A DNA stretch of 64,000 nucleotides. Source: an uncultured delta proteobacterium. Lineage in GTDB: Bacteria; Desulfobacterota; Binatia; Binatales; Binataceae. Location: positions 2,454 through 66,453 of the forward strand of contig CAWCMA010000003.1 of the NCBI GenBank assembly GCA_963796565.1. The letters are read 5' to 3'. This document shows, piece after piece, positions 1 to 64,000 of the stretch. The notes below the pieces were generated by a model, which saw only the letters and a list, made by a program, of their open reading frames with translations, was not told the origin of the DNA and did not search any database. The position numbers were made by a program, and so were the translations under genes. How positions within the stretch are numbered: the stretch's first letter is position 1; each line of letters begins with the position of its first letter.

Positions 1-182
1 CCGATTACCATCACCTCGTTGAATGCCATTGTTGGCTTCAGTCGGGATCGTGCGATGAGCAGAGGCTGGTGAGGAACGCGAACATCGCGCGTTTCAGTAG
101 CATGGCTATCGCGCTCAATTATCCCGTAGTACGAGGCTTCGGTAGCGACAGCGTCCGAAGCAAGCAGGCGTGTCCTCCGCGA

Positions 183-3100
183 CTATCCTCCGCGGCCCAC
201 GTGCGGGATGTGGCGGTCGGCCGCTCCAGCGACCGCGGCGGGGTGCATCGCCACCGCCTTGCGAATCGCGGCCAGCAGAACCGGCTTTTTGAATGGTTTG
301 CTGACGTGCTCGTCACAGCCGGCGGCGAGGCAGCGGTTGACGTCATCTTCGAGCACCGATGCGGTAAGCGCGATTATCGGCGTCGCTGAGAGGCCGTGCT
401 CGCTTTCCCACCGGCGGATCGCGCGCGTGGCGGACAACCCATCGACCTCCGGCATTTGTACGTCCATCAACACCAGGTCAGGACGCGAGGCCTTGAATTT
501 CTCGATCGCGACGCGGCCATTTTCGGCGACGTCGATCTGGTAGGGAAACTTTTTCAGGTAGGCTTGGATGAGAAGGCGATTATCAAGCGCATCCTCGGCG
601 AGCAGGATGCGCAGCGGGATCGTGTCGTTAGGCGCCGTCGCCTGCTCGGCAGGTTTCGGGAGCGATTGTCGGGCGCCGGTGCCGTTCAGCAGATTGCCGA
701 TCTTCTCGAGCAACTCGGCGCGCTTGATCGGCTTGATCAGATAAGTGTGCAGGCCCGCCTCGCGCATCCGGGCGAGGGAGAAGTTCAGGTCGTCAGAGGT
801 CAGCATCAGGATCATGGTGTCCTGGCCGCCGGCGGACGCCTGTGCCAAGCCGCCGTCGATCGCTTTACGCGCGACCTGCACCCCGTCCATGCCCGGCATC
901 CGGTAATCGAGCAGCATCAGCCGGTACGGGCGGCCTGCCGCGCGGGCGTGCGCGAGTTCCATGAGAGCCGCCGCTCCGCTGGCCGCCTCGGTCACCTCGG
1001 CACGGTTGCGCACGAGCATCTCGCGCAGGATCAGCCGGCTGGTCTCGTGGTCATCGACGACAAGTATCTGGACGCCGTCCAGGTTGACGGCTGCGCCGCG
1101 CTCCTCAACCGCCCCCAGCCGGGTGTCGACACGCAAGGCGACGGTGACGCGGAAGATCGAACCGCGGCCGACTTCGCTCTCGACCTCGACCCGCCCGCCC
1201 ATCATCTCGCTCAGACGCCGCACGATCGTAAGACCGAGTCCGGAGCCGCCAAAGCGGCGCGAAACCGAGGCATCGGCCTGGGTGAAGCTGGAGAAGATCG
1301 CCCTTAGCTCCTCAGCGGCGATTCCGATACCGCTGTCGGCCACCGAAAAGCGCAGCCAGGCGACGGGGGCGGCCACGGCGCCGTCTTCGGCCGCGATGGC
1401 CGCAAAACCGAGGCGCAGGGCCTCGGCCGGCGAGAGGCTTTCGACCGTGAGCGCCACCTCTCCCCGGTCGGTGAATTTGACCGCGTTGGCGGTCAGGTTG
1501 ATTAGAATCTGGCGCAGCCTCAGCGGATCGCCGATCAGATTCGGCGGCACGTGAGGCAGAATGCGCGCCGTCAGGTCGAGGCCTTTGGCGTGCGCGCGCA
1601 CGCTCATCGTTTCGATCGCCTTGTGGACCGTGTCTTCGAGGTCGAAGCTCACCGACTCCAGGCTCAGGCGGCCGCTTTCGATCTTGGCCACGTCAAGGAT
1701 GTCGTCGATCAGATGCAGCAGGGCGTTGCCGTTGGAGCGCATGGTGTCGATGTAGCGGCGCTGTTCGGGGTCGAGCGCGCCGTCGCTCAGCAGGTCCGCC
1801 ATTCCAAGGATCGCGTTCATCGGGGTGCGAATCTCGTGCGACATGCTGGAGAGAAACTCGGATTTGGCCTGAGAGGCGGCCAGCGCCGTCTCACGCGCGG
1901 CGATTAGTTCACGTTCCATCTCGATGCGCGAGGAAATGTCGCGCGAGATGCTGAAGATGATCGGTCCGTATTCGGTCTCGATCATCGCGCCGGAGACGAG
2001 ATACGGCACCGCGTGGCCTTTGATCTTGAGGTCGGCCTGAAAATTGCGCACGATGCCGTCGGCGCGCATCCGGCGAAGAAATTCCGCGCGGTCCTCGGTG
2101 CGAAGAAAGAGGGTGGCCTCCTCGATCGGATGCCCCAGCACCTCGGCGCGAGTCACGCCGGCGCGCTTTACGAATTCCTCGTTCACGTCGGTCACCACGT
2201 CGGCGCGCCGCGCGATGATTATGTCGGGTGTGGCGTCGAACAGGCTGCGCAGCATCGCCTCGCTGTCGGCAATCCGCTGCGCCGCACGTTTGGCTTCGGT
2301 AATGTTGCGCCAGAAGGATACCCTGCACGGCTCACCGCTCAACTCAACCGCCACCGTGGATAGCAGATAGGAATTGACGGTGCCGTCCTTCATCGTGAGG
2401 TCGGCCTCCATGGTGTGTGCGAAGCCGTCGCGATCCAGCGCCTGCTTGAGTTGCTCACGCTGAGCAGGGTTGGCCCAGAACTTCATGTAGATCTGCTGGC
2501 CGAGAACCTCCTGGGGCGAGTACCCCGTCTCACGAAAAAATGTGCTGTTGGCCTGAATCAGTCGAGAATCGATCTGGCTGGAGATCGTGATGATGTCGGG
2601 GCTGGCTTCGAAAACCATGCGCACGGTAGTCTCGCGCTCGTGGGCGACGCGCTCAGCGGCTTCGCGTTCGGCGACCTCGGCCCGCAGGCGGACCTGCGTC
2701 GCGGTCAACTGCTCGACCTCCGCACTGAGACGCCCCCGTGCCTCGCGCAGCGCGCGTTCATTTTCCCTGATCTGGGTGGCATCGCGCGCAACGTTGAGTG
2801 CATAAACCTCGCCGTCCATCTCGACCGACACGGATGACATGAGGTATGGCGCGACCACCCCATTGAGCCGAAAATCCACTTCCAGGTTGCGCACCCGACC
2901 CGTCTGCTTCAGTTGCCGGATGTACTCGTCGCGCTCCTCCGGACGCACCCAGGCGCCGGCTCGGGTTACCGAAGTCGACAACGCCTGCTCTCGGGTCATC
3001 CCGGTCCGTCTCAGAAGCTCGTCATTCGTTTCGATTACTTTGCCGTCGCTGAACCGGGTCAAGGTCACGATGTCCGGCACCGCATCGAAGAGCGTGCGCA

Positions 3101-3458
3101 GCATCGCCTCGCTCTTGGCCAGGCGCCTTTCCTTGTCCAACAGGGTTTCGATCAGGATGCTCTGGGCTCGATAGCGATCCTTAAGCGCCGTGAAGGTCAA
3201 CGCGAACGCCCCCACGGCCGCCAGCACCGTCCATCGATTGAGATAGGTCGATTCGACCACCCCGTCAGCGACGGCGACCCCGAAGGCAACCAGGCTTGCC
3301 AGAGTGAGCAGGCCTTGCCACTTCGCGCTCCACGGCACCAGCACAGCGGCGCCCAAGATGAGCACGAAGAGCGCCAGCAGCAATGGCTCCTCCTCCTCGA
3401 TCGCGAGGGTCGACAGAGTGCGGCTGGCAATCAGGATGAGACAGAACCCCATCGCCAC
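183..3458 (-). CDS. Hybrid sensor histidine kinase/response regulator (N-terminal TM helices, multiple PAS, HisKA, HATPase_c, two C-terminal REC domains)
   Basis: 1091-aa ORF. HisKA H-box 'SHEIRTPMNAILGMADLL'; ATPase G-boxes 'DSGIGI...GGSGLGLTIV'; two receiver domains ('ILVVDDHETSRL...LLDYRMPGMDG' and 'ILLAEDALDNRL...LMDVQMPEVDG'). Coiled-coil/PAS-like segments precede the kinase core; the N-terminus is hydrophobic. Confidence 0.9.
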   Translation of the reverse strand: MAMGFCLILIASRTLSTLAIEEEEPLLLALFVLILGAAVLVPWSAKWQGLLTLASLVAFGVAVADGVVESTYLNRWTVLAAVGAFALTFTALKDRYRAQSILIETLLDKERRLAKSEAMLRTLFDAVPDIVTLTRFSDGKVIETNDELLRRTGMTREQALSTSVTRAGAWVRPEERDEYIRQLKQTGRVRNLEVDFRLNGVVAPYLMSSVSVEMDGEVYALNVARDATQIRENERALREARGRLSAEVEQLTATQVRLRAEVAEREAAERVAHERETTVRMVFEASPDIITISSQIDSRLIQANSTFFRETGYSPQEVLGQQIYMKFWANPAQREQLKQALDRDGFAHTMEADLTMKDGTVNSYLLSTVAVELSGEPCRVSFWRNITEAKRAAQRIADSEAMLRSLFDATPDIIIARRADVVTDVNEEFVKRAGVTRAEVLGHPIEEATLFLRTEDRAEFLRRMRADGIVRNFQADLKIKGHAVPYLVSGAMIETEYGPIIFSISRDISSRIEMERELIAARETALAASQAKSEFLSSMSHEIRTPMNAILGMADLLSDGALDPEQRRYIDTMRSNGNALLHLIDDILDVAKIESGRLSLESVSFDLEDTVHKAIETMSVRAHAKGLDLTARILPHVPPNLIGDPLRLRQILINLTANAVKFTDRGEVALTVESLSPAEALRLGFAAIAAEDGAVAAPVAWLRFSVADSGIGIAAEELRAIFSSFTQADASVSRRFGGSGLGLTIVRRLSEMMGGRVEVESEVGRGSIFRVTVALRVDTRLGAVEERGAAVNLDGVQILVVDDHETSRLILREMLVRNRAEVTEAASGAAALMELAHARAAGRPYRLMLLDYRMPGMDGVQVARKAIDGGLAQASAGGQDTMILMLTSDDLNFSLARMREAGLHTYLIKPIKRAELLEKIGNLLNGTGARQSLPKPAEQATAPNDTIPLRILLAEDALDNRLLIQAYLKKFPYQIDVAENGRVAIEKFKASRPDLVLMDVQMPEVDGLSATRAIRRWESEHGLSATPIIALTASVLEDDVNRCLAAGCDEHVSKPFKKPVLLAAIRKAVAMHPAAVAGAADRHIPHVGRGG

Positions 3459-4504
3459 CGTCGCGCCAATTCCGCATGAACCACTTGCAATAGGTCACGT
3501 AGAGAGCCGCGCCCGCCAGCGCAATATCGAAGATGAAGAAAGGCCGCTCCAAATGGAGGAAGGTGGGCTCGAATCGCGCGACCTCCAACCAGGTGGCGAC
3601 TTCAAAAAAGAACACCAGGCCGAGGCCGGTCCGGAGCAACGCGTTGAGTTGCCGCAGGTCTGATTCCGATCCGCATGCCAGCGCGGCCATAATCCGCTCG
3701 TACCAACTCTCCGCGCGAACGCGCGGCGCACCGACGGATTGCGGCCGCTCGCTCTGGTGCGAGTTCCCGTTCGTATGTTGAGACATCTGTAGCGTCATCC
3801 AAAAATTGCCGCGGCCGCTTGTGAGAAAGGCGCACGCATCCGCCACCACTTCGATTCAGAGCAAGAGCGATACCCCGGCACTCGATACAGGGTGGCGCGA
3901 CCAGGTGCCAGCATATGGCCGCTAATGGCTAAGCAAAATCGACAGAAATCGCTGCCGAATCGAGCAGGCAGGTGTTTAGGGCAAGAGGAAGGTGAGAGAT
4001 CCAGCACAGCCCCGAGCTGGATTCGGGCGCGCTTTTTATATTCCTTTATTTATGTCCTTTTTTTCTCATGAAGTGCGCTTTGATAGTTTGACGGTCAGTT
4101 ATTCTGGCGTCTTTCTGTCTCATCTAATTATCACAATTCTATTGAGTTGTACATGCGTTTCAAGGCAGTACCGTTCCACTGCAACTCGGCAATGTGGTCC
4201 GATTTTTCTGATGTTCCGCGCGGTGATCGTCGGGCCCACCTGCCAACTTTGTCTTTTTATGAGGTGGTTGATATTCAGAAGGATCACGAGCGGGAACGTT
4301 CCGCAAAGAGCCGCGATCACAAGTCGAGAAGCGACCAAATAAGTAAGAGTTCCGGGCAATGCGATTATTGCGAAGGTCCGGGCGCTAGTAGCCTTTCGTG
4401 TCTACCGATGCGCATGCACACGTGGTTCCTGCGCTTTCCGATCGATATTGTCTGCCTCAATCGTCTTGGTGGATCGTGCGGCTAGTTCTTTCCTCTTTAC
4501 CGCT

Positions 4505-4650
4505 GCCGATTCCGTAGCGCGGAGGATCTGGAACTAGAAGTCCTCGCTTTGCGTCATCAGCTAATCGTTTTTCGTCGCCAGCGAACCGGGCCATCCGCGA
4601 CTGTCGCCGGATTGAGGCTCCCAGCCAGTCCACGATGGAGAGGCTCACGC
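4505..4650 (+). mobile_element. Degenerate N-terminal remnant of an IS transposase (rve-type family)
   Basis: Translated plus-strand reads '...EDLELEVLALRHQLIVFRRQRTGP...'. This matches the conserved 'ENLALRHQLAVLRR' N-terminal motif of IS481/IS3-group integrase-type transposases. No intact ORF follows. Confidence 0.4.
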
Positions 4651-4762
4651 TCGCAGTCGCTGTGACAGGTCGAAACAATCCGTAGGCTCTGGACCTTATC
4701 CGTGTCGAATTCCAATTCGGCAGCAGATGGGGTGTGAAATAAACCATTGCAATGTTGCCGCC

Positions 4763-4990
4763 AGGTATATGACTCAAGTTTTGCGCTTGGCTGTGCGCGG
4801 GTACGCCACTCCGTTCAGCGGCGTAGCTCCGGTCAACCCGGTGTGACACCGGTGTTGGTTGTAATAGGGCCTGTAATTCTCGAGCGCCCGCTCAAGATCG
4901 CACTGGTTCCAAAAAAAGTCCGATCAAAATACTCGCGCCGTACCGTCCCGATCAGTCGCTCAACGAAGCATGGGAACGCGGCGTACAGAG
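4763..4990 (-). mobile_element. C-terminal fragment of an rve (DDE integrase-core) transposase; truncated pseudogene
   Basis: Minus-strand translation reads '...SHSLYAAFPCFVERLIGTVRREYFDRTFFWNQCDLERALENYRPYYNQHRCHTGLTGATPLNGVAYPRTAKRKT*'. This is a typical rve C-terminus ('ERFIGTLRRE...YNxxRPHxxLg..TP'). It is preceded in-frame by stop codons, so the N-terminal part is missing. Confidence 0.6.
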
Positions 4991-5499
4991 AATGGCTTTG
5001 ATCTCATCAACTTCAAGTATATGAAGGTTCGCGAGCCACCGATGGAAGCGAAACAATGGATCGTGCGATCGCGAAGCAAACGCCGCCAAAATACCTTTCA
5101 TGTTTGTTTATCTCGATAGTGAATGCTCTCGATATTTCCTCGGCAATCTTCCGGCAGCCGAACCTTTGGGTCCAGGGCGAAGGCGACAGCTTGTATTAAG
5201 TGCACTGACTCGCATCGCTCATTCGCGACAGTCAGGTGGGCCTCTTTGGATCGGATCGTGCCGGTTGAACATGAACACTTTCCTCCTCGCCCTCTCAAAA
5301 AAATTGGAGGGCGAGGGGGAAAGATTCGCGGGGCGGAGGAGCTGAGTGGCTAAAGATTTTGGAATGCGAAGCCGCATCGCTCAGCGGCCCAGCGGAAAGG
5401 ATTCCTTACCTGGCCAAGGGCCGCGTGACGCGGCGAGTCTGAGGCTTCAGCGAAAGTATCGCCGGCTGAACTTGCTGAGGAATCGCCGCGCACCCGCAT

Positions 5500-5830
5500 G
5501 AGGATCAATCCTCGCCGGGAAGATTGGCGTCCTCGCGCTTTGCTCGTGGGCTCGAACGGTATTCTGAGGGCGCGAAGCGACTCCTCGTATGAACAAGCAT
5601 GAGCGTGAGCATCGTCCGCGAGGTCTCCGGAAGTCAGGAAAACCGGGAGGTGAGGAGCGGATATGCAGTTTGCAGGAATTGATATCGGAGGTGAGCGTCA
5701 CGCAGTTGCGGTGGTGAAGGCGGTACGGTCCTCGTCAAGTCACCGTTCTTTGGAGAGAACGCCGTACTCTCTTGGCTCGCTGCGAGCAAAAAATCTCATC
5801 GCCGACCAACGCCTGAGGACTTGACTCGAC
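5500..5830 (+). mobile_element. Truncated and frameshifted copy of an IS110-family element (left end plus transposase N-terminus)
   Basis: 'MQFAGIDIGGERHAVAVV...' is the hallmark IS110 N-terminus. The ~150 bp upstream (from 'CTCGAACGGTATTCTGAGG') is about 75% identical to the left end of the intact IS110 copy at 41.58 kb. The reading frame then shifts ('...GTVLVKSPFFGENAVLSWLAA' lies in another frame) and no full ORF remains. Confidence 0.55.
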
Positions 5831-5956
5831 CTTACGGTATCTTGTTACAGGGCGCTTACATTCCTGGCGGGCCTCGTACTTCTCTTGACAGGCGCGACCC
5901 GAGGGATAAAGGCATCCCTCGGGTCCGCTTATCAATACCCAGACCAGAATTCGTCC

Positions 5957-6817
5957 TTACGGGGTCGTCGCCGCGTTGACGGTTGCGTTGACGGCGCACC
6001 ATGCCGGGTCGCTCTGCGGTCCGATCTGCAAGGCGAGAACGTCGCCTGTGTTGACCGCTACGGATGCACCCGCCGGTGACTGACAGGTGAATGCCCCGTC
6101 AGCAATGTTGCAGTTGACAGCGTTGGAGCAGTCCACACTACCGTCACTGGTATGGCCAACGCACAGCTGGAAGTTGTACGCGTTTCCGTCGTTCAAGAGT
6201 CCGGGCGTGCATCGACCGTGAATGTCCGGTCCCGGAGGATTCACAACGATCCATATCGCGGAGGGATCACCGCCGTTCAGCCAGTGTTTGAAATCATTGC
6301 TGTTGAAACAGAGGTTCGATGCGCCGACGCCAGGCTGGCAGCCGAAGTTCTGCTCAAGTGCCTGGTAGAAGGTGCCATTCCAAGTGACGATGGCTCCCTC
6401 GTGGTATTTAACATCCTCGCCCCAAAGCCGATACGGCTCTTCGCCAAGTGTCACCAGCAGCTGGCTGATTGCGCCCGCCTGAACGGGAACGCCGATCTCA
6501 AATACAGACGTAATTGCTTCATCACAGTCACCTATGCCACACCATCTCGTATCGCTGGCATAGTTCGCATGACCTGCCGGATTGTCTGCCTTCAGAGGCA
6601 GAGTCGGATCGCCTGAAGGTCCTGCCGGCCCCGCCGGTCCCTGCGGACCTTGTGGTCCTGAGCCGTCTGCGGGAAGCGTTCCCCACTGCGTACACACTTT
6701 GTGGCTCTTTTGCAGACAGACGAAAGCGCCCGTGGCCTGAGCGCTGGCATTCGTCGATACTCCAACAACGGCAATTGCTAGCAGTAGCGACATTAACCAT
6801 CCAAACTTTGCTCTCAT
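5957..6817 (-). CDS. Secreted Cys-rich protein with a short collagen-like (GXY)6 repeat and a CBM5/12-like (chitin-binding type 3-like) segment
   Basis: Signal peptide 'MRAKFGWLMSLLLAIAVVGVSTNASAQA'. Collagen-like repeat 'GPQGPQGPAGPAGPSGDP'. 'YHEGAIVTWNGTFYQALEQN...W' resembles a ChtBD3/CBM5_12 core. The protein has 16 cysteines. A GGGGAGA RBS lies upstream of the MRAK start. The gene sits in an AT-rich, IS-scarred zone. Confidence 0.6.
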   Translation of the reverse strand: MRAKFGWLMSLLLAIAVVGVSTNASAQATGAFVCLQKSHKVCTQWGTLPADGSGPQGPQGPAGPAGPSGDPTLPLKADNPAGHANYASDTRWCGIGDCDEAITSVFEIGVPVQAGAISQLLVTLGEEPYRLWGEDVKYHEGAIVTWNGTFYQALEQNFGCQPGVGASNLCFNSNDFKHWLNGGDPSAIWIVVNPPGPDIHGRCTPGLLNDGNAYNFQLCVGHTSDGSVDCSNAVNCNIADGAFTCQSPAGASVAVNTGDVLALQIGPQSDPAWCAVNATVNAATTP

Positions 6818-7189
6818 TGTTTCTCCCCTGATTAAAAAAGATGTCACACGAACTTCGAACGAATCGACCGGCCAAATGGCGGGCTTCGCCTCCCTTATCA
6901 GCAGTCACTTTAGGCTCAAATAATATTTTGTGTCAACCGAAAAAGACTTTAATTAATAGAAAAATGATTAATGCTAATTACAGCTAGCTCTCACCCAACG
7001 CCCAAGGCGCTCAAGACGCAGCTTTCGGCACTGGCTGAACTAGGACAGCACCCAGCTTTCGACCCCCACTCGCGCCGACCCGGCGCTAGTGCAATTGTTT
7101 GTTTATGGCTGTTGATCGCTCGAAACCTTTTGGGCAGAAAGGGGTTGGCGTACATTCATGCTTAGGTCGAATGAGGCCGCGCTCGAATC

Positions 7190-7635
7190 CTACGTTCGCG
7201 TAATAGACGAACGTTCACTCTGGCAGTCAAGCGCGGCCGTTTTTCCAGAAGTCAGTTCAGAGAGATGCTGGGTTGATTCCCTTCCAAACGCCTGATCATG
7301 TTCCAGGGCGTCGATGCCCGCGAGGCGAACTGCGGAGGTGAGAGACCACTCGGTCCGAGCACATCGACGGTATCACCATCGGTGACGCTGCCGACCTTCG
7401 TGGAAAATCTGCTAAACGGGTTTGCGGCTTGAACGGCGGTCGCCGCGACGCTCGGTGCGACGAGATGCAGAACCCATGCGCCCACGACGAAGCTGGCCAC
7501 GAAAAGGCGGCCGCCACTGCGAGCATCGCCCAGTAGGCTCGCGGCGAGCGATACCAGCGTAGGCGAACATAGCGCTGTTCCACCAGCGAGCAAGGCTGCG
7601 GCCAAGACGATCGGAAATTCTCCCCAAGCCAGCAC
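7190..7635 (-). pseudogene. Frameshifted, truncated thermonuclease (SNase-like) gene
   Basis: The N-terminal frame gives a hydrophobic leader then '...KVGSVTDGDTVDVLGPSG', which carries the SNase 'DGDT' motif. The continuation lies in another frame: 'VRLAGIDALEHDQAFGRESTQHLSELTSGKTAALDCQSER...*' (the SNase 'RLxGIDAPE...' block). Together they do not form one intact ORF. Confidence 0.5.
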
Positions 7636-7703
7636 TTGTCCCGCCTCCGATTGTTGGGTTCACCGCCTTCGCGCAATGTTCGCGAGCAATCGCTCACCAA
7701 ACC

Positions 7704-8072
7704 ATGATGACGCATCGCGTGCAAAGCGGCATAATCACGGGCGTGCCCGACCGGACCGAGAGTAAGCGGCAGCTCCTGACGGCGGAGATGCAACGCTACT
7801 TCGGCGATACGTGCCCGGCGCTTGCGGCGCGCTGGGAAGCGACTATCGTCGGTTTGGCGCCAGCTCTTATGCCAGACCTGGCCGGGCGTCTGCAGGTGCT
7901 TGAGGCAGCCACTAACGAGACTAACCAGTACCTCAGGGCCGCTTTTGTCGAAGCCAGCGATAGCCACGCGCGGGCCGAGCCTCTGCTAGATCGCGCGCTT
8001 GCATCGCTGGAGCATCTCAACGAGATAGCGGAGACAATGATGCGATGGTTGGATGAGTCGTCGAAGGCGTAG
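7704..8072 (+). CDS. Hypothetical protein (122 aa), no recognisable domain
   Basis: Clean ORF with coding-like codon usage. It lies between IS and nuclease debris and the RepB' gene. No recognisable motifs. Confidence 0.3.
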   Translation: MMTHRVQSGIITGVPDRTESKRQLLTAEMQRYFGDTCPALAARWEATIVGLAPALMPDLAGRLQVLEAATNETNQYLRAAFVEASDSHARAEPLLDRALASLEHLNEIAETMMRWLDESSKA

Positions 8073-8394
8073 CCGCCGGCCGGTAGGAGAGTCCAGCTGA
8101 ACATCGCCCGCCCCGGTTGCGACGCTGGGCTCCTGGACCCACAAGCCCCTTCTGTAGACAAGCGCGGCTCTGCGCCGCGAGCATACTTAAAAGGAGCGCA
8201 GCGGAACTCGCCGCATTCCGGAATCTTTGTCCCGATTCAAAGCCAACGGTGCACTGAAAGATCCGCAAACGTGAGGCCGGTGAGGGTACTTTTCTGTCAA
8301 TTCACCAGCCCACCCCTAAAACTGGACGGGTAGGCAAGGGCGAATTGGATTGGGCGCGGGGCCTATCGGAGGATAGCAGATTGCGCGACGGAGA

Positions 8395-8685
8395 GTGGCA
8401 CCGCGCGAGTTCGTGCAGGCCGGCACGGCCCTCGAGAAACTCCTTGGCGAGCTGGCACTTGAACTCCAAACTGAAGCTGCGATACCGAGCCGATTCGGCT
8501 TTGGAGCCGCAAAATACGAGGCGGGCGAGTTCACCGATGAGCTCGCGGAGGCGGTACGGATCGCTGAATGTGAGCGCAAGATCGTTGAACTCGAGCGCAA
8601 GGTCGGTCAGCTGACGATGGAAATGGAAGTCGATCTGCTCAAAAAAGAGGCGCTGTTGGGACGCCGAGTGAGCGACGGGGCCTAG
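8395..8685 (+). mobile_element. IS3-family OrfA-like fragment (leucine-zipper part only)
   Basis: '...ECERKIVELERKVGQLTMEMEVDLLKKEALLG' resembles the C-terminal leucine-zipper region of IS3/IS911 OrfA. There is no HTH N-terminus and no orfB downstream. Confidence 0.35.
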
Positions 8686-8848
8686 CGGCCCGAAGCTTTC
8701 TCTGTCGCGCGAGGATGCCGAATTATGAAGCTGACGTTCTCGACCTACTACTACTCCTACTCCTGCCGCCGCGCGGCGGCGTGACACCTCCGAAACCCAA
8801 CCAGCAACGACGATGAGCGAACCGGCGGGGAACATACAAGCAGCGCGT

Positions 8849-9661
8849 TTAGCGGAGCGGCTCGACCGAGCCGACCGCCTTGATCGCGGTCCGTCGCGCG
8901 TAATTGAGCTGGCGCTCAGGTCCGCCTTTTTTTGAGAGATCGCGAGCATGCAGTATTTCGTCTCTGATTTGTTGTTCCGGAAGGCCTCGGCTCGCTGCGT
9001 GTAAAGCCCACGCCATGTCGGCGCGATGAAGGTCGCCGCTGTACCGAGAGTCCGCGTGAAAATCGGAGAGAGATCGCACTGAGTCGTCCTTCGAGGTCGC
9101 TTCACTCACTGTGCGCGTCGAGCTTTCCGCGCTGGCCCTGCGAGCAAGCGATTTTACTTCCTCGAGAAATTCGCGCGCTGCGGTGTAAGTGCGGCCCTCG
9201 CATTCATGCAAGCGAACGAACGGTGGAAGACCGGTCTGCAGCCGTCTCTTCGGCTTCTGATTCGTGAAGCCCGCAAGTCGGCCGAAGTGGCGCCAATCGG
9301 CGCTCGAGGGATCACCTCCGAAGCGGCGCGCCAGCTCCTTCGCGGCATCGGTACTAAAGGTGCGATCGAAGAGTATCCGTCCGTGGTTTAGCCACACCTG
9401 AAAGTTGCCCGGCGAAGTCTCTATAACGGCGGCTGGCTGAAATCCTGCCTCCGTCATTCGCGGGATCGTTTCAGCGCTGAGATCGTCGACCAGGCTCAAC
9501 GCATGAGTGCCGTGTGGGCGGACGAATATTTGTGCACCCCGCGCATTCTCCCGCCTCAGCCACGCGAGAGCGGCGTCAATCTGATCGGCGCTCCAGCCTT
9601 TTCGGAGCAACATCCGGCCATCCATCCGGAGAACGCCAATTTCGAATAGCTCGCAGCGCAT
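8849..9661 (-). CDS. repB: RepB'-type (IncQ/RSF1010-like) replication primase
   Basis: Blocks 'CELFEIGV', 'IFVRPHGTHALSLVDDLS', 'VIETSPGNFQVWL', 'DPSSADWRHFGRLAGFTNQK' and 'PPFVRLHECEGRTY' align with the RSF1010 RepB' catalytic domain, and a C-terminal helix-bundle part follows. This is from recall, not a database search. The N-terminus may be slightly truncated. Confidence 0.75.
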   Translation of the reverse strand: MRCELFEIGVLRMDGRMLLRKGWSADQIDAALAWLRRENARGAQIFVRPHGTHALSLVDDLSAETIPRMTEAGFQPAAVIETSPGNFQVWLNHGRILFDRTFSTDAAKELARRFGGDPSSADWRHFGRLAGFTNQKPKRRLQTGLPPFVRLHECEGRTYTAAREFLEEVKSLARRASAESSTRTVSEATSKDDSVRSLSDFHADSRYSGDLHRADMAWALHAASRGLPEQQIRDEILHARDLSKKGGPERQLNYARRTAIKAVGSVEPLR

Positions 9662-9827
9662 CGCGCAGAGCTGTTTGCGAACAATCGATCCGTGAAATTG
9701 AAGTGGGCATCAGTTATTGCTTCCGTCGACGCCAGGAACACGAAATCTCCTGCTCAGATTTTGCTGGTCGCTTTACTCATCGCCGTCGTGCTGGTGTCGG
9801 GGCTTTCGTAACGCGCGGTGCCTGGAT

Positions 9828-10976
9828 TCATCGGCGTCGTACTTGGAGCGCGTGATGGCATACCGATGTGCCTCGAACGTCTTTCGGGGCGGGCACACGC
9901 TGGCCGCCGTCAGTGCCGAGATTGCCCAGCCGTTGGGTCTGTCGGCCGAAGTCCATGGCGTTGACCCATCCAGCGCCTTCACTGCTGCTGCCTGCGCCAG
10001 CGTTCCCAAGCTGCGCAACTTTATTGAATCCGGTCTGGAGCGCGCTTGTGATGGGTCGAATCACTGTTTGCGCTATGTATGCGGCTTCAAAAGCATGGCT
10101 AAGAGCAAGGCCGATCGTGCCCCCAGCGATTCCTGCTGCCGTATAAGGGACGGCGATACTCACGACCATAAAGACGATGGCGCCCGCTGCGTAGTTGAGC
10201 ATTGCTGACACGGGCAGACTCCCCGAGCAGACGGTTGTGAAGATCGCGCTTGGTGGCAACCCGTAAGTGGTCCACCATGGAAGCGTCGTTGTAACAGGTT
10301 TGCAAGCTGCTAACAGTGCCGAAGCCCATTGGTTCGCCATCTGCACTCCGATGGCGAGCACGAGGTAGAAGAAAAGGAGTCTGACACCGACGCGGAGGAC
10401 ATAGCCGAAATAGCCCTCTGCTGCAGGGGCGGTGAAACGATTCGCGCCTAAACCTAGGAGAAGCACCCCGCCGCCCACCACCAAGTAGGATTCGATCAGA
10501 GTCAGAAGCAGCATTGCTGCCGTGATGACAAATGACAGAAGGACCACGAATGCGGACACGCTTTGAACGATCGCGAGCTCGATGTCGGTCATCAAACTCG
10601 CGTTTGCTGGAGCATTGAAAATGGTCGTGGAAATTTGGCCACCAATTTGCAGCACAGTCTGTGGGCTAAGAGCCGGCAACCCGGTAATTGCAGCGCCGAT
10701 GCCCGAAAAGCTCTTGAGGACTGCATTCATCCAGGAGAATGCGTTCACGATCATCAGGTAAACAAACCCGCCGCTCAGAATATGTTTAATGAGGCGACCC
10801 AAGAAATGTGAGGCGTCAAGCTGACCCTCAGCTGTGAATTGTATCCACGTTACGAGAATGTCTATCAGCAGGAGCGCAATGAAGAGTTTGAGTGCGTAAG
10901 GTTGGATGGCGGCACTGTATTTGAGACCCGCGCTGTAATATTGCGCTGCTATTGCATCGAAGCCGCTCATGATCAT
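9828..10976 (-). CDS. trbL: P-type conjugative transfer protein TrbL/VirB6
   Basis: Polytopic membrane protein. The N-terminus 'MIMSGFDAIAAQYYSAGLKYSAAIQPYALKLF...' is typical of TrbL, and the C-terminal tail is Gly/Ala-rich. It follows trbJ/trbK. The start was chosen at the internal Met (10976) rather than at the track's upstream start (11144). Confidence 0.85.
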   Translation of the reverse strand: MIMSGFDAIAAQYYSAGLKYSAAIQPYALKLFIALLLIDILVTWIQFTAEGQLDASHFLGRLIKHILSGGFVYLMIVNAFSWMNAVLKSFSGIGAAITGLPALSPQTVLQIGGQISTTIFNAPANASLMTDIELAIVQSVSAFVVLLSFVITAAMLLLTLIESYLVVGGGVLLLGLGANRFTAPAAEGYFGYVLRVGVRLLFFYLVLAIGVQMANQWASALLAACKPVTTTLPWWTTYGLPPSAIFTTVCSGSLPVSAMLNYAAGAIVFMVVSIAVPYTAAGIAGGTIGLALSHAFEAAYIAQTVIRPITSALQTGFNKVAQLGNAGAGSSSEGAGWVNAMDFGRQTQRLGNLGTDGGQRVPAPKDVRGTSVCHHALQVRRR

Positions 10977-10999
10977 GCTCCTCCAAAAGACGAATTGTT

Positions 11000-11188
11000 T
11001 TACGGCTGGGGTGGTGGCGCGCCCGGTGTAGCGTTGAGAAAGTTTGGAAGGCCTGACGGTGGGGGAGCTGTGAAGGCCTGATGATGTTCTTCTTCCGCAA
11101 CCCGTCCCTGATAGAGGTGCCAGAGTCCGTAAAGAACGGCACACACGCCGACGAGCGCGAAGACCATCATCATCCTTCTTGCGTTCAT
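11000..11188 (-). CDS. trbK: Small membrane protein in the TrbK (entry-exclusion) position
   Basis: 62 aa with a signal/TM N-terminus and a Pro-rich tail. Located between trbJ and trbL as in P-type trb operons. Confidence 0.4.
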   Translation of the reverse strand: MNARRMMMVFALVGVCAVLYGLWHLYQGRVAEEEHHQAFTAPPPSGLPNFLNATPGAPPPQP

Positions 11189-11315
11189 TCGAACTCTCCT
11201 TCAGAACACTTCATTTAATTGCTACGGCTGTGGCGGCGGCGAACCGGCGGCCGTCTCTAGAAAGTTCGGAGTGCCCTCAGGAGGGGGCGCGGAGAACAGT
11301 GCTTGCGCCTCCAAA

Positions 11316-11984
11316 CTACTCTGGACCTGATGTGTTGACTTGATTTGCTGCCGCTACGTTCTGCGAATTCATCTCGGCCATGACGAGTTGACGCAACATC
11401 TGAACCTGCTGTACCTGCGCGAGCGCGATTTCGTTGCTGACCTGAACCGCCTGCAGATTTCCTATCGCCGTTTGATTCTTGAGCTCAAGGGTTTGCAGCG
11501 ACGCCTGCTCCGCCTGAAAGTTCTGGGCCTGAGCCTGGGCCGAAGCGAGCGCCCCGTTCAGAGTGTTCAGCGTCATGCCGACGGTCGCCTGCGGACTCTG
11601 AACTCCCGCGGTCGAGGCCGCGTTGAAGCCCGGATAGAGTTGCTGAAACTCCTGCGTCAGCCCCTGAAAGGTGTACGAAAGCCCTTCCTGCTGGTTGATC
11701 AGATTTCCGAGGTTACCGAGCAGGTTCTGGTTGGATTGCCAGACTCCCGCACCACCGCCGGTCGTATTCTTAATCGCGTACTGAAGCTGCTGAGCCAAGT
11801 TGGTAACGGTGGCGGTCTCCTGCTGAAGCTGCTGCAGCTGACGGGCGAACATCTGTGGGTCGAAGACGATCTGAGTGCCGCCTCCAAACTGCGTGTGCGC
11901 CGGCGCTGGCTTTCCGAACAGACAAATCAACGCGGCCACGACCGCAAGGAATTGTGGAGAGCGTTTTGTGCGATTCATTGACAT
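11316..11984 (-). CDS. trbJ: Conjugal transfer protein TrbJ (VirB5-like)
   Basis: Signal peptide followed by a Q/L-rich coiled-coil ('QQLQQETATVTNLAQQLQYAIKNTTGG...'), typical of TrbJ. Positioned after trbE. Confidence 0.8.
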   Translation of the reverse strand: MSMNRTKRSPQFLAVVAALICLFGKPAPAHTQFGGGTQIVFDPQMFARQLQQLQQETATVTNLAQQLQYAIKNTTGGGAGVWQSNQNLLGNLGNLINQQEGLSYTFQGLTQEFQQLYPGFNAASTAGVQSPQATVGMTLNTLNGALASAQAQAQNFQAEQASLQTLELKNQTAIGNLQAVQVSNEIALAQVQQVQMLRQLVMAEMNSQNVAAANQVNTSGPE

Positions 11985-14494
11985 ATCTCCGGTTGATTGA
12001 GCTTCCCGTTGGCATGGAACGAATTCCCGTTCGCTCCGATCAACGCTACGACCCGTGGATCAGATTGTGGGTAGAGCTTCTCGAGGTACTCGGCCCAGTC
12101 CGGCAGTCCACGAATGCGAAGCCATTCAACAGTCCAACGGTCGCCATGCTGCTCGATCATTCGCCGCGCGGAAAGCACGTCGTCCTTCGAGCCGGCGCCT
12201 ATGAAGGCGAGCGCCGCAGGACCAAGCGAGAACTGAAACAGCCGCCGTCCAAGCGGCGAGACGTAATAGTAGTGTCGTTTGGGCGTGGCATCAGCGACAA
12301 TATCGATTTGCCGATCTGAGAGTCCGAACCGTCGGTACATCTCACGGCTCGCGGCATTTTTCGCTTCTGCGTTCGGCAGATAAAGCTTCGTCGGACACGA
12401 CTCCAGAATCACGTCGCGATGAGGCGAATTGGCGATCTCCGCGAGACTTTGGGTCGCCAGCACGACAGCGGCGTTTTTCTTGCGTAGGGTGCGCAGCCAC
12501 TCCTCGACCTTCGCGCCAAAGACGCTATTGGTGAGCATGATCCATGCTTCATCGAGCACGATCAGCGTAGGTCTGCCGTCGAGTCGCTGATCGATGCGAT
12601 GAAAAAGATACGTGGCGACAGGCACGACGACTTTCGGTCCCATCGCCATGAGCGTTTCGAGCTCAAAGGTGACGAAGCGCCCTTCGAGCAGCACGTCGTG
12701 GTCGGCGTCAAGAAAGCGCCCGAGCGGACCGGCGAGTGAGAAGGCATTCAGACCGTCCCGCACCGCATTGTCCTGAACCTGGGTGACGAGATTGCTGATG
12801 GTGCGCTGCTCTGGCGGACCTTCGCCGACAAGTTCAAGCGCCCGCCACAATGCCTTGCGCTGCGCGGGAACCAGTCGAACGCTCTGAAGTTCCAGCCAGT
12901 CTTCGAGGAGACTCTGCAGCTTCATGCGATCGGTTTCGTCGTCGACGCGCGCGAGCGGTTGCAGCGGCACCTCGTCCTCGCCGAGGTCGAGGTGTTGTCC
13001 GCCGAGTGCCTTGGTCAGAACGAATGCCGAGTAACCCTTGTCGAAGAAGAAGACCTGGCCGTCGGGAACTGCGCGGAAGTTTGCCGCGATCGCTCCGAGA
13101 GCGACGCTCTTGCCGCTGCCCGTAGGACCGTAGATGCCGGTGTGACCGGTGTCCCCGACGTGCAGGTTGAGCCGGAACGGCGTGCTGCCGGTCGTCGCGC
13201 CATAACAAAGCGCGGGCGTGTTCTTCGGATAGTAAGGGCACGGATTTATCGCGAGCCCTGGCCAGATACTTGTCAGCGGGAGAATGTCGGCGAGGTTCTG
13301 AGTGTTGACCAGCGGGCGGCGCACATCGTACCAGCCGTGCCCTGGCAGCGAACCGAGCCATGCTTCGACCGCGTTGATCGATTCGATCCTGGGATCGAAG
13401 CCCATGTTCTGGCAGACCTTGAACACGAGCTGCGCGTTCTCATCCGCAACCTCAGCACGGTCCTCCGTGATGATCACTTTTGGAGTGACGTAGCAGTAGC
13501 GGACCGCTCCGCCCTCGGCCTCCATGATCGCCTCGTCAGCGTCGGCAGCCATTTTGAGTGCATGCTGGTTTTGAAAGGCTGCGCCGGCGCCGGAACCGAA
13601 GTGCTCGCTGATGATGCCGCGCAGCCCGAGTCGCTTCTGAAACCAGTTGCGCCGGTAAACGGTCAGTTGGTTAATCGCCGTTCTCGGTCCGACCGGAATC
13701 CCACGAATCGAGTAGCGATAACATATAGGCAGTTCGCTCAGGAACGCGGCCATTTCCGCAAATGAGAAGGGCGGAAAACCAGCCAGAGCGACGACGCGGA
13801 CGTGTCTTCCGCCGACGCGGGGTTTGAATCCTGCGATCAGGTCCTGATTGCCGAGAATGGCATCCAAGTAGGTAGGCGTTCGCGGCACGGCGATCTCGCA
13901 TATTCGCCCGTTTATGCAGCTCGCGAGATGGGAAAGCAGGGCAGGCATTTGAAGCGCGGTCAGCTTCCACACTGGACTGATCGCATCTTCGAACTCGCGG
14001 AGTTTCTGCTTGAACCAGTTGTGTTGTCGCCTCCAGTGGGTATGCTTCGGCGCACCCGAGAGAAACACGCCGGCGATCCGCGTCTGCGCATCACTGGGCG
14101 GACGATAGGTGATCGTCAGAACGCATCTCGTCTCGAAATGCTGACCCTCGGCGGAGTATTGAATCTCGCGCTCTCGGTCGAGCGCCGTGCTGACCGGATC
14201 GGGAAACGTTCGACTTGAATATTCGACGCTCGGATAGCGGAACAGGTCGATGTTGTACTGGAACCCGTCATCGAGACGCGCGAGCGCTCGATTGCCCTGG
14301 GCGCGATGAGCGTCGAGTTCCTCGACGCTCGCCGAGTTGAGGTCAAGACCCGAGCACTCGAAAGCCGACAGAAAGGCGCCATCTTTGAGCGCGATCGTGT
14401 AGTCGTCGACTGGGATTGCGTAGTTAAGCTGATCCGGCAGCCCGAGCAGCTTGTCGCGCTTACGTCTTAAATCCTTGAACTCTTTGAGAAACAT
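11975..14494 (-). CDS. trbE: Conjugal transfer ATPase TrbE/VirB4
   Basis: 839 aa with Walker A 'GPTGSGKSV' and Walker B 'LIVLDEAW'. VirB4-type architecture. Intact. Confidence 0.95.
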   Translation of the reverse strand: MFLKEFKDLRRKRDKLLGLPDQLNYAIPVDDYTIALKDGAFLSAFECSGLDLNSASVEELDAHRAQGNRALARLDDGFQYNIDLFRYPSVEYSSRTFPDPVSTALDREREIQYSAEGQHFETRCVLTITYRPPSDAQTRIAGVFLSGAPKHTHWRRQHNWFKQKLREFEDAISPVWKLTALQMPALLSHLASCINGRICEIAVPRTPTYLDAILGNQDLIAGFKPRVGGRHVRVVALAGFPPFSFAEMAAFLSELPICYRYSIRGIPVGPRTAINQLTVYRRNWFQKRLGLRGIISEHFGSGAGAAFQNQHALKMAADADEAIMEAEGGAVRYCYVTPKVIITEDRAEVADENAQLVFKVCQNMGFDPRIESINAVEAWLGSLPGHGWYDVRRPLVNTQNLADILPLTSIWPGLAINPCPYYPKNTPALCYGATTGSTPFRLNLHVGDTGHTGIYGPTGSGKSVALGAIAANFRAVPDGQVFFFDKGYSAFVLTKALGGQHLDLGEDEVPLQPLARVDDETDRMKLQSLLEDWLELQSVRLVPAQRKALWRALELVGEGPPEQRTISNLVTQVQDNAVRDGLNAFSLAGPLGRFLDADHDVLLEGRFVTFELETLMAMGPKVVVPVATYLFHRIDQRLDGRPTLIVLDEAWIMLTNSVFGAKVEEWLRTLRKKNAAVVLATQSLAEIANSPHRDVILESCPTKLYLPNAEAKNAASREMYRRFGLSDRQIDIVADATPKRHYYYVSPLGRRLFQFSLGPAALAFIGAGSKDDVLSARRMIEQHGDRWTVEWLRIRGLPDWAEYLEKLYPQSDPRVVALIGANGNSFHANGKLNQPEICQ

Positions 14495-14512
14495 TGTTCC
14501 ACCTCTCCACCA

Positions 14513-14884
14513 TTACGCGCGGATCTCCTTTGGTATCGGTACGGACGGCCGGATTCGTGGTGGCGGCGCAGTAACTGAGGCGCGAGCGGGATAGTAGTCC
14601 TGCTGATGCACGTGCCGGACGTAGACCCGGCTGAGCTGGGGATCGAACTTCGCCGCCTGAACCAGCGCCCAATGGCCAACCGTGAGCAGGAACGTTCCCA
14701 TGGCAATCGTGTACCAGTGGAGCCCGCCGCCAAACACCAAAGCGGCGGCTGTGATCCAGTTGGCGATCGCCAGAGGCCGTTCCGCGCCAGCGAGAAGAAT
14801 TGGCTGGGTGAGCGATTGATGAATCGCGCTGACCCGCCGCTCCGCTTCGCCCATCACCCTATCCTCCCTAGAAGAGCGCTCCAC
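14513..14884 (-). CDS. trbD: Conjugal transfer protein TrbD/VirB3
   Basis: '...PILLAGAERPLAIANWITAAALVFGGGLHWYTIAMGTFLLTVGHWALVQAAKFDPQLSRVYVRHVHQQDYYPAR' matches the TrbD pattern (.. RYxxxYPAR). Confidence 0.85.
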   Translation of the reverse strand: MERSSREDRVMGEAERRVSAIHQSLTQPILLAGAERPLAIANWITAAALVFGGGLHWYTIAMGTFLLTVGHWALVQAAKFDPQLSRVYVRHVHQQDYYPARASVTAPPPRIRPSVPIPKEIRA

Positions 14885-15217
14885 CGAGTGGGAATAAGGT
14901 CGTCATCAGCTGTGTTGCGCCCAGAGCGCAGGAGCCGCCGAACGCAAGCGACGACATTTTCCGCACGCCGGTTCCGTGTTCGCTCACTGACCACATGATC
15001 CCGGTGCCGATGATCGCTGCGGTAGTGATCGCGTGAGCGACCGGACCCTGAAGGTCGTTCTGCAGAGTCGTGAGCGGCGCGTCCCACGGCAAGCGCCGCC
15101 TGCGGCGACAGCCGCGAACGCCTTGACTGGCCATACGAATGTGACGACCCCGTATGCATAAGCAATCGACGACGCCCATTTCCTCCACGCACTTTTACTT
15201 TCTTGCAGCCGCTTCAT
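14868..15217 (-). pseudogene. trbC: TrbC/VirB2 pilin gene with a -1 frameshift between signal peptide and pilin core
   Basis: GGAGG RBS then ATG at 15217. '[41 protein letters not shown]' (signal) is in one frame. '[40 protein letters not shown]...SLAFGGSCALGATQLMTTLF' (pilin core) is in the -1 frame. The switch is at ~15091-15102, in a GGCGGCGC run. Confidence 0.7.
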
Positions 15218-15249
15218 TTCACGTACCTCCTTGGTGATCGAATAAAACC

Positions 15250-16239
15250 TCAAGCCGTGATGGCTTCGAGGCCTTCATCCAGCTTCACAGGCGCAAGCGC
15301 GAATCCGTCGCGCGCGTTGTATCCAGCGACGCGAACAACTTCCGTGATCCGTCGTCCCGCGGAACTGCGGACGATGAATACGAGCAGGTTGATGGTTTCG
15401 GCTATGAGTTCCGGTTGCGGTGGCACGCCCGCCTCCTGCACGAGACTGGAGAGCCTCGTCAGCGCAGCTCGCGCGCTATTCGCGTGGATCGTGGTGACTC
15501 CCCCCGGATGGCCGGTATTCCATGCCTTCAGCAAAGCGAGCGCTTCGGCGCCGCGGACCTCACCGATGATGATGCGGTCGGGACGTAGCCGCATCGTCGT
15601 GCGGACCAGGCGTGTCATGTCGGCGCTCTCAGCTGTGTGAAGTTGGACCAGATTGTGAGCGCGACACTGGATTTCGAGCGTATCCTCGATGATGACGTAG
15701 CGTTCGTTCGGGTCGGAGCGCTCGACCATTTCATTGATCATCGCTCCGGCGAGAGTTGTCTTGCCCGAGCCGGTGCCGCCGGCAACGACGACATTCAGAC
15801 GCCGGTCAATTGCGTTGCGCAGAACTTCCGCATGGATTTCGCGCAGGATATCGTCGCGAACGTAGTCGTCGAGTGTGTAAAGCACTTGCGCAGGCTTGCG
15901 CATTACGCAGCAGGGTTTTCTTGCGACTGGTGGAAGCAGGCCTTCGAATCGAATGCCCTCGATCTGCAGCTCGCCCTCCACGATCGGACTGCTCGCGTTG
16001 ACTACCGTTCCGAGTGACGCCGCCACGGTTCCGATGAGGCTCTCCACCTGCGACGAGGCGAGCCGCAGACCGGCTTCGTGCATCCCCTTGCCGTAGGATT
16101 CGAACCAGACGCGCCCGTCCTCATTGACGATGATCTCGGTGATCTGAGGGTCGGCGATCGCCGCCAGAATTTTTGCCCCGAGCTGCCGTCTGAGCAGTTC
16201 GTCCAGGCGACGCTCCTGAAGCTGTTGTGCCGCGATCAT
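15250..16239 (-). CDS. trbB: Conjugal transfer ATPase TrbB/VirB11
   Basis: Walker A '[12 protein letters not shown]'. VirB11/GspE-like secretion ATPase. Confidence 0.95.
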
Positions 16240-16679
16240 GCGGACTCTCCGTTGCGGCCGGCACCGCTTTTTTGCGCTGGCATTGGCTCTTCCATCCGTT
16301 TCAGCGTTTCCTCCACTTCGGCTCGCAACCCGCGATGGCGCCGCTGGCCTGAAGCGAGCGCCTGTTTGCGTTGCGCTTCGGGTATTTCGGGCAAATGGCT
16401 CAGCATGCTCAGAGCGAACTGATCGACCATCGCAAGCAGGGTAGTGAGTTGGTGAGCGAGCGGTTTCAGGGTTTCCGCCATGGAAGAGCGGCTCGCCTGA
16501 ATGATTCGTTTCTCAGCCGCTGCGAGAGTTGCGTCCGAGAAGGTCAGCCCGGAGCCACCCTCGGATTGAAAGAGACGCTCCTTCACGTATCGCGACAGGG
16601 TGATGCCGCGCTCATCGGCTTCGTCGCGCAGTCGATGAAATTCCTCTTCACTCAGGTAAGCAGTGAGTTGTCGTCTCAC
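16236..16679 (-). CDS. CopG/ribbon-helix-helix DNA-binding protein (the small regulator found between traG and trbB in Tn4371-type ICEs)
   Basis: 'MRRQLTAYLSEEEFHRLRDEADERGITLSRYVKERLF' is an RHH fold motif. It overlaps the trbB start by 4 nt. Confidence 0.7.
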   Translation of the reverse strand: MRRQLTAYLSEEEFHRLRDEADERGITLSRYVKERLFQSEGGSGLTFSDATLAAAEKRIIQASRSSMAETLKPLAHQLTTLLAMVDQFALSMLSHLPEIPEAQRKQALASGQRRHRGLRAEVEETLKRMEEPMPAQKSGAGRNGESA

Positions 16680-16895
16680 AGTAATCTCTCCTTAACGCCT
16701 TCCTCTTTCGGCGCGTCGGCCGCGTCCTTCCCGTTCTCAACGGCGAATTTCAGAAACGAGAGCTGCTCCGCGGGCGCTGGCTTGACGCGGCGAGGCTTTG
16801 CCGGTGACGACCTGAACGGGCTTCTGGTCAGTCCTGCCGCTCTTGCGGCGCGTACTTCTCCGTGCTGTCCTTCGGTTCCTCGTCATCGTCGTCGG

Positions 16896-18810
16896 CTACC
16901 GGCGGAGCGTATTCGATGCGATCGCTCTTCGGTGGCGGAGCAATCTGCGCAGCCGTTTGAAAGATGGATCGGAGTAGTAGCGAAGTTTCGTCGCTCGAAT
17001 CGCTGGCCGGCCACTGGTGAAGATCAACGCCTCGTTGGAACCCAGCCGCATCGCTTCGTCGGGCGTGATCAGCGGCCTCGCCACTTCCGGCTCCGAGACG
17101 CTCGCACCCGAGCTCGATACGGTCCGATGCGCATGGCGCACTGTGGTTTCCCCGGTCATCTGCGAGAGCAGCCGCGCCGTTTCGATCCGATTCGGAGCGA
17201 ATGCGACGCGCGTATGGCAGTTGGAGGTTATCGCCTCATCGTGCCCGTATGCGGCGTGGATCTGACTCAGATCCTGCGCGATCAGGCACGCTTTGATTCC
17301 GTAGCCGGCGACCAACGACAGGGACTCTGCGAACACGTCGAGCCGCCCGAGACTCGGGAACTCGTCGATCATGAGCAGCAGGCGATGGCGATATCCGGTC
17401 ACCGCTCGGCCGTTTCGAAATTCCAGATGTTCGGTAAGACGATGAAGGATCTGACCCAGCATTAGCCGAATCACCGGCTTGAGGCTGTTCTTGTGTGCGA
17501 GTGGGACCGCGATGTAGAGCGACACGGGCCGTTCGTGATTCATCAGATCTGTAATTCGAAAGTCGGAGACCGCGGTGTTCGCGGCAATGACCGGATCGCG
17601 GTAAAGCTCGAGGAATCCCTTCACCTCCGAGATCACGCCCGAGCGTTCGTTCGGGCTCTTGTCGAGCATGCTGCGCATCGCGCGCGCGATGATCGGATGC
17701 GTCCTGGTCGGAATGCCGCGCGAATCGGTCCAGCCCAGCGAGCCGGATGGATCGTGCTCGGCCCGCATGATCTGCTGCATGGTGTCGTCGATCGGCTGGC
17801 CCGGATCGCACAGGCGCGCTTCCAGTCCGCTGAGAGTCTTGTCCCGTCCGGCATAAAGCTGATCCAGGATCATGCCGGTGAGGAAGGCCGAGCCTTCGCG
17901 CGACCAGTGATCGGGCAGCCCTTTCCCGTCCGGATCGATGATCATTTGCACGATGTTGCGGACATCGCGGATTTCGTTGGGTGTGCCGGAGCCTGACTTC
18001 CGCGAGCGGATTGTAACGAGCGCCGTCGCTGTCGGCTGAGGCGGGTGCGAACTTGAGACAAAGCTGGCCCATTCGTTTCCGAGCTCCGGCCGTGAGCGCC
18101 CAGTTCTCTCCTTTCAGGTCGTGAATCAGGACTGAGTACGGCCAGCTGAGCAGTGTGGGAATCACGATGCCGACGCCCTTGCCGCTCCGCGTTGGCGCGA
18201 AGACCAGGACATGCGCGGGGCCACAATCGCGTATGAATGAAGCTCGTCCCCACTCCCGCCAAACGCCGAGATAGATTCCAGCGCGGCGGGCCCTTGGTCT
18301 CAGAATCCGCAAGCACACACCGATTCCTCGCAGCCATTCGCGTATTGACCTGCGCGCATCGATCAATCGAGCGGCTCTCAGATCACGCGCGGTTGCCCAG
18401 CGCGCGGAACCGTGAAGGTCAGAGACGTTCGCGAACCAACCATGCCGCACCATCGCGATAGCCGCGCAACAAACCGCCGTCACGACCGCCATTGGGTAGA
18501 GCGCCTCGCGAGCGCACTCTTTCCAAAGCGATTGCAGTTGCGGAGCCCAGTACCATCGGGTCCACCAGACAATCCACGACCACGGCGCGTATACTGCTCC
18601 GCCCCTCAGGTGGAAAAGCGGTTGCCCCAGCCACGACGCATGGCGGAGCACGCTCGCCGCGTGCTGTGTTGTCACCGAGTTGATCGCGATGAACGCTCCG
18701 ACCAGTGAAAGCACGGCGCGCCGTTTCGCACGGGCGAGCCTCGCATCCGCTGAGAATCCGGGAATTCGATAGGGACGCTGTTCAGCCATTGCGCTCCCTC
18801 TCCCGTTCAC
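16896..18810 (-). pseudogene. traG: Type IV coupling protein TraG/VirD4 split by a +1 frameshift
   Basis: The N-terminal frame (17236..18810) carries TM helices and Walker A 'VFAPTRSGKGVGIVIPTLL' up to '...ARYNPLAEVRL', then becomes Arg/Pro-rich nonsense. The C-terminal frame (16896..17951) continues 'GTPNEIRDVRNIVQMIIDPDGKGLPDHW...LLLMIDEFPSLG...CLIAQDLSQI'. There is one extra C at ~17986-17991. Confidence 0.85.
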
Positions 18811-19813
18811 GGACCCGATCCATGCCGGAATCGATTGTGCGCTGGCGGCGCGAACGACTCTTGATCACGTCTTTGGAGACTTGGCGCTCACGCAGCTCGC
18901 GTTCATGGTTCTGCGAAAGCTCCCAGCTTCGCTCATCGACGCGCTTGGCAAGTCCTAGCCTTGAAAGAAATTGCAGGCGATCGATCTCTTGTTCAGCTCG
19001 AATCCGGGCTCCCTCGCTGCGCGGTTGGGACTGGTCATACGCGACGAGGCCATTTCCGTCGGCCTTTCTCTGCAACGCGCGGTCGATCTCGGTCCACTGC
19101 TCGCGCCTGACAGCGCGCTCACGCGACCGCAACATCTCGGGCTCCAGCCGCGGACCCAATTCCCGCGTCGCGATCTCCTGGCTCCGGATACGCAGCCCTG
19201 AGCGCAAATACTCGCGGTTGATCTCCAGTGGTCTGCCGTTTTCGCGCACTCCACGAACGAGCAGATGAACATGCGCATCGTCGGTGTTGTGGTGATCGAT
19301 CGCGACCCATTCCAGCTTCGTGTCGAGGTCGCGTTCCATCTGGCCGACCAGCTCGCGAACGTGGTCGCGAAGATTGAGGCGATCGGCATCCTCGGGCGAA
19401 ACGATGAACCGCCACATGAGTTCGTCGCTCTTCTCCCAGTCTCTGACCGTGGCAAGCATGTCGATGTCTTCACGGTCCGCATCGAAGCCCAATCCCTTCG
19501 CCATTTCCTGCTGCGCGCCCGGCCGCGACAAGTAGCGCGCATGGGCAGCCCACGCGCCGCTCCGGCGGTTGCGCGAGAAAGAGGCCTTGACCACGCTGCG
19601 CCGCGCATATGCCGGTGGTTCCGCGATCCGCACTCGCGCCGCGCGCGCGCCGCTTAGACTTCCGCTCGGCTGCTGCCGTCGCAGCCCTTGCCGTATGCCT
19701 ATCCGCCGCAACGCGCGCGCCCACCACGGCACGAGTTTGCGCGGACGCTCCGCATGCTCGTGGCGGAGCTTGATATCGACCTCTTTCTGGCGGAGGAACC
19801 TAGGCCGTTTCAT
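18782..19813 (-). CDS. Relaxase (VirD2-like/DUF3363-type mobilization nuclease), possibly short or truncated
   Basis: 'SVVKASFSRNRRSGAWAAHARYLSRPG...WRFIVSPEDADRL' matches the DUF3363/RlxS-like pattern. The histidine triad 'AIDHHNTDDAHVHLLV' matches relaxase motif III (HxDxxHxH). At 343 aa it is shorter than typical ~600-aa homologues. Confidence 0.75.
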   Translation of the reverse strand: MKRPRFLRQKEVDIKLRHEHAERPRKLVPWWARALRRIGIRQGLRRQQPSGSLSGARAARVRIAEPPAYARRSVVKASFSRNRRSGAWAAHARYLSRPGAQQEMAKGLGFDADREDIDMLATVRDWEKSDELMWRFIVSPEDADRLNLRDHVRELVGQMERDLDTKLEWVAIDHHNTDDAHVHLLVRGVRENGRPLEINREYLRSGLRIRSQEIATRELGPRLEPEMLRSRERAVRREQWTEIDRALQRKADGNGLVAYDQSQPRSEGARIRAEQEIDRLQFLSRLGLAKRVDERSWELSQNHERELRERQVSKDVIKSRSRRQRTIDSGMDRVRERERERNG

Positions 19814-20210
19814 CGCACACCTCGGTCAACGCCTCGCTGAGGGCGAGTACCAGTTTGGTCGGACTCTCCGGCGCCCGCCCGCCGAGCGCTTCGATGATCT
19901 CGCGCAACTGCCCGCTGCTGAGCGTGATCGCGTGCAGATCCTGCGCGCGCCGCCATGACTTCCACGCGCGCTTGCCGGTCGCGCGTTCGTCGAGCTTCTT
20001 CCGCCCGATCGTCGCAACGTGCGCCCGCTGCGCGGGCGTAAGGTCGCCAGCCTCCTGTGCGACGCTGAGCAGGGCGCCCAGCAGAAAGTCGGGCGGCTCC
20101 AGATCGAGGCCTGCCAGCGCGATCAATCCGCCGAGGTTGGCGAGATGATGCACGCGCAGTCCCTGCTCGGGGCTGTGACTGTTGCCATTTCCATTTCCGT
20201 TGCTGTTCAT
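19800..20210 (-). CDS. Hypothetical conjugation-associated protein (136 aa) between traF and the relaxase
   Basis: Starts 'MNSNGNGNGNSHSPEQ...' 4 nt after the traF stop. No recognisable motif. Its position suggests a relaxosome accessory protein. Confidence 0.4.
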   Translation of the reverse strand: MNSNGNGNGNSHSPEQGLRVHHLANLGGLIALAGLDLEPPDFLLGALLSVAQEAGDLTPAQRAHVATIGRKKLDERATGKRAWKSWRRAQDLHAITLSSGQLREIIEALGGRAPESPTKLVLALSEALTEVCDETA

Positions 20211-20215
20211 GGCAT

Positions 20216-20777
20216 TCACCACGTCACGACCGGTTCGATTTCTCCGCGAACGTTCGCGAGCGGAATCGGACCGAAGTAGCGCGAGTCCCAGCTCCGGCGA
20301 TCGTTGAAGCCGAACAGCCACACCTGGCCGGCTGCCGACTCGATGGCTGCCCCACGCGACATGCGGAAGCGGGCGGTGTGCGCTGTCATGGGTGGCAACT
20401 CTGCTGCGCGCGAACCGTGCGCCGTTCACCGCAACCCATCCGGGTTCGATCTCGACGCTATCGCCGGGGAGAGCACCCACGATCTTGCCCACCGGCTCCG
20501 CGTTGCCGGCGCACGCGCCAGTGCGCAGATAGCCGCGCGCGAGACCCTCCTGGGCGATCGGGATCGGCAGGCATGCCGCAACCAATTCGCCACGCTCAAT
20601 CCCGTGAGCGACGACACGATAGACGCCTGCCGGTGCGGCGCTGTCCGTGTTCGAGATCAGTACGCCGAGTGCATTGCCGACTGCGATTAAGAGCGCTGCT
20701 GGCGATCGCAATTCCGGCCATCGCTCCAATGGGTCCGCGAGCGCCTTCCAATTGTTGAAAATGAATGCGCTGGGCAA
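20216..20777 (-). pseudogene. traF: TraF-type S26 signal peptidase (pilin maturation) with an internal frameshift
   Basis: N-terminal frame: '...ACLPIPIAQEGLARGYLRTGACAGNAEPVGKIVGALPGDSVEIEPGWVAVNG...VATHDSAHRPLP'. The peptidase box E 'SWDSRYFGPIPLANVRGEIEPVVTW*' lies in a different frame (60-aa ORF 20216..20398). The frame switch is at ~20340-20380. Confidence 0.75.
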
Positions 20778-21001
20778 GCGATCCGGCGGGGTTTTCTGCC
20801 GTGCTGTACAGTGTGCTGATCATGACTGCCTCCGAGGGGGAAAGGCCGCGAGTTCGTTGAGCAATCCGCCGAAAATGCCGCACCGTACCGCAGGTCCTTT
20901 ATCTTGCTCTACGAACGACCGGCCTTCCCCCCTCTCCAACGCACCCTTCCAATCCACTCCTTCCGCGCGCCGCAAAGCGGCTGAGAAATTCCTGAAAATC
21001 C

Positions 21002-21247
21002 TCACTGCAGTTTCTCCGTCGAAGGTTCGGTTACGCGGCCATTCAGTTTCCGGCCCGGACGTGGGGCACCTTCGAGCTCGGCCTTGATCTGCTTGCAGAG
21101 CCGCCACATCGCCGCCGTGATCGTCTCGCCAAGATCGAAGCCCGCATCTTCGGCCCGACTGCGCAGTTGCTCGATCTCACGCTTGAGCGCCGCAGGCAGC
21201 TTGAACGTGATCGCTTCGCTTTCCTGTTTGCGCTTGAGAACTCCCAT
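21002..21247 (-). CDS. Ribbon-helix-helix (Arc/MetJ-like) DNA-binding protein
   Basis: 81 aa. 'ITFKLPAALKREIEQLRSRAED' is a β-strand plus helix RHH signature. It lies between trbI and traF, a possible relaxosome/oriT accessory position. Confidence 0.5.
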   Translation of the reverse strand: MGVLKRKQESEAITFKLPAALKREIEQLRSRAEDAGFDLGETITAAMWRLCKQIKAELEGAPRPGRKLNGRVTEPSTEKLQ

Positions 21248-21280
21248 TACATTTCTCCTTGCGTAATTGGATTGTGGAAT

Positions 21281-22413
21281 TCACTTCCCGTATGGGCCGG
21301 GGAATACGAGGTCCTGGGTGATCATCACGTCGAACTGGTAGCCCGGCCGGATTTCAATCGTCGGTGGACGATTTAATCCCTGTCCCATCATTTGCTGACC
21401 CAGTGCCCCGAATTGTCCCGAGGCGGCTGAACCGGCGGTCTGACTCGCCATCGCCCATTGATTCGGTTGGTAGTAACCGTACGGTCCGTAGGAGGCGCCG
21501 CCTCCAAAAGTCGCCATCTGTCCGACGGCCTGGCCTGCGCTGATCAGGCTCATAACGGCGGCGGTTCCGAACGTTGCGAGATAGTGGTGGTCAATCTGAT
21601 CGGAGAAGCCGGCGTAGCCACTCTGATCGGCGCCCGGCATCATCGGCAGATTCATGCTCGAGGTGTTCGGGAAGATGAGCCGCTGCCACGCGATCTGAAC
21701 GCGCTGCTGACCGTATGAAGATGCGTTCTGGTAGGCGCCGATGAGGCGGCTGCCTTGCGGGATGAGAATCGATCTGCCGGTCGCGCTGTCGAGGACGTTC
21801 TGGCTGACCTGCGCGAGAATCGGTCCGGGCAGATCTGAGTTAATGCCACTGATCAGAACGGCAGGGAGGATGCTGCCCGCCATCACGGTGTACGGCGAAG
21901 CGGCGGGGTGAACGCTTATCGTCGGGTTGGTCTGATCACCGGAAGTATACGAGTCAGCCTGCTGTCCGTTTGCGCTCGCGATCTCCAGCGTTCCGCCACT
22001 ATGAAACGCCTGCACCATCTCCGGCGATTCGAGCGCCTTCATGTACTTCTCTTCGGCCCATTGCGCATACCGGCTCGGGAGGCTTCGGCGCGCTGGGCTG
22101 AACGGGCGCTTGCGAGATCGGCATAACCGGTTCCGTCGGCATCACGGTTGGTGCCGCATGCGGCTCTGCGCCATGAGCTGCGAGGTCTTCGATCTCGCCT
22201 CGGTCTCGGGCTGCTGAGCCTGGGTCGTCGGCTGATTTCTGGGAAGAGGAAGTTTGACCTATCCCTGAGGACTGGACGCCGAGTGCAAGCGCCACTCCGC
22301 CGAGCATCGCAATCGCCACGAAAACCACGCCGAGAAGGCGATTGAAACGGCCGCCGCCAAGATGCTCCTGATTCCTGCTCTTCTTGCTCCTGAATCACGT
22401 CTGCGGTTGCCAT
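21281..22413 (-). pseudogene. trbI: TrbI/VirB10 with two frameshifts (three frames)
   Basis: ATG at 22413, 5 nt after the trbG stop, gives 'MATADVIQEQEEQESGAS'. The TM segment 'GGGRFNRLLGVVFVAIAMLGGVALALGV...PKPPEP' is in a second frame (shift at ~22350-22365). 'YAQWAEEKYMKALESPEM...IRPGYQFDVMITQDLVFPGPYGK*' (VirB10 C-terminal domain) is in a third frame (shift at ~22062-22075, extra G in a CCGG run). Confidence 0.8.
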
Positions 22414-22418
22414 GGCCG

Positions 22419-23366
22419 TTACCTCGTTCCTCCTGCGTAGGAGATAGTCACGCGGTCCTGATCGCGGCCCACGCCGGCGACCAGGATCGCATCGCTGAAG
22501 AGCCGATCGACGACGTAGTAGTTGCCTTTGACGCGGTAGTTCACCATCTGGGTTCCGCTGCCGGCATTGATGAGCAGAGCGGGAGCTTCGCTCGACTTCA
22601 TTCCGGCAGGCATCTGGACATAGACGTGAGAACCGTCGTCGAAGGCTCGAACCGGCTTCCACGGAACGTTCGGTCCTGCGACCGTGTAGGCGAAATTGAT
22701 CTGCGCCGGATCTACGGCTGCGACCTTCACGGTGTCGTCGGAATCACCCGGCGGATCGGCCGCTTCCTGCTTGGCCTTCGCTGCGGCGGTGTCGGCATCT
22801 TTCATCGCTGTAGACAGCTCGTCGGGGTAGTAGAACTCCACTTCCTGCATCGCGTGCCCACGCGACCGGAGCACCAGATGGTAAATGTGCTTCGTAGTGT
22901 AAATTGTCAGGTTGGTTTCGATACCCGGGACCTGCGGCTTCACCGCAAGATGAGGAACAGCATTGCGCGGGTCGCCTGAGGCGGCCGGCGTCGCCATCCA
23001 GCGCTCGGTATCTCCCAATGCAACGTCGGTGATCGTCTCGCCCGGCTGCAGCTGAATGTCGGTGGTGCGCAGCGGCGCGCAATCGACGGTCGGCTCCGGT
23101 TCCTGGTTATAGGGATAAAGTGTGTACTCGGCCGTTCGGTAGACGGGCCACTTGCCGTCTTGCTCATGCTCTTTGACTGCACCCTGCACCTCGGACGGCT
23201 GCTGTGCGAGCAGTTGCGCCCCGGTCGGTCGGGGCGGCGCCGCAGTCGGCATCGCGGGAGACTCTGTTACGAGTTTCAGCGGCGGTGGTGCGGGCGGTTG
23301 TTGGTGACTCGCGCACGCACTGAATAAAAGTGCGAGCGTCAAGGTTCCTGTTCCAATATATTTCAT
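22419..23366 (-). CDS. trbG: Conjugal transfer protein TrbG/VirB9 (lipoprotein)
   Basis: Lipoprotein signal 'LTLALLFSAC' and VirB9-like β-rich body. It sits between trbF and trbI. Confidence 0.9.
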   Translation of the reverse strand: MKYIGTGTLTLALLFSACASHQQPPAPPPLKLVTESPAMPTAAPPRPTGAQLLAQQPSEVQGAVKEHEQDGKWPVYRTAEYTLYPYNQEPEPTVDCAPLRTTDIQLQPGETITDVALGDTERWMATPAASGDPRNAVPHLAVKPQVPGIETNLTIYTTKHIYHLVLRSRGHAMQEVEFYYPDELSTAMKDADTAAAKAKQEAADPPGDSDDTVKVAAVDPAQINFAYTVAGPNVPWKPVRAFDDGSHVYVQMPAGMKSSEAPALLINAGSGTQMVNYRVKGNYYVVDRLFSDAILVAGVGRDQDRVTISYAGGTR

Positions 23367-23390
23367 CGCATATCCTTCCTTCCGGACTGG

Positions 23391-24068
23391 CTATCCCTGC
23401 TGCTCGGTCCAGCTGATCTGCGTCACGTAAAAGCCGAGCGGATTGCTGATGATCGCGTCGTCGGAGTTTGGCGGGACTATCTGTGTCTGGAGTACGGCCT
23501 CCCAATGTGTGGGCGCTCCAATCACAACTCCGTTCAGATCGCGCTTTTGTTCCGACCAACGTACCTGGTAGCTGCTGGGCGAGAGCTGAAGAATCGAATC
23601 GATTTGGATCGAGACGGTCTGCTTCTCTGCAAGCTTGAAAGGGTTGTGAGTGAAACTGTCGGAGTGATAGTAGGCGTCGAGGAATCTGTCCGCAGCTCCG
23701 CGCGCATGCGCGAGCATCGAATCGAGCATCTGGTGTTCGACTTGGGGATCGCTGGTGACCGAGCGCGCATCTCGGATGAACGCCGCGACCTCATAGCGCT
23801 GCACTCGCGCAGCTACGTCGGGAACGGACGTCGGATTGAGAGGCTGCGGAACAGTGAGCGCGTAACCGAGTTTGTCGACTTCAACGACGTACGGAATGTA
23901 GCGGCTTCGGCTGATCAGCCAGACCATGCCGCTGGCGAGAATCAGCGAGAGCAGAAGCAGGCCGCAAGCCGCTACCTGCCAGTTGCGTTTGCCGAGAACG
24001 AGATCGGCGTATCGCTCATCCCACTCTCGACGCGCTTCGACGTAGAGATTCGCACCCATCGCGCGCAC
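23391..24068 (-). CDS. trbF: Conjugal transfer protein TrbF/VirB8
   Basis: N-terminal cytoplasmic segment, single TM 'VAACGLLLLSLILASGMVWLI', and a VirB8-like periplasmic domain. First gene of the trbFGI block. Confidence 0.85.
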   Translation of the reverse strand: MRAMGANLYVEARREWDERYADLVLGKRNWQVAACGLLLLSLILASGMVWLISRSRYIPYVVEVDKLGYALTVPQPLNPTSVPDVAARVQRYEVAAFIRDARSVTSDPQVEHQMLDSMLAHARGAADRFLDAYYHSDSFTHNPFKLAEKQTVSIQIDSILQLSPSSYQVRWSEQKRDLNGVVIGAPTHWEAVLQTQIVPPNSDDAIISNPLGFYVTQISWTEQQG

Positions 24069-24254
24069 ACTCCTGATCGCCGCTCGCTCTATAGCGTCGG
24101 TTTAGTGTCCGAGAATTGTCCGACTTCTGTCCGTGAACTGATCCCAACAGGCTCCAAAAGGAACCAAGATGAAGGGATGAAATGGCTTGATTTTGTTGGA
24201 CTATGTAGAGTCGAATCGGGGCGGGTTGCGAGCAGATTCAGTCTTTTAATCAGA

Positions 24255-24284
24255 GGGTCCTGGGTTCAAGTCCCAGACGGCTCA
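24255..24284 (+). other. 3'-terminal tRNA gene fragment (T-arm plus acceptor 3' strand); probable att-site scar of the integrated element
   Basis: 'CTGGG-TTCAAGT-CCCAG-ACGGCTC-A' is a perfect 5-bp T-stem with a TΨC-type loop, then a 7-nt acceptor strand and a discriminator. No matching 5' acceptor strand, D-arm or anticodon arm can be folded from the ~75 nt upstream, so this is a fragment and not a gene. It lies 190 bp from trbF at the edge of the conjugative block, followed by AT-rich DNA. Confidence 0.5.
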
Positions 24285-24863
24285 CTCAAAACCCTCAGAA
24301 GCATTGAATCTCTTCTAGGCCCAACAAAGGTCAAGAGCTGTTGAGTCTGTTGATATAGACACAAAATAGACCTTTTGCTCGAGCTGGAAGGAGGCTGACC
24401 CCGGCACCGGAATGAAGACCCTGGTAATTCCTTTGGCTTGGAACCGCCACGCGCCCTGAAGGGCGCTCGCAGGCTGAACCTGAGCGCAGTACGGCGCAAA
24501 CGTAGCCTCCAGGAAAATCAGTACAAGGAAGCGCCGGAGGAGCAGACCTCAGACGCGCTCTCTCTGCCTCGCTGACATGGCCCGATCTATCGGTCTGTAT
24601 CAGGCGCTCGCACGCGATGTACTGTCGGCGTCCTGCCGAGCCCGTTTCCAGCATCATATCAGAGGCAAAATTCCAGTCGAATCAATCAAAAATACAAAAT
24701 TTATAATACAATCTATGGCTATTTGACTCTAGCAGTGATTATCTGTAGCTTTCCTTATCGAAAATCACGTGATAATCGTTGCGATGGCTTTGATCATGCT
24801 GGCAGGCATCCGAAAATCTGAGCAAGGACATCTCATTACACCATAGGGCGAGGGAAAAAAACA

Positions 24864-27800
24864 ATGTTTGACCCGGAAGCTCTGAGGTCGAGAGCGCGCG
24901 TCCTGACAGCCACTAGGGTGATTGCGCTAGCAGCGTTCGCTGCAATAATTCTGGCCGGCGGGGTTTCCACCGCGCCCGCTCATCCAGCCACTTCATCAAC
25001 CAGCCATCGGGCAGTGAATAAAAGCGCCGCGGCCGCGCGCCGCGCCTCGCTGCCACTTTATTTTGAACCCAACGTCGGACAGAGCGATCCGCATGTGCGG
25101 TTTCTCTCACAGTCCAGTCGTTACTCTCTCTTTCTCACTGATGAGGGAGCGGTGTTCTCGCTGGTCGGCGGTGAAATTCACCAAGGCCCCGCGCTCGCGA
25201 CCGTCAACCCGCCGCGTCAGCCGCAAGCGGATCGGCTGGTCGAGTCTGCAGTGCGAATTCGGATGGTCGGGGCGAATTCGCATCCCAGGATGAACGCGGA
25301 GGAGCCACTGGCGGGCCGCGTCAACTACCTGATTGGAAACGACCCCGCGAAGTTCCATCGCGCGGTGCCCACTTACGGCCGCGTGCGGGTGAGCGGCGTT
25401 TACCCCGGAATTGACGTGGTCTATTACGGGATGCCGAATTCCTTGGAGTACGATATCGTCGCGAGGCCGGGTGCCGACGTCTCGCGCATCCGTGTCGCGA
25501 TCGAGGGCGGCGCCAAGACCGCGGTGGATGCGAGTGGCAATCTCGAAATCAAAACCGCAGCAGGGACGATCGCGATGCACAAGCCGCATGCTTACCAGCG
25601 CGCGGCCGATGGCAGCGAAATCCCGGTCGAAAGCTCGTTCGTGGCGGCCAAGGGACCGGCGCAGCCCGAGTTCATAATTCAGCTCGCCCGCTACGATCGC
25701 ACGCAACCGTTGACAATCGACCCGACCGTACAGCTTCTGTACTCGAGCTATATTGGTGGAGCAGGGGAGATCACCGGTCCGGTCACCCTCAAGCAACTCT
25801 CGGGATTGACGGGTAGTGATGCGCTGATCACCGCTGACGTCGGCACCGACGTGGCGGTCGACCCGACCAACATGGCCTACATTACCGGCGTTGCATATTC
25901 GACGCCATCCAGCTTTCCGCTGGTCGGCGCTTTTCAAAGCACTCAGACAGGCGCTCCCGATCTGAACCCGGTCGGTTTCATTGCCAAGTTCGACACGACC
26001 AAGTCGGGTGTCGCGTCGCTTATCTATTCGACGTATATCGGCGGCAGCGGTGACACCGACGACGCTGACTCTGGGCATGGCAATGGGGATCTGCCCTTTG
26101 GCATCGCGGTCGACGCCTCAGGCGAGGCCTTCGTTGTGGGCCAGACGTACTCAGCCGACTTCCCGGAAACCAGCACCTGCGGCTCGTTCGGACAAGCAAA
26201 GGATGGAGCCGCGAATGTAAGCAACGGCTTCGTGGCCAAACTGAACGGCGCCGGCAGCGCGATCGTGTACGCCTGCTACATCAATGGTACGAACGGCGCG
26301 ACCGAATCCCGGGTCGCACTGTTTCCGGCCGGATGCGACGCCAGCACTACGCTGTGTAAGGCCTACGTATCCGGCTCCTCCCAGAGCGGCCACGCCGCTG
26401 ACTTCCGGCTGACTGCCAACGCCTTCCAGACCACCGTGAAGGATCTCAACGATAAAAACAGCGCCACCTTCATCGTGGTCCACGAAGACGGCCAGTCGCT
26501 GGATTATGCGACCCTCTATGGAGGCTCTGGCAATGGCACCAATGGTGACATCGGAATCAGCGTGGCGGTAGATGCGAGCGGACACGGTTATATCACCGGC
26601 GCGACCCACTCGGGCGATCTGGTCACGCAAAATCCAGCGGTCCTCCACTACAATACGAACGCCCGCGCGAAGAAGGTCAGCAACGTATTCGTCGCCGAGT
26701 TCGATCCCACGGCTCTTACCGGCGCCGCGTCGCTGCTCTATGCGACCTACCTCGGCGGCTCGGGCGCAACCGGTGCGATTAAGTCGGGCGCCAGCACGGT
26801 TTTTTCGCTCGCGCTCGGCGACATCGGCACCGCGATCAGAATCGACCCGGTTACCAGTCATATTTGGGTGGCGGGAACGACCGCATCGACCGATTTCCAG
26901 GTGCCGGGCACGGTGACGCCGGTGTTTGAGTCGACCAACGAGGCCGGGTCGGTCGTCGCTGCGGGTTCACCTGCGACGGCAGGATTCATCACCGAACTGG
27001 ATCCCACTCAGTCCGGACTCAGCCAGATTGGCTATTCGACCTATTTCGGTGGCGGGGGATCACAGATTAGCGCCGCGTCTCCGGACACCGGCAGTGTTGG
27101 AATAGGCGATGCGATTAGCGATCTCGAAATCGTGGGCGGCAAAATCTACGTCACCGGCGCCACCGCGAGTGGAGCCTTGGCGGAGGGTTTTCCTCTGAGT
27201 GGCAACGCGTGCCATAAGGTCAACCATAGCAGCGGAGTCACAATAGACGGGGTCCCTGTCCCCGTTACCGCTTTCGCATCAGAACTCGATCCGTCACAGC
27301 CGACCGTTGACGCCCAGCTCGTCTTCTCGACCCTGCTAGGCGGCACCGGAACGGAGGACGCCGGCACCGGATTGGCGATCGATTCCTCTGGAGACATGGT
27401 GATCTCGGGTCTTACCTACTCCGGAAACTTCCCGGTTACCACGTCCGGGTTCCAGCCCAACAACAAGGCAACTGGGGCGAGCGCGACCAACGCCTTCCTG
27501 AGCGTTCTCTATCCGCTCGGCACCGCCTGCGGGTCTGCTGGCGGAACTCCGGTTCCGACGCCCACCCCGAACCCATCACCGACACCGACACCGACACCGA
27601 CGCCGACTCCGACGCCTACTCCGACGCCAGTTCCATTAGGCGGCAGGATCTCTCTCTCGGCCAATCCGGTGGACTTTCCCAACGCAGGACTCGGTGAAGC
27701 GCCGTCGCACAGGAATTTTCTAATTCAGAACCTGAGCGCAGGTCATAGGCTGGCGGGCTATGTCGGAGCGCCGAGCGGGCCCTTCAGCATCACCACGGGC

Positions 27801-28289
27801 GGCGGTGCGTTCAACCTCCCTCGGCTCGGCATGCTGAAGGTCAAGATGAATTTTGCACCCGGCGAACCGGGCCTCGAGAAAGGCTCGTTGATCATCCTGA
27901 GCGGCGATCCACTCCATCCGTCGATCGTGGTGAATCTGCGGGGCACCGGCGAGCCGGGCAGGCTCACGACCAACATCCCAGTGACGCTCGACAACAAGCT
28001 CGCGTTTGGCCCTGTTGCACTCAACGGGTCACCAAAACTCCTGAGTTTCAAGATCAAAAATATTGGCGAGGGCGATCTGCAGGGCAACGTGCCGTCGCTG
28101 TCATTGCCGTTCACGGTTATACGAGGCGGCGGTCCGTTTGACCTGGCGCCCGGACATGGTGAACTGGTGACAGTACTGTTCACGCCGACGGCTATGGGTC
28201 ATGTCAGCCAGTCGCTTACGATCGCCGTCACCCCGCCCAGTAGGCCGTCGGCTGGGATCACGGTTACGGTCGCCGGCAGAGGAACCTGA
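24864..28289 (+). CDS. Secreted SBBP (β-propeller) repeat protein with a Pro/Thr linker and C-terminal ASH/'choice-of-anchor D' Ig-like domains
   Basis: 1141 aa. N-terminal signal-anchor. Multiple SBBP-type repeats ('YSTYIGGSGDTD...GIAVDASGEAFVVGQTYSADFP', 'YATYLGGSG...', 'YSTYFGGGG...'). Linker 'TPVPTPTPNPSPTPTPTPTPTPTPTPTPVP'. Two C-terminal ASH-like β-sandwich domains. Confidence 0.85.
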   Translation: MFDPEALRSRARVLTATRVIALAAFAAIILAGGVSTAPAHPATSSTSHRAVNKSAAAARRASLPLYFEPNVGQSDPHVRFLSQSSRYSLFLTDEGAVFSLVGGEIHQGPALATVNPPRQPQADRLVESAVRIRMVGANSHPRMNAEEPLAGRVNYLIGNDPAKFHRAVPTYGRVRVSGVYPGIDVVYYGMPNSLEYDIVARPGADVSRIRVAIEGGAKTAVDASGNLEIKTAAGTIAMHKPHAYQRAADGSEIPVESSFVAAKGPAQPEFIIQLARYDRTQPLTIDPTVQLLYSSYIGGAGEITGPVTLKQLSGLTGSDALITADVGTDVAVDPTNMAYITGVAYSTPSSFPLVGAFQSTQTGAPDLNPVGFIAKFDTTKSGVASLIYSTYIGGSGDTDDADSGHGNGDLPFGIAVDASGEAFVVGQTYSADFPETSTCGSFGQAKDGAANVSNGFVAKLNGAGSAIVYACYINGTNGATESRVALFPAGCDASTTLCKAYVSGSSQSGHAADFRLTANAFQTTVKDLNDKNSATFIVVHEDGQSLDYATLYGGSGNGTNGDIGISVAVDASGHGYITGATHSGDLVTQNPAVLHYNTNARAKKVSNVFVAEFDPTALTGAASLLYATYLGGSGATGAIKSGASTVFSLALGDIGTAIRIDPVTSHIWVAGTTASTDFQVPGTVTPVFESTNEAGSVVAAGSPATAGFITELDPTQSGLSQIGYSTYFGGGGSQISAASPDTGSVGIGDAISDLEIVGGKIYVTGATASGALAEGFPLSGNACHKVNHSSGVTIDGVPVPVTAFASELDPSQPTVDAQLVFSTLLGGTGTEDAGTGLAIDSSGDMVISGLTYSGNFPVTTSGFQPNNKATGASATNAFLSVLYPLGTACGSAGGTPVPTPTPNPSPTPTPTPTPTPTPTPTPVPLGGRISLSANPVDFPNAGLGEAPSHRNFLIQNLSAGHRLAGYVGAPSGPFSITTGGGAFNLPRLGMLKVKMNFAPGEPGLEKGSLIILSGDPLHPSIVVNLRGTGEPGRLTTNIPVTLDNKLAFGPVALNGSPKLLSFKIKNIGEGDLQGNVPSLSLPFTVIRGGGPFDLAPGHGELVTVLFTPTAMGHVSQSLTIAVTPPSRPSAGITVTVAGRGT

Positions 28290-28330
28290 ACGCGACGCGG
28301 CGCGGGGCCATGCCCCGCGTCGCGTTGCAC
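28290..28330 (+). terminator. GC-rich hairpin immediately after the SBBP gene stop (putative intrinsic terminator, no U-tract)
   Basis: 'AACGCGACGCGGCGCGGGGC-CAT-GCCCCGCGTCGCGTT' is an imperfect ~15-bp stem starting 1 nt after the TGA. Confidence 0.35.
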
Positions 28331-28609
28331 GTGAAAGCGCATGGCAAAAAGACCTGGCCGCAGGGTGAGCAGATGCTCGCTCTTCACCTTGCGAAAGTGG
28401 AACAAGCGACGGGTTTAGACATCGACCTAGGCAAGATCGTGAAGCTGTACGAATTTGAAGCGCGTGGACGACGCGCTGCTCGATGAGTCCAACGCGTCAA
28501 TCGACGCTTAGGAGAGTCGCGAATCCGGCCTGTTGGCGTTCCTGATGCTAGCGGCTATCAGCACCAGGATCGAATGTCGTATAGGCTTAGGTAAGCTCGA
28601 CGCCGCAGC

Positions 28610-28816
28610 TCATTGAGGGCCTACGGATGCCTCAGTCATCCAACGCTCTATCTGGTCCTTTCGGAATCGCCAGTCGGCGCCAACCCGAAAGCTTGGGATT
28701 TTGCCATACCTAAGCATCCTGTAAAGCGTGGTCGGATGCACTCGCAATAGGCTGGAAACTTCTTTTAACGTCAAAATCTCATCAGTCTTCGCCAATGGTC
28801 TACTCCTTCTATTCAA
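28610..28816 (-). CDS. Excisionase/AlpA-family helix-turn-helix DNA-binding protein (orphan)
   Basis: 68 aa. 'LTLKEVSSLLRVHPTTLYRMLRYGKIPSFRVGADWRFRKDQIERWM' is the canonical excisionase-family HTH (MerR-like winged helix). No integrase is adjacent. Confidence 0.7.
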   Translation of the reverse strand: MNRRSRPLAKTDEILTLKEVSSLLRVHPTTLYRMLRYGKIPSFRVGADWRFRKDQIERWMTEASVGPQ

Positions 28817-29110
28817 GATCTGAAGCGGCTACCCACTACACGGTTGCAATAGCCATGCCTCGAAAATGCTCGTGTTTATTCTTTTTGACGGTCAGTCTTA
28901 CTGAGCTAGCTGGCAAATTTTTCTGAGTGCCTTCCCGGCTTTACCGAATCGGCCTCCTGGGATGCCTCAGGCGACGAAGCCCGCCGGCGCGCGGTCACCG
29001 TCGTCCTCCCAAAGAAATCTCGCTATCGTGCAGGACGGTCATGAAGCTGGACCGAGCCGCACGAACATCCGCGTTCGCCTGTCCAACGGCCAATCAGTGA
29101 GAGAAACCAA

Positions 29111-30157
29111 ATGCGTGTGCTGACCACCTTACCTCAGGAAGACCTCCGCAGAGTGCCGGATGCAGCGCGCGAAGCTGAACGGGCCGGCTTCGACGGGTTG
29201 ATCACCCTGGAGAATCGTAACGACCCGTTTCTGGCGCTCGGGGTCGCGGCGGTGGCCACGGAGAAAATCGAGCTGGGCACGGCGGTCGCGATCGCGTTTC
29301 CCCGCAGCCCGATGGTGGTGGCGAACATCTCCTGGGATCTGCAGATCGCTTCGCGCGGCCGGTTTGTGCTGGGCCTGGGCCCCCAGATCCGGCCTCACAA
29401 CGAGAAGCGCTTCAGCGTTCCCTGGACGGCTCCAATTGCGCGTCTTCGCGAGTACGTCCTCGCGCTACGGGCAATCTGGACCGCGTGGGAAAAGGGCGAA
29501 AAGCTGCGCTTCGAGGGCGAGCACTACACGTTCACCCTGATGACGCCGAATTTTGTGCCACCCTCGATGGGCCTGCCGATGACGCCAGTAACGCTCGCCG
29601 CGGTCGGACCCAAGGCGTTACGACTTGCAGGTGAGGTGGGGGACGGAGTGCGGTTGCATCCATTCTGCACTCGTCGTTATCTGGACGAAGTCGTGTTGCC
29701 GGGATTGCGGGAGGGGCTCATCAAGAGCGGCCGCAGCCTGGAACACTTCGAAGTGTCTGGCGGCGGCTTCATCGCGACGGGGCCGGACGACGCCGCCGTG
29801 GCCGGCATGTTCGAGTGGGTGCGAACGCGCATCGGTTTCTACGGATCGACTCCCGGCTACTGGCCAGTGCTGGAATTGCACGGCCTGGGCGATCTCGGCC
29901 GCAAGCTGAACGTTCTTTCGAAGCAGGGGAAATGGGCGGAGATGACGGCCTCGATCAGCGATGACGTAGTCCGTTTGTTCGCGGCCGTTGGCATCCACAA
30001 AGAGATCGCCGGCGCCGTCGAGCGGCGCTTCGGAAATCTGAGCGATGCCGTATTTGCCAGCATCAATTCGACCATCCGTTCCGATTTACCGCCCGACGTG
30101 CTTGCGGACATCCATCGGATTCCGGTCAGGTTCAAGGGTTACGCAAAGGCGTGGTGA
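29111..30157 (+). CDS. LLM-class (luciferase-like) flavin/F420-dependent oxidoreductase
   Basis: 348 aa TIM-barrel LLM pattern: 'GFDGLITLENRNDPF...GTAVAIAFPRSPMVVANISWDLQIASRGRFVLGLG'. Confidence 0.85.
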   Translation: MRVLTTLPQEDLRRVPDAAREAERAGFDGLITLENRNDPFLALGVAAVATEKIELGTAVAIAFPRSPMVVANISWDLQIASRGRFVLGLGPQIRPHNEKRFSVPWTAPIARLREYVLALRAIWTAWEKGEKLRFEGEHYTFTLMTPNFVPPSMGLPMTPVTLAAVGPKALRLAGEVGDGVRLHPFCTRRYLDEVVLPGLREGLIKSGRSLEHFEVSGGGFIATGPDDAAVAGMFEWVRTRIGFYGSTPGYWPVLELHGLGDLGRKLNVLSKQGKWAEMTASISDDVVRLFAAVGIHKEIAGAVERRFGNLSDAVFASINSTIRSDLPPDVLADIHRIPVRFKGYAKAW

Positions 30158-30324
30158 ACGATGAACAGGGTGGCCGAGCGGATCACCCAACTTAGCGGTG
30201 AGCCGAATTTCAACCCGGAAGGGATGGCTTCGCGCAGCCATTCGGAATACCAGGAGGGCTCTAGCCTCGTCGAAATGATCAAGGAAGACCTGCTCCGCCA
30301 TAGGTTCTCAATCGTGAGGCGTCT

Positions 30325-30516
30325 CTACCGGCTGGTCGGAGGGGAATCGACGCCGGTGGCGAGCGAAGTGATGCTGTTGCCGAGCGCTCTGTAGGTGCCG
30401 TAGACCACGACCGCGATGGCCGCCACGATGAGCGCGTATTCCGTCATCGTCTGTCCCCGAGTGCTGCGAACCACGGACTCCTGGGCGCGGATGAACGTCT
30501 TCATCACTAACTTCAC
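30325..30516 (-). CDS. flp: Flp/Fap-family type IVb prepilin (orphan)
   Basis: Leader '...STRG' then 'QTMTEYALIVAAIAVVV', matching the Flp motif G/XXXXEY plus a hydrophobic helix. 63 aa. No tad/cpa genes are nearby. Confidence 0.75.
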   Translation of the reverse strand: MKLVMKTFIRAQESVVRSTRGQTMTEYALIVAAIAVVVYGTYRALGNSITSLATGVDSPPTSR

Positions 30517-30861
30517 TTTCTCATCTCCCCTTTTATCGTCCTTTGAGAGCTATTGAAGCTATATTTTTTGCTTTATTTTATCTAGAGATGAAAAACAGTT
30601 CATTTGCAGTCTTAGGCAATTCTTACTATCTAGGATGGTTCCTTGTGCTTTTAAATATCTCTATGTAGCGTACAATAGCAAGAGTGTTTCATTTCAGCGC
30701 CAAGACTTCCAAGGGCATCATAAGGCATCAGTTGACGGACCGGGCCGGCAACTGTTCTCGATGGGCGGCTACCTCGATCTGCCATGACCAATCGCGATAA
30801 ATATTCTCCTGCTTGATTCCATAGGCAGAGCCGCTGAGACCTCTCGCTAAAGGAAGACCAG

Positions 30862-32232
30862 ATGACGAGCAGTTTGGGACACCATGCAGTTGTGATCGGC
30901 GGGAGCCTGGCGGGGCTGATGAGCGCGACGGTGCTGGCCGACTACTTCGACCGTGTCACCGTGTTCGAGCGCGATAAGCTCGAAGATCGGCCCGTGCTCC
31001 ACAAGTCGGTCCCGCAGGGCAATCATATTCACGCTCTGCTGCTCAGTGGGCAGCACGTGATGTCGTTACTCTATCCCGGCTTCACCGAGGAACTGAAGGC
31101 GCTCGGCGCCGTGCGTTTCAGGCAGGGTATCGACATCGCCTTTTACGGTCCCCATGGCAAGGGCTACAACGCGACCGGGTCAGTAAGGGAACCTCGCGAC
31201 CTTGGGCTCGAGGGCCACATCATGAGTCGCGGGCTGCTCGAATATCACGTCAGGCGGCGGACGGTCGCGCTCGCCAACGTGAAGCTCGAGGCGGATGCCG
31301 CGATCGAAGGGCTGGTTCATGATGGTGGGCGAGTTCGCGGCGTGCGCCGCAATGGCGCGGCGGGTGCGCAGCCGGTCGAGGCTGACCTGATAGTCGATGC
31401 GGGTGGGCGCAGTTCTCACGCCGCGCGTTGGCTGCTTGAGATGGGAGTGCCGGCTCCAGAGGAAACGACCATCGGTGTCGACTTTGCCTATACGAGCACC
31501 AAGTACCGCAAGCCCGAACTCGACCACGAATCGGAGCCGTTGCTGCTCGTCGGCGGACCGCCGCCTGAATACAAAAGGGCCGCCGGGCTGTTCGAGATCG
31601 AAAACCGCACGTGGCACGTAAGTCTGGCGGGCCGTTTCGGTGACTACCCTCCAACCGACGAAGCAGGGTTTCTGGACTTCGCGAAGGCGTTGCCTTCTCC
31701 CAGGCTCTACGAGCTGATCAAGGACGCCGAACGGATCGCCGACATCACCCATCATCGATTCCCGACCAGTGTCTGGCGGCACTACGAACAATTGCAGACC
31801 TTTCCGCCGGGGTTTCTGATTCTGGGAGATGCAATTTGCAGTTTCAATCCGGTCTATGGGCAGGGCATGAGTTCCGCCGCGCTGCAGGTGCATACGTTGC
31901 AGAAGATTCTCCGCGAGCGAGCGTCCCAATCTCGCGGGCTCGACGGGTTGGCGGCGGCTTTTTTTCCGAAAGCGGCGGAGGCGGTTAGCGCGCCGTGGGC
32001 TCTGGCCGCAAGCTTCGATTTCGCGTATCCCCAAACCAAGGGGGAACGGCCGCCGGGCCTGGCGGAAGGCGCCGGCTACTTTGCGGCGCTGGATTCGCTA
32101 CAGGCCGAGGACATTAATGTACAGCGGTTGGTCACCGAGGTGTTTCAACTCACCCAGCCCATATCGGCGCTGCGTGAAGAGCCTCTACTGAGCCGGATTT
32201 TGGCCCGCCTGCAGCAGCAGCGTCGCGCCTGA
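30862..32232 (+). CDS. FAD-dependent monooxygenase/oxidoreductase
   Basis: N-terminal dinucleotide-binding motif 'HAVVIGGSLAGLMSATVLA...VTVFERD' and second FAD motif 'LIVDAGGRSS'. The 'GDAICSFNPVYGQGMSSAALQ' block is typical of flavin monooxygenases. Confidence 0.75.
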   Translation: MTSSLGHHAVVIGGSLAGLMSATVLADYFDRVTVFERDKLEDRPVLHKSVPQGNHIHALLLSGQHVMSLLYPGFTEELKALGAVRFRQGIDIAFYGPHGKGYNATGSVREPRDLGLEGHIMSRGLLEYHVRRRTVALANVKLEADAAIEGLVHDGGRVRGVRRNGAAGAQPVEADLIVDAGGRSSHAARWLLEMGVPAPEETTIGVDFAYTSTKYRKPELDHESEPLLLVGGPPPEYKRAAGLFEIENRTWHVSLAGRFGDYPPTDEAGFLDFAKALPSPRLYELIKDAERIADITHHRFPTSVWRHYEQLQTFPPGFLILGDAICSFNPVYGQGMSSAALQVHTLQKILRERASQSRGLDGLAAAFFPKAAEAVSAPWALAASFDFAYPQTKGERPPGLAEGAGYFAALDSLQAEDINVQRLVTEVFQLTQPISALREEPLLSRILARLQQQRRA

Positions 32233-32388
32233 GGCGAGCGTCGCGCGGTGCTCCAGCACGTTCATCCCCGCATCGGATAGTTTTTCTACCGAGATTTGTG
32301 TCGCGGATCTTCTCTCCTGTCGTTGGTAGGAGTTCTCGCGGTCTCGTCGAAAGTTACAGACGGCCGGTACGTTGATGCATCGTGCGAT

Positions 32389-32414
32389 GTAACTAATCAC
32401 GATCGCGTGAGAAC
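32389..32414 (+). promoter_or_regulatory. Candidate ECF-σ-dependent promoter upstream of the σ/anti-σ operon (GTAACT-N16-GAAC)
   Basis: 'GATGTAACT-aatcacgatcgcgtga-GAAC' at 32386-32414. An identical motif and spacing recurs at 33938-33966 upstream of msrA. Confidence 0.4.
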
Positions 32415-32656
32415 TCTAGGTCGATGGCACTCGCGCGCGCGCGAAGGTGCCTCAAATTACCGCGATCATTCCGTCGTCCATGCACATTCCATCGTCGATG
32501 CAATTCTCCGCCCGGCGTCAGCGCGCAGGCCTGAGTTGGCCGGCCGGCGGCGGCGGACGTCTTGCGGCGGCGGCTTTTGTTGCGGCAGGCGGCGCTCCGT
32601 GCTGTCCTGATACGCCTGAATCGTGCCCCGTGCGTCTAAGGGAAGGCGCCGGCGCG

Positions 32657-33244
32657 ATGATCACTGGCAGCGCCGCAAGAATGAAAAAGGTCGACGACGC
32701 TCAACGGCTCGAACGGAGCAGGATGCGCATGCATCTGATGGAGCGCCTGCAGCGGGGTGACGCTGACGCCTGCCGTCTCTTGCTCGACGACGTCGGCCCC
32801 GCCGTGACCCGTTTCTTGCGCGGGCGTGTCGCGATCGACGAAGTGGAGGACGTCTACCAGGAGATCTTTATGGCGTTGTTCCAGGCGCGCCATACCTACC
32901 AGGCCGGCCGTCCGCTCGAGCCATGGCTGTTCGCGATCGCGCGCAACGTTGCGGCCGACCACTCGCGACGGCGCTGGGCGCGGGCGAGTTGGGAAGAGCT
33001 GACCCCGGACTTGCCCGAGCGCGCAGCGGGCGACTCGCCCACGGCCTCGCCCGATATCGAAGGCCTCCTGACCAGGCTTCCGCCAGCGCAGCGCGAGGCG
33101 TTCGCGATGCTCAAGCTCGACGGGATGACGCTGGAGGCTGCGGCCGGCCGCGCCGGCGTTTCAGTCGGTGCGTTGAAGGTCCGGGCGCATCGCGCCTACA
33201 AGGCGTTGCGAAAACTGATCGGTGGAGAAAGCGACAGTGGCTGA
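32657..33244 (+). CDS. ECF (σ70 family, group IV) RNA polymerase sigma factor
   Basis: Region 2 'DVYQEIFMALFQARHTYQAGRPLEPWLFAIARNVAADHSRRR' and region 4 HTH 'REAFAMLKLDGMTLEAAAGRAGVSVGALKVRAHRAYKALR'. Start chosen at ATG 32657 (RBS-like AAGGGAAGG upstream). The track ORF begins earlier at 32447. Confidence 0.85.
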   Translation: MITGSAARMKKVDDAQRLERSRMRMHLMERLQRGDADACRLLLDDVGPAVTRFLRGRVAIDEVEDVYQEIFMALFQARHTYQAGRPLEPWLFAIARNVAADHSRRRWARASWEELTPDLPERAAGDSPTASPDIEGLLTRLPPAQREAFAMLKLDGMTLEAAAGRAGVSVGALKVRAHRAYKALRKLIGGESDSG

Positions 33245-33920
33245 AGCGTCCCCAATGACCCACGCGGAGCGCCATCGCCTGCTGGTCGAGGCGCTCGCCG
33301 CGACTATCAGGCCGGTGCGGCCGTTATGGCCGGTGCGCGCGCGTCTGGGGCTTTGGCTATCGCTGGAAGTGCTCGTGCTGTTGTGGGTCGCGACTCATAC
33401 CGGCAACGACTTCATGCGCAAGCTCGATCATCTCGACTATGCACTCGAGGTGATGCTTTTCGCAGGCGCGGCCACGCTCGCGGCGATGCTGGCGCTCCGC
33501 TTGGCCGTTCCGGGGCGGCGCGCCGGTCCACGCGAAGTAGCGCTCTTGATCGTACTGGTGCTGATTGGAACCGCGCTGGTGATCGTCGGCGAACCGATGC
33601 GCACGGGCTATCCGCTCGGTGAATTTTTGCACGTGGGCATCGGCTGCGCCCTCGAGACCTGCACACTCGCCGCGTTGCCCTGGATGGCGCTCTGGTGGGC
33701 GGTCAAGCGGGGCGCTCCGATGCGCGGCGCCGTCGCCGGACTGGCGACCGGTGCGGCCGCACTGCTTTTCTCTTTTGCAATGATGCGTATCGGATGCCCG
33801 ATCGATGAGCCTTTACACGTCCTCACATGGCATCTGCTGCCCGCGCTCGTGCTCATCGCGCTCTCCGCCCTGGCCGGAGCGGCGTGGCTTCGCTTTCGCC
33901 CGCGTGGTCAACAGATGTAG
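33222..33920 (+). CDS. DUF1109-family (NrsF-like) membrane anti-sigma factor
   Basis: N-terminus 'HAERHRLLVEALAATIRPVRP' matches the DUF1109 'LI..LA.DL.PV' start. About six TM helices. Cys residues in loops ('GIGCALETC', 'RIGCPID'). It overlaps the end of the σ gene. An alternative ATG start is at 33255. Confidence 0.7.
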   Translation: MEKATVAEASPMTHAERHRLLVEALAATIRPVRPLWPVRARLGLWLSLEVLVLLWVATHTGNDFMRKLDHLDYALEVMLFAGAATLAAMLALRLAVPGRRAGPREVALLIVLVLIGTALVIVGEPMRTGYPLGEFLHVGIGCALETCTLAALPWMALWWAVKRGAPMRGAVAGLATGAAALLFSFAMMRIGCPIDEPLHVLTWHLLPALVLIALSALAGAAWLRFRPRGQQM

Positions 33921-33940
33921 TTCGGATGCCGTTCGCGGAT

Positions 33941-33966
33941 GTAACTTTCGCCGCTTTTACGAGAAC
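33941..33966 (+). promoter_or_regulatory. Second copy of the GTAACT-N16-GAAC promoter-like motif, ~105 nt upstream of msrA
   Basis: 'GGATGTAACT-ttcgccgcttttacga-GAAC'. Same 6-mer, same 16-nt spacer length and same downstream 4-mer as the copy at 32389. Confidence 0.4.
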
Positions 33967-34071
33967 GATACTGTGAGGCAAGCGCTTCCCCTGAAGCATA
34001 GAGCCTGCGGTAGACGCTGGCTGGCGGAAGTCAGAGATTAACGGAAGACAGGGGCTCGCGCGCAATTCATC

Positions 34072-34740
34072 ATGATGAATCGTCAGACGAATCGCCATCG
34101 ATTCCGGGCGTTTCCCGTGCTCACGCTGCTTTCGGTCGCCGCGTTTGCGGCGGTTGCAGTCGTATCGGTGAACGCGGCTGAAAGCTCCTCTCAGAACGCC
34201 GCCACGCAACAGACGGCGGTCTTCGCCGGCGGATGCTTTTGGGGCGTGGACGCCGTTTTCAAGCACGTCAAGGGCGTAGACCGGGTACTCTCCGGTTATG
34301 CCGGCGGGCAAGCGTCGACCGCGCAGTACGAGACGGTGAGCACCGGGACGACCGGTCACGCAGAGTCCGTGGAGGTCACGTACGATCCGTCGCAGGTCTC
34401 GTACAACGATCTGTTGAAGGTTTTCTTTTACGCCGCGCACGATCCGACGGAACTCAATCAGCAAGGGCCCGATGAGGGGACGCAATACCGCTCGGCGATT
34501 TTTTATACCGACGCGGATCAGAAGCAGGCCGCCGACGCGTACATCGCTCAACTCGATCGAGAAAAAGCATTCTCCGAGCCTATCGTCACCCAGGTAGTTC
34601 CGCTCAAAGGCTTCTATCCAGCCGAGAGCTACCATCAGAACTACCTCGAGCGGCATCCGGACAACCCTTACATCGTGATCAACGATCTGCCCAAGCTCGA
34701 GCTGCTGCGGCATAAATTTCCTCAGCTCTACAAACCGTAA
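34072..34740 (+). CDS. msrA: Peptide-methionine (S)-S-oxide reductase MsrA (secreted/periplasmic form)
   Basis: Signal peptide, then the catalytic 'GGCFWG' motif and a conserved MsrA body ('[10 protein letters not shown]...YHQNYL'). Confidence 0.95.
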
Positions 34741-34906
34741 GCGCTCACCGGCGATAGCTACGCGCCGGAGGGCCGTGCCGAACGCACCCAATCGACGATG
34801 CAATGGTGCGCCCAGGGGCTTTCCTGATGCGTGTGCCTCCCCGCGCGCGGGAGAGGCTAACGTCGAGTGGCCGGGTCGTGCTACGCTGCGCGGCTTGAGA
34901 GGTTAC

Positions 34907-36082
34907 ATGAAAGCCAGGGTCATACGCTGTGCGCGGATCGTTGCGATCTTTGTGGGCGTGCCGGCGATCCTTCTGGGCGTGACGATTTGCCAAGTTGCGC
35001 GCGCGCTCGCCCAGATGCCGCCCCAGGAACAGGTCAACATCCTCGAACTGCCGCCGGTCTCGCCGCATTGGATTGCGGTGACGTCGTTCGGTGGTTCGAT
35101 AATGGTGACGCCGATCACGCTCATCGATGGCGATTCATTGCAGGTGGTAGGCACTATCACCGGCGGGCTGACCGCCATGTTCGCCGCCGCGCCCGACCAT
35201 AAACAGTTCTACACCGCGGACACGTTCTACTCGCGCGCGATTCGCGGCGATCGCACCGACACGATAACGATCTATGACGCGCGCAAACTCGCGCCGACCT
35301 CGGAAATCGTGATTCCCAACAAGCGCCAGCTCGCGGTGCAGGACACCACCGCGATGAACGTCACTCCGGACGGGCGTTTTCTGCTTTATTCGAACCTGAC
35401 TCCGGCAACCTCGGTCACCGCGGTCGACCTGCAAGGCAATAAGGTCGCGGCGGAGATCCAGACTCCAGGTTGTTCCGAGATTCTGATACTCGGGGAGCGC
35501 GAGTTTGCATCGGTATGCGCCGACGGCTCGATGCTGACCACGCAGTTCGACGACAACGCCAAGGCTACGGAGCAAAAGCGTACCGCCAAGCCGTTCTTCG
35601 ATGTCGAGAAGGATCCGGTCTTCGCCGCCCCGGCGATGATCGACAAGCAGGCTTACTTCGTCAGCTATCATGGGGTCGTCTACCCGATGGACATATCGTC
35701 GAGTCCGGCGAGCCCCGGCGCATCGTGGCCACTGCTGACCGACCAGGATAAGCAGGAGGGCTGGCGGCCGGGCGGATGGCAGCCGGTGGCATACTATGCG
35801 CCGGACTATCTGATGTTCGTTCTCATGCATCGGGGCGGTGAATGGACGCACAAGAAAGCCGGGACCGAAGTGTGGGTGTTCAACGTCAGCCAGCACAGCC
35901 GCGTCGCACGGATTCCGCTGCCAGTGGAAGCAAACTCGATTCGCGTGACCCGGGACGGCAAGCCGATCCTGTTTGCGGCCTCCACCCACGAAGGTGTGAT
36001 ACAGGTATTTTCCGCGCTCGGGGGCAAGTACCAGGGCCAAATCGAGGAAATGGGACAGCCGTTCACGCTGTACGGGCTGTAG
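34907..36082 (+). CDS. Amine dehydrogenase heavy-chain-like 7-bladed β-propeller protein (MauB/aralkylamine dehydrogenase family-like)
   Basis: Signal peptide plus a ~360-aa propeller. The repetitive β-strand pattern and overall length resemble methylamine dehydrogenase large subunit. This rests on recall of the family only. No small-subunit (TTQ) gene is adjacent. Confidence 0.45.
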   Translation: MKARVIRCARIVAIFVGVPAILLGVTICQVARALAQMPPQEQVNILELPPVSPHWIAVTSFGGSIMVTPITLIDGDSLQVVGTITGGLTAMFAAAPDHKQFYTADTFYSRAIRGDRTDTITIYDARKLAPTSEIVIPNKRQLAVQDTTAMNVTPDGRFLLYSNLTPATSVTAVDLQGNKVAAEIQTPGCSEILILGEREFASVCADGSMLTTQFDDNAKATEQKRTAKPFFDVEKDPVFAAPAMIDKQAYFVSYHGVVYPMDISSSPASPGASWPLLTDQDKQEGWRPGGWQPVAYYAPDYLMFVLMHRGGEWTHKKAGTEVWVFNVSQHSRVARIPLPVEANSIRVTRDGKPILFAASTHEGVIQVFSALGGKYQGQIEEMGQPFTLYGL

Positions 36083-36129
36083 CTCGAAGCGTAGTCCCAC
36101 AAAAGTTTTAGCACCGAAGGAGAGATGCG

Positions 36130-37002
36130 ATGGAAATCGGCAAATTGGGTGCGTTCGTCTTCATGGATGCGATGCCTGCGCCGGAGAGCGCCGCGTTTTG
36201 CCGCCGAGTCGAGCGGCTGGGCTACAAGGTCGTTTGGTCGCCCGAGGCCTGGGGACGCGAGCCCTTCGCACATGGCGGCTACGTGCTGGCGAATACCGAT
36301 AGCCTGATTTACGCAACTGGTATCGCCAACGTATGGGTGCGCGATCCCGCGGCCATGGCCTCGGCAGCCAAGACGCTGGCCGAACTCGCGCCTGACCGCT
36401 TCATCCTCGGCATCGGCGTGAGCCATCGCTCGCTGGTCGAAGATCTGCGCGGGCACAAGTACGTCAAGCCCTTCAGCTATCTATGCGATTACATCCCACG
36501 GATGAAATCGACACTCTACAAGGCGGTCGCGCCAAAGGTGGAACCGCCGCTGGTGATCGCGGCGCTACATCCCAAGTCGCTCGGCCTGGCCGCGCGCGAA
36601 GCGCACGGCACGCATACCTACCTGTGCCTTCCGGAGCATACGAAAAAGGCGCGCGCCCTGATGGGGCCCGACAAATGGGTTTGCGCGAGCGTGGTGGTCA
36701 TCCTCGAGCGTGACGCCGCGAAGGCGCGCGCCCGCGCCCGCGAGCATCTGAGCTTTTACGCCAACCAGGACAACTATCGCCGGATCCTGATCTCCCAGGG
36801 TTTTTCGGCGGCTGATTTTGAGAACGGATGCAGCGATCGTCTGATCGATGCGGTGATCGCCTGGGGTAGCGAGGACAAGATCAAGGAACGGATCGATGCC
36901 CAGCTCGCGGCCGGCGCCAATCACATCTGCCTGATGCCACTGCGCTGCGACGACGTTCCGCTGCCCGACGAACGCGCGCTGGAAGCCTTCGCGCCGCGTT
37001 GA
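36130..37002 (+). CDS. LLM-class F420/flavin-dependent oxidoreductase
   Basis: 290-aa luciferase-like TIM-barrel: 'LGYKVVWSPEAWGREPF...FILGIGVSHRSLVEDL'. Confidence 0.85.
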   Translation: MEIGKLGAFVFMDAMPAPESAAFCRRVERLGYKVVWSPEAWGREPFAHGGYVLANTDSLIYATGIANVWVRDPAAMASAAKTLAELAPDRFILGIGVSHRSLVEDLRGHKYVKPFSYLCDYIPRMKSTLYKAVAPKVEPPLVIAALHPKSLGLAAREAHGTHTYLCLPEHTKKARALMGPDKWVCASVVVILERDAAKARARAREHLSFYANQDNYRRILISQGFSAADFENGCSDRLIDAVIAWGSEDKIKERIDAQLAAGANHICLMPLRCDDVPLPDERALEAFAPR

Positions 37003-37035
37003 AATCGGCGCCGCGCGGCTCCATCGCCGACTCGC

Positions 37036-40000
37036 TCACTGGAGCGACAGGTCGGCGCGCGTGGTCTTGCCGCCATCCTTGATCCCGTCGGCGTTGAGCT
37101 TGGGCGGTGCCACGAGCAGTCGCGCCGGGTCGATCTTCGCGCTCAGCGCCTTGCGAACCGCATTGGCCCTGGCTTCGGCAAGCTGCTTGAGGTCGCCGTC
37201 GGTGACCTTGATATTGGCGATCATCAGGTTTTTCATCTCGTCCGGTGGCAGCGATTTGTTGAGTCCGAGCAGATCGCGCGGCTTGTCGAATTTCGCCGCC
37301 TTGTAGGCGCGCCTCAGGTACTTGTTGTACTCATCCGGCGTGATCTGGACGCTCGCCAGGTCCACGTTGGCGGCGCTTTGATCCATATCCAGCAGCTTCT
37401 GTTTCGCGACGCTCTGCTCGACCAGCGCCTCGGGTAGGGCCGCGCGATCGAATTTCGGGTCGACCCGTCCGCAGATACTGACCTTCAGCGACGGACGCGC
37501 CTGCAGGGCCTTGGCGACCGTGTCGAGTTTGCGCCTGGCAAGCGGAGTCAGCGTGGCCCATCCGGGCGAGAACACCACGTAGTTCAGATCTTCGCCGCTG
37601 CCGCCACCGCCGCCGATGGCCGAAGCGATTAGGTTGAAGGGCGAAGTGACCGCCCTGACGAGGAGGCCCATGAACGCGTGCAACACGATACCGCCGACGC
37701 TGAATTGCGGATCGGACAGCGAGCCGGAGACGGGAAGATGGAGATCGATTTGGCCCTGCGAATTCTTGAGTATCGCGACCGCGAGGCGGATCGGCAGATT
37801 GATCGCGTTGGGGCTTTCCACCTTGTCGCCGAAGGTAAGCTGGTCGATGAAGATGTGGTTCTCGGCGGTGAGTTGTTGCTGCTGGAGCAGGTAGTGCACG
37901 TCAACCGTGAGCGTGCCCTTGGTGATCGGGTAGCCGGTGTATTTGGTCGAGTAGGCCGAGAGGTCGGTCAACTCGACGCCTTCGGCCTTGGCCTTGATAT
38001 CGACAAAAGCCAACGGAGTGAGTGGATTGACCGAGCCGCTGATCGTCAACGGCGCGTTGCGGTTGACCTCCCCGTCGAGTTCGACGTCGGCGGGCGTCGT
38101 CGTGCCAGTTCCGAAGGTTCCCACCTTGCCACTAATCTCGGTGAGATCGGCCGAGTAGTTGGGCTTGATGAAGTTGTCGGTGTAGTTGACCTGGCCGCCG
38201 TGAAGCGTGATTCGCCCGACTTCGAGATCGGCCGGGATCGGAGCCGCACTGGGCGCGGCCGCCGGACTCGCCGCGGCCGCCGGTGAGGTCGCCTCGTTAC
38301 TCGCGGCAGGCGGACTTGGTAACGGTGTCGGGGCAGGCGTTGGCGCATTGGTTGGTGCAGGCGCCGCCGGCGTAGCGCCCGGGGCTCCATGCGCCCGCGT
38401 GAGCGAAGTCGGCGCCTGCTCCGGATTCGCCGTCACGTCGCGCAGGTTCAGGCGGCCGTCGCTATTGAGAATGATGCGCGCGTAGAAGTTGCCCAGGTCC
38501 AGCGACGCGACATGGACCTTCGGCGGCCCCGAGCCCAAATTGAAATTAATTCCGTTCGCACTGAGGGAGCTCCAGCGCAGAAAGCTGTCGTTGGTTACCT
38601 TGTCGAGCATCCGCACTCTGCCGAGCACGGCGTCGCCGCGGTAGCTCACGTGCATTTCCTTGCGCTCGTCCGACACCCCCACCTCGCCGTTCAAGGTCAG
38701 GGCGGCGCTGGCGATGGTGGTGTTGAGATGGCTGGTGACGTAGGGATCGAAGGGCGCCAGGTCGAGGCGGCGGGTGACGACCCGAAGATTGAGCTTGAGC
38801 GGCGTTGGGGCGGCCGTTCCTGTCACCTTGAAGCTGCCCTTGCGGTTGAGGATACCGTCGAGGTCGACCCCGATCGGCTTGGAGAGATCGTTCGACACAT
38901 TCTTCAGACGAAGGTTGAGTGGTGCGACGGCGATCTCGACCTTATGCGGCATCGTGTCGTCTTCGACGCTGATTTCGGTTTTTTCGATCGCCACTGATGC
39001 GACCTGGTAGCGCCAGGATCCAGGTGCGGGCGTCGCGGGGGGCGGCGCGGGAGCACGCGCCGCGGCGGCCCTACTGCCCCTGCGTCGGTGCGCCGGCGCC
39101 GAGGCGTGGCGTTCGCGCACGCGCGATTTTCTCTCGAGATGGCGCTTCTCGCGCCGTCTCGACGAGGTGCGGGTGCGCTCGAGCGCGACGGCGGTGGGTT
39201 GCGCTTCAGGGGTTGCGGTCTCGCGCATCAGCGAGGCGAGGTTCAACTGGCCGTTGCGCTCGCGCCGGACGAACAGATGCAATCCATCGGAGCGCACTTC
39301 GGTGACCGTCGCCTGGCGGGTGGCGAGATCGACCTGCCCGATCGACGCGCTCAGTTTGTTCCATCCGATCGGATTTTCGCTCTGCTGCGGGGCGCGCAAT
39401 TCGAACTTTTCCAGCGAGATGCTCGCGGGCGCCGCATGTACGTTGAACCGTCCGGTGGCGAAGACGGTCTGGACCTTGGCCTGCGCAGTCAGTTTGCCGG
39501 TTGCAACGGTGGCCGCCAGAAACGGCTGCGCGAATCCTTGTAGTGCCGGCAGATCGATCGCGGCGAGCGTGATGTCCGTCGTCGCCTTCGAATGGGCGAG
39601 ATCGAGCGCTCCCTTCACCGCGATCGTGCCGCCACCACCAAGCGTCGTGCCCAGGTCAAAGGGAGCCGGCGCTTTCTGACCGACGGTGCGCAGGTCCTTG
39701 AGTCCGACGTGCAGATTGCGCAGCGCGAGCGCCGCCGGCGGCGTGACGCTGTTATCGGTGATCTCCACCGCGGCGTTGGTCAACGCCAGCTCTTCGAGCG
39801 ATACGTCGGTGGGCGCGGGCGGCTTGGCCGTCGCCGCCGGTTGCGGCGTCTGCGCCGCCGCGGGCGGAGCGCTCGCGGTTAGCTGGGCGATGTTGGCCGC
39901 GGCCGTGGACCTGGCGGCAACCGTGGGCGTGGCGGTGGCCGTGCGTGTGGGCGTGGGCGTGGCGGCGACGGTCGCTATCGCGGCCGCGGTCTTGATCGCC

Positions 40001-50098: not shown

Positions 50099-51226
50099 TC
50101 AGATACGGTAGAATGCGGCGGCGTTGTCGCACAGGATCTTTTCGATCGAGCGCTCGGGCAGCGCAGCCAACAGTTCGCGCGTGGTGCGAATCGGATGGAC
50201 GAAGCCTTCGGCGTGCGGATAGTCGGAGCCGATGAAGAAGCGCTCGTCGCCGGCGAACTGCACCATCAGCGGGAACATCCGCTCCTCGGGATTCGCGCTG
50301 ACCCAGATGTTGCGCGCGAAGTACTCGGCGGCCGAACGTTTCATCCGCGAGGTGTGGCCGAGGTACTTGTAACGGTAGTCGATTCGCTCGAGCCATTCAC
50401 CGACCCATCCGGCCATCGACTCGATCGTGCCGACCCGCAGGCGCGGGAAGCGCTCGAACACCCCGTCGTACATCATCGAGGTCAGCGCGATACGCGGATC
50501 CTGCACGTTCATCATCGTGATGTACATGAAGCCGGGATTGCCGGTGCGGTACCACTGGCTGCCGGTGTAGTTGGGATGGCCTACGAGGTGGATGCCGACG
50601 GCGAGGTCCAGCTCCTGCGCCGCCGCCCAGATTGGATCGAAGTCCGGGTTGCCGAAGCTGCGTCCGCCGATCGGCGCGGCGCCGACGAAGATGGTGCGGC
50701 ATCCCAGCCTGGCGACCCGCGCCATCTCGCGCACGGCCAGCGCGGCGTCGCGCATCGAGATATGCGCGGCCGGAAACAATCGATCCTTGTGGCCGGCCAC
50801 CAGTTCGAAGGCCCAGGTGTTGTACGCGCGGCAGAGCGCATCGGCCAATTGCGGGTCGTCGACTGTGCTCTCCCACAAAAGTCCCATCGTGGGGTAGAGC
50901 ACCTGCGCGGCGAAGCCTTCCTCGTCGAGGTAACCGATTCGCAGGTCCATGTCCTGCCACTTTTGACTCGCGATACGGTAAAGATCGAAGTCGCTGATGT
51001 CCCGGCCTTCCTCCTTTTGTCCGTATCCCGCACAGGCGCTCATCAGTTCATCCATGTCGGCCATCCGCATCGGCCGCCTGTCGACTCTGAGCCCGGTGAC
51101 GCGGCCGCTCGAATCGACGTCCACGCGGACCGTGCGATCTCGGTAGGCTGGGTCGACATAGCGCTCGAAGAGATCGAGCGGCTCGATAAAATGACTGTCT
51201 CCGTCGATCGCTCGCATGTCACGCAC
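50099..51226 (-). CDS. Amidohydrolase-2 family metal-dependent hydrolase (ACMSD-like TIM barrel)
   Basis: 'AIDGDSHFIEP' N-terminal metal-binding His motif, '...VGIHLVGHP...', and 'FIGSDYPHAEG' C-terminal Asp/His motif. Confidence 0.8.
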   Translation of the reverse strand: MRDMRAIDGDSHFIEPLDLFERYVDPAYRDRTVRVDVDSSGRVTGLRVDRRPMRMADMDELMSACAGYGQKEEGRDISDFDLYRIASQKWQDMDLRIGYLDEEGFAAQVLYPTMGLLWESTVDDPQLADALCRAYNTWAFELVAGHKDRLFPAAHISMRDAALAVREMARVARLGCRTIFVGAAPIGGRSFGNPDFDPIWAAAQELDLAVGIHLVGHPNYTGSQWYRTGNPGFMYITMMNVQDPRIALTSMMYDGVFERFPRLRVGTIESMAGWVGEWLERIDYRYKYLGHTSRMKRSAAEYFARNIWVSANPEERMFPLMVQFAGDERFFIGSDYPHAEGFVHPIRTTRELLAALPERSIEKILCDNAAAFYRI

Positions 51227-51514
51227 GCTCCTTGATACTCTGCCATTCCCATAGCGCGTTTGGAGTCACCGCTAAAGCGTGGCTTTCAGAACCGCTCCCG
51301 TGGCTCTTTTACGCAACTGCGTCCATGGACTATCGGAGAGCAGGTATGCGAGAAATCGCGCGGGCGAGATTTCCGGGATATGGAGAAAAATTGATCGCCG
51401 CTCAGCCGCGGGCGCAGAAGTTTCGCTTAAGGGCTTCCGCTGAATCGCGCGTAAACGTGCAAAAGCGCGTTGTTTCGCGTCAACCTCGTGAGCTAGGTTG
51501 AACATAATACGAGA

Positions 51515-53086
51515 ATGAGTGGACGGAATAATCAGGGAGGGGCCGCGTTCGCGCGCGGGACATCGCCAGTCGTCGGCGGCGCCGACACCACCGTCATCAT
51601 TGGGGCAGGCCCCGCTGGCCTCACCGCGGCGCACGAGCTTTCGGCAGCCGGACGGCCGGTGGTGATCGTGGAACAGGATTCGCAGCACGTCGGCGGAATC
51701 GCCCGCACCGTCAGCTACAAGGGGTTTCGCTTCGACATCGGCGGTCATCGATTCTTTTCCAAGAATGCCGAGATTGAAAAGCTATGGGGTGACATCCTGG
51801 GCGATCGGATGCTGGAGCGCGAGCGCCTCTCGCGCATCTATTATCGGGGCCGGTTTTTCAAATATCCGCTCGAGACCTGGGACGCACTGAGTCAACTCGG
51901 CCTGTTCCAATCGGCCGCCTGCATGCTGAGTTACCTGGCAGCCCGCGTATGGCCGAAGCGCGAGATTCGCAGCTTCGAGGATTGGGTGGTCAACGCTTTC
52001 GGGCGGCGGTTGTACGAGACCTTCTTTCGCAGTTACACCGAGAAGGTTTGGGGTATCCCGTGCACCGAGATCAGCGCCGACTGGGCGGCCCAGCGGATCA
52101 AGGACCTCTCGATGCGCGTGCTGATTCGCCGCGCCCTGAGACTGGATTCACGCAACGGCCCGGTCGTCAAGACTTTGATCGATCGCTTTCGCTATCCGCT
52201 GCATGGTCCCGGTGAGATGTGGGAGGAGTTGGCCAAGACCGTTCAGAGCCGCGGCGTCGCGCTCAAAATGGGTGAGTCGGTGGTCACGGTTCAACGCCGG
52301 CAAGGGGGCGTGACCTCGATCACCGCCACCGCCGCCGACGGCAAACATACCTACGCCGGCAGCCACTTCATCTCGACCATGCCGATACGCGAGCTTGTCG
52401 GCGCGCTCGACCCCCCGGCGCCGCCCGAGGTCGCCGAAGCGGCCCGCAGTCTCAGGTATCGCGACTTCATAACCGTCGCGCTCATCATCGACGATCCGGA
52501 GCTTTTTCCCGACAACTGGATTTACATCCACGAACCCGATGTCAGCGTAGGCCGCATCCAGAACTTCAAAAACTGGAGTCCCGGGATGGTGCCGGACGCG
52601 CGCTACACCGTGCTGGGACTGGAGTACTTCTGCTTCGACTCGGATTCGATGTGGAATGCTGCCGACGCGGACCTGGTGGCGCTGGGCACCCGCGAGTTGG
52701 TGAAGCTGGGGCTGGTCAAAGAAGCGCAGGTGGTTGACGGAACGGTGGTTCGACAGCGTGCCGCATATCCGGTCTACGACGGAGAATATCGCCATGCGGT
52801 CGACGTGATTCGGGATTTCATCGAGCGCGAAATACCCAACCTGCAATTGGTTGGCCGCAACGGCATGCACAAGTACAACAACCAGGACCACGCGATGATG
52901 ACGGGGCTGATGGCGGCCCGCAACATCATGGGCGCCTCCTACGATCTCTGGCGGGTCAATTCGGACGCGCAATATCTGGAAGAGGAGAGCGGCGCCGAGC
53001 AGGGTTCACGGATGGTCCCGCGCCGCATCGAGCCGGAGCCCGAGCCGCCCTCGAGCGCGACGGTCGAGAGCGTACCCGGCCGGTAA
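51515..53086 (+). CDS. NAD(P)/FAD-dependent oxidoreductase (amine-oxidase/UDP-galactopyranose-mutase-like superfamily)
   Basis: 'VIIGAGPAGLTAAHELSAAGRPVVIVEQ' Rossmann motif, 'GGHRFFSK', and C-terminal 'NLQLVGRNGMHKYNNQDHAM'. Confidence 0.75.
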   Translation: MSGRNNQGGAAFARGTSPVVGGADTTVIIGAGPAGLTAAHELSAAGRPVVIVEQDSQHVGGIARTVSYKGFRFDIGGHRFFSKNAEIEKLWGDILGDRMLERERLSRIYYRGRFFKYPLETWDALSQLGLFQSAACMLSYLAARVWPKREIRSFEDWVVNAFGRRLYETFFRSYTEKVWGIPCTEISADWAAQRIKDLSMRVLIRRALRLDSRNGPVVKTLIDRFRYPLHGPGEMWEELAKTVQSRGVALKMGESVVTVQRRQGGVTSITATAADGKHTYAGSHFISTMPIRELVGALDPPAPPEVAEAARSLRYRDFITVALIIDDPELFPDNWIYIHEPDVSVGRIQNFKNWSPGMVPDARYTVLGLEYFCFDSDSMWNAADADLVALGTRELVKLGLVKEAQVVDGTVVRQRAAYPVYDGEYRHAVDVIRDFIEREIPNLQLVGRNGMHKYNNQDHAMMTGLMAARNIMGASYDLWRVNSDAQYLEEESGAEQGSRMVPRRIEPEPEPPSSATVESVPGR

Positions 53087-53180
53087 TCGGGTAAGGGCTT
53101 CGGAGGACGCCAGTGATCCCGACAGATATCGGGATCGCCGGGCCTGTGCCGAGGGAAAAGCATAGTAGAGGGGGACTCCG

Positions 53181-54263
53181 ATGGAATTCGGAATCGGCAT
53201 CGACACGCACGTCAATAAGTGGGACCTCGTCCGCTACGCTGAGGAACTTGGCTACGACCGGGCATGGGTTCCCGACTCGCAGATGATCTGGTCGGACTGC
53301 TACGCGACGCTCGCGCTGGCGGCGGCCAACACCCGCCGCATCAAGATTGGTACGGGAGTGGCGATTGCCGGCACGCGCCTCGCGCCGGTCACCGCGCACT
53401 CGATCGCGAGCATCAACCAGATTGCGCCGGGCCGCACCTTCCTGGGCATCGGCACCGGCCATACCGCGATGCGCGTGATGGGGCAGAATCCGATGCCGGT
53501 CGCCGAGTTCCGCGAGTACCTGCGTGTGGTGCGCGCCCTGCTGCATGGCGAGGCGGTCGAATACACCTTTCGCGGCCGCACGCGAGAGATAAAATTTCTT
53601 CATCGCGACCGCCGCTTCATCAATCTCCACGATCCGATTCCGATGTACGTTGCCGCCAACGGGCCCAGGGTATGCGAGGTTGCGGGCGAATTCGGTGACG
53701 GCTGGATTACTGCGGGCGGAATCAATGCGCGGGTCGGCGGCCGGCTCGCGCGGATTCGTGCCGGTGCCGAGCGCGCCGGACGCACGCTGGGGCCGGATTT
53801 CCATACCGCCGCGCTCAGCAGTTCGTGCGTGCTGCGTCCGGGTGAGCCGCTGACCTCGGAGCGCGTGATCGACCAGACCGGCGCGCAGGTCGCGAGCGCG
53901 CTCCACTTCGCCTACGAGAATTGGAAGTCGCGCGGTAAATCGGACGACGCGATTCCGCCCTTCTTCCGCAACGTGTGGGACGATTACCTGCGGCGCGTCG
54001 GCGCATACAGTCTGCCCGAGAGCGCGCGGTTCCGGCAGATTCACGAGGGCCACGGCACTTTCATGCAGCCCGAGGAGCGCCGCTTCGTCACTCCCGAGGC
54101 GATTCGCGGCACCTGCCTGGTGGGCGAGCCCGACGAACTGGTCGCGCAGATCCGCGCGATGGAAACGGCCGGCATCAAAGAGACGGTAATCGAGCCGCCG
54201 GCGGACTTTCAGCGCGAGGTCTATCGCGACTTCGCCGAATTGGTGATGCCGGCGTTCCGCTAA
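53181..54263 (+). CDS. LLM-class F420/flavin-dependent oxidoreductase
   Basis: 'MEFGIGIDTH...LGYDRAWVPDSQMIW...RTFLGIGTGH' luciferase-like pattern. Confidence 0.85.
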   Translation: MEFGIGIDTHVNKWDLVRYAEELGYDRAWVPDSQMIWSDCYATLALAAANTRRIKIGTGVAIAGTRLAPVTAHSIASINQIAPGRTFLGIGTGHTAMRVMGQNPMPVAEFREYLRVVRALLHGEAVEYTFRGRTREIKFLHRDRRFINLHDPIPMYVAANGPRVCEVAGEFGDGWITAGGINARVGGRLARIRAGAERAGRTLGPDFHTAALSSSCVLRPGEPLTSERVIDQTGAQVASALHFAYENWKSRGKSDDAIPPFFRNVWDDYLRRVGAYSLPESARFRQIHEGHGTFMQPEERRFVTPEAIRGTCLVGEPDELVAQIRAMETAGIKETVIEPPADFQREVYRDFAELVMPAFR

Positions 54264-54280
54264 ACGCCCTGGGCGGCGGC

Positions 54281-55717
54281 TCAGACTATTTCCGGCGGCG
54301 GCCTGAGCGCGCCGCGCGCTCGCTCGTAGGCGTCGGCGACGCGCAGCACGGACGGCTCGTCGAACGGCCGCCCGACGATCTGCATCGCCATCGGCGCACC
54401 GTCCGCGCCAATTTCGGTTGGAATCGCGAGCGCCGGCTGTCCGGTGACGTTGAATGGCGCGGTATGCCGGATCAGTTGGGCGAGGCCGATTTTACCTTCG
54501 CGCGCCTCGGCGATCTTCATCGGGGCCATCATGCAGGCCGGTGTGGCGAGCACGTCGCGGCCATCGAGGGCGCGCATCGCCTCGGCCATCATCCGCGCTC
54601 GGGCGCGCTGGGAGCGGATGTACGCGCTCGCGGGCAGGGCGATCGCGGCTTCGAGCAGACGGCGCACGCCGCGGCCGTAGTCCTGCGGACGCTCGGTGAA
54701 CCATCGCTCGTGATACTCCAGCGCCTCGACGTACATGATGTTGAGCGCGATCGAGGACGCGGCGTCGATCGACGGGATCGAAACCTCGTCGACGATAGCG
54801 CCAAGGCCGCTCAGCGTGCGCATCGCGCTGTCGAACGACCGCGCAACGTCGGCGCTGATGTCCTGGCTCAGCTCGCGGATGATTCCGACGCGCATGCCCT
54901 TCAGATCGCGCCCCAGCGCGGCAGAGTAGTCGGGCACCGCCTCGCCGCTCGAGGTCGGATCGTTGGGATCGTGGCCGGCGATAACTTGGAGCATCGCCGC
55001 GGCGTCGCGCACGCTGCGGGTGATCGGGCCGACGTGGTCGAGCGAGTCCGCGAGCGGCAGGATGCCGTAGCGGCTGACCCGGCTCCAGGTTTGCTTCAGC
55101 CCGACGCATCCGCAAAACGCCGCCGGGATACGAATCGAGCCGCCGGTGTCGCTGCCGAGCGTCGCCGCCGCGCTGCGGGCCACGATCGCCGCGCCCGAGC
55201 CCGAACTGGATCCCCCTGGTATGCGCTCGGGATCGTAGGGATTGAGCGTATTACCCCACGCAGTCTTGGCGGTGCCGCCGCAGGCGAACTCGTGCATGTT
55301 GAGCTTGCCGAGCAGGATCGCGCCCGCCGCCGCGAGCCGGGTCCACACGGTGGCGTCGCAATCGGGAACATGATCGGCGAGCACTTTGGAACCGCTGGTG
55401 GTCAGAATTCCCCTGGTGCAGCAGAGATCCTTGAGTGCGATGGGGACGCCATGAAACGTGCCGCGCCAGTTGCCGGCCGCGATTTCGCGCTCGGCCGCAA
55501 GCGCGGTCGAGCGGGCCAGCTCCGCGGTCACGGTGATGTATGCGCAGAGCCTCTTTTCGGTCGCCGCGATCCGATCCAGGTAGACGTCGGTGACTTCTAC
55601 CGGCGAGAGCTCACGCGAGCGGAGCTTCGCGCCCAGCCCGACCACGTCGAGATTGAGGATTTCGTCCGCTTTGCCCATCGTCATTCTCCCATGCGGCGGT
55701 GGCGCCTTCGCTCGCAT
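54281..55717 (-). CDS. Amidase (amidase-signature family, GatA-like)
   Basis: AS signature 'GGSSSGSGAAIVARSAAATLGSDTGGSIRIPAAFCGCVGLK'. Ser-cisSer-Lys triad context. Confidence 0.9.
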   Translation of the reverse strand: MRAKAPPPHGRMTMGKADEILNLDVVGLGAKLRSRELSPVEVTDVYLDRIAATEKRLCAYITVTAELARSTALAAEREIAAGNWRGTFHGVPIALKDLCCTRGILTTSGSKVLADHVPDCDATVWTRLAAAGAILLGKLNMHEFACGGTAKTAWGNTLNPYDPERIPGGSSSGSGAAIVARSAAATLGSDTGGSIRIPAAFCGCVGLKQTWSRVSRYGILPLADSLDHVGPITRSVRDAAAMLQVIAGHDPNDPTSSGEAVPDYSAALGRDLKGMRVGIIRELSQDISADVARSFDSAMRTLSGLGAIVDEVSIPSIDAASSIALNIMYVEALEYHERWFTERPQDYGRGVRRLLEAAIALPASAYIRSQRARARMMAEAMRALDGRDVLATPACMMAPMKIAEAREGKIGLAQLIRHTAPFNVTGQPALAIPTEIGADGAPMAMQIVGRPFDEPSVLRVADAYERARGALRPPPEIV

Positions 55718-55757
55718 AGCACATGCGGCGTCGGCGCCCCAATCAAACTCCCGAGAG

Positions 55758-56966
55758 TTACGCGACTACGCCTTGCTCGTGGAGCCCTGCCAGTTCGTCC
55801 GACGCGACTCCCGCTTCGCCGAGCACCTCGTCGGTATGTTCGCCGAGCAGTGGCGCGAAGCGGCTGAGAGATGCCGGCGTGCGCTCGAAACGTGCGGCCG
55901 GGCGCGGTTGGCGCATCGGACCCGCGTGTGGATGCTCGGATTCGACGACGATCTGATTGGCCACGACCTGCGCATTGTGCAGCATCTCCTCACGGCTGAG
56001 CACGGGCGCAGAGGGTACCTGGTTGGCGCGCAGGCGTTCGAGCCAAGCGGCGGAGCTTCTGGTCTTCAGGACTTCGGCGGTCATTTCGAGGCGCACGTCT
56101 GCGTTGCGGATCCGGTCGACCGGCGATTTGAAGCGCTCGTCGCCGAGCCATTGCGGCCGCTCCAGCGCGCGGCACATCCCCTGCCACTCGGAATCGGTAT
56201 TCGCGGCCGCGGTGATGTAACCGTCGGTGGTTTCGAAAATAAGCTCGCGCGCCCTGGCCGCGCGCATGCTGGCGCGGTTGGTCCCGGGGAAAGTATATGC
56301 CGCCATTCCCTCCGGCCACAGGAACGCGATCACCGCGTCGAGCATCGCCAGGCGCACGTGCTGCCCCTCACCGGTACGCTGGCGCGCGAACAACGCCGCC
56401 GTCATCGCCTGCGCCGCGGTCAGCGCGGTGACCTTGTCGGGGATGATGAGGCGGATCATGTGCGGGTGGCCGGTTTCGACGTCGGCCTGGATCGCGGCAA
56501 GCCCCGAGAGCGCCTGGATTACCGGATCGTAAACCCGTTGATTGGCGTAGGGGCCGCTTTCGCCGAAGCCGCTGATCGAAACGTAAACGAGGTTGGGCTT
56601 GACCGCACGCAGCGCCGCTTCGCCAATCCCCATCCGCTCGGCGACGCCGGGGCGATGGTTTTGCACGAACAAATCGGCGCCGGCGACCAGCCGCTTGAGC
56701 AGTTCCAGGCCGCGTGGATCGCGCAGGTTGAGCGCCACCGAGCGCTTGTTGCGGTTGATCACCGCGAAGCCCGGCGCGACGCCGCGCTTAGTCCCGCCCA
56801 TCGCGCGCGTGAAGTCTCCGATTCCGGGCGGCTCAATCTTGATTACGTCGGCGCCCTGGTCGCCGAGAATCATCGTCGCCATCGGACCCGAAAGATTCTG
56901 CGTCAGGTCGACGACGCGGATGCCGCTCAATGGCCCGGTTGCAGATCTTGTTGGAGACCCTGGCAT
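55758..56966 (-). CDS. Family III CoA-transferase (CaiB/BaiF)
   Basis: 'GPLSGIRVVDLTQNLSGPMATMILGDQGADVIKIEPP' is the canonical family-III N-terminus. It forms an operon with the amidase and an LLM gene. Confidence 0.9.
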   Translation of the reverse strand: MPGSPTRSATGPLSGIRVVDLTQNLSGPMATMILGDQGADVIKIEPPGIGDFTRAMGGTKRGVAPGFAVINRNKRSVALNLRDPRGLELLKRLVAGADLFVQNHRPGVAERMGIGEAALRAVKPNLVYVSISGFGESGPYANQRVYDPVIQALSGLAAIQADVETGHPHMIRLIIPDKVTALTAAQAMTAALFARQRTGEGQHVRLAMLDAVIAFLWPEGMAAYTFPGTNRASMRAARARELIFETTDGYITAAANTDSEWQGMCRALERPQWLGDERFKSPVDRIRNADVRLEMTAEVLKTRSSAAWLERLRANQVPSAPVLSREEMLHNAQVVANQIVVESEHPHAGPMRQPRPAARFERTPASLSRFAPLLGEHTDEVLGEAGVASDELAGLHEQGVVA

Positions 56967-57003
56967 CGGATGGTGCCTCGATGAACTAGCGGAACGCCGG
57001 CGA

Positions 57004-57918
57004 TTAACGAAATGCGGGTATGACCTCTTTGGCGATCGTTTCCATGTTGCGTTCGATATCGTCGTGGCGGCACGCCCAACTGAACATCACGCTGCGCGCG
57101 CCGGCATCGACATATTCGCGAAGCCGCTTGCAGCAATCCTCGGGACTGCCGTAGAGCACGTAACGGCCGGCGATCTTGGAAAAGTCCTGCGCATAGTTTT
57201 TACCGAGCGAGCGCGCGGCGACTTCCTCGGCCTCTTTGCGATCGGGATAGACCGAAGTGAAGATGAAGAGGCCGGGACGAAACGCGCTCATGTCGCGACC
57301 CGCCTCGCGGCCGAACGCGTCGATCTTGGTAAGGCTCTCGCGCAGCATCTCAGGCGTGTACATGTAGGGCAGCCATCCGTCGGCATACTTCGCCGCGCGG
57401 CGCATCGCCGGCTCCTTGCGCCCGGCGACCCAGATCGGAGGATGAGGCTTCTGCGTGGGCGCCGGATCGAGCGTGACGCCGGAAAAGCGCGTGTAGCGGC
57501 CCTCGAAGGTCACGTTCTTTTCCGTCCAGAGCTTGGGAATCAGTTCGAGCGCCTCGTTGGAGCGCGAGCCGCGCTGCTTGACCGGCACGCCGATGGCCTC
57601 GAACTCCTTGGGGAACTCGCCGCCGATTCCGACGCCCATGTGGTAGCGTCCGCCGGAGGCAACGTCGAGCACCGCGGCCTGCTTGGCCAACATCACCGGG
57701 TTATATAGCGGCAGCAGCACGATCGAGCTCATCAGCTTGATCCTCTCGGTCGCTCCGGCAGCTACCGACAACGCGATGAGCGAGTTCGACACCGGCCCGT
57801 GAAACATCACGTGCTCGCCGCAGGTCAGATAGTCGTAGCCGAGCCGCTCGGCGAACCTTGCGAACTCAACGACTCCCTTGACCGAGGTCAGCGCCACGCC
57901 AAATTCGATCGATGCCAC
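57004..57918 (-). CDS. LLM-class F420/flavin-dependent oxidoreductase
   Basis: 'FGVALTSVKG...LGYDYLTCGEHVMFHGPVSNS...GGRYHMGVGIGG'. Fourth LLM paralogue in the window. Confidence 0.85.
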   Translation of the reverse strand: MASIEFGVALTSVKGVVEFARFAERLGYDYLTCGEHVMFHGPVSNSLIALSVAAGATERIKLMSSIVLLPLYNPVMLAKQAAVLDVASGGRYHMGVGIGGEFPKEFEAIGVPVKQRGSRSNEALELIPKLWTEKNVTFEGRYTRFSGVTLDPAPTQKPHPPIWVAGRKEPAMRRAAKYADGWLPYMYTPEMLRESLTKIDAFGREAGRDMSAFRPGLFIFTSVYPDRKEAEEVAARSLGKNYAQDFSKIAGRYVLYGSPEDCCKRLREYVDAGARSVMFSWACRHDDIERNMETIAKEVIPAFR

Positions 57919-58040
57919 CGTTTACCTCCTGCGACGCTCGCACCCGCGTACGCCACGCGACTTGGATTCGGATCCTCTGTCTAGCATACCTTTACGCGCG
58001 ATCTCCAAAACAACAGGGGACGGCGGCGCGAACCACCAGT

Positions 58041-59783
58041 TCAGTCGGGGTGCACGAGGCCCGAGAGCCCCGCCGCGAGCAGCGGCGTGATTACCCATCC
58101 GGCGAGAATATGCACCCACAAGTACCATCGGAGCAGCGTGCCCGACAGCGCACGCATCCGGCCGCCCGCCCCGTGGCGCGGATTGGGCCTCCAGTAAATC
58201 CCCTGATGCAACTCCACCAGCGGCAGGAAATTCTCCAGCGAGTAGACGACCGCGTTGAACGGCGGATAGTGGCGCGGCGGCTCGCCGGTTTTAACGAAGC
58301 AATCGTAGGCCTCAGGCTCGGTCGGCGTGATTGCGCGCTCGCGGTAACCCAATCCGAACAGCACTGTGCCCAGCGCAACGAAGGAGAAGATCCACCAGAG
58401 CGCACGCATCGGCCGGTATCCATAACCGATAGTGACGTCGAGCACGCGGCTCCAGAGCCGCCCGCTCCATCCCAGTCCGCCGCGCTCGCGGCGCGCGTCC
58501 TCCTTGGCCATCATCACGTCGACCGCGCCGATGTCCGAGCCGCGCTCGCGCATCACCTTCGCGAGCTGGCCGTAAGGTTGCGGCCGATAGCCGGACGGTT
58601 GGCGCGCAAGCCATCGAAGCCGGCTTTGCGCGTCGGCGGGCCCACCGCTGATGTCGCCATATACGAAGTCATCGATGAAGAGATTGCCAGCAGCCGGCCA
58701 GCTCGCGGCGTCGTCCCATAACGCCGCGGCGCGGGCGTCGGTGAGATTTAGTTCGGTGCCGGGCGTACGCACGATGCTATCCCAGTAAAATGTCCCGTCG
58801 ATCGTCGCGCGGTCGGCATTGAGCCCGTTAACGCCCGTCCCGATGAAGTGCGCGTCCTTGAAGCTGAGTCCGCGGCCGATTTGCGCGAGCGTCAGATCGA
58901 CCACGCTGTTGGTGGTGAAGCCGTTGTTGAAGGATGCGTCGCCCTTGATCGTCGCTTCCACGATCGACAGGGGATCGACGCCACCTACGAAGCGCCCGCC
59001 GCTGCAATCGAAACTGCCGCCGATCTCGGCGCGAAACAGGCTGACCGGGCCGAAGTCTCCGCCCGCCAGCAGCAGGTCGCCCGTGATCGTGACGCGGTCG
59101 CCTGAGACAGCGCCGTACCTTCCGCCGGTCAACTGCAGGTCGCCTGTAATCGTCGCGCGGTCGCCCATGATATCACCCGTAACATCGCGCGAGAGGTCGA
59201 GACCTTGCAGATGAGCGAAGGAGAAGTCGATTCCTTCGGGTATTGCCGAGTTGATGATCGTGAGCGGCGCGCTGAGCGTCAGGTAAGAGAGGTCGAGTTG
59301 CCCGTCGATTGCGGCGCCGCCGATACCGATGCCGCTTGGGTGAACGTACGGCCGCGCCTGCGGGTCGGCGACGAGCCATCGCAGGAGCGCCGCGCGGATG
59401 GTCCGGGTGGGCGGCCATTTTGAAGCGCTCGACGGATCGTTGACGGAACTGTTCGCGTCATTGGTCGGCCCCACCCACAAAAGGGCACGCCGCGGCGCCG
59501 CATGCACGAGTTTCAGTTCGGCGTCGTCCAGGTCGCCAAAGTTGGAGCGCGCGAGCCGCTCCAGGATGATGGCGGCCTGCTCGACTTCGCGATCTCCGAT
59601 TCCGGGTTGGGCGATTGAACTTGGGCCAATTTGCACGTCAGCGGCGGCGGACTGTGCGTACGCGCGCTCCGCTCCAATCGTTGCCAAGATGGTCGCCGCT
59701 AGCATCGCGACTGCGACGGCAGAGGCGATCCACCGGGGAATTTGACGGCTGGCGCGCCTGGACAATAGAACGAGACTGTTCAC
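58041..59783 (-). CDS. Hypothetical exported/membrane protein with β-helix-like Gly/Asp-rich repeats and two C-terminal TM helices
   Basis: Signal-anchor. The central region has repeats such as 'ATITGDLQLTGGRYGAVSGDRVTITGDLLLAGGDFG', suggesting a right-handed β-helix. The C-terminus 'LWWIFSFVALGTVLFGLGY...WYLWVHILAGWVITPLLAAGLSGL' is hydrophobic. Confidence 0.5.
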   Translation of the reverse strand: MNSLVLLSRRASRQIPRWIASAVAVAMLAATILATIGAERAYAQSAAADVQIGPSSIAQPGIGDREVEQAAIILERLARSNFGDLDDAELKLVHAAPRRALLWVGPTNDANSSVNDPSSASKWPPTRTIRAALLRWLVADPQARPYVHPSGIGIGGAAIDGQLDLSYLTLSAPLTIINSAIPEGIDFSFAHLQGLDLSRDVTGDIMGDRATITGDLQLTGGRYGAVSGDRVTITGDLLLAGGDFGPVSLFRAEIGGSFDCSGGRFVGGVDPLSIVEATIKGDASFNNGFTTNSVVDLTLAQIGRGLSFKDAHFIGTGVNGLNADRATIDGTFYWDSIVRTPGTELNLTDARAAALWDDAASWPAAGNLFIDDFVYGDISGGPADAQSRLRWLARQPSGYRPQPYGQLAKVMRERGSDIGAVDVMMAKEDARRERGGLGWSGRLWSRVLDVTIGYGYRPMRALWWIFSFVALGTVLFGLGYRERAITPTEPEAYDCFVKTGEPPRHYPPFNAVVYSLENFLPLVELHQGIYWRPNPRHGAGGRMRALSGTLLRWYLWVHILAGWVITPLLAAGLSGLVHPD

Positions 59784-59823
59784 GATTACGCATCATTCGA
59801 CCAGAGTGCGGAGGGTAAAGGCA

Positions 59824-60285
59824 ATGCGTGGAATTTCGCACGTCGCGATCGGCGTCAGCGACATGGAGCGCTCCCTGCGCTTCTATCGCGATCTGCTGGG
59901 GCTGACCGTGAGTCTGGACAAGGAAGAGCCGGTGCGCGGCTCGGAGCGGCTGTTCGCCGACCCGGCGCAGAACCGCCGACGCGCTGTCTATCTCAAGTGG
60001 GCCGACGGTCCGGAAGCGGGCTTCGTCGTGCTCTCGCAGAAGCCGGGAGAGCCGTCGGGCCGGCCGATTAAAATCGACCAGCTCGGGATTCATCATTTCG
60101 CGTTCTGGGTGAGCGACCTGCGCGAGCGCGTGGAGCGGCTCAAGTCGGCGGGAGTTAAAATCCTTGTCGCTCCGTATGAGTCGGACTCGATCGCTTATGG
60201 CGAAGCGCCGGGCAAGAAGGTGCTGACCTGCCTGTTCGAGGATCCCGACGGGATAATCGTGCAATTCGATCAGCGGCTGGGCTAG
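59824..60285 (+). CDS. VOC (glyoxalase/bleomycin-resistance/dioxygenase) family protein
   Basis: 'ISHVAIGVSDMERSLRFYRDLLGL' VOC βαβββ start. AGGG-type RBS upstream of ATG 59824. Confidence 0.8.
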   Translation: MRGISHVAIGVSDMERSLRFYRDLLGLTVSLDKEEPVRGSERLFADPAQNRRRAVYLKWADGPEAGFVVLSQKPGEPSGRPIKIDQLGIHHFAFWVSDLRERVERLKSAGVKILVAPYESDSIAYGEAPGKKVLTCLFEDPDGIIVQFDQRLG

Positions 60286-60413
60286 GGCGGGGCGCAAATC
60301 GGTCGGCGATGGGAGCGCTCCCATCGCCACGGCGCGCATACTGGGCGAGGCGGCGGCGGGCGCCTCGCGCCCGCCGCCGCCTCGCCCGCGCTCGGGAGAA
60401 CGGCGGCGCGCCG

Positions 60414-61655
60414 CTACTGCGGCGTGTCGCCGTGTACCGGGCCAGCGGGAGCGCCCGGCTCCCCGGGTGCTCCCGCTGGCCCGGCTGCGCAGCTCGCGCA
60501 CTTGCCCGCCTTGAGCATCGTGCACAGCCGCTCGCCGATAAGCTCGCCGGCCACGCGATGGCCCTCGGCGTTCCAGTGGCCGAAGCCGATCTTGCTGTTC
60601 GCAAAGCCGTGCAGAAAAGCGTGATGCGCCTGGGCGTATTGGTACAGCGGCTCAGCCAGCGCCAGAACGTCGAAGCCGTCGCGCTCGCCGAGCGCGGCGA
60701 TTCGGCGGTCGGGATAGAACAGATCGCTGACGCCGATTCGCTTCATGAAATTTTCGCGCACCGTGGGGTCGGGCCATACCTGGATGCTGGTGTCGAGCGT
60801 CACAGTCAGAAACGCCGCGCCGTGCTGGGCGGACTCGCGATGCGTCTCCTCGATCAGGTCGTCGGTTACCCGCCAGGCGTCGCGCCAGGCCGGCTCCGTG
60901 GGCGGCTTGTAAATGTCGTAGTTGATCGCGGCTTCGATAGGCAATTCGGCAGTCGGTTGCTGGTTATGGGTGCTTAAGATCGTCCATGCTCCGCCGAGCA
61001 GCGAGAGCATCCCGGCCTTGCGATAATCAAAGCGCGCCATGCACCACAGGCGAAACGAGTTCGAGCCCTCGAACGGCCCTGCCAGCGCGAGCTTGCCGCC
61101 GCGCTCGACATAGAACGGCCGGCACAGATTACCTTCGAGCGTGACCGAGTTGTTGCGAACGTCGTTTCCGAGAAAAATCGCGAGCACCACTATGTCGGGG
61201 TGATAGGCCCATACTTTGTCGCGCAACGTCACCAATTCCTGCGTGGTGCCGTAGCCGTCGACGCCGAAGTTGAGCGCCTCGACGCGCCGCCCCTTGAGCA
61301 ATGGGCACTGCGCGAGCTTGCGCGCCGCGACCGAAGCAAAGGTGTCCTCGTATGGCACCTGGATCGCCTCGGTATAGGAGTCGCCCAGCACCGCGATGCG
61401 AACGGTGCCGGGTGGCTTGAGCTTTGGGAAGTCGGGGCCGCGAAAGCCGTCGCTGTTGATCTCGACGTAGGCGGCGCCCTCGCGCCGATAGTAGCCCGTA
61501 GTGTTCGGCCGCAACCCCCACCCGCGCGCCTCGTCATAACAATAGAAGTAGGGAAAAAAATGGTTGGCGACTCGCACGCCGACCTCGGCGATCAGCCCCG
61601 CGCAGATCACGCCAAAGATGATCAGCACCACCGTGCCCATCGCTCTACGAATCAT
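60414..61655 (-). CDS. SGNH/GDSL-type hydrolase, N-terminally membrane-anchored (AlgX/AlgJ-like), with a short collagen-like C-terminal tail
   Basis: 'RIAVLGDSYTEA' block I (GDS). 'GVDGYGT' and 'FLGNDVRNN' are the later SGNH blocks. C-terminus 'GPAGAPGEPGAPAGP'. Confidence 0.7.
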   Translation of the reverse strand: MIRRAMGTVVLIIFGVICAGLIAEVGVRVANHFFPYFYCYDEARGWGLRPNTTGYYRREGAAYVEINSDGFRGPDFPKLKPPGTVRIAVLGDSYTEAIQVPYEDTFASVAARKLAQCPLLKGRRVEALNFGVDGYGTTQELVTLRDKVWAYHPDIVVLAIFLGNDVRNNSVTLEGNLCRPFYVERGGKLALAGPFEGSNSFRLWCMARFDYRKAGMLSLLGGAWTILSTHNQQPTAELPIEAAINYDIYKPPTEPAWRDAWRVTDDLIEETHRESAQHGAAFLTVTLDTSIQVWPDPTVRENFMKRIGVSDLFYPDRRIAALGERDGFDVLALAEPLYQYAQAHHAFLHGFANSKIGFGHWNAEGHRVAGELIGERLCTMLKAGKCASCAAGPAGAPGEPGAPAGPVHGDTPQ

Positions 61656-61823
61656 CTGTTGAGTCCGTGGTAAATCCGTGTGTCCCGTGCCGCCGCGGCA
61701 TAGTTGCGCGGCTGCCGGGCAGTCTCGTTGACGAAAATCGTTCTATCAACATAACGTAGGCCCGGAGCGGATGGGAGAGCGTCCAGCCGCGGACGCGATT
61801 TCGAGACCGGACCGAACCGGACA

Positions 61824-64000
61824 ATGATGGCAAAGTGGGTCGGACAGCCGCTTAAGCGCATCGAAGATCCGCGCCTGTTGACCGGGCGCGGCGCGTTTGT
61901 TGCCGACCTGCCGCTCAAGCAACCATACGCCGCGGCGATTCTGCGCAGTCCCCATGCGCACGCGCGCATCCGTTCGATCGACGCCTCGGCCGCGCTGGGC
62001 GCGCCGGGAGTGGCTGGCGTTATAACCGGCGCCGACGTGCTCGCGCATACTCAGCCTTTCGCGGTCGGCGTGCAGGCGCCGGTCAAATACTACTGCCTCG
62101 CGACCGACAAGGCGCGCTTCGTGGGAGAGCCGGTGGCGATGGTGATCGCGCGCGACCGTTACCTGGCCGAGGACGCGCTCGATCTTGTCCAGGTCGAATA
62201 CGAACCGCTGCCGGCGGTGGTCGATCCCGAGGACGCGTTGAAGCCCGGCGCGCCAATTCTGCATGAGGCCGTGGGTTCCAACGAGGCGTGCCATCGCGAG
62301 ATCGTCTACGGCGACGTCGATGGCGCTTTCGCCGGAGCCGACATCGTCATCCGTGAGCGCTTTCGCTATCCCAAGTATTCCTCGACGCCGATCGAAACCT
62401 ACGGCGTGATCGCCGCCTACGATCCGAGCATCGGCGTTCTGACGATAACCTCCAACTTCATGGGGCCGTTCATCCTGCACGGTCTGGTCGCGCGCGCCTT
62501 GGGACTGGCGGAGAACCGCTTGCGCTTCGTCGTGCCGCCGGACATCGGGGGCAGCTTCGGCATCAAGACCAGCATCTTTCCTTATCTTGCGCTGATGGGG
62601 CTTGCCGCGATGCGCATCGGCGTGACCGTGCGGTGGATCGAGGATCGCCGCGAGCATCTGCTGGCTTCCTCCAGCGGCGCGGACCGCGTCGCCTATCGCG
62701 AACTGGCCGCGCTCAACGACGGCACGATCGTCGCGATGCGCTCGCGATGGTACGACAACGTCGGCGGTTACATTCGCAGCCCCGAGCCGGGATGCACCTT
62801 TCGTCCGATCGGGAACTGGGTGGGGCCGTACCGCTTCGCCAACCTTGCCGCCGACGCGCACGTCGTGATGACCAACAAGAGCCTTACCGGTCCGAATCGC
62901 GGTTACGCCTGCGGCCATCTCTATTTCGAAATTGAGCGGATGATCGATCTGCTGGCGGAGCGCCTGGCCATGGATCCTGCCGAAGTGCGCAGGCGCAATT
63001 TCATCCAGGCCGATCAATTTCCGTATCGCACACCGTCGGGCGGACTTTACGATTCGGGCGACTACCCGGCCGCGTTCGAGCGGGCGCTCGAGACCGCCGG
63101 CTACCACGAACTACGCGAAGAGCAAAAGCGAGCGCGCGCCGCCGGGCGGCTTTACGGTGTGGGACTTGCCGTCGCGGTCGATCCGTCGGTGTCCAACATG
63201 GGCTACATCACGGTCGCACTCGACCCCGCGATACGTGCGCGTCCCGGTTATCTGCCCAAGTCGGGCGCGACCGAGAGCGCCACGGTCAAGATCGACCCGC
63301 TGGGCAAAGTGACCGCGATTCTCGGCACCGCGCCTCAGGGCCAGGGCCATCAGACGATCGTCGCGCAAATCGTCGCCGACGAACTCGGCCTTGCGCCCGG
63401 CGACATCACGGTGGTCGACGAGATGGATACTTTCACGCGCGTATGGGGAATTTCGTCGGGCACCTATTCGAGCCGCTTCGGCGCGGTCGGCACCAGCGCG
63501 GCGGCGCTCGCCGCGCGCAAGCTCAAGGACAAGCTCATGCGGCTCGCCTCGGCGCTGACCGAGACGCCTGTCGAGAGTCTGGTCTTAACGGACGGACGCG
63601 TGACGATGCGTGACAACGGCGGCCGCGGGTTGACGCTGAAGGAATTGGCCGGGCGCGCGTATTGGAACACGCAAGTGCTGCCGCCCGGGATGGAACCGGG
63701 GCTCGAGGCGACCGCGGTGTTCGGCTTTCCGCTGGCCGACAGTCCCGACGCGCAGGACCGCGTAAATTCGTCGAATACCTACGGCTTCATCGCCGAAGTC
63801 ATGGCGGTCGAAGTCGATCCCGAGACCGCCGAAATCAAAATTCTGCGCTACGTCACAGTCCACGACGCCGGCGTGATCATCAATCCGCTAATCGCCGAGG
63901 GCCAGATCGTCGGCGGCGCATTGCACGGATTGGGCGGCGCGTTATGGGAAGAGCTGGTTTACGATTCCGAGGGGCAATTCCTCGCGGGCACTTTCATGGA
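61824..64000 (+). CDS. Xanthine dehydrogenase family molybdopterin-binding large subunit (CoxL/aldehyde-oxidase-like); 3'-partial, runs off the window
   Basis: Not in the supplied ORF track (no in-window stop). Translation from ATG 61824: 'MMAKWVGQPLKRIEDPRLLTGRGAFVADLP...' (a/b-hammerhead), 'FVVPPDIGGSFGIK' and 'GQGHQTIVAQIVADELGL', typical of Mo-hydroxylase large subunits. The antisense ORFs listed for this region are spurious. Confidence 0.85.
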   Translation, partial: MMAKWVGQPLKRIEDPRLLTGRGAFVADLPLKQPYAAAILRSPHAHARIRSIDASAALGAPGVAGVITGADVLAHTQPFAVGVQAPVKYYCLATDKARFVGEPVAMVIARDRYLAEDALDLVQVEYEPLPAVVDPEDALKPGAPILHEAVGSNEACHREIVYGDVDGAFAGADIVIRERFRYPKYSSTPIETYGVIAAYDPSIGVLTITSNFMGPFILHGLVARALGLAENRLRFVVPPDIGGSFGIKTSIFPYLALMGLAAMRIGVTVRWIEDRREHLLASSSGADRVAYRELAALNDGTIVAMRSRWYDNVGGYIRSPEPGCTFRPIGNWVGPYRFANLAADAHVVMTNKSLTGPNRGYACGHLYFEIERMIDLLAERLAMDPAEVRRRNFIQADQFPYRTPSGGLYDSGDYPAAFERALETAGYHELREEQKRARAAGRLYGVGLAVAVDPSVSNMGYITVALDPAIRARPGYLPKSGATESATVKIDPLGKVTAILGTAPQGQGHQTIVAQIVADELGLAPGDITVVDEMDTFTRVWGISSGTYSSRFGAVGTSAAALAARKLKDKLMRLASALTETPVESLVLTDGRVTMRDNGGRGLTLKELAGRAYWNTQVLPPGMEPGLEATAVFGFPLADSPDAQDRVNSSNTYGFIAEVMAVEVDPETAEIKILRYVTVHDAGVIINPLIAEGQIVGGALHGLGGALWEELVYDSEGQFLAGTFM

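Follow-up and report, generated by a model that had tools for sequence, protein, structure and literature searches.

What kind of DNA separates a conserved chromosomal kinase gene from a conjugation module in this uncultured delta proteobacterium, and what might the one gene that is still alive in it do? The locus lies in a contig stretch of 64,000 nucleotides (hereafter the window), in which a first-pass annotation had described an AT-rich, IS-scarred accretion zone next to an ICE, holding a Cys-rich, collagen-like secreted protein and a dead nuclease. Our joint reading, which we consider about evenly balanced between right and wrong, is that the zone is a decayed arm of a genomic island whose single live gene encodes a secreted CBM5/12-type glycan binder, spread by recombination and now ICE-linked.

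The chromosomal anchor of the zone is a hybrid PAS histidine kinase/response-regulator gene recognized with Pfam (183 to 3849, minus strand). An apparent frameshift near 3460 splits the window copy; the orthologs at three related MAG loci (L005 to L007) share 72 to 79% of their amino acids with it and run in a single uninterrupted frame. By blastn, synteny with these loci stops between 4030 (L005) and 4153 (L006), so the zone is indeed a synteny break adjoining a conjugative T4SS/relaxase module (8849 to 24068). The same kinase flank carries a tyrosine integrase and a tRNA-Ser in L007 and other genes in L005 and L006, and these differing contents mark it as a variable chromosomal spot.

The drop in GC content reported for the zone is real, with values of 0.46 to 0.47 at 3901 to 4350 and 0.447 at 6751 to 7050 against a window mean of 0.616, but it does not mark foreign scars. 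The first dip involves the kinase gene's own AT-rich upstream region (3850 to 4153, no strand assigned; GC 0.48), which blastn aligns to DNA upstream of the L006 ortholog, where GC is likewise low (0.474 versus 0.599). For the second, the counterpart of 6818 to 7000 at the L088 ortholog locus is AT-rich too (0.368 versus 0.651). Both dips are ordinary promoter regions, one upstream of the kinase and the other comprising the promoter and leader of the live gene.

On its other side, the zone meets the module at a RepB-type primase gene (8849 to 9661, minus strand; PF16793, E = 2.2e-34), the module's first intact gene. Behind it, at 9828 to 24068 on the minus strand, are genes for VirB6/TrbL, VirB4, VirB11, T4CP, a relaxase of the MobA/VirD2 type, a TraD-like protein, VirB10/TrbI, VirB9, and VirB8, with TrbC and VirB3 additionally called in a second assembly, L091. 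A T4SS core, a coupling protein, and a relaxase are thus all present, as expected of an ICE. No integrase domain was found in the ORFs scanned from 3.85 to 24.8 kb, and no att or direct repeats were found flanking the element; with integrase, excisionase, and att repeats gone and the coupling-protein gene split into two ORFs, the element looks immobilized. Just outside the VirB8 gene is a degenerate tRNA-Lys(UUU)-like sequence (24208 to 24284, plus strand), which is possibly an attachment-site remnant; ARAGORN called no tRNA within the window, and this sequence has no second copy.

Positions 4988 to 16821 recur in L091 at 96% identity overall and 98.3% across 4988 to 9700. The left limit of the shared block is 4988, and the L091 junction there differs and carries IS21. 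Since this block recurs, the zone, its live gene, and its dead nuclease travel with the conjugation module, and the placement of the gene beside an ICE holds as physical linkage in two assemblies.

Four independent IS remnants had been proposed in the zone, and three of them stand. One is the frameshifted C-terminal remnant of an rve transposase of the IS481/IS3 type (4777 to 5003, minus strand), which matches PF13683 (rve_3) above cutoff at an E value of 1.3e-9 and the IS481 model NF033577 at 5e-10. A second is the 5' stub of an IS110-family element (5480 to 5830, plus strand), identified by DNA alignment and consisting of a noncoding leader and the first ~50 codons, frameshifted. It aligns with 41540 to 41960, the region of an intact IS110 in the same window (41556 to 42950), and its profile matches fall below cutoff (NF033542, E = 2.6e-4; PF01548, E = 5.4e-3). 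The third is an IS3/IS66-type OrfA in two halves that lie back to back on opposite strands, 21 bp apart: the HTH half (8350 to 8484, minus strand; PF01527 [HTH_Tnp_1], E = 4.7e-3; NF047595, 2.8e-4) and a leucine-zipper half of the same type (8506 to 8682, plus strand), seen by blastn to annotated plasmid transposases and weak NCBIfam matches. The OrfA profile scores are below cutoff and are backed by DNA alignments. The proposed rve N-terminal piece (4489 to 4662, plus strand; LELEVLALRHQLIVFRRQ...), a putative remnant known from six-frame translation only, found no match in Pfam, NCBIfam, or a plasmid tblastn search. An apparent match to it in L031 was spurious and falls within a kinase gene.

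The dead nuclease fared similarly well. At 7193 to 7635 on the minus strand, the frame encodes an N-terminal hydrophobic segment and a DGDT motif, breaks, resumes with RLAGIDALE, and then runs into stops, in keeping with the claim of a frameshifted and truncated plasmid-type thermonuclease. Its SNase-like identity is weakly but consistently supported, by PF00565 (E = 0.025; 15.5 bits, cutoff 21), an EcnA model (0.0056), and tblastn to plasmid thermonucleases (2e-3, a weak match). The frameshift is probably real because the pseudogene, frameshift included, is 100% identical in L091. Some frameshifts may be assembly errors, given that L091 and L088 have housekeeping and T4SS genes in fragments where other loci have them intact.

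Taken as a whole, the interval from ~4155 to 8850 would represent one arm, decayed and without an integrase, of a genomic island that is centered on the conjugative T4SS/relaxase/RepB module and sits at the variable spot adjoining the conserved kinase gene. IS activity would have left three or more dead IS fragments there, along with the dead thermonuclease gene. It resembles the cargo and decay zones at the ends of ICEs and genomic islands in its position, with a T4SS/relaxase module on one side and a conserved chromosomal gene on the other, in its wealth of IS fragments and its dead plasmid-type thermonuclease, and in the tRNA-like remnant at the far end, the equivalent site in relatives being occupied by an integrase and a tRNA. 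It differs from them in lacking an integrase, an excisionase, and att repeats and in its split coupling-protein gene.

The only live gene of the zone (5957 to 6817, minus strand) is intact, as had been noted, and encodes 286 amino acids. Its leader and promoter (6818 to 7000, minus strand) include the ribosome-binding site GGGGAG and a −35/−10-like pair, TTGACA-18-TAAAGT, at 6936 to 6907. An AT-rich box in this region (AGCATTAAT...) is shared with clade A of the family only; a leader motif (GATTCG...) and the ribosome-binding site are found upstream of the family gene in clades A and C. Directly 3' of the gene is a strong, terminator-like hairpin without a U-tract (5885 to 5935, minus strand; −39.6 kcal/mol, z = −4.8), which is kept in the clade A loci L088, L089, and L004. 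The ribosome-binding site, the promoter-like site, the terminal hairpin, and dN/dS values indicative of purifying selection (0.07 versus L088 and 0.14 versus clade B) are our reasons for considering the gene live.

The encoded protein begins with a predicted Sec signal peptide (residues 1 to 26), also proposed earlier, whose n, h, and c regions and ASA|Q site were judged by eye and hydropathy. A Cys hairpin (C34/C42) follows, then a (GXY)6 linker at residues 54 to 71, as predicted, and a beta-rich core in two parts (76 to 131 and 190 to 286) that enclose a CBM5/12-like segment (132 to 189). The Cys count is 12 rather than the 16 first given; most are conserved family-wide, and the protein probably forms six disulfides.

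The collagen-like run had been treated as a defining trait, an idea that the family does not bear out. The number of triplets varies (six in the window protein, five in P0002, seven in L087), P0016 lacks the run, and P0022 has a Pro/Lys linker in its place; PF01391, the Pfam Collagen model, gave no match to the window protein at E ≤ 1. The run thus reads as a short Gly-Pro-rich spacer that is dispensable within the family. Matches to PHROGs were limited to residues 22 to 72, the low-complexity GXY run, and no relative was found in the viral contig scan or the phage records; of the suggested roles as adhesin, tail-fiber-like, or carbohydrate-binding cargo, the tail-fiber-like one is accordingly not supported, and a carbohydrate-binding-type module is present. 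These same observations bear on whether the protein could be a trimeric surface protein of the collectin/C1q/BclA kind, with the Cys pair forming cross-links, the GXY run a triple helix, and the C terminus a trimeric head. The order of parts (signal peptide, CxxxxxxxC, five to seven GXY triplets, globular domain) holds in the window protein and in clades A, B, and C (L086, L087), and it parallels the N-terminal Cys segment, GXY repeats, and C-terminal globular domain of collectins, ficolins, C1q, and Bacillus BclA. The triplets, however, are few and dispensable, there is no sequence sign of a C1q, TNF, or lectin head, and Foldseek gave no significant match to a C1q/TNF head, with a model too poor for this to count. 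We regard a trimeric collagen stalk as distinctly unlikely.

The segment at residues 132 to 189, previously called ChtBD3-like, is upheld at the sequence level as CBM5/12-like. PF02839 matches the window protein at 17.6 bits (E = 0.004), below its gathering score of 26.2 bits, but it matches five of six family members at the identical position, with a best E value of 1e-3. A family profile searched against 1.84 billion sequences retrieved the CBM_5_12 repeat proteins P0024 and P0025 (E = 7e-7 and 3e-4), whose own PF02839 scores are 123 and 90 bits, and hhalign paired the family with their repeats at 97.6% probability (E = 2.8e-12). All PDB profile matches with E values up to 0.24 are CBM12/chitin-binding domains of chitin deacetylases and chitinases, at profile positions 121 to 156; three weaker rows are unrelated. 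The segment carries the motif W..Y..GD.V...G..Y.A...P...W in addition to this profile-level similarity to bona fide members, and the residues W132, Y138, V144, A153, N157, P162, and W189 are invariant in the family. As a check on the fold, structure prediction was uninformative: AlphaFold models (pLDDT 30 and 36) predicted strands at 143 to 152 and were too poor to use, and a Foldseek search returned no match with a model too poor for absence to count.

Known modules of this type, from Vibrio chitin oligosaccharide deacetylases (3WX7, 4NZ1) and chitinases (1ED7, 2RTS), share with residues 132 to 189 the profile matches and the pattern W-x5-Y-x2-G-[DA]-x-V-x3-G-x2-Y-x-A...N...P...W. They are appended to an enzyme, whereas the window module is inserted within another domain, scores under the Pfam gathering threshold, and has an extra Cys-stapled loop (C160–C170), lengthened by 14 inserted residues in the clade to which the window protein belongs. 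In chitinase CBM5/12 modules, a pair of aromatic residues follows the Y-x-A strand; this pair is not evident here. The noncatalytic, multirepeat metagenome proteins P0024 and P0025 have the repeat motif in common with the window module but are arrays of at least eight repeats without a Cys-rich core, unlike the single copy found here in a novel domain. From sequence, then, the protein appears to hold its CBM5/12-like module within an all-beta core unlike anything known.

No relative of the ~150 core residues was detected, and the core might have a catalytic or toxic activity. One version of this idea makes the protein a small enzyme or a secreted factor with antagonistic or antifungal action, in which the CBM targets chitin-containing walls and the novel core damages or modifies them. 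Its patchy distribution, association with mobile elements, atypical GC3, and strong purifying selection would suit such a role, as would the conserved polar core residues H83, D89, R91, E126/127, H222, D259, and D270. Against it, Pfam, NCBIfam, PHROGs, and the PDB yielded no similarity to a catalytic or toxin family, and no adjacent immunity-like gene is kept across contexts; we consider it fairly unlikely. Most likely, the protein is a noncatalytic secreted binder of chitin- or cellulose-type glycans. It would bind an insoluble beta-1,4 glycan of that type, or a cell wall glycan, outside the cytoplasm and act as a lectin or adhesin-like accessory protein rather than as a conjugation or phage part. 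No conserved neighbor gene points to a pathway across its contexts.

Those contexts speak to how the gene came to lie here. The family is tiny, with 11 matches among 1.84 billion protein representatives; none was found in 185,579 species-representative genomes, and the proposed search for homologs on plasmids and phages returned none from 72,556 plasmid records, 50,697 phage records, or a viral contig scan. The possibility that the gene is a working part of the conjugative element, such as a mating-pair adhesin or a surface-exclusion protein, draws on its position 2 kb from the RepB/T4SS genes and on its linkage in L091 at 98% identity. However, copies with a 94 to 98% identical CDS at gcvP-mutS and at IS21/IS3 plus YqaJ/ERF loci have no T4SS gene within 10 kb on either side, dead IS fragments and the dead nuclease lie between the gene and the T4SS, and the plasmid records are silent; we judge this role very improbable.

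The first-pass annotation had counted core chromosomal homologs, together with the lack of a predicted CBM-like fold, against its reading, and on the homologs the outcome is divided. Several close homologs sit among housekeeping genes, those of clade A with gcvP2 and mutS on either side (three contigs) and those of clade C in the tRNA-Val/lon-hupB region, flanked by tRNA-Val/hupB and a CsbD-like gene (two contigs), as an ordinary, vertically inherited chromosomal gene that is near mobile DNA by chance might. Other near-identical copies are flanked by IS21/IS3 at the YqaJ/ERF loci or are ICE-linked (window and L091). That vertical account, which we think unlikely, has to accommodate copies 94 to 96.5% identical that occupy four kinds of context and are homologous only within the CDS, the family's absence from the species representatives and from almost all protein representatives, and a GC3 of 0.62 to 0.69 against 0.78 to 0.89 in core neighbors, 0.15 to 0.2 lower in every high-GC context. 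Homology breaks off at or within the CDS, at different points for different pairs of copies, which suggests recombination-driven spread. We infer an accessory gene moving between loci and strains by recombination, the window copy of which would have become part of the ICE-linked block. A 122-amino-acid ORF in the zone (7704 to 8072, plus strand), which had no family match, is 99.7% conserved in L091.

The gene at 5957-6817 on the reverse strand, as judged from its sequence, encodes a very rare, new secreted protein of 286 residues that carries a CBM5/12 module, has a core without recognised relatives, and shows an unusual mosaic distribution. The first-pass annotation, largely right in substance but with errors in detail, had described it as an intact, well-expressed-looking gene, and this stands, with expression read from the sequence. 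GGGGAG stands before the ATG at 6817, and ~90 nt upstream of this codon is a sigma-70-like pair (TTGACA-18-TAAAGT); a hairpin follows the stop codon (-39.6 kcal/mol, z -4.8). The ortholog at L088, a clade A locus, differs by 25 synonymous and 6 nonsynonymous substitutions; the resulting dN/dS of 0.07 indicates purifying selection and led us to reject a pseudogene. The ratio is 0.14 against clade B and 0.27 against clade C. In another clade A copy (L089, 9977-10837), codon 7 is a stop (W7*), and the gene is called from a later Met that leaves out the signal-peptide n-region; either the allele is inactivated or the stop is a read error.

Residues 1-26 of the protein have features of a signal peptide: the n-region is basic, the h-region is hydrophobic (Kyte-Doolittle up to 2.98), and the junction reads ASA/Q, without a lipobox. 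In the family alignment, the FxCLxKxxxxCxxWG hairpin that comes next is conserved; it is followed by a linker that varies and by a core with conserved Cys at 93, 98, 219, 230, 236, and 274, among others. The Cys number is 12 and not, as had been counted, 16. This number is even, and the residues are mostly conserved. We propose that the protein is exported by Sec and that disulfides would form in the periplasm or outside the cell. The collagen-like (GXY)6 run previously described is present at residues 54-71 and would be a spacer. A rival reading is that of a trimeric surface protein with a collagen stalk. The linker has five to seven GXY triplets in most members, has none in the homolog P0016, and is a Pro/Lys linker in P0022. 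A tail fiber identity, which the annotation had also entertained, was rejected, as the PHROG "tail fibre" matches are low-complexity matches that cover only the GXY run.

The segment that had been called ChtBD3-like is borne out as a CBM5/12-type sequence module at residues 132-189, on which four lines of evidence agree. PF02839 matches five of six family members at the same position, all below threshold. When the family profile was run against 1.84 billion representatives, the only proteins found beyond the relatives were two metagenomic CBM5/12 repeat proteins (P0024 and P0025), themselves strong CBM_5_12 proteins (123 and 90 bits) and reached only via this segment. The hhalign comparison of the segment with their repeats gave 97.6% probability. 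Finally, a PDB profile search returned, at E values up to 0.24, exclusively CBM12/chitin-binding domains of Vibrio chitin deacetylases and of chitinases, followed by three weaker rows of unrelated proteins. The Bacillus circulans ChiA1 domain also aligned (90.8% probability), with W132 on its first Trp; we treat this likeness as a lead only. A chitin- or cellulose-type glycan would be bound via W132, Y138, and neighboring aromatic residues, making the protein a small new noncatalytic binder. It might instead be an antagonistic factor or an enzyme that uses the CBM for targeting. The remaining ~150 residues have no match in Pfam, NCBIfam, PHROGs, or the PDB.

AlphaFold2 models made with 9- and 11-sequence alignments were unusable (pLDDT 30 and 36); these low-confidence models are all beta. 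A Foldseek search of the better one against the PDB gave no match with E < 0.75. It is conceivable, though we think it unlikely, that the protein founds a new extracytoplasmic fold family, with the CBM5/12 module set in a disulfide-stapled beta core beyond current structure prediction, and that gene conversion or recombination, with no mobile element dedicated to the task, copies the interior of its coding sequence from one locus or strain of uncultured Binatia to another, the loci being unrelated. If so, it would be a gene-sized mobile lectin under strong selection. The value of the finding is modest: it adds an extremely rare secreted family from an uncultured soil phylum in which a recognizable glycan-binding module sits in an unmatched scaffold, and it touches no long-standing open question.

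The family comprises three clusters in 5.8 billion proteins and eleven matches in the 1.84 billion representatives, and word-index and exhaustive HMMER searches place it in only about five lineages; four metagenome loci were found to carry it. The protein had no match in a contig scan of 185,579 species genomes or in viral contigs. Plasmids and phages had been suggested as places to look for homologues, and tblastn found none in plasmid and phage records; megablast of the whole zone likewise gave no match in plasmid records.

The genomic contexts of the gene are diverse. Clade A genes (94-98% identical to the window) lie between gcvT-gcvP1-gcvP2 and mobA-like-mutS-amiC-glnD-xerC on three contigs; the clade B gene (80%) has an alcohol dehydrogenase gene on one side and a GAF kinase gene on the other, and clade C genes (47%) lie between lon-hupB-tRNA-Val and a CsbD-like gene. 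In one clade C locus (L086), a tyrosine-integrase element occupies the upstream position where the other (L087) has hupB and tRNA-Val. Two further copies (L090 and L092; 96% in the interior of the coding sequence) have IS21 and IS3 elements and a YqaJ/ERF pair as neighbors, and the copies in the window and in L091 adjoin an integrated conjugative element (ICE). Two samples, ERZ25039467 and ERZ25039537, contain two contexts each. A 102-residue lipoprotein-like ORF upstream of the clade A gene was considered and has no counterpart in the window.

Homology among these contexts is limited to the gene, and its breakpoints vary by pair. Between the window and L088, it begins 19 nt before the ATG and ends 58 nt beyond the stop (94.6%), with the leader at only 31-60%. 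Between the window and L090/L092, it is confined to 5979-6772, within the coding sequence, so that even the part coding for the signal peptide is different. In all contexts the gene has a GC3 of 0.62-0.69, versus 0.78-0.89 in neighboring core genes, the clade B locus being lower in GC throughout. An integron cassette or fixed-end transposable unit was rejected because the breakpoints differ between locus pairs. This pattern agrees with the spread of an accessory gene driven by recombination or gene conversion; a plain vertically inherited gene, another rival reading, or a fixed-end mobile cassette matches it less well. The near-identical coding interior, unrelated flanks, and low GC3 throughout make this a clean, small case in which to study the movement of single accessory genes among loci of uncultured bacteria. 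A gene for a large DUF7948 secreted protein (24864-28289) has an ortholog (76% amino acid identity) in L087 (14162-16807), only 5.4 kb from the clade C homolog; the window has the target in inverted orientation, and 18 kb that include the conjugation module separate the two genes. This arrangement may be vestigial synteny.

Upstream of the gene, a leader motif (GATTCG...; GTTGATTCGNAG...) and the ribosome-binding site GGGGA are shared by the window, clade A, and the 47%-identical clade C, and an AT-rich box (AGCATTAAT..., with ATTAAT elements) is common to the window and clade A only (window 6818-7000, reverse strand; L088 9800-10000; L087 7800-8000). Both may be regulatory sites. The two AT-rich dips noted for the zone, in a window of 61.6% GC, are real, but both are native regulatory DNA. 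The first, 3850-4153, is the upstream region of the neighboring kinase gene, because synteny with relatives' kinase loci runs to 3705-4153, and its L006 counterpart is likewise AT rich (GC 0.474 versus 0.599). The second, at 6818-7000 with a GC of 0.404, corresponds to the promoter and leader of the target gene, and its L088 counterpart has a GC of 0.368 within a 0.651-GC locus.

The second ICE-adjacent copy (L091, from ERZ25039467) matches window positions 4988-16821 at 96% overall and at 98.3% across 4988-9700, taking in an IS110 stub, the target gene (4 substitutions), a 122-residue ORF, two OrfA halves, and a staphylococcal nuclease (SNase)-like pseudogene, which is 100% identical, including its frameshift. 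The pseudogene states are thus likely to be real, and the type IV secretion system (T4SS) and the stretch from 4988 rightwards are inherited or transferred together. Left of 4988, L091 has an IS21 element where the window has rve fragments and the kinase gene, and the variable junction, by this comparison, is 4155-4988. A 32-nt indel between the two falls within 7001-7190, between the target promoter and the SNase pseudogene, in an otherwise 98-100% identical block. That the gene is linked to the ICE block in both assemblies could be taken to favor an ICE function for the target protein; close copies also lie at the gcv and IS-flanked loci, and we favor a protein that would take no part in conjugation.

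The zone shows the ordinary decay of an ICE flank. Three of the four IS remnants reported for it were recovered. A frameshifted rve C-terminal remnant lies at 4777-5003 on the reverse strand (PF13683, E = 1.3e-9; IS481 model, 5e-10). The IS110 stub (5480-5830) can be aligned to the first codons and the 5' noncoding part of an intact IS110 at 41556-42950, and its noncoding region is conserved (5480-5665 with 41540-41730, e.g., GCTCGAACGGTATYCTGAGG); in the IS110 family, the noncoding end encodes a guide (bridge) RNA. The IS3-type OrfA has its helix-turn-helix half at 8350-8484 (reverse) and its leucine zipper half at 8506-8682 (forward), back to back across a 21-bp gap and broken exactly between ...SRNLL and KYEAGEF..., which suggests a small inversion inside one gene. 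The fourth, an rve N-terminal fragment, is putative: the 4489-4662 peptide had no match in family-model or plasmid searches. Its LALRHQL...RRQR motif may resemble the N termini of some integrase-core transposases. One match of this peptide, in L031, was spurious and falls within a kinase gene. The SNase-like gene (7193-7635) is indeed frameshifted and truncated, with weak family matches (PF00565, E = 0.025; EcnA model, 0.0056; plasmid thermonucleases, 2e-3).

The conjugation module begins with a RepB primase gene (8849-9661) and continues to 24068 with VirB6/TrbL, VirB4, VirB11, a MobA/VirD2-type relaxase, TraD-like, VirB10/TrbI, VirB9, and VirB8 genes. The gene for its type IV coupling protein is broken into two ORFs that overlap (16896-18810, reverse strand), 17236-18810 covering profile positions 2-122 and 16896-17951 positions 134-452, and no integrase domain was found among ORFs scanned from 3.85 to 24.8 kb; the element is possibly immobile for these two reasons. 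Neither ARAGORN nor Rfam found a tRNA in the window, and Rfam matched no RNA family in the window or zone. Just outside the VirB8 gene lies a degenerate tRNA-Lys(UUU)-like sequence (24208-24284, forward strand; 17.8 bits versus a threshold of 29), with a degenerate 5' half and an intact T-arm and 3' acceptor strand. This sequence, of which the window has no second copy, may be what is left of the site where the element attached.

The left end of the window carries a hybrid PAS histidine kinase/response-regulator gene on the reverse strand (183-3458, continuing to ~3849 in another frame). In L005, L006, and L007 the ortholog keeps a single open frame, and the break near 3460 is either true decay or an assembly indel. 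Housekeeping or T4SS genes are in pieces in several of these assemblies and whole elsewhere, so the kinase and coupling-protein frameshifts may be assembly errors. The closest kinase orthologs (72-79% amino acid identity) come from soil MAGs labeled "uncultured delta proteobacterium," and the next (58%) comes from a "Candidatus Binataceae bacterium." DNA synteny with the relatives' loci reaches 4030 (L005), 4153 (L006), and 3705 (L007). In L007 (4382-5730), a tyrosine integrase gene (Phage_integrase and Arm DNA-binding domains) and tRNA-Ser(GCT) immediately adjoin the kinase gene, so this chromosomal site is an integration hot spot; L005 has tRNA-Ser, a CBS protein gene, and a cupin gene there, and L006 has an aldose epimerase gene. 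Among relatives, the kinase flank is a plastic spot. The tRNA-Ser(GCT) is not present in the window. A cupin gene at 46608-47057 (reverse strand) is a 90% amino acid ortholog of the L005 cupin (5283-5810) in inverted relative orientation, and therefore ~42 kb (4.15-46.6 kb) has been inserted or rearranged relative to L005.

TonB receptors that carry a carboxypeptidase-regulatory domain are also encoded in the window. The gene for a methylamine dehydrogenase heavy chain (34775-36082, forward strand) has luciferase-like monooxygenase genes and a sigma/NrsF anti-sigma pair in its vicinity, and its presence fits the methylotrophy described for Binatota (PMC8262859).

Follow-up and report, generated by a model that had tools for sequence, protein, structure and literature searches.

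The window, the whole 64-kb stretch of DNA analysed here, contains a block of trb, tra and repB' genes that a first-pass annotation described as a degraded element and an atypical mosaic. Is this locus a relic, a chance assembly of unrelated modules or a normal member of an element family? Our analysis leads us to conclude, with reasonable confidence, that positions 8839-24290 represent the conserved conjugation core, with the attR end, of an ICE family of Candidatus Binataceae, and that its indels are more probably consensus errors. Both the gene order and the extra primase are normal for this family, and the locus is thus largely ordinary.

Gene content of the block

Pfam and NCBIfam matches bear out a block lying entirely on the minus strand between 8849 and 24290, and support the proposal of a complete P-type Trb/Tra set. 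The genes are, from the right edge to the left:

23391-24068, minus: trbF (VirB8-like); PF04335, E=4e-44; NCBIfam TrbF
22419-23366, minus: trbG (VirB9-like, CagX/TrbG); PF03524, E=1e-50; TIGR02775, 194 bits, over cut-off
21281-22422, minus: trbI (VirB10-like); PF03743, E=4e-60, C-terminal part
21002-21247, minus: 81-aa ORF after trbI, RHH-like by eye; conserved in L001 and L035
20820-21005, minus: small ORF of ~61 aa; conserved (tblastn), ORF in L001 and L035
20216-20883, minus: traF (S26 pilin-maturation peptidase); TIGR02771 and PF10502, partial matches
19800-20222, minus: TraD-like protein, ~140 aa; PF06412 TraD, E=5e-7
18782-19813, minus: relaxase, 343 aa, MobA/VirD2-type; PF03432, 30.8 bits
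16828-18810, minus: traG (VirD4-type coupling protein); PF02534, PF12696, PF10412
16236-16679, minus: RHH/NikA-like protein, 147 aa, in the 'CopG' position upstream of trbB; PF21983 weak, E=6e-4, below cut-off
15250-16239, minus: trbB (VirB11-type ATPase); TIGR02782, 396 bits, over cut-off
14868-15253, minus: trbC (VirB2 pilin); PF04956; raw ORF 14868-15188
14513-14884, minus: trbD (VirB3-like); PF05101
11975-14494, minus: trbE (VirB4 ATPase), intact, 839 aa; PF03135, PF19044
11222-11984, minus: trbJ (VirB5-like); TIGR02780, 85 bits, below the cut-off of 100; raw ORF 11316-11984
11000-11188, minus: TrbK-like membrane/lipoprotein ORF, 62 aa; resembles the 62-aa ORF that L003 has in this place
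9754-10976, minus: trbL (VirB6-like); PF04610; TIGR02783, 128.5 bits against a cut-off of 128.85
8849-9710, minus: repB' (RSF1010-type AEP primase plus helix-bundle domain); PF16793, E=2e-34; PF22448, E=5e-8

The relaxase, whose length is identical in all relatives, covers positions 44-321 of the 654 positions of the NF041267 RlxS model (196 bits against a cut-off of 850) and, judged by this match, appears to correspond to the RlxS-type N-terminal nuclease half. It had been called a DUF3363-type relaxase; it is a relaxase by PF03432 and the partial RlxS match, but Pfam and NCBIfam detect no DUF3363 domain in its 343 residues. The TraD-like protein is a likely relaxosome accessory. The 147-aa RHH/NikA-like protein shows 96% identity to an L001 ORF. 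An RHH protein had also been proposed after trbI: the 81-aa ORF there is conserved and resembles one by eye, but it has no Pfam match, and neither has the ~61-aa ORF that follows.

The RepB' primase and the gene order

The RSF1010-like RepB' proposed after trbL is confirmed by PF16793 and by PDB 3H20 (E=6e-37). The LVDDLS, ETSPxNxQxW and RHxGRLAGFTN stretches are identical or nearly so in the two proteins and are taken as its putative catalytic motifs. RepB' follows trbL in about ten relatives, at 64-88% identity.

TrbE matches 51 loci at 55-97% identity, a spread that excludes the related loci as copies of one recent element. Almost all of the long ones come from MAGs labelled Binataceae, Binatus or 'delta proteobacterium'. 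This ICE family is abundant in uncultured Candidatus Binataceae, often with several copies per genome. The order of genes, described earlier as unusual, does differ from those of Ti and Tn4371, but it is not peculiar to the window copy: all of the ~20 long related loci share it, and no Tn4371 order emerges once the frameshifts are corrected. Read as a circle, it is the canonical traF-X-rlx-traG-RHH-trbBCDEJKLFGI-small ORF arrangement, with the opening placed between trbL and trbF.

These comparisons bear on the idea of a one-off mosaic, formed in a single genome by rearranging a Tn4371/IncP-like module and linking it to an IncQ primase. The departure from Ti and Tn4371, the true RSF1010 homology of the primase and the fact that no PLSDB plasmid has TrbI-TraF-TraD-relaxase as a single colinear block all speak for it. 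We nevertheless consider it extremely improbable, given an order identical in every long relative down to the lowest TrbE identity and the constant position of RepB'. Nor is the combination of a primase with a Trb/relaxase set atypical, because known plasmids also place RepB-family primases next to trb operons with DUF3363 relaxases, as in NZ_CP080762.1 (45.6% identity).

Edges of the element

The block coincides exactly with the extent of homology to L045, and its limits (8839-8847 and 24160-24290) are sharp and common to relatives. Three features lie at or beyond them:

24241-24290, plus: attR-type tRNA-Lys(UUU)-like 3' fragment, 48 nt, running from the anticodon loop through a degenerate CCA terminus
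24106-24133, no strand: three direct repeats of TGTCCG, spaced at 11 bp, in the interval separating the att fragment from the start of trbF
8374-8661, no strand: two inverted IS3-family OrfA fragments (blastp to L049 ORF 7930-8448; blastn)

The tRNA 3' fragment reported earlier at ~24.26 kb is real. ARAGORN calls no tRNA and Rfam gives a sub-threshold match at 24208-24284 (17.8 bits, anticodon loop CUUUUAA); L045 has the same 48 nt, with homology ending at 24290, and in other relatives the equivalent position is occupied by 3' pieces of different tRNAs, followed by conserved repeats with 11-bp spacing. The fragment marks the junction between element and chromosome. The repeats, which are candidate arm-type or regulator binding sites, are kept as CGGACA in L001, L002, L011, L021, L023, L043 and L045, and are replaced by two copies of GCCAAAGTC in L015, L037 and L048, three loci with different tRNA fragments.

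A search of the whole window bears out the earlier statement that it holds no integrase, and found neither an intact tRNA nor a second att copy. These absences count against the ICE-core explanation. In the relatives, too, the 22 kb next to this end contain no second att copy, and the missing integrase may therefore lie outside the window.

On the left, homology ends just past the repB' stop codon. A conserved, hairpin-rich noncoding element of ~140 nt follows repB' in five relatives; in the window it is missing, and in its place are the IS3 OrfA fragments, directly past 8839, and 5.4 kb of ORF-poor DNA of lower GC. The cargo side may thus be truly rearranged or truncated. In relatives the cargo after trbL/repB' varies and includes transposases, HipA, restriction-modification, SSB (three loci), ArdC and one tyrosine recombinase.

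The hairpin-rich element and a RepB' with both domains and all three presumed catalytic motifs could suggest an integrated or misassembled conjugative plasmid with an autonomous IncQ-like replicon, RepB' priming at its oriV. We regard this as very unlikely: neither the window nor the cargo census of the relatives contains a RepA helicase, a RepC initiator or iterons, the modules of the family are found within chromosomal contigs as long as 4.6 Mb, and tRNA-fragment junctions exist.

Frameshifts: decay or consensus error

The window copy has ten private 1-nt indels, seven of them insertions. Eight single-base edits give full-length ORFs colinear with L001, and the other two indels lie at the ends of trbL and repB'. 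In trbI (raw ORFs 21999-22328 and 21281-22042), +1 insertions at 22371 and 22079 account for the break, and after repair 459/459 residues align with the L001 ORF. Insertions of +1 at 20699 and 20336 affect traF; the raw ORF 19800-20777 (minus) fuses an S26 TraF-like part with the TraD-like part, the latter joined to the shifted traF frame in the window and an ORF of its own (140 aa) in L001. Repaired TraF (221 aa) is 94% identical to that of L001 and regains its C-terminal ...SWDSRYFGP.... Undoing the insertion (+1) at 17987 and the deletion (-1) at 16951 joins the raw traG ORFs (17236-18810 and 16896-17951) and yields 660 aa, 657 of them aligned with L001 TraG. A -1 deletion at 15092 affects the leader region of trbC (repaired 128 aa, 128/128 aligned with L001), and a +1 insertion at 11332 costs TrbJ its last ~30 residues (repaired 253 aa, against 249 aa in L001). 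By alignment with relatives, a -1 deletion near 9862 alters the last ~25-30 residues of trbL (raw ORF 9828-11144). Finally, a +1 insertion near 9691 cuts off a 16-aa N-terminal extension used by the repB' of relatives; the reading frame that starts with the ATG at 9661 is unbroken, with the N- and C-terminal RepB_primase domains in 8849-9661.

Private substitutions comprise 139 synonymous and 60 nonsynonymous changes and no stop codons, and their pN/pS of 0.14 equals that of intact relatives. They show purifying selection with no relaxation. Private frameshifting indels, mostly insertions, number 0-1 in L001 (SPAdes-named), 3-27 in four 'contig_N' copies and 8 in the window. Core genes are intact in 157/216 cases in 'contig_N' MAGs, whose long-read status, like that of the window, is read from contig names alone, versus ~184/185 in other assemblies (144/145 in SPAdes- or MEGAHIT-named contigs, 34/34 in three contigs of unknown assembler and 6/6 in L009).

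These indels might instead be real, the locus being a truly degraded, immobile ICE relic that was cut after repB' and lost its cargo, integrase and attL, perhaps through an IS3-associated deletion. Consistent with this, the frameshifts are private to the window while ~42 kb of chromosomal ORFs in it look intact; the left edge, with its IS remnants and missing element, fits as well, and clear internal deletions in L040 and L020 indicate that decay does occur in this family. Natural bacterial indels are biased toward deletions, against which the excess of insertions stands. A relic is also at odds with the eight edits that restore everything, with the absence of stop codons, with a pN/pS as in intact copies and with breakage in relatives that falls almost only in 'contig_N' MAGs, read as long-read; the missing integrase is uninformative, no relative having attL within 22 kb. 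A relic is thus a possible, but rather doubtful, reading.

Since the indels are repairable, selection is purifying and breakage in relatives is nearly confined to 'contig_N' contigs, the indels in trbI, traF, traG and trbC and at the ends of trbJ, trbL and repB' are likelier long-read consensus errors in a multi-copy region. The main reading also draws on the chromosomal ORFs of the window, which are intact with full domain coverage. None of the indels lies in a long homopolymer, however, and the chromosomal part of the window is free of them; an explanation by error needs a repeat-specific cause. Degradation, as claimed earlier, is not established.

Proposed mechanism

From known family roles, the RlxS-like MOB_P-type relaxase and the TraD-like accessory would nick a predicted oriT, and TraG would couple the relaxosome to the Trb (MPF_T) secretion system formed by TrbB, C, D, E, J, K, L, F, G and I, with the TrbC pilin matured by TraF. 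RepB' would serve as a lone accessory primase, grouped with the establishment genes of relatives (SSB, ArdC), and most likely primes the complementary strand of the transferred or excised single strand. In this family the att site, integrase and cargo would be located between trbL and trbF, not after trbI. The element presumably inserted at the 3' terminus of a tRNA-Lys(UUU)-like gene, and the tRNA piece that it displaced marks its right boundary; the attL end and the integrase would either lie beyond position 1 or have been lost.

Comparison with known systems

With Tn4371-family/ICEMlSymR7A-type ICEs and related plasmids of proteobacteria the window shares TrbB, C, D, E, J, (K), L, F, G and I, TraG, TraF and an RlxS-type nuclease domain and, taken as a circle, its order is colinear with such systems. 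Tool-checked comparators were Novosphingobium sp. PP1Y plasmid Lpl, a Diaphorobacter sp. MNS-0 plasmid and Skermanella pTT6-1. Common local blocks are traF-X-relaxase-traG-small protein, trbB to trbL, and trbF-G-I followed by a small ORF; the 81-aa ORF occupies the DUF2274 position of canonical elements. Lpl has traF-LT-DUF3363-traG and trbG-trbI-DUF2274, and the Diaphorobacter plasmid has a RepB primase beside trbB together with a DUF3363 relaxase, traG, traF and trbB to trbI. Compared with Tn4371-type elements, the window family has its trb operon split between trbL and trbF by the att/integrase/cargo region, between traF and the relaxase a TraD-like ORF instead of a lytic transglycosylase, and integration beside tRNA 3' ends. 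The window relaxase is without the DUF3363 half of the Tn4371-type MOB_P RlxS/DUF3363 relaxase, and no RepA or ParAB is seen.

Homology to RSF1010 (IncQ) RepB' (PDB 3H20/3H25) is full-length, extending through the AEP catalytic domain as well as the helix bundle at the C-terminus. Unlike in RSF1010, RepB' here is solitary, with no RepA or RepC and no oriV bearing ssiA/ssiB, and sits after trbL in an ICE. It is only ~35% identical to IncQ-type copies in PLSDB. Its best plasmid relatives (39-46%) are found not in IncQ plasmids but in Comamonadaceae and Acidobacteriaceae plasmids with T4SS genes, one conjugative and one non-mobilizable by PLSDB typing. In Granulicella tundricola pACIX903, ArdC, a RepB primase and SSB lie close together, as establishment genes near the transfer region. 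The window copy differs in being without SSB and ArdC. The likeness lies in the position of RepB', which here opens a variable region that holds these genes in relatives; this placement may correspond to a 'leading region'.

Transfer genes

An ORF listing and profile searches bore out the gene list of the first-pass annotation on the minus strand, and Pfam and NCBIfam matches confirmed the trb and tra genes of a P-type type IV secretion system (T4SS).

Genes of the conjugation block, in order from the attR side (window coordinates)
23391-24068, minus: trbF, VirB8 family (PF04335)
22419-23366, minus: trbG (PF03524; TIGR02775 above cut-off)
Split over two ORFs, minus: trbI (PF03743)
21002-21247, minus: 81-aa conserved ORF, RHH-like by eye, no Pfam match; a small conserved ORF is next
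Within ORF 19800-20777, minus: traF, S26 peptidase, partial match, fused in frame to a TraD-like segment
18782-19813, minus: relaxase, 343 aa (PF03432)
17236-18810 and 16896-17951, minus: traG, two overlapping ORFs (PF02534, PF12696)
Between traG and trbB, minus: RHH/NikA-like protein, 147 aa
After the RHH/NikA-like gene, minus: trbB (TIGR02782, 396 bits, cut-off 304)
After trbB, minus: trbC (PF04956)
After trbC, minus: trbD (PF05101)
After trbD, minus: trbE (PF03135 and PF19044)
After trbE, minus: trbJ (TIGR02780, weaker at 85 bits, cut-off 100)
Between trbJ and trbL, minus: TrbK-like ORF, 62 aa
After the TrbK-like ORF, minus: trbL (PF04610)
8849-9661, minus: RepB' primase, both domains (PF16793 and PF22448)

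The window encodes both MPF_T ATPases, a VirB4-type TrbE and a VirB11-type TrbB, and counterparts of VirB2, B3, B5, B6, B8, B9 and B10 were all matched for the channel and pilus. A relaxase and a type IV coupling protein (TraG) accompany the T4SS, as in self-transmissible elements; the intactness of this set depends on whether the single-base indels described below are real. The relaxase scores 30.8 bits with PF03432, above the 24.6 cut-off. Its earlier assignment to the DUF3363 type did not hold, as no DUF3363 match was obtained and the RlxS model is covered only at positions 44-321 of 654. Intact family members have relaxases of 343-344 aa, and the short form is thus native to the family rather than a truncation. 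Their other products measure about 380 aa (TrbI), 201-221 aa (TraF), 140 aa (TraD-like), about 700 aa (TraG), 115-128 aa (TrbC) and 249 aa (TrbJ).

Gene order across the family

A TrbE scan with one genome per species returned 51 loci, nearly all from MAGs labelled Candidatus Binataceae, Binatus or "uncultured delta proteobacterium". Using tblastn with all window proteins, we found the same order in every long locus, over TrbE identities from 97% down to 55%: trbF-G-I, small ORFs, traF, traD-like, relaxase, traG, RHH, trbB-C-D-E-J-L. All relatives agree with the window in having trbFGI upstream of traF and apart from trbL. The order, previously described as unusual, does differ from the Tn4371 layout, but it is not peculiar to the window. 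The description of the block as an atypical mosaic was not upheld, since the order is family-wide and RepB' follows trbL in about ten relatives. Repair of the frameshifts left the order unchanged, and no Tn4371-like arrangement was recovered.

Gene order was compared with three annotated plasmids. The order is trbB-C-D-E-J-x-L-F-G-I in a Diaphorobacter plasmid and trbB...L-F-G-x-I-traG-traF in Skermanella pTT6-1, while Novosphingobium Lpl carries traF-DUF736-LT-DUF3363 relaxase-traG-small ORF, plus trbG-trbI-DUF2274. Judged from gene content and order, the Binataceae arrangement is the comparators' circle opened at another point. The att/integrase/cargo segment is placed between trbL and trbF in the Binataceae family rather than after trbI. 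None of the 72,556 plasmids in PLSDB covers at least 80% of a concatenated TrbI, TraF, TraD and relaxase query in one colinear place; the permuted junction is therefore unrepresented in that collection.

Several MAGs hold two or three copies of the core. Diverged cores occur together in the locus sets L015/L020/L049, L040/L045, L032/L036, L007/L012 and L014/L017/L035, where L015 and L049 look like the two halves of one copy, split at trbE by contig ends. Cores were also seen in a MAG labelled Betaproteobacteria (L002, TrbE 93%) and in MAGs labelled Gemmatimonadaceae (L016, 95%; L022, 64%). In these three cases a mobile element may have moved between phyla or been binned wrongly.

The tRNA junction

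ARAGORN called no tRNA in the window, and Rfam gave a sub-threshold tRNA match at 24208-24284 with the anticodon loop CUUUUAA. The region upstream of trbF was aligned with eleven relatives. In each of them, roughly 150 nt ahead of trbF, lie the last 47 nt or so of a tRNA, starting in the anticodon loop and running through to the CCA.

tRNA 3' fragments by locus
Window (24241-24290) and L045: Lys(UUU)-like
L001, L011, L023 and L038: a second type
L043: Lys(CUU)-like
L002 and L021: Thr(CGU)-like
L037, L015 and L048: Arg(CCU)-like and Leu(CAA)-like, further upstream

Similarity between the window and L045 ends exactly at the tRNA 3' end, position 24290. The tRNA fragment proposed at about 24.26 kb as one edge of the element was thus located by alignment at the limit of homology, and the analogous fragments of relatives lie in contigs of up to 4.6 Mb. 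The pattern is the signature that elements inserting into tRNA 3' ends leave at their distal att junction. It is unlikely that 24208-24284 is a full pseudo-tRNA; the apparent 5' half is element DNA, and its counterpart is similar in relatives despite their other tRNA fragments.

Between the tRNA fragment and trbF, three TGTCCG direct repeats with an 11-bp period (24106-24133) are kept in relatives with similar junctions, and relatives with other tRNA fragments have two GCCAAAGTC repeats in their place. The TGTCCG repeats are plausible candidates for recombinase-arm or regulator sites. A promoter and terminator scan upstream of trbF gave no signal above chance.

The RepB' primase

The proposal that an RSF1010-like RepB' primase follows trbL was well founded. 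The protein matches PF16793 (119 bits) and PF22448 (33 bits), both above cut-off, and its alignment with RSF1010 RepB' is full-length (PDB 3H20; residues 1-264, E=6e-37). The LVDDLS, ETSPxNxQxW and RHxGRLAGFTN stretches are preserved, and the catalytic N-terminal and C-terminal helix-bundle domains of this AEP-primase family are both present with their motifs.

Relatives carrying repB' after trbL (L009, L011, L012, L014, L023, L025, L045, L046 and L049, with a partial copy in L003) show 64-88% identity; in the remaining relatives, homology stops just beyond trbL. The window RepB' itself had no record in the contig index. In PLSDB, homologs were found on 349 plasmids, 23 of them typed conjugative. 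The best match, at 45.6% identity, is on the 49-kb Diaphorobacter plasmid, where the primase gene adjoins trbB and which also encodes a DUF3363 relaxase, traG and traF. On Granulicella pACIX903, ArdC and SSB are near neighbours of the primase.

Essentially no conserved genes were found downstream of trbL/repB' in relatives, which makes this region variable cargo. It holds SSB (three loci), ArdC, HipA, restriction-modification genes, AbiE and transposases, and because of this company RepB' would seem to behave as an optional establishment gene. An IncQ replicon combines RepB' with the RepA helicase, the RepC initiator and an oriV with iterons and ssiA/ssiB. Searches of the window and of the commonest cargo families in relatives turned up neither RepA nor RepC, and with RepB' alone present an IncQ-type replicon is unsupported. 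The reported lack of RepA and ParAB in the window was likewise borne out, and extends to the 25 commonest Pfam families of the relatives' cargo.

In five of the relatives with RepB', the repB' stop is followed at once by a conserved noncoding element, about 140 nt long, that is rich in GC and forms hairpins.

Post-repB' noncoding element by locus
L011: 15620-15760
L012: 8600-8740
L025: 4855-4990
L045: 15655-15800
L049: 3742-3880

The element is absent from the window, from loci lacking repB' and from PLSDB. RNAalifold predicted stable stems that are mostly invariant, and hence gave no covariation support. It is a possible single-strand initiation or priming site for the primase.

The cargo side and flanking genes

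ARAGORN, Rfam and Pfam searches found neither an integrase, as noted earlier, nor an intact tRNA in the window. A second att copy was sought there with 25-mers allowing 3 mismatches and by blastn-short with a 100-nt att region, and none was found. ARAGORN and att-core searches also found no att copy or tRNA within 22 kb in any relative, so family members exceed 22 kb. Since only 24.3 kb separates attR from position 1, the lack of an integrase in the window is uninformative, and the far end of the element probably lies beyond it. The L045 cargo contains one Phage_integrase ORF; no att copy was found in that locus.

Homology of the window to relatives ends at 8839, a few bases past the repB' stop. 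Just past the conserved core, two IS3-family OrfA fragments lie head to head on opposite strands (8374-8661). The 5.4 kb at 3459-8848 has a lowered GC content of 0.53-0.61 and few convincing ORFs; no significant Pfam family was detected in it, and only the IS3 OrfA fragments match relatives. Together with the missing post-repB' element, these features hint at a rearranged cargo side in the window copy. Also encoded in this stretch, at 5957-6847, is a putative secreted protein of 296 aa that contains a collagen-like GPQGPQGPAGPAGPSG run.

The kinase gene at 183-3458 has a host-like GC3 of 0.81, against about 0.70 for the core, and could be either chromosome or cargo. In an empty-site and synteny test, this left-flank histidine kinase had no ortholog in metagenome contigs (best match 47%), and the best homolog of the right-flank DUF7948 protein, at 71% identity, does not share its neighbourhood. 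The right-flank gene (24864-28289) encodes a 1141-aa DUF7948 cell-surface protein. In the contig of its 71%-identical relative (L054, 2994-13420), three genes with similar domain hits stand in tandem and the homolog comes last; DUF7948 occurs in two of them and HYDIN/ASH-type Ig-like domains in all three. Further along, an intact IS110-family transposase gene (DEDD_Tnp_IS110 and Transposase_20; 41556-42950, plus strand) directly precedes a gene for a TonB-dependent receptor, in a region with GC3 below that of its neighbours.

Single-base indels

The window was aligned with five close relatives, and eight window-private 1-nt indels were called in coding sequence; a further alignment added the two near 9862 and 9691.

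Window-private indels
22371 (+1) and 22079 (+1): trbI
20699 (+1) and 20336 (+1): traF
17987 (+1) and 16951 (-1): traG
15092 (-1): trbC
11332 (+1): trbJ end
Near 9862 (-1): trbL end
Near 9691 (+1): repB' N-terminal extension

Automatic repair of every alignment indel over-corrected in variable regions, and targeted edits were used instead. Eight of these, at all sites but those near 9862 and 9691, gave full-length ORFs colinear with the intact relative L001, and the repaired TraF recovers its C-terminal ...SWDSRYFGP... stretch. With 10 sites whose contexts are unrelated, programmed frameshifting is an unlikely cause.

The indels could represent real inactivation of this copy. They lie outside long homopolymers, and the chromosomal genes of the window are clean: one encodes a 1091-aa kinase with full domain coverage, another a 1396-aa AsmA/DUF748 protein, and the DUF7948 protein aligns end to end with its 71% homolog. 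The substitutions tell otherwise: the window has 139 synonymous and 60 nonsynonymous private changes and no stop codons, and its pN/pS of 0.14 equals that of intact relatives. The breaks also track assembly type. L001, with a SPAdes-style name, has 0-1 private frameshifting indels, whereas four copies on contigs named "contig_N" have 3, 7, 10 and 27, mostly insertions. Over all loci, 157 of 216 core genes are intact in "contig_N" MAGs, against about 184 of 185 in the remaining assemblies (144/145 in SPAdes- or MEGAHIT-named contigs, 34/34 in three contigs of unknown assembler and 6/6 in L009); 59 of 216 are broken in the former, against 1 of about 145 in the SPAdes- or MEGAHIT-named contigs. 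From their naming alone, we infer that the "contig_N" contigs are (Flye) long-read assemblies. On that reading, the breaks point to systematic consensus indels where long-read MAGs hold mobile elements in several copies.

A clean chromosome and assembly-linked frameshifts are most simply reconciled by mis-polishing of a multi-copy core whose copies are 80-95% similar, and we consider the indels probably artefacts of this kind. Real inactivation of this copy seems doubtful, and the original view of the element as degraded is not supported. Genuine decay does occur in the family, because two loci carry large internal deletions, from traF to most of trbB in L040 and from trbI to traF in L020.

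Discussion

The conjugative-element core in the window belongs to a Binataceae family that had not been described before; in the library searched, no paper links Binatia with conjugation. Such elements are apparently common, and often multi-copy, in this uncultured lineage. The analysis also carries a caution of method: frameshifts in multi-copy elements of MAGs can mimic pseudogenisation, yet track assembly type and leave no evolutionary footprint, and calls of a degraded element from raw sequence need a read-level check.

The split of the trb genes at att and the TGTCCG repeats might serve excision-gated transfer, alongside a priming role for a RepB' cassette, a reading that we regard as improbable. 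The operon trbFGI-traF-rlx-traG-trbB..L would then begin at the attR end, lack a strong promoter and be efficiently transcribed only once excision joined it to the integrase/cargo end, with the TGTCCG repeats binding a recombinase or regulator. In addition, RepB' and the 140-nt element of relatives would form a self-contained primase-plus-initiation-site cassette, priming the excised or transferred single strand independently of the host. Excision-gated transfer is known from Tn916.

Tn4371-family ICEs have a contiguous trbBCDEJLFGI downstream of traG, an RlxS-type relaxase with DUF3363 and a RepA/ParA/ParB module, and the window differs in each respect. Nothing indicates a new kind of system in what is otherwise an ordinary ICE core. 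The family is a Trb/RlxS-type variant: its backbone is permuted and conserved in that form, its RlxS-type relaxase is of half length, it targets tRNA genes, and a RepB' primase is an optional component.

Follow-up and report, generated by a model that had tools for sequence, protein, structure and literature searches.

The 64,000-nucleotide stretch of DNA analysed here (the window), from an uncultured delta proteobacterium of the Binatia lineage, raises the question of why the transfer genes of one conjugative island are broken by a series of small frameshifts when most of the genes around it are intact. The element may be a decaying one, or the breaks may have arisen when the sequence was assembled. 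We consider it probable that the frameshifts are long-read metagenome assembly-consensus errors, confined to a widely shared mobile element.

The island is of the P type and occupies approximately 8.84-24.29 kb of the window (Table 1). Using blastn, we found copies of it in at least ten other metagenome assemblies at 91-93% nucleotide identity and with different flanks, and the family as a whole comprises many variants, 80-93% identical, from soil metagenomes and in varied genomic contexts. Pfam searches recovered VirB8, CagX, TrbI, VirB3, T2SSE and TrbL domains, and the island encodes VirB4-type (TrbE) and VirB11-type (TrbB) ATPases, the VirB3/B6/B8/B9/B10 core proteins, both a coupling protein (TraG/VirD4) and a relaxase, and the TrbC pilin together with TraF, an S26 maturation peptidase. 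TrbE is 95% identical to its orthologue in the copy L002, which has the VirB4_TrbE_N and P-loop_TraG domains, the L005 orthologues exceed the NCBIfam cut-offs for TraF_Ti (TIGR02771, 104.6 against 100.25) and TrbL_P (TIGR02783), and the PF04956 TrbC domain was matched in relatives. The genes (trbB, C, D, E, J, L, F, G and I, and those for the TraF peptidase, TraG, the relaxase and TraD) are those of the IncP (RP4) and Ti-plasmid systems, but their order is unusual, trbF-G-I being placed at the probable attachment-site end and followed downstream by traF-traD-relaxase-traG-trbB...trbL-repB. Another difference is that the relaxase is short (344 aa) and has an RlxS-like NCBIfam score of 192 bits, far under the 850-bit cut-off, and the hosts of these islands appear to be Binatia-type soil MAGs. 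P-type conjugation systems are also carried by integrative and conjugative elements (ICEs) such as those of the Tn4371 family; we found no integrase in the window, where none of the ORFs tested had an integrase domain. At its right end, a tRNA-3'-like fragment common to the window island and L001 is probably the attachment-site end, because similarity to L001 and L015 breaks off exactly at it. Neither ARAGORN nor Rfam found a tRNA gene at this fragment, no complete tRNA target was found in the window, and no direct repeat of at least 13 nt was found joining the two ends of the island. Similarity to relatives stops at 8838, just past repB, next to a low-GC stretch without coding signal.

Table 1. 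Features of the window, with the frameshifts found in each gene and the product obtained after correction.
Feature	Coordinates	Strand	State and evidence
Hybrid sensor histidine kinase, chromosomal	183..3849	-	+1 frameshift at 3459-3463; corrected 1221 aa
Conserved part of P-type (Trb/IncP/Ti-like) conjugative island	8839..24291	-	blastn of relatives against window; Pfam and NCBIfam matches
RepB-type primase gene	8849..9661	-	intact
trbL (VirB6-like)	9754..10970	-	-1 at 9861; corrected 405 aa, relatives 404 aa
trbJ	11222..11984	-	+1 at ~11332 near C-terminus; corrected 253 aa, relatives 249 aa
trbE	11975-14494	-	intact, 839 aa
trbD	14513-14854	-	intact
trbC (pilin)	14868..15217	-	-1 at 15092; one base restored gives 116 aa
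Intergenic 1-bp insertion, trbB/trbC	15244..15247	-	TTT to TTTT; private to window
trbB	15250-16239	-	intact
orf147	16236-16679	-	intact
traG (VirD4 coupling protein)	16676..18789	-	+1 at 17987, -1 at 16951, +1 at 16832, +1 at 16795; corrected 703 aa
RlxS/MobA-like relaxase	18782-19813	-	intact; PF03432 match
traD	19800-20210	-	intact
traF (S26 pilin-processing peptidase)	20216..20823	-	+1 at 20699, +1 at 20336; both deleted gives 201 aa
trbI (VirB10-like)	21281..22413	-	+1 at 22371, +1 at 22077-22079; both deleted gives exactly 376 aa
trbG (CagX/VirB9)	22419-23366	-	intact; Pfam, tblastn
trbF (VirB8)	23391-24068	-	intact; Pfam, tblastn
tRNA 3'-end-like fragment GGTTCAAGTCCCAGACGGCTCAC	24263..24285	+	exact end of similarity to L001 and L015

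An earlier note, made from the letters of the DNA alone, had listed at least five frameshifts. All five are present within a few bases of the places it gave, and when nine sequences were aligned, every one of the five proved to be a 1-bp indel that only the window has; tblastn with intact orthologues put the frame switches at 15092 in TrbC, 17986/17987 in TraG, ~20336 in TraF, and 22371 and 22077-22079 in TrbI. As a count, five was too low, as there are further indels in TraF (20699), TraG (16951, 16832 and 16795), TrbJ (~11332), TrbL (9861) and an intergenic region (~15247), those in TrbJ and TrbL lying beyond the region that the note had covered. This gives 12 coding frameshifts in six genes (two each in TrbI and TraF, four in TraG, and one each in TrbC, TrbJ and TrbL) and one intergenic indel, spanning 9.86-22.37 kb and disrupting essential transfer genes for the coupling protein, the pilin, its peptidase, VirB10, VirB6 and TrbJ. 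The breaks had been placed in short G/C runs, which is correct for 22079 (CC to CCC), 20336 (G to GG; GTCGGCAG in the window against GTC-GCAG or GTC-GGAG in relatives) and 17987 (CCG to CCGG) only; at 22371 a T is inserted in GGAA|CAGG, and at 15092 a C is missing from GCTCTGCC, both outside such runs. The PF02534, PF12696 and PF10412 domains of TraG were matched across two frames, PF02534 being split over two overlapping ORFs (positions 2-122 and 134-452). Single-base edits, which had been proposed as a check, restored the proteins exactly, giving TrbC of 116, TrbI of 376, TraF of 201, TraG of 703 (698-702 in relatives), TrbJ of 253 and TrbL of 405 aa, with no internal stops.

The indels are strongly clustered, with 13 of the 14 detected falling in the island, which makes up 24% of the window (P = 1e-7), and the same concentration was seen with one unbiased codon-usage detector (7/8, P = 3e-4). 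Their density is about 1 per kb in the island, compared to roughly 1 per 45 kb in the chromosome. Uniform sequencing error, already argued against in the earlier note, does not account for this pattern: at the island rate, finding no more than one indel in the four longest flanking genes would have a probability of 3e-5. The note's further statement that the other long genes are intact holds for the other flanking genes tested, which have full-length Pfam domains, but not for the chromosomal histidine kinase. Its 1091-aa ORF (183-3458) is what a +1 frameshift has left of a ~1221-aa gene, and homologues read directly through the 3459-3463 junction; this lone frameshift fits a low background error rate.

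Comparison with orthologous elements ties these indels to the individual assembly. None of the window indel states occurs in the 17-28 relatives that cover each main site, and the element is essentially unbroken in ~18 assemblies (JGI, Logan, MEGAHIT and NCBI records). Across 12.7 kb of aligned sequence, L001 had 22 private indels with a length that is not a multiple of three, the window 12 and L002 4, compared to 0-1 in each of six copies from MEGAHIT, Logan and JGI; L001 and L002 are ENA ERZ250395xx records named 'contig_N'. In a tblastn count, the window and three 'contig_N' assemblies (L001, L002 and L015) together showed 23 frame switches over 17.2k aa, against 5 over 61.7k aa in a further 18 loci. 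The private indels of the 'contig_N' assemblies sit at different sites in each, and TraG clusters contain proteins of 233-533 aa on long ENA contigs against 698-702 aa for JGI and Logan. This naming is that of the Microflora Danica project, whose assemblies are Nanopore-only, made with Flye and polished with one round of Medaka (PMC12313526), and residual frameshift-causing indels are a known trait of Nanopore-only Flye and Medaka assemblies (PMC9262707). We infer that the window, too, is the product of a Nanopore/Flye-type assembly and that its indels were caused by mixed reads.

The inserted bases themselves point to mixing. We asked how often an inserted base and its neighbour are the two alleles seen at that column among relatives, the alleles being taken from relatives in other samples and not from the window's own. 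This was the case for 5/8 insertions in the window (P = 1.5e-3), 9/18 in L001 (P = 1.7e-4) and 2/3 in L002, against a simulated null of 0.13 (pooled 16/29, P = 8e-8). A more conservative re-test with a tenth sequence gave 4/7 for the window (null 0.19, P = 0.028), and the signal in the window by itself is moderate. At three of the eight insertions, and at one deletion at least (15092), no polymorphism was seen among the sampled relatives. In a non-exhaustive look at the literature, we found no earlier description of such a tandem two-allele signature.

These patterns suggest how the errors may have arisen. Reads from at least two variants of the element that occur together would have collapsed into one path, and at substitution differences consensus building or polishing would sometimes have kept both alleles, leaving a 1-bp insertion, and sometimes neither, leaving a 1-bp deletion. 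Variant mixing in the island next to a single-variant chromosome would then produce the difference in indel density between the two. The nearest relative of the chromosome has 71% protein identity, with no close relative on record, whereas the island has relatives at 91-93% nucleotide identity, so only the island would be expected to attract mixed reads. The indels resemble residual errors of Nanopore-only metagenome assemblies (Flye and Medaka), as aggravated by microdiversity, in being single-base, private to an assembly, gene-fragmenting and cured by 1-bp edits. They differ in being concentrated ~30-fold in a single mobile element instead of being distributed along the contig, in lying mostly outside long homopolymers, and in that many of them are insertions of two alleles in tandem, at positions where the element's variants differ. 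Several indels lie outside homopolymers, the places in which Nanopore errors are classically expected, and this counts against the artefact, as does the fact that very recent real mutations would likewise carry no selection signature.

The first alternative is the genuine pseudogenisation that the earlier note had favoured, taken as a very recent event in which ~12 real frameshifts have left a dead or domesticated ICE. The disruptions are there in the sequence and in essential transfer genes, as in decaying or domesticated ICEs and prophage-like relics, where several such genes are interrupted in one island among mostly intact neighbours. The window yielded neither an integrase nor a complete tRNA target, and with similarity ending right past repB beside the low-GC non-coding stretch, the element could be a truncated one. 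Genuine inactivation does occur in the family, as shown by a real-looking 2-bp insertion in TraG in L003/L004 (one short-read copy) and by L015, a divergent copy in another genome that is heavily fragmented and has five in-frame stops. Unlike such relics, however, the window copy has no in-frame stops once its frames are corrected and no large deletions, and it bears the mark of purifying selection as strong as that on intact copies. Its dN/dS against relatives is 0.094-0.119 (0.106-0.133 between intact copies), and of its 149 private substitutions 79% fall at codon position 3 and 23% are nonsynonymous, the former share being higher and the latter lower than in any other lineage. We thus found none of the relaxed-selection signs of a decaying ICE, namely a raised dN/dS, an even codon-position spectrum and nonsense codons. 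At most 32 private substitutions fall at codon positions 1 and 2, and with an assumed indel-to-substitution ratio of ~0.1 this would allow for a few neutral-phase indels but not for 12-13; the eight hits in TraG (four), TrbI (two) and TraF (two) came without accompanying neutral substitutions.

The indel spectrum points the same way. Real bacterial pseudogenes show a deletional bias, the opposite of what we found, which is 9-10 insertions and 2-3 deletions in the window, all of 1-2 bp and overall about 4:1 (19 and 3 in L001). A spectrum of the kind left by decay, with at least as many deletions as insertions and some larger deletions, is not seen here. In over half of the insertions, two population alleles stand in tandem, so that the indels coincide with population polymorphisms, and similar private indels occur, at other sites, only in 'contig_N' assemblies and hardly at all in the 18 others. 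We therefore regard pseudogenisation as unlikely and as the less well supported of the readings raised in the earlier note. In its sharpest form, a Binatia-type soil bacterium would have silenced its resident P-type element through a burst of ~12 small, mostly +1, mutations in six transfer genes before any other sign of decay appeared. We think it quite doubtful that the indels are real in this way; if they were, one would have to assume either that mutation proceeds unusually at this locus or that transfer is strongly selected against.

The earlier note had also raised strain heterogeneity or low quality limited to the island. As a matter of consensus quality, this fits the private indels, the association with assembly style and the two-allele insertions. 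Real heterogeneity, in which some cells or variants are truly frameshifted and the consensus mixes broken and intact haplotypes, is a different matter. The two-allele insertions do imply at least two variants of the element in the sample, and real inactivating changes are known in the family (L003, possibly L015), but a tandem string of both alleles matches neither haplotype and would therefore be a product of the consensus step and not of one of the variants. As the window indels are also missing from all of the sampled relatives, we find this reading improbable. Expression of the genes by programmed ribosomal frameshifting or transcriptional slippage, which the short C or G runs at some switches (22079, 20336 and 17987) might suggest, can in effect be dismissed, since orthologues lack the sites and all relatives encode the same proteins in a single frame; the twelve sites also share no motif and shift in both the +1 and -1 directions.

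If the frameshifts are consensus errors, as we believe is probable, they should not be annotated as pseudogenes, nor should the element be called "decaying". For long-read MAGs in general, mobile elements common to co-occurring genomes can carry consensus error tens of times above that of the surrounding chromosome, which makes pseudogene counts and inferences of ICE decay unsafe without read checks; the tandem two-allele insertion pattern offers a cheap, read-free warning sign. For the organism itself, the consensus-error reading would mean ordinary biology: its element would probably be intact and functional, one copy of a P-type conjugative element that appears to work and is found widely in soil metagenomes.

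Domain searches placed a set of P-type conjugative genes on the minus strand of the window, and the frameshifts that interrupt six of them are probably artefacts of the assembled consensus. Five frameshifts in four of these genes had been described in an earlier note, and all five are present: in tblastn searches with intact orthologues as queries, the frame in the window changed at 15092 in TrbC, 17986 in TraG, ~20336 in TraF, and 22077-22105 in TrbI, with a further N-terminal shift in TrbI at 22371. Pfam also splits TraG, with positions 2-122 of PF02534 in ORF 17236-18810 and positions 134-452 in ORF 16896-17951. The count of five, however, was too low, as alignment of the window with eight related copies (private indels, see table) and tblastn gave a total of 12 coding frameshifts in six genes, two of them beyond the range 14868-22413 covered by the note. 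An apparent +2 indel at 16883 was rejected, as it joins the neighboring column to form an in-frame 3-bp difference. A one-base edit at each site yields uninterrupted ORFs for TrbC (116 aa), TrbI (376 aa), TraF (201 aa), TraG (703 aa), TrbJ (253 aa), and TrbL (405 aa), while the intact relatives have lengths of 116, 376, 201, 698-702, 249, and 404 aa, respectively; for the first four, a test of single-base correction had been proposed beforehand.

Coordinates of features in the window, and of two features in related copies of the island
Feature	Position	Strand	Remark
Histidine kinase gene (chromosomal, hybrid sensor)	183-3849	-	+1 frameshift at junction 3459-3463
Low-GC stretch (55-58%)	3854-8840		between histidine kinase and repB; no codon-usage coding signal
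ORF	5957-6847	-	signal-peptide-like start; collagen-like GPQGPQGPAGPAGPSG run
P-type conjugative gene set	8.8-24.3 kb	-	Pfam, NCBIfam
Indel -1, trbL	9861		added by tblastn
Private indel +1, trbJ	11332		shift confirmed by tblastn
Private indel -1, trbC	15092
Private indel +1, intergenic	15247
Private indel +1, traG	16795		two-allele insertion
Private indel +1, traG	16832
Private indel -1, traG	16951		on C/T polymorphic column
Private indel +1, traG	17987		two-allele insertion
Private indel +1, traF	20336		two-allele insertion
Private indel +1, traF	20699		two-allele insertion
Private indel +1, trbI	22079		two-allele insertion
Private indel +1, trbI	22371
tRNA-3'-like fragment GGTTCAAGTCCCAGACGGCTCAC	24263-24285	+	in L001: 4199-4221 (-)
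IS110-family transposase gene	41556-42950	+	intact
TonB-dependent receptor gene	42957-45410	+
ORF, glyoxalase/VOC-like	59806-60285	+	from translation; not a domain match
TraG insertion in L003/L004	~11713-11722		2 bp, private; GCA_035279875.1
Island copy in L015	3591-19033		ERZ25039474 contig_6181 (838 kb)

The indels are concentrated in the island. When a codon-usage Viterbi frame path was computed across the entire window, same-strand intragenic frame switches appeared only in the island, plus one outside at ~3472. The island makes up 24% of the window and holds 13 of the 14 detected indels (P=1e-7), or seven of eight when a single unbiased detector is used (P=3e-4). At the island's rate, the probability of finding one indel or fewer across the four longest flanking genes is 3e-5, which upholds the earlier argument against uniform sequencing error. 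For the flanks, Pfam domain completeness and the codon-usage frame path replaced a control by DNA comparison, because the best homologue of the neighboring 1141-aa gene is 71% identical and non-syntenic. Pfam domains are complete in the other flanking genes tested, but the view that all other long genes are intact fails for the "1091-aa" histidine kinase, where the sole frameshift detected beyond the island lies. The segment upstream of this ORF, which in the other frame looks multi-helix and membrane-spanning by eye, matches the N-termini of homologous kinases. These homologues read "...KWFERNWRMVAMAFCLILIAS..." across the point of frame change, where the window has four nucleotides in place of one residue, and a one-base deletion gives a protein of 1221 aa. 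One database homologue of this kinase (P0270) itself seems to be frameshifted from its sequence, as its C-terminal 17 residues match window 1820-1870 in a frame differing from the rest. Two other candidates were rejected: a frameshift chain of overlapping minus-strand ORFs at 58-61.7 kb, in which ORF 59638-60525 shadows an ORF on the plus strand, and a nonsense mutation between the transposase and TonB-dependent receptor ORFs, which are two separate genes lying in frame 6 nt apart.

Among P-type conjugative elements, this one is an ordinary new member whose genes follow an order unusual for such a system. Its att end is occupied by trbF (VirB8), trbG (CagX), and trbI, followed by orf81. Downstream of these come traF (S26 peptidase), traD, a MobA/VirD2-like relaxase, traG (VirD4), orf147, trbB, trbC, trbD, trbE, trbJ, orf64, trbL, and a RepB-type primase, and this order is kept in all fetched copies that cover these genes. 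In an intact orthologue (L005), TraF_Ti and TrbL_P scored above the NCBIfam cut-offs, and IncP-type TraG, TrbI, and TrbJ matched below the cut-off. The similarity of the window to two related copies, L001 and L015, stops at 24290/24291, and just inside this boundary both the window and L001 have a tRNA-3'-like fragment with T-arm and acceptor-like parts, which is the probable att end. Neither ARAGORN nor Rfam called a tRNA at the fragment or elsewhere in the island, and no att direct repeat of at least 13 nt was found between the island ends, the fragment having no matching repeat at the other end. On the left side, no relative matches the island beyond 8838, next to a low-GC stretch with no Pfam or Rfam matches.

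Close homologues of the C-terminal TraG fragment are numerous. The fetched copies come from ENA records named contig_N (L001, L002, and L015; ERZ250394xx-395xx), MEGAHIT k141 contigs and an NCBI 'Candidatus Binatia' MAG (L003 and L004), Logan (L005-L007), JGI (L008), and MEGAHIT (L009), and a metagenome scan added 80 further loci. The nearest copies share 91-93% nucleotide identity with the island, the flanks of these copies are unrelated, and the closest relative of the chromosome has 71% protein identity, all of which marks the island as a mobile element common to many genomes. A megablast search of a plasmid database with the island gave a single 95-bp match in TraG, and thus no annotated close relative there.

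Comparison with orthologous elements, a check proposed in the earlier note, shows that the frameshifts are private to the window: each main site is covered by 17-28 relatives, and none shares its state. Private indels of a length not divisible by three also follow the style of assembly, with 22 in L001, 12 in the window, and four in L002, against zero or one in each of the six MEGAHIT, Logan, and JGI copies. By a conservative tblastn count, there are 23 frame switches per 17.2k aa in the window, L001, L002, and L015, and five per 61.7k aa in 18 other loci, while TraG homologues are 233-533 aa on long ENA contigs versus 698-702 aa in JGI and Logan. The contig_N-named records in the searched collection are Microflora Danica MAGs, as seen on 47-54% paralogues. 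These MAGs are Nanopore-only Flye assemblies with one Medaka round (PMC12313526), and leftover frameshifting indels are a known trait of such data (PMC9262707).

Genuine, very recent decay of the element, the reading favored previously, is unlikely. When the window copy is projected onto the intact reading frames, it has no in-frame stops, and its dN/dS against relatives (0.094-0.119) is like that between intact copies (0.106-0.133). No lineage has private substitutions more constrained than the 149 of the window copy (79% third-position, 23% nonsynonymous), of which at most 32 are at codon positions 1 and 2. If the indel-to-substitution ratio is taken as ~0.1, about a hundred or more neutral substitutions should accompany twelve neutral indels, four of which fall in a single gene. 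The window copy gives no sign of relaxed selection. The excess of insertions over deletions (~4:1 in the window, 6:1 in L001) runs counter to the bias toward deletions seen in real bacterial pseudogenes. Against an artefact, several window indels fall outside homopolymers, and genuine inactivation seems to occur in this family: the short-read copies L003/L004 have a candidate inactivating insertion that splits TraG into 573 + 126 aa. The L015 copy, considered as a possible positive control, is divergent (83% identical) and heavily fragmented (TraF 70 aa, TraG 371 aa, TrbE in pieces) between flanking genes that look intact. Its in-frame stops number five, its insertions and deletions are balanced, and two-allele insertions are few. 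Either true decay or a far poorer consensus could account for this copy, of which no close relative was found.

At five sites, the inserted base and its neighbor are the two alleles that the relatives have in one and the same column. The site 20336 is an example: the window has GTCGGCAG where relatives have GTC-GCAG or GTC-GGAG. Such insertions make up 5/8 in the window, 9/18 in L001, and 2/3 in L002, against a null of 0.13 from simulated random or duplicated insertions (P=1.5e-3 for the window, 1.7e-4 for L001, and 8e-8 pooled). When a tenth, divergent sequence was included, the proportions were 4/7 in the window (null 0.19, P=0.028) and 11/18 in L001 (P=9e-5). Taken by itself, the window gives a moderate signal, which tempers the case for an artefact. 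Both-allele insertions are what would be expected of a consensus drawn from mixed variants. Real mixed haplotypes are quite improbable as the source; a base string with both alleles is neither haplotype. The metagenome scan found no closer haplotype above 93.2% identity. Sliding identity to the relatives is a mosaic, compatible with recombination and chimeric consensus alike. Programmed frameshifting can practically be discounted for shifts that no relative shares.

Privacy, assembly style, indel spectrum, two-allele insertions, and selection thus point to a consensus artefact, and the alternative in the earlier note, variant heterogeneity or a low-quality consensus within the island alone, is better supported than a decaying ICE. 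The frameshifts are then of low biological import, with some practical worth as a caution on pseudogene calling in long-read MAGs.

What the first reader, a model, noticed from the sequence alone, without database searches (positions are those of the whole stretch)
24250..24860. 3' tRNA-gene fragment (T-arm plus acceptor) at the edge of the element: probable att direct-repeat scar
At 24255-24284, 'CTGGGTTCAAGTCCCAG ACGGCTC A' forms a textbook T-stem-loop plus the 3' acceptor strand. The upstream 75 nt cannot supply a matching 5' acceptor, D-arm or anticodon arm, so this is a partial tRNA (or tmRNA) 3' end. This is the signature of site-specific integration into the 3' end of a tRNA or tmRNA gene. 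It sits 190 bp from trbF and is followed by ~570 bp of AT-rich non-coding DNA. The cognate full tRNA and the integrase should be at the other boundary, outside or degraded within the 3.85-8.8 kb scarred zone.
Basis: seen in the sequence. Interest (0 to 1): 0.6.

Follow-up and report, generated by a model that had tools for sequence, protein, structure and literature searches.

The report
tRNA-Lys scar beside a decayed ICE
A 42-base leftover of a lysine tRNA gene marks where a conjugative mobile element once inserted into the chromosome of an uncultured Binataceae soil bacterium; this is an ordinary integration scar, and the element is now broken and has lost its other end.

Summary
Window 24243-24284 (+) is a 42/42 exact copy of positions 32-73 (anticodon loop to discriminator) of the native Binataceae tRNA-Lys(UUU) gene. 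No whole tRNA is present, and the bases upstream resemble a 5' half no better than chance.

The fragment lies 183 nt from trbF, the first gene of a P-type (Trb) conjugation module with an RlxS-like relaxase. In relatives of this element trbF is always the terminal gene. It is preceded by a homologous arm and a tRNA piece that differs between elements: Lys, Thr-CGU and Leu-UAA fragments, or an intact Arg-ACG.

A related MAG has an intact tRNA-Lys at the same chromosomal position. A variable segment follows the tRNA in both (1.66 kb there, 6.0 kb in the window), and after it come orthologues of the window's Flp, FAD, sigma, NrsF, MsrA and MADH genes.

So this is the displaced tRNA fragment (attR) left by a tyrosine-integrase crossover in the anticodon-loop sublocation, which is the commonest known class.

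The window's element is a fossil. Six conjugation genes are frameshifted. No integrase, intact tRNA-Lys or second repeat is in the window. Native DNA resumes at about 4091 next to IS remnants.

This is a new member of a known kind, of low to moderate interest.

The parts
24243..24284 (+). Displaced 3' fragment of tRNA-Lys(UUU), positions 32-73: anticodon loop, 3' anticodon stem, variable loop, T-arm, 3' acceptor strand and discriminator. This is the core or identity block of attR.
   Evidence: It is 42/42 identical to intact tRNA-Lys genes of Binataceae MAGs. ARAGORN finds no tRNA. Rfam scores 17.8 bits, below the gathering score of 29.
24060..24242 (-). Element-side arm (P arm) between the tRNA fragment and trbF. 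It carries three CGGACA repeats phased 11 nt apart (TGTCCG on the + strand at 24106, 24117, 24128) and the conserved blocks AATCAAGCC and CAGTTCACGGAC. These are candidate arm-type or regulatory protein-binding sites, and the trbF promoter region probably lies here too.
   Evidence: 81% identical over 112 nt to the arm of the Lys-type relative L015. Aligns with the Thr-type arms. It is the only cluster of three or more CGGACA motifs within 60 nt anywhere in the window. The same phased repeats occur on both sides of the core in L129.
23394..24059 (-). trbF (VirB8 family), the terminal gene of the element. It is intact.
   Evidence: Pfam VirB8, E = 4e-44. 92% identical over the full length to L004 TrbF. 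It is the first gene next to the tRNA piece in all relatives.
21284..23366 (-). trbG (22422-23366, intact) and trbI (21284-22394, frameshifted pseudogene).
   Evidence: Pfam CagX and TrbI. trbI matches L004 TrbI in two reading frames. trbG gives a single full-length match.
18785..21247 (-). Conserved 81-aa and 61-aa genes, traF (S26 peptidase, frameshifted into three frames), a traD-like gene, and an RlxS-like relaxase (18785-19813, intact).
   Evidence: NCBIfam relax_RlxS matches the N-terminal half at E = 9e-58.
16679..18789 (-). traG coupling-protein pseudogene: four pieces in three reading frames.
   Evidence: tblastn with the 702-aa L004 TraG. Pfam hits are split over two ORFs.
8852..16679 (-). 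147-aa gene, trbB, trbC (frameshifted), trbD, trbE, trbJ (frameshifted), trbL (frameshifted) and RepB-type primase. RepB is the last recognisable element gene.
   Evidence: The gene order is identical in relatives L031-L035 and L130.
4092..8848 (.). Scar zone: low-G+C, gene-poor DNA with an IS3-like remnant abutting RepB (about 8300-8750), an IS110-like N-terminal remnant (about 5663-5824) and an orphan collagen-like secreted protein gene (5957-6847). It has no integrase, no tRNA and no homology to relatives' cargo.
183..4091 (-). Native chromosome on the left: a hybrid histidine kinase with one frameshift at about 3460, plus its roughly 400-bp upstream region. Homology to the orthologous locus ends at 4091.
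   Evidence: 86% aa identity and 81% nt identity to L117/L118. L117's next genes are absent from the window, and L117 has no tRNA.
24285..30288 (+). Segment directly 3' of the fragment, variable between genomes: a 579-bp spacer at 50% G+C, a DUF7948/SBBP 1141-aa protein, a luciferase-like monooxygenase and a 77-aa ORF. L018 has an unrelated 1.66 kb here. Its origin is unresolved.
30289..36790 (+). Native tRNA-Lys downstream region, collinear with the locus that carries the intact tRNA-Lys in MAG L018: Flp pilin, FAD oxidoreductase, ECF sigma, NrsF, MsrA and MADH-like.
   Evidence: 77-82% nt identity and 80-89% aa identity to L018.

Best explanation
Window 24243-24284 is the displaced 3' fragment of the chromosomal tRNA-Lys(UUU) gene. 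It is the attR core of an integrative and conjugative element (ICE), from a family common in uncultured Binataceae, whose conjugation module occupies about 8.85-24.06 kb.

**Proposed mechanism**
- The circular element carried an attP containing a copy of tRNA-Lys positions 32-73, flanked by arms with phased CGGACA repeats.
- A tyrosine integrase exchanged strands in or near the anticodon loop of the chromosomal gene.
- That exchange regenerated an intact tRNA-Lys at the far (cargo and integrase) end. It left the original 3' part of the gene stranded next to trbF.
- The element then decayed in place. Six conjugation genes acquired frameshifts.
- An IS-associated deletion or rearrangement removed everything beyond RepB: the cargo, the integrase and the regenerated tRNA-Lys. 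What remains is joined to an unrelated histidine-kinase locus at about 4091.

**Shown**
- The fragment's identity and its sharp boundary at the anticodon loop.
- The conserved terminal position of trbF, next to tRNA pieces, in relatives.
- An intact tRNA-Lys at the same chromosomal position in a relative.
- The pseudogenes.
- The absence of a partner in the window.

**Inferred**
- The crossover position.
- The identity of the integrase. The candidate is a 353-382-aa tyrosine recombinase seen at the far end of relatives.
- The function of the CGGACA repeats.
- The deletion history.
For: 1. **Identity of the fragment.** It is a 42/42 match to the intact tRNA-Lys(UUU) of 14 Binataceae-type loci (GAGCCGTTAGCTCAGGCCGGTAGAGCATCTGA|CTTTTAATCAGAGGGTCCTGGGTTCAAGTCCCAGACGGCTCA). 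Identity stops exactly at position 32, both in the window and in the independent Lys-type relative L015.
2. **No whole tRNA.** The upstream bases are at chance level against the native 5' half.
3. **Conserved arrangement in relatives.** Relatives with 80-92% TrbF identity keep the order trbF-trbG-trbI-81aa-61aa-traF-traD-rlx-traG-147aa-trbB-C-D-E-J-L-repB, and trbF is always terminal. It is preceded on the opposite strand by a 3' fragment of Thr-CGU (L004-7, L129) or Leu-UAA (L008-11), or on the same strand by an intact Arg-ACG (L119-128).
4. **Flanks differ between relatives.** The DNA beyond the tRNA piece is host-like core genes in some and another ICE's integrase in others, as expected for an element edge.
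5. **Occupied versus unoccupied site.** L018 has an intact tRNA-Lys followed, after a variable segment, by orthologues of the window's genes at 30.3-36.8 kb.
6. **An attP-like junction in a relative.** In the 40-kb contig L129/L130, only mobile-element genes are visible. The far-end genes (ligase-C-like, tyrosine recombinase) are joined to trbF across the Thr fragment, and phased CGGACA repeats lie on both sides.
7. **Decay.** trbI, traF, traG, trbC, trbJ and trbL are frameshifted. Four right-flank host genes with orthologues show no frameshift.
8. **Known framework.** A tDNA is split by a tyrosine integrase, and the displaced fragment marks the island end. 3760 of 3919 Islander islands leave 3' fragments, and 2083 have anticodon-centred attP sites (PMC4383910).
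Against: - The second repeat, the regenerated tRNA-Lys and the integrase are not in the window. The window's own contig could not be retrieved to look further left. The integration event is therefore reconstructed from one end only.
- The 6.0 kb immediately right of the fragment (24285-30288) has no counterpart in L018. The native status of the DNA that directly abuts the fragment is therefore not shown. Collinearity is shown only from 30289 onward.
- No complete integrated relative with both ends was recovered. None of 41 relatives' loci has a tRNA within 10 kb beyond RepB.
- The cognate integrase is only a candidate.
- Some frameshifts could be assembly errors if the 519-kb contig came from long reads. 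The host kinase also has one. However, no homopolymer of five or more bases is seen at the sites inspected.
Confidence: 0.87

Rival explanations
1. The fragment is not a chromosome and element junction (attR). Instead it is an internal attP-like or tandem junction: the 6 kb to its right (DUF7948 protein, luciferase-like gene) would also be mobile DNA, either the far end of the same element or a second island. The true chromosomal junction would then lie near 30289.
For: 24285-30288 has no homology to L018, which carries a different 1.66 kb at that position. Its GC3 (0.71-0.77) is nearer the element's than the core genes'. attP-like or tandem junctions do exist in relatives (L129, L004/5). tRNA genes accumulate tandem islands (PMC4383910).
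Against: - There is no integrase, no second tRNA-Lys fragment and no CGGACA repeat cluster anywhere in 24285-30400.
- The gene content is not that of the family's far end as seen in L129/L130 or L031-35.
- The first bases after the fragment (CTCAAAA) resemble L018's native trailer (CCCTTAAAA).
- Even if this rival is true, the fragment would still be an att core produced by the same mechanism.
Confidence: 0.08
2. It is a whole tRNA-Lys gene copy, either a duplicate or element-borne, that has decayed in its 5' half. It would then be a pseudogene rather than a recombination product.
For: The Rfam tRNA model aligns end to end over 24208-24284. GAGUCG at 24208-24213 can pair with CGGCUC in the 3' acceptor strand.
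Against: - The score is 17.8 bits against a gathering score of 29.
- Similarity of 24208-24242 to the native 5' half is at chance level: 69% of shuffles reach it.
- The 3' 42 nt carry no substitutions while the 5' part is unrecognisable. That is incompatible with uniform decay.
- The same sharp boundary at position 32 occurs in L015. The upstream bases are homologous to the element arm, not to a tRNA.
- Relatives carry fragments of other tRNAs that break at the same sublocation.
Confidence: 0.03
3. The match arose by chance, or the region is an assembly chimera that joins an element contig to a tRNA-Lys locus.
For: The window comes from a metagenome-assembled genome. Its own contig could not be retrieved for inspection.
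Against: - A 42/42 match cannot arise by chance in 64 kb.
- The same junction (Lys fragment, homologous arm, trbF) was assembled independently in another MAG, L015.
- Analogous junctions were assembled in more than 20 contigs from different samples.
Confidence: 0.02

Closest known systems
tDNA-integrated genomic islands and ICEs with an anticodon-loop ('A') crossover sublocation (Williams 2002; Islander database, PMC4383910)
   Same: A tRNA gene is the target. A 3' tDNA fragment is displaced to the distal end of the island. The identity block runs from the anticodon loop to the 3' end of the gene. In relatives, tyrosine recombinases are associated with the far end.
   Different: Only the fragment end survives here. 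The regenerated tRNA and the integrase are missing, so Islander's own criteria (tDNA, cognate fragment and integrase in one replicon interval) cannot be met within the window.
ICEMlSymR7A and related Mesorhizobium ICEs (IntS, RdfS, rdfS-traF-rlxS region; PMC11963761, PMC8627217)
   Same: - A P-type Trb mating-pair system.
- An RlxS-family relaxase preceded by a traF (S26 peptidase) gene and small upstream genes.
- Integration into a tRNA gene by a tyrosine integrase.
- An attP with reiterated arm-type motifs.
   Different: - The host is Binataceae, not an alphaproteobacterium.
- The relaxase is half the length (344 aa against a 654-position model).
- trbF-G-I are separated from trbB-L and placed at the element terminus next to att.
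- The family uses several tRNA targets (Lys, Thr, Leu, Arg) rather than tRNA-Phe.
- The identity block is 42-45 nt from the anticodon loop. My recollection is that the ICEMlSymR7A core is a short segment at the 3' end of phe-tRNA, but I did not check this.
- The 81-aa gene matched no Pfam or NCBIfam family. No RdfS model is known to be among those libraries, and no direct comparison with RdfS was made.
Tn4371-family ICEs (PMC2789088)
   Same: The conjugation core traG, trbBCDEJL(FGI), plus a tyrosine integrase at one end.
   Different: In this family trbFGI precede traF, rlx and traG rather than following trbL. A RepB-type primase follows trbL. Tn4371-type elements are not typically tRNA-targeted (from memory, not tested).

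Membership tests
tDNA-integrated island or ICE (Islander definition) | A fragment of a tRNA gene that is identical or near-identical to part of a real tRNA gene of the host | tested here: met
   42/42 identity to intact tRNA-Lys(UUU) in 14 Binataceae-type loci.
tDNA-integrated island or ICE (Islander definition) | Correct orientation: the broken (5') side of the 3' fragment faces the island, and its 3' end faces the chromosome | tested here: met
   The anticodon side abuts the arm and trbF. On the 3' side, genes collinear with L018's tRNA-Lys locus follow from 30289.
tDNA-integrated island or ICE (Islander definition) | The cognate intact (regenerated) tDNA at the other end of the island, in the same replicon | tested here: not met
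   No tRNA in the window. No trace of the 5' half or leader. The left junction at 4091 is a non-tRNA locus.
tDNA-integrated island or ICE (Islander definition) | A tyrosine integrase gene inside the island | tested here: not met
   tblastn with two tyrosine integrases and a serine recombinase from relatives' loci found no remnant of them in the window. The ORFs picked by length and GC3 between 183 and 46262 (apart from the 1396-aa ORF at 37036-41226 and three short ones) gave no recombinase domain in Pfam. ORFs beyond 46.3 kb were not scanned. Candidate integrases are seen only in relatives (L129, L090).
tDNA-integrated island or ICE (Islander definition) | The crossover falls in a recognised sublocation (anticodon loop, T-loop or T/acceptor junction) | tested here: met
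   Identity begins at position 32, the first base of the anticodon loop. The Thr and Leu fragments of relatives also begin at the anticodon loop or stem. Subsites as defined in PMC4383910.
Integrative and conjugative element (ICE) | A self-encoded conjugation apparatus: relaxase, coupling protein and mating-pair formation T4SS | tested here: met
   The genes are present: an RlxS-like relaxase, TraG and TrbB-C-D-E-J-L-F-G-I. In the window six of them are pseudogenes. They are intact in relatives.
Integrative and conjugative element (ICE) | Excision to a circular form with attP, followed by re-integration | not testable with these tools
   Only indirect evidence: the 40-kb contig L129/L130 joins the far end to trbF across the tRNA-Thr piece. 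The contig ends could not be read to test circularity.
ICEMlSymR7A-type ICEs | An RlxS-family relaxase with an upstream traF | tested here: inconclusive
   NCBIfam relax_RlxS gives E = 9e-58, but only 196 bits against a cutoff of 850, and only over model positions 44-321 of 654. traF lies upstream.
ICEMlSymR7A-type ICEs | An RdfS-type recombination directionality factor upstream of traF | tested here: inconclusive
   The conserved 81-aa and 61-aa genes sit in the equivalent position but hit no Pfam or NCBIfam model. No structure comparison was run.

The most novel reading that the evidence does not exclude
Two readings go beyond an ordinary scar, and the evidence does not exclude either.

1. 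The Binataceae ICE family may have its attachment site placed directly in front of trbF-G-I, splitting the usual trbB...L-F-G-I operon. In that case the terminal trb genes would be transcribed from the other end of the element only after excision and circularisation. That would be an excision-coupled switch for building the mating apparatus.
2. The int/att module may be swapped freely between tRNA targets (Lys, Thr, Leu, Arg) and in both orientations, on an almost unchanged backbone with 80-92% TrbF identity.

The phased CGGACA repeats on both sides of the core would be the shared architectural sites.
Probability: 0.15. Interest if true: 0.5.

Novelty: new member of a known kind. Interest (0 to 1): 0.3.

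Why it matters
**For this window.** The fragment fixes the right-hand boundary of the mobile region to the base: the element ends at 24242 and the tRNA-derived core is 24243-24284. It also shows that the conjugation cluster is an immobile fossil, not an active plasmid or ICE. The genes to its right from 30.3 kb onward are chromosomal.

**More broadly.** The result documents a widespread, apparently undescribed ICE family in Binataceae, an uncultured soil lineage. No paper in the searched library links Binatia or Binatota with ICEs. Elements with near-identical backbones use at least four different tRNA genes. This may be useful for mobile-element annotation and for mining integrase and attB pairs, but it does not change any concept.

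Tried and rejected
- **My first impression of a whole decayed tRNA.** GAGCAG...CTTTTAATCAG and GAGUCG/CGGCUC pairing suggested it. Rejected: a shuffle test shows the 5' part is at chance level, and the same bases are homologous to the element arm in L015.
- **A rhizobial origin.** Microvirga megaplasmid hits suggested it. These are only generic tRNA-Lys 3' fragments. The TrbF and RepB relatives and all 19 exact 23-mer matches are from Binataceae-type MAGs.
- **An inversion model.** Homologues of the histidine kinase lie just upstream of intact tRNA-Lys in six MAGs, which suggested that the intact tRNA lies just left of the window. Rejected: those are 48%-identical paralogues. The true 86% orthologue (L117/118) has no tRNA nearby.
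- **A second repeat copy or degenerate fragments in the window.** None found.
- **Integrase or recombinase remnants in the window.** tblastn with the L004 and L129 integrases and the L035 serine recombinase found none. The only hit is a spurious read-through of the L004 ORF over the homologous arm.
- **The element's integrase end in relatives.** Searched within 10 kb beyond RepB in 41 loci. No tRNA was found, because the cargo region is longer than that.
- **Retrieval of the window's own contig** to read left of position 1. It failed twice.
- **Near-identical DNA in the plasmid collection.** None found. The best plasmid TrbF is 38% identical.
Full report
**1. The observation**

It is unique in the window at up to 3 mismatches, and no match occurs in 100 shuffles.
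- ARAGORN finds no tRNA or tmRNA gene anywhere in the 64 kb. Rfam finds nothing at gathering thresholds.
- A permissive Rfam scan aligns the tRNA model end to end over 24208-24284, but only at 17.8 bits against a gathering score of 29. It shows a Lys-type anticodon loop CUUUUAA.
- That made me suspect a whole decayed tRNA. A direct test rejects the idea. The 35 nt upstream of the loop align to the native 5' half no better than shuffled sequence: 3459 of 5000 shuffles score at least as high.

**2. What the fragment derives from**

- I scanned one genome per prokaryotic species for the 23-mer GGGTTCAAGTCCCAGACGGCTCA. It gave 19 loci, all in Candidatus Binataceae or similarly labelled soil MAGs. 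ARAGORN calls the matched site an intact tRNA-Lys(UUU) in 14 of those loci.
- The native gene is GAGCCGTTAGCTCAGGCCGGTAGAGCATCTGA-CTTTTAA-TCAGAGGGTCCTGGGTTCAAGTCCCAGACGGCTCA.
- The window is identical to it for the 42 nt from the first base of the anticodon loop (position 32) to the discriminator, at 24243-24284. It is unrelated immediately upstream.
It derives from tRNA-Lys, not tmRNA, and it breaks at the anticodon loop.
- CCA is not encoded (CTC follows). The closest intact gene also lacks it (CCC in L018), so this is native.

**3. The neighbour on the left is the end of a conjugative element**

On the minus strand, reading away from the fragment, the genes are:

- trbF (VirB8), trbG and trbI
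- conserved 81-aa and 61-aa genes
- traF (S26 peptidase) and a traD-like gene
- a relaxase whose N-terminal half matches NCBIfam RlxS (E = 9e-58)
- traG and a 147-aa gene
- trbB-C-D-E-J-L and a RepB-type primase

TrbF and RepB have hundreds of 70-92% identical relatives in soil metagenomes. Where these are named, they are Candidatus Binataceae. The best TrbF on any catalogued plasmid is only 38% identical.

In every relative whose context I fetched, the gene order is the same and trbF is the terminal gene.

**4. Relatives carry tRNA pieces at the same place**

| tRNA piece upstream of trbF | Strand relative to trbF | Loci |
|---|---|---|
| 3' fragment of Thr(CGU), ...TTCGTAATCAGCAGGTCGTCGGTTCGAATCCGACGGGTGGCTCCA | opposite | L004-L007, L129 |
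| 3' fragment of Leu(UAA) | opposite | L008-L011 |
| same Lys fragment as the window | opposite | L015 (an independent MAG) |
| intact Arg(ACG) | same | L119-L128 |

- None of the fragments is an intact tRNA by ARAGORN.
- In L015 the Lys fragment is followed by an arm 81% identical to the window's, and then by trbF-trbG-trbI.
- Beyond the tRNA piece the flanks are unrelated to each other. They include esterase, GST and patatin genes; the pst-pho operon and serS; a PEP-mutase-like gene; and, in L004/5/7, the excisionase and integrase end of a different ICE in tandem.
- This pattern is what the ends of a site-specifically integrated element look like, and the family uses several tRNA targets.
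- The anticodon side of each fragment faces trbF. The element therefore lies on the trbF side, and the 3' end of the fragment faces outward.

**5. The right side is the tRNA-Lys locus**

- MAG locus L018 has an intact tRNA-Lys. It is followed by orthologues of the window's Flp pilin, FAD oxidoreductase, ECF sigma factor, NrsF, MsrA and MADH-like genes, at 80-89% aa identity and 77-82% nt identity. These are collinear with window 30289-36790.
- Directly 3' of the tRNA the two genomes differ. The window has 6.0 kb (a 579-bp spacer at 50% G+C, a 1141-aa DUF7948/SBBP protein, a luciferase-like monooxygenase and a 77-aa ORF). L018 has an unrelated 1.66 kb.
- I cannot tell whether the 6 kb is native or an older islet. 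It has no integrase, no second fragment and no arm repeats.

**6. The arm**

- Between the fragment and trbF (24060-24242) lie three CGGACA motifs spaced exactly 11 nt apart. They are the only such cluster in the window.
- The arm also has blocks conserved with L015, L004 and L129.
- In L129 the same phased repeats occur on both sides of the tRNA-Thr core.
- By analogy with the reiterated P/arm-type sites of IntS in the ICEMlSymR7A attP (PMC11963761), these are candidate integrase-arm or directionality-factor sites. This is inference only. They could instead be operators of the trbF promoter.

**7. The far end in relatives**

- Beyond RepB lies variable cargo: methyltransferases, R-M systems, ArdC, ParB-like, BrxC/D-like and AAA ATPases, and in some relatives a serine recombinase.
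- No tRNA lies within 10 kb of RepB in any of 41 loci, so the cargo region is long.
- The 40-kb contig covered by L129 and L130 shows only mobile-element genes over the 35 kb I could read. Its far-end genes are joined to trbF across the Thr fragment.
- Those far-end genes are a ligase-C-like gene, which recurs just after RepB in six distant relatives, and a 353-aa tyrosine recombinase. The recombinase has a homologue 8.5 kb past RepB in L090 and a remnant 114 nt from tRNA-Lys in L030.
- This looks like attP on a circular or tandem element and gives a candidate cognate integrase. It is not proof.

**8. The window's element is a fossil with one end missing**

- Compared with intact relatives, six genes are each split over two or more reading frames: trbI, traF, traG, trbC, trbJ and trbL. 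That is about ten frameshifts in 15 kb.
- The four right-flank host genes that have orthologues show none. The kinase on the left has one.
- The sites inspected are not long homopolymers, but I cannot exclude assembly error.
- Directly after RepB comes an IS3-like remnant. Then follow 4.7 kb of low-G+C, gene-poor DNA with an IS110-like remnant and an orphan collagen-like protein gene.
- Native DNA resumes at 4091. This is the upstream region and body of a hybrid histidine kinase whose 86% orthologue (L117/118) sits in a locus with no tRNA. That locus's next genes are absent from the window.
- The window holds no trace of the tRNA-Lys 5' half or leader, no second copy of the repeat and no integrase remnant.
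It was removed or moved by a later event, probably IS-associated.

**9. Mechanism and comparison**

- The best explanation is the standard one. Islander describes it as follows: a tyrosine integrase splits a tDNA, island sequences restore the gene, and the displaced fragment marks the island end. 3760 of its 3919 islands leave a 3' fragment, and 2083 have an anticodon-centred attP (PMC4383910).
- The window's fragment is the displaced piece (attR core) of an A-sublocation event.
- The conjugation and relaxase genes most resemble the ICEMlSymR7A and Tn4371 kind. The differences are that trbF-G-I are moved to the element terminus, the relaxase is half-length and RlxS-like, and a RepB primase follows trbL.
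- Within the window, two defining features of an Islander-type island were tested and not met: the intact cognate tDNA and the integrase. I therefore file it as the surviving end of such an island, not as a complete one.

**10. Verdict**

- This is a new member of a well-known kind. Its modest extra interest is that the ICE family seems undescribed: no paper in the library links Binatia or Binatota with ICEs. The family also retargets among at least four tRNA genes.
- Interest: 0.3.

Noticed in passing
window 9757-22394: Six conjugation genes (trbL, trbJ, trbC, traG, traF, trbI) are each split across reading frames relative to intact relatives. trbF, trbG, trbB, trbD, trbE, the relaxase, traD and RepB are intact. 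The element is a decaying remnant.
   Followed up: yes
window 3458-3690: The host hybrid histidine kinase has a frameshift at about 3460. Residues 1-76 of the orthologue are encoded in another frame at 3463-3690. The database copy of this protein (P0241, 1089 aa) is accordingly shorter than its orthologues (1180-1226 aa).
   Followed up: partly
window 5957-6847 (-): An orphan 296-aa secreted protein lies in the scar zone. It has a collagen-like GPQGPQGPAGPAGPSG stretch, many cysteines and a weak CBM_5_12 hit. Its GC3 is low (0.61), and it has no homologue in any fetched locus.
   Followed up: no
window 24864-30157: A 1141-aa DUF7948/SBBP beta-propeller protein with a C-terminal Ig-like domain, and a luciferase-like monooxygenase, occupy a 6-kb segment directly 3' of the tRNA-Lys fragment. 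This segment is absent from the orthologous locus L018, which has a different 1.66 kb there. It may be a second variable islet at the same tRNA hot spot, with no recognisable att site or integrase.
   Followed up: partly
window 41556-42950 and 45713-45778: An intact-looking IS110-family transposase gene lies immediately upstream of a CarboxypepD_reg-type TonB-dependent receptor gene. A tandem pair of 33-nt repeats (85% identical) lies just downstream of a response-regulator gene.
   Followed up: no
L004 8593-10044 (also L005, L007): A different ICE (TrbI, DUF2274, T4CP, TrwC relaxase, SSB, HTH_17, tyrosine integrase) lies in tandem at the same tRNA-Thr site. Its integrase ORF reads through the tRNA fragment and the neighbouring element's arm, up to the trbF start. 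GATAGGCACCA direct repeats lie just before the fragment.
   Followed up: partly
L022 1-900: A 5' remnant of a more distant trbF (65% identical, residues 4-74) lies about 300 nt downstream of an intact tRNA-Lys, on the same strand. It is truncated by a transposase-like fragment. The 3' part of a tRNA-Leu(CAA) lies at the contig start. This geometry differs from the window's and is unexplained.
   Followed up: partly
L119-L128 (for example L119 9710-10000): In one sublineage of the element family (TrbF 88% identical to the window's), trbF is preceded by an intact tRNA-Arg(ACG) on the same strand, not by a fragment on the opposite strand. The att core is therefore inverted relative to the backbone. 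TTTCCGACA direct repeats lie in the arm.
   Followed up: partly
L012, L013/L019, L014, L023, L024: Other Binataceae MAGs carry additional tRNA-Lys 3' fragments that are not associated with this element family. One example is two copies 674 bp apart in L024. Another is a conserved arm ...TTTTCGTGCAGATTGTGC.GACGATTG.GGTCGATT downstream of the tRNA in L014, L023 and L025. tRNA-Lys is a general integration hot spot in this clade.
   Followed up: no
L001-L003 (Microvirga megaplasmids NZ_CP069356, NZ_CP016617, NZ_CP141050): Several Microvirga megaplasmids each carry one to three 3' fragments of an alphaproteobacterial tRNA-Lys(UUU), running from the anticodon stem to CCA, with no intact tRNA nearby. 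Some are followed by a conserved hairpin AAACCCTTAACCGGCGAGGGTTT. These are presumably att scars of unrelated elements.
   Followed up: no
L034 11241-12916 and L035 8304-10506: Some relatives carry a large serine recombinase with an adjacent DUF2924 gene right after RepB. It is intact in L035 and frameshifted in L034. It may be cargo or an alternative integration module.
   Followed up: no

Follow-up and report, generated by a model that had tools for sequence, protein, structure and literature searches.

A probable autoregulated ECF16-type sigma/anti-sigma stress module with msrA as a predicted direct target in an uncultured Binataceae-like bacterium

Sequence comparison indicates that a locus of an uncultured Binataceae-like bacterium is very probably an autoregulated stress module with a sigma/anti-sigma pair of the ECF16 type (SigF/EcfF-like), and that msrA is one of its direct targets. 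The locus lies within a continuous stretch of 64 kb, which we refer to as the window. The identities of its genes as well as the position, orientation and conservation of three promoter-like motifs come directly out of our computational analysis. The module is an ordinary, well-preserved bacterial stress switch, now met in the uncultured soil lineage Binataceae.

Gene content of the module

The coding part of the module comprises the following features:

32681..33244, plus strand: core of an ECF sigma factor with regions 2 and 4, counted from a conserved MKK start
33237..33920, plus strand: membrane anti-sigma factor of the NrsF/DUF1109 family, 227 aa from GTG 33237
34072..34740, plus strand: msrA, for a peptide methionine-S-sulfoxide reductase that has an export signal at its N-terminus and only one cysteine (GGCFWG)

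A sequence-only reading of this DNA had proposed an ECF sigma factor, a DUF1109 (NrsF-like) anti-sigma factor and a periplasmic MsrA, and a Pfam search returned Sigma70_r2, Sigma70_r4_2, PF06532 and PF01625. The sigma ORF ending at 33244 matches PF04542 (Sigma70_r2, E 1.6e-12) and PF08281 (Sigma70_r4_2, E 1.9e-11), and has regions 2 and 4 only, as Pfam reports PF04542, PF08281 and PF04545 and nothing else. It scores 59.4 bits against the sigma70-ECF model TIGR02937 (cut-off 42.9), and the best NCBIfam sigma models, PRK12536, PRK12539 and PRK12512, all stay far under their cut-offs. Residues 73-258 are helical in the AlphaFold model, with pLDDT values mostly >90. The stop codon of the sigma gene overlaps the start of nrsF by 8 nt (GTGGCTGA).

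PF06532 (NrsF) is matched in ORF 33222-33920 with 73.6 bits (cut-off 26.8) along the entire length of the model (1-204), and homologues begin at MAEASPMTH, fitting a start at GTG 33237. The AlphaFold model (pLDDT 88.7) contains helices at residues 9-23, 33-54, 66-90, 98-117, 127-159, 164-186 and 192-217, with a predicted topology of one N-terminal cytoplasmic helix and six transmembrane helices. Among 91 homologues, the invariant columns include C137, C187, D190, H194 and H199 (numbered from GTG 33237), and C137 and C187, which are 50 residues apart, are the only two invariant cysteines. The sole loop cysteine in the model is C187; C137 and the non-conserved C142 are located within a helix. 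The topology model of OsrA likewise has one cysteine in a helix and the other in a loop. The two loop cysteine pairs that had been assigned to the anti-sigma factor were thus not recovered: the supposed pair 'GCPID' has one cysteine, and just the single residues C137 and C187 are invariant. The invariant Cys-x2-Asp-x3-His-x4-His cluster is placed where helices 5 and 6 end on the periplasmic side.

The same cysteine spacing of 50 occurs in NrsF (C131/C181), OsrA (C129/C179) and AbcS (C129/C179) (PMC3511200, PMC3420878, PMC8315932). By spacing and predicted topology, rather than by direct alignment, C137 and C187 would correspond to the cysteines of these characterised anti-sigma factors. The NCBIfam equivalog model for NrsF, NF042994, gives 18 bits (E 0.0015) against a cut-off of 300, indicating that the anti-sigma factor belongs to the family only distantly and is no equivalog of NrsF from alphaproteobacteria, and that its signal may differ. 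A Foldseek search of the NrsF model against the PDB returned nothing at E<=0.001, and a tblastn search of 72,556 plasmids with NrsF yielded no match.

MsrA scores 208.8 bits against PF01625 (PMSR) and 179.5 bits against TIGR00401 (cut-off 108.1). In all of its orthologues the N-terminus is basic and hydrophobic and finishes with AxA, and RRFR is seen in many of them. The mature part of the protein carries the catalytic cysteine only, both in the window and in all orthologues, while the resolving cysteine of E. coli-type MsrA is absent; the enzyme is therefore a 1-Cys MsrA.

Three copies of one promoter motif

The window contains the following motif copies:

32389..32414, plus strand: predicted sigma promoter motif GTAACT-N16-GAAC, exact match, GTAACTAATCACGATCGCGTGAGAAC
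33941..33966, plus strand: predicted msrA promoter motif GTAACT-N16-GAAC, exact match, GTAACTTTCGCCGCTTTTACGAGAAC, 20 nt past the nrsF stop
32332..32357, minus strand (read 32357->32332): third motif copy, exact match, GTAACTTTCGACGAGACCGCGAGAAC, divergent from the sigma promoter motif

The two plus-strand copies had been described before and lie exactly at the stated positions; the count of two was too low, as the third exact copy on the minus strand had been missed. The three exact matches compare with 0.04 expected on both strands of the 64 kb, and 0 of 100 dinucleotide shuffles reached this number. One-mismatch matches elsewhere, of which there are only two (21025 and 22426), were dismissed as chance-level hits (1.27 expected). 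All three copies share the longer pattern TGTAACT-N14-GAGAAC and differ in their spacers, indicating that they are not a simple duplication.

The copy at 32389-32414 is predicted to be the autoregulatory promoter of the sigma-nrsF operon, with GTAACT as −35 element, a 16-nt spacer and GAAC as −10 element. The consensus of this promoter class in related loci is GTAACTAAT..G....CGCGCGAGAA(T/C). By analogy to B. japonicum ecfF, which starts 6 bp past its −10 box (PMC3420878), transcription of sigma-nrsF is expected to begin near 32420-32422. The sigma gene lies ∼240-290 nt downstream of its own putative promoter, a distance that is unusual for the family. For 33941-33966 we predict a sigma-dependent msrA promoter (class consensus in related loci TGTAACTTTCgCcg.tttcggGaGAAC.aTA.TGTgAG), with an expected start near 33972-33974 and a leader of ∼100 nt. 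A scan of 32100-35000 for sigma-70 promoters found none, and an Rfam scan of 31000-36000 (E<=1) gave only a chance miRNA match, so that the long leader contains no known RNA element.

The published ECF16 consensus reads tGTAACc-N16-CGAA or (T/C)GTAAC-N17-CGAA (PMC3511200, PMC3420878, PMC8315932). The motif described here fits this consensus, but its GTAAC-to-GAA spacing is one base shorter, and its −10 element is GAAC or GAAT instead of CGAA, with A, G or C preceding GAA. ECF16 regulons are autoregulated and include methionine sulfoxide reductase genes (PMC3420878, PMC8315932, PMC4436054); systems with such reductases are B. japonicum EcfF, Azospira SigF and Brucella BcrS.

Conservation of the motif in related loci

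Conservation was analyzed in 95 related loci from Binataceae-like genomes and soil metagenomes. In a set of 96 loci (401,805 nt), perfect GTAACT-N16-GAA sites occur 173 times, compared to 1.28 expected from base composition, and 171 of them fall at the three expected places. The plus-strand motif precedes the sigma gene in every one of the 75 related loci with enough upstream sequence, which bears out the earlier proposal of an autoregulated sigma/anti-sigma module.

The claim that the second motif drives msrA has also gained ground, as a motif is found between nrsF and msrA, 15-55 nt past the nrsF stop, in 29/29 loci that carry msrA there and follows nrsF in only 2 of 27 loci without msrA. 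Alternatively, sigma, nrsF and msrA could form a single operon under the upstream promoter, with msrA as its third gene and a non-functional or marginal motif behind nrsF. The gap between nrsF and msrA is just 151 nt and lacks a terminator-like structure; such sites were at chance level in 32100-35000 and all located inside nrsF or downstream genes. However, in the msrA-bearing loci the motif stays in place amid a diverging spacer, and it is nearly absent where msrA is missing. Neither its hexamer nor its tetramer is damaged, and an extended consensus specific to its own class surrounds the site. We therefore regard the operon explanation as improbable and favor a separate, sigma-dependent msrA promoter, to which read-through from the sigma promoter could add.

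It is even less probable that the motif is recognised by a paralogous ECF sigma factor or a DNA-binding regulator instead of the adjacent sigma factor. Cross-talk between the ECF16 paralogues EcfF and EcfS has been suggested in B. japonicum (PMC3420878), and paralogues are conceivable here, our view being limited to 64 kb of the genome. Against this, the motif accompanies the sigma gene in all 75 loci, at sigma identities ranging from 63 to 100%, it is built of two blocks that are spaced as in ECF promoters, and its consensus fits the sigma group characterised by a DUF1109 anti-sigma factor (PMC8315932).

A putative relic promoter and the loss of bufA2 and doxX

The minus-strand copy at 32332..32357 appears to be an orphan or relic promoter, which in sister loci would drive a bufA2 bufferin-precursor gene. 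In L001, L002, L004, L005, L007 and others, a gene of the BufA2 family follows the homologous minus-strand motif (sister-locus BufA2 scores 80 bits against NF050166, cut-off 60), and in sister loci doxX separates the plus-strand promoter from the sigma gene. The intergenic region of the window aligns piecewise to loci bearing bufA2 and doxX, with two clean gaps. According to blastn, it retains the bufA2 promoter block along with some of the 5′ UTR, the coding sequence being gone, and the segment 32430-32700 is homologous to the doxX 3′ end and the doxX-sigma spacer of sister loci (3210-3479 in L005). Neither gene was found elsewhere in the window by tblastn with BufA2 and DoxX queries from L005 and L007. 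The alignments point to deletion of both bufA2 and doxX from this locus. The view of sigma, anti-sigma and msrA as a compact regulon is accurate as to the genes present, but the set is a reduced one, as sister loci add bufA2 and doxX under the same promoters. No MNIO or DUF2063 genes were seen beside bufA2 in the sequence examined from L002, L005, L007 and L066.

The minus-strand promoter might still be in use, giving rise to a small unannotated product or to an RNA antisense to the FAD-monooxygenase gene at its 3′ end. The motif co-occurs with minus-strand bufA2 and is mostly lost or degraded in other bufA2-less loci, and its perfectly intact state in the window could reflect selection; a recent deletion would explain the intact copy equally well. 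Moreover, only ∼100 nt of remnant bufA2 5′ UTR remain before the convergent FAD-monooxygenase stop, and this region holds no ORFs other than MRG-stop and a frame of 26 codons that runs antisense to the FAD-monooxygenase gene. Neither is conserved, since the closest relative (L016) lacks the whole segment. Continued use is consequently unlikely, and we prefer to interpret the third copy as a relic.

A probable in-frame extension of the sigma factor

The unusual distance between the sigma gene and its promoter is in part occupied by a further feature:

32447..32680, plus strand: upstream in-frame region of the sigma gene, a conserved block followed by an unconstrained linker

The conserved block, AAFVAAGGAPCC, is located at 32570-32605 in frame with the sigma gene, and in-frame start candidates are GTG 32447, ATG 32480 and ATG 32657. 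A frame-blind DNA search detected the block in 34/34 loci of the msrA-bearing clade. Its distance to the ATG of the MKK start is 69, 72, 75, 78, 84, 93, 102, 108 or 117 nt in these loci; all nine length variants are multiples of 3 and none contains a stop codon. Entropy at the three codon positions is 0.46/0.28/0.67 in the block compared to 0.35/0.25/0.69 in the sigma core. This codon-periodic variability and the frame-preserving indels speak for a translated block rather than a DNA or RNA element, and 32447..32680 probably encodes extra N-terminal residues of the sigma factor. A regulatory DNA or RNA element at 32570-32605 was considered and set aside, as the candidate hairpin is unsupported by L003; a dual role of the block is possible.

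The extension consists of a conserved 12-residue VAAxGAPCC motif followed by a linker of 23-39 residues that is free to vary. AlphaFold returns residues 1-72 as disordered (pLDDT <50) and therefore gives no structural hint. We tentatively suggest that the ECF16-type sigma factor of this clade is made with a disordered extension of 45-80 residues, in which (F)VAAxGAPCC(P)Y is under purifying selection, and which might provide a second cytoplasmic control layer atop NrsF. It could be a thiol- or Cu(I)-responsive switch, a degron that destabilises the self-induced isoform (cf. sigma-R'), or a pro-sequence (cf. BldN). We know of no other ECF16-type sigma factor with such an N-terminal extension. 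The extended ECF sigma factors BldN (ECF121), SigC (ECF36), sigma-R' and SigH (ECF12) likewise have extra residues ahead of region 2, which are part of the transcript that the sigma factor's own promoter yields, and the second layer could be processing, instability or auto-inhibition (PMC7826278). In contrast to these, the extension in the window is a VAAxGAPCC motif plus linker in a DUF1109-linked sigma factor, and a likeness in sequence is not to be expected.

Proposed mechanism and nature of the signal

The steps of the following model are taken from characterised homologues. From these we infer sigma binding, the nature of the signal, transcription starts and induction; promoter function is deduced from the comparison of loci. 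The six-helix membrane protein NrsF would tether the sigma factor at the inner membrane via its short cytoplasmic N-terminal helix, with Cys137 being required for the binding-competent conformation. A periplasmic oxidant or thiol-reactive metal would be sensed at or near the periplasm-facing Cys187, upon which the sigma factor would be released and guide RNA polymerase to TGTAACT-N14-GAGAAC promoters. The promoter at 32389-32414 would then boost expression of sigma and nrsF in positive autoregulation, and that at 33941-33966 would boost the exported single-cysteine MsrA, which would reduce methionine-S-sulfoxide in envelope proteins. The minus-strand promoter at 32357-32332 would be what is left of a divergent bufA2, encoding a copper-binding bufferin precursor, that was deleted in this lineage together with doxX, formerly situated between promoter and sigma gene.

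As reported for Caulobacter SigF, the module might primarily sense copper or other thiophilic metals rather than oxidants such as HOCl or H2O2, in which case MsrA would repair copper-induced methionine oxidation. We consider this a serious possibility, if somewhat short of probable. The copper-binding precursor BufA2 and DoxX stand under the same promoters in sister and outgroup loci, the bufferin operons of Caulobacter are part of the SigF copper-stress regulon (PMC11626156), and NrsF has the invariant Cys-Asp-His-His cluster. On the other hand, msrA is the only target left in the window, and H2O2, singlet oxygen or hypochlorite are the signals to which the homologous systems of Bradyrhizobium, Azospira and Brucella respond (PMC3420878, PMC4436054, PMC8315932). 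The two kinds of signal cannot be told apart from sequence, and our model accommodates an oxidant as well as a thiol-reactive metal.

Comparison with characterised systems

The module resembles SigF-NrsF of Caulobacter crescentus in having an ECF sigma factor followed by a six-helix DUF1109 anti-sigma factor with two conserved cysteines 50 residues apart (PMC3511200, PMC11626156), and in the GTAAC-type promoter and the autoregulation of the operon, here predicted. Moreover, sister loci of the window carry a bufferin precursor and doxX beside the sigma gene under the same promoter type, and Caulobacter SigF controls bufferin operons and doxX (PMC3511200, PMC11626156). The systems differ in their motifs, GTAACC-N16-CGAA in Caulobacter and GTAACT-N16-GAA(C/T) here, and in their targets, which are yedY and complete bufABC(D) operons with an MNIO enzyme in Caulobacter and an exported MsrA here. 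Unlike in Caulobacter, bufA2 of the window's relatives stands alone, without an adjacent MNIO or DUF2063 gene, the window NrsF falls below the NCBIfam equivalog cut-off, and the window sigma factor has an in-frame N-terminal extension. The sequence-only reading had ascribed control of methionine-sulfoxide-reductase genes to Caulobacter sigma-F. This is at odds with the 2012 arrays, in which the regulon contained yedY and the DUF2282-DUF692-DUF2063 (bufferin) operons, and the msrA homologues were unchanged (PMC3511200).

Bradyrhizobium japonicum EcfF-OsrA has a regulon with three peptide methionine sulfoxide reductase genes, and OsrA Cys129 (membrane) and Cys179 (periplasm-facing) match the predicted positions of C137 and C187 (PMC3420878). 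In contrast to the window, where msrA lies directly downstream with its own predicted promoter, the Msr genes of this alphaproteobacterium are unlinked, and the methionine-rich periplasmic loops of OsrA are not seen in the NrsF of our Binatota locus. In Azospira suillum (SigF-NrsF with yedY1Z1-mrpX) and Brucella (BcrS-AbcS with bcrXQP), the sigma/anti-sigma pair likewise adjoins a periplasmic function for methionine-sulfoxide repair, and divergent sigma-dependent promoters occupy a shared intergenic region (PMC4436054, PMC8315932). These systems employ the molybdoenzyme MsrP/YedY together with MsrQ and a sacrificial methionine-rich peptide, whereas the enzyme of the window is an MsrA of the classical type (PMSR domain) that has one cysteine and an export signal, and a gene for a methionine-rich peptide is absent.

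Implications

To our knowledge, the SigF/NrsF (ECF16) circuit has previously been characterised in Proteobacteria only. Our analysis extends this envelope-stress circuit to the uncultured soil phylum Binatota and leaves the current understanding of ECF signalling unchanged. Promoter conservation is high enough for the genomes of these organisms to reveal their regulon directly. One promoter type would join three devices for periplasmic protection, i.e., an exported 1-Cys MsrA, the copper-binding peptide precursor BufA2, and DoxX. Remodelling of the regulon by gene loss, with an orphan promoter left behind, becomes visible as well, and the cysteine-bearing extension of the sigma factor offers a testable lead for a second regulatory input.

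Three copies of a predicted ECF promoter at a sigma/nrsF/msrA locus

The sequence-only reading had described an ECF sigma gene, an adjoining DUF1109 anti-sigma gene (nrsF) and msrA, with two copies of the motif GTAACT-N16-GAAC, a predicted ECF promoter (-35 GTAACT, -10 GAAC). Both copies are borne out at the positions it gave, and a pattern search of both strands revealed one more, bringing the total to three. Profile searches matched all of the proposed domains (PF06532, Sigma70_r2/r4).

Features of the locus in the window
30862-32232, FAD-dependent monooxygenase gene, flanking the module
32357->32332, minus strand, third motif copy, exact
32389-32414, plus strand, motif copy, exact GTAACT-(16 nt)-GAAC
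32570-32605, plus strand, conserved block (F)VAAxGAPCC(P)Y, followed by a variable linker before the sigma core
end at 33244, plus strand, sigma ORF with Sigma70_r2 and Sigma70_r4_2 matches
start at GTG 33237, plus strand, nrsF, full-length PF06532 NrsF/DUF1109 match (73.6 bits, cut-off 26.8)
33941-33966, plus strand, motif copy, exact GTAACT-(16 nt)-GAAC
34072-34740, plus strand, msrA (PF01625, 208.8 bits; TIGR00401, 179.5 bits, cut-off 108.1)
within 34775-36082, beta-propeller, methylamine dehydrogenase heavy chain-like (201.8 bits vs cut-off 454)
flanking the module, luciferase-like monooxygenases (domain matches)

The nrsF start, set at GTG 33237 because homologues begin MAEASPMTH, overlaps the sigma stop by 8 nt. 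Over both strands of the 64 kb, the three motif matches compare with 0.04 expected from dinucleotide shuffles, none of which reached three. All copies share the longer pattern TGTAACT-N14-GAGAAC; their spacers are unlike, indicating that they do not stem from one duplicated segment. The looser pattern GTAACT-N16-GAA gave no further window matches, and two extra matches elsewhere in the window from a one-mismatch search were discounted as chance level.

MsrA and all its orthologues carry a basic, hydrophobic N-terminal signal with an AxA end, inside which many relatives have a twin-arginine-like RRFR. The only cysteine of the mature protein is that in the catalytic GCFWG, and the resolving cysteine is absent from the window protein and its orthologues. 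No periplasmic reductant gene was seen near msrA in the window. The monooxygenase at 30862-32232 shows a faint likeness to the quinone-cofactor maturases QhpG, LodB and GoxB, all far under cut-off; the monooxygenase and propeller genes also flank the module in most relatives. Downstream, 37036-41226 (minus strand) holds an ORF of 1396 aa in which long low-complexity stretches are rich in Ala, Pro and Thr.

Motif placement across related loci

Of the 95 related loci compared, GTDB genomes supplied 15 and JGI metagenomes 80; the nearest come from genomes that bear the label Candidatus Binataceae or "uncultured delta proteobacterium". Together with a 10-kb slice of the window (401,805 nt in total), the 95 loci contain 173 perfect GTAACT-N16-GAA sites vs 1.28 expected from base composition. 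All except two, which lie upstream of doxX in L084 and L085, fall in three places (171/173), each class with a distinct extended consensus. A plus-strand motif lies 5' of the sigma gene in 75/75 loci with enough sequence and a divergent minus-strand motif in 58 of these 75. The third class, 15-55 nt past the nrsF stop, is present in all 29 loci in which msrA comes next after nrsF, and in only 2/27 in which it does not; this gene order is restricted to the clade with sigma at least ~79% identical to that of the window.

Two loci without msrA, L042 (1528-1553) and L069 (1839-1864), carry a perfect post-nrsF motif, so another target gene follows there; L042 has a second, distant sigma-like ORF downstream. 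One genome, MAG MFD06092.bin.1.266, contains the whole locus twice (L002 and L015). L015 has sigma, nrsF, msrA and propeller genes that are in pieces or score far lower, and represents either a duplicate in decay or an artefact of long-read assembly.

Relationship to ECF16 systems

The window motif fits the published ECF16 promoter, given as GTAACC-N16-CGAA in Caulobacter (PMC3511200) and as tGTAACc-N16-CGAA or (T/C)GTAAC-N17-CGAA (PMC3420878, PMC8315932), with a GTAAC-to-GAA spacing one base less in the window. Among ECF16 regulons, Msr genes are already known: three MetSO reductases for EcfF (PMC3420878), yedY1Z1-mrpX for Azospira SigF (PMC4436054) and bcrXQP for Brucella BcrS (PMC8315932).

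ECF16 is marked by a six-helix DUF1109 anti-sigma factor in which two cysteines are conserved, namely C131/C181 of NrsF and C129/C179 of both OsrA and AbcS (PMC3511200, PMC3420878, PMC8315932). Instead of the two loop cysteine pairs initially read from the sequence, alignment of 91 homologues showed a cysteine duo: C137 and C187 are present in every sequence and lie 50 residues from each other. Conservation does not extend to C142, the second cysteine in "GCALETC", and "GCPID" contributes one cysteine. The AlphaFold model (pLDDT 88.7) has a helix at the N-terminus (9-23) followed by six long ones, with C137 within helix 127-159 and C187 as first residue of loop 187-191. This agrees with the OsrA model, in which Cys129 is membrane-embedded and Cys179 periplasm-exposed (PMC3420878), and the positive-inside rule, applied to the sequence itself, puts both predicted sites facing toward the periplasm. 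No solved structure resembling the model was found. The protein scores 18 bits against the NCBIfam NrsF equivalog model (cut-off 300) and is therefore a distant family member.

Loss of bufA2 and doxX from the window

In L001, L002, L004, L005, L007, L017, L018, L021, L025-L027 and other loci, the minus-strand motif precedes a gene for a 95-aa secreted cysteine-rich protein, which in sister loci exceeds the NCBIfam BufA2 bufferin cut-off (80 bits vs 60). In many bufA2-bearing sister loci the plus-strand motif is followed by a DoxX gene and then sigma. The window intergenic region aligns with sister loci (blastn) in three pieces.

bufA2 under the divergent ECF promoter in sister loci, and aligned pieces of the window
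L005 2278-2568, minus strand, bufA2
L007 2264-2551, minus strand, bufA2
L002 2192-2479, minus strand, bufA2
window 32201-32252, end of the monooxygenase gene
window 32323-32420, divergent promoter block
window 32430-32700, last 25 nt of doxX and the doxX-sigma spacer

The window also retains part of the bufA2 5' UTR with a Shine-Dalgarno-like GGAGAG; the coding sequence is gone, and neither bufA2 nor doxX was found anywhere else in the 64 kb. Since minus-strand bufA2 also occurs in more distant relatives, it was ancestrally present and lost in the window. Elsewhere among loci without bufA2, the minus-strand motif has decayed or disappeared; that the window copy is the only perfect one points to a recent loss or some residual use.

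No MNIO (DUF692)/DUF2063 maturation gene adjoins bufA2 in L005, L007 or L002, where the downstream neighbour is convergent; such a stand-alone bufA2 is odd because bufferins are defined by their MNIO association. More distant relatives, such as L066 (700-2278, minus strand), have a divergent operon of a thioredoxin-fold-like gene, a bufA2-like gene and doxX, in that order. Its secreted thioredoxin-fold-like protein, assigned by eye, has 188 aa and a single Cys in SNCWNT; an operon of this type could be a source of periplasmic reducing power.

A probable conserved N-terminal extension of sigma

From just past the -10 element (in-frame TAG 32417-32419) the sigma frame is open through to the core, whose conserved MKK start is at ATG 32681. 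A frame-blind DNA search found the (F)VAAxGAPCC(P)Y block in 34/34 msrA-clade loci; it was not found in the more distant clade. Its distance to the MKK ATG takes nine values (69-117 nt), all multiples of three, with a stop in none of the loci; by our calculation, eight independent indels would all keep the frame by chance with a probability of ~1.5e-4. Variability per codon position is alike in block (0.46/0.28/0.67) and sigma core (0.35/0.25/0.69) and aperiodic in the linker (0.78/0.84/0.82). In L012, ATA replaces the MKK ATG, so translation there must begin elsewhere. AlphaFold models the extension as disordered, with a confident helix from residue 73. The region 32447-32680 is thus likely translated as a disordered N-terminal part of sigma; among ECF factors, N-terminal extensions are so far on record for BldN, SigC and sigma-R' (PMC7826278). 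The gene call of P0131, a 341-aa protein on a 1320-nt JGI contig, joins a DoxX C-terminal part in frame to the extension and core; this fusion is probably not real but the product of a frameshift or an error in assembly.

In the distant clade (L008-L011, L044-L095; e.g., L009 3419-3444), the sigma promoter lies 24-27 nt 5' of the annotated ATG and the -10 GAA overlaps this codon, GAATGAAA, so that the transcript cannot include it. This resembles B. japonicum ecfF, whose start site was mapped to a position overlapping its annotated ATG and for which a start further downstream was proposed (PMC3420878).

Transcription of msrA and the reduced regulon

No sigma-70-like promoter or terminator was found in the nrsF-msrA gap, and Rfam gave no match at the locus; lacking a terminator, the gap would also let transcription from the sigma promoter run on into msrA. 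Comparative motif placement (75/75 and 29/29) supports the proposed module, which, on the strength of sequence comparison and characterised homologues, we read as an autoregulated ECF16-type sigma/NrsF pair whose predicted linked direct target is an exported 1-Cys MsrA. The initial account is further amended in that the regulon is not compact by nature but reduced, through loss of bufA2 and doxX, and in that sigma probably bears an N-terminal extension.
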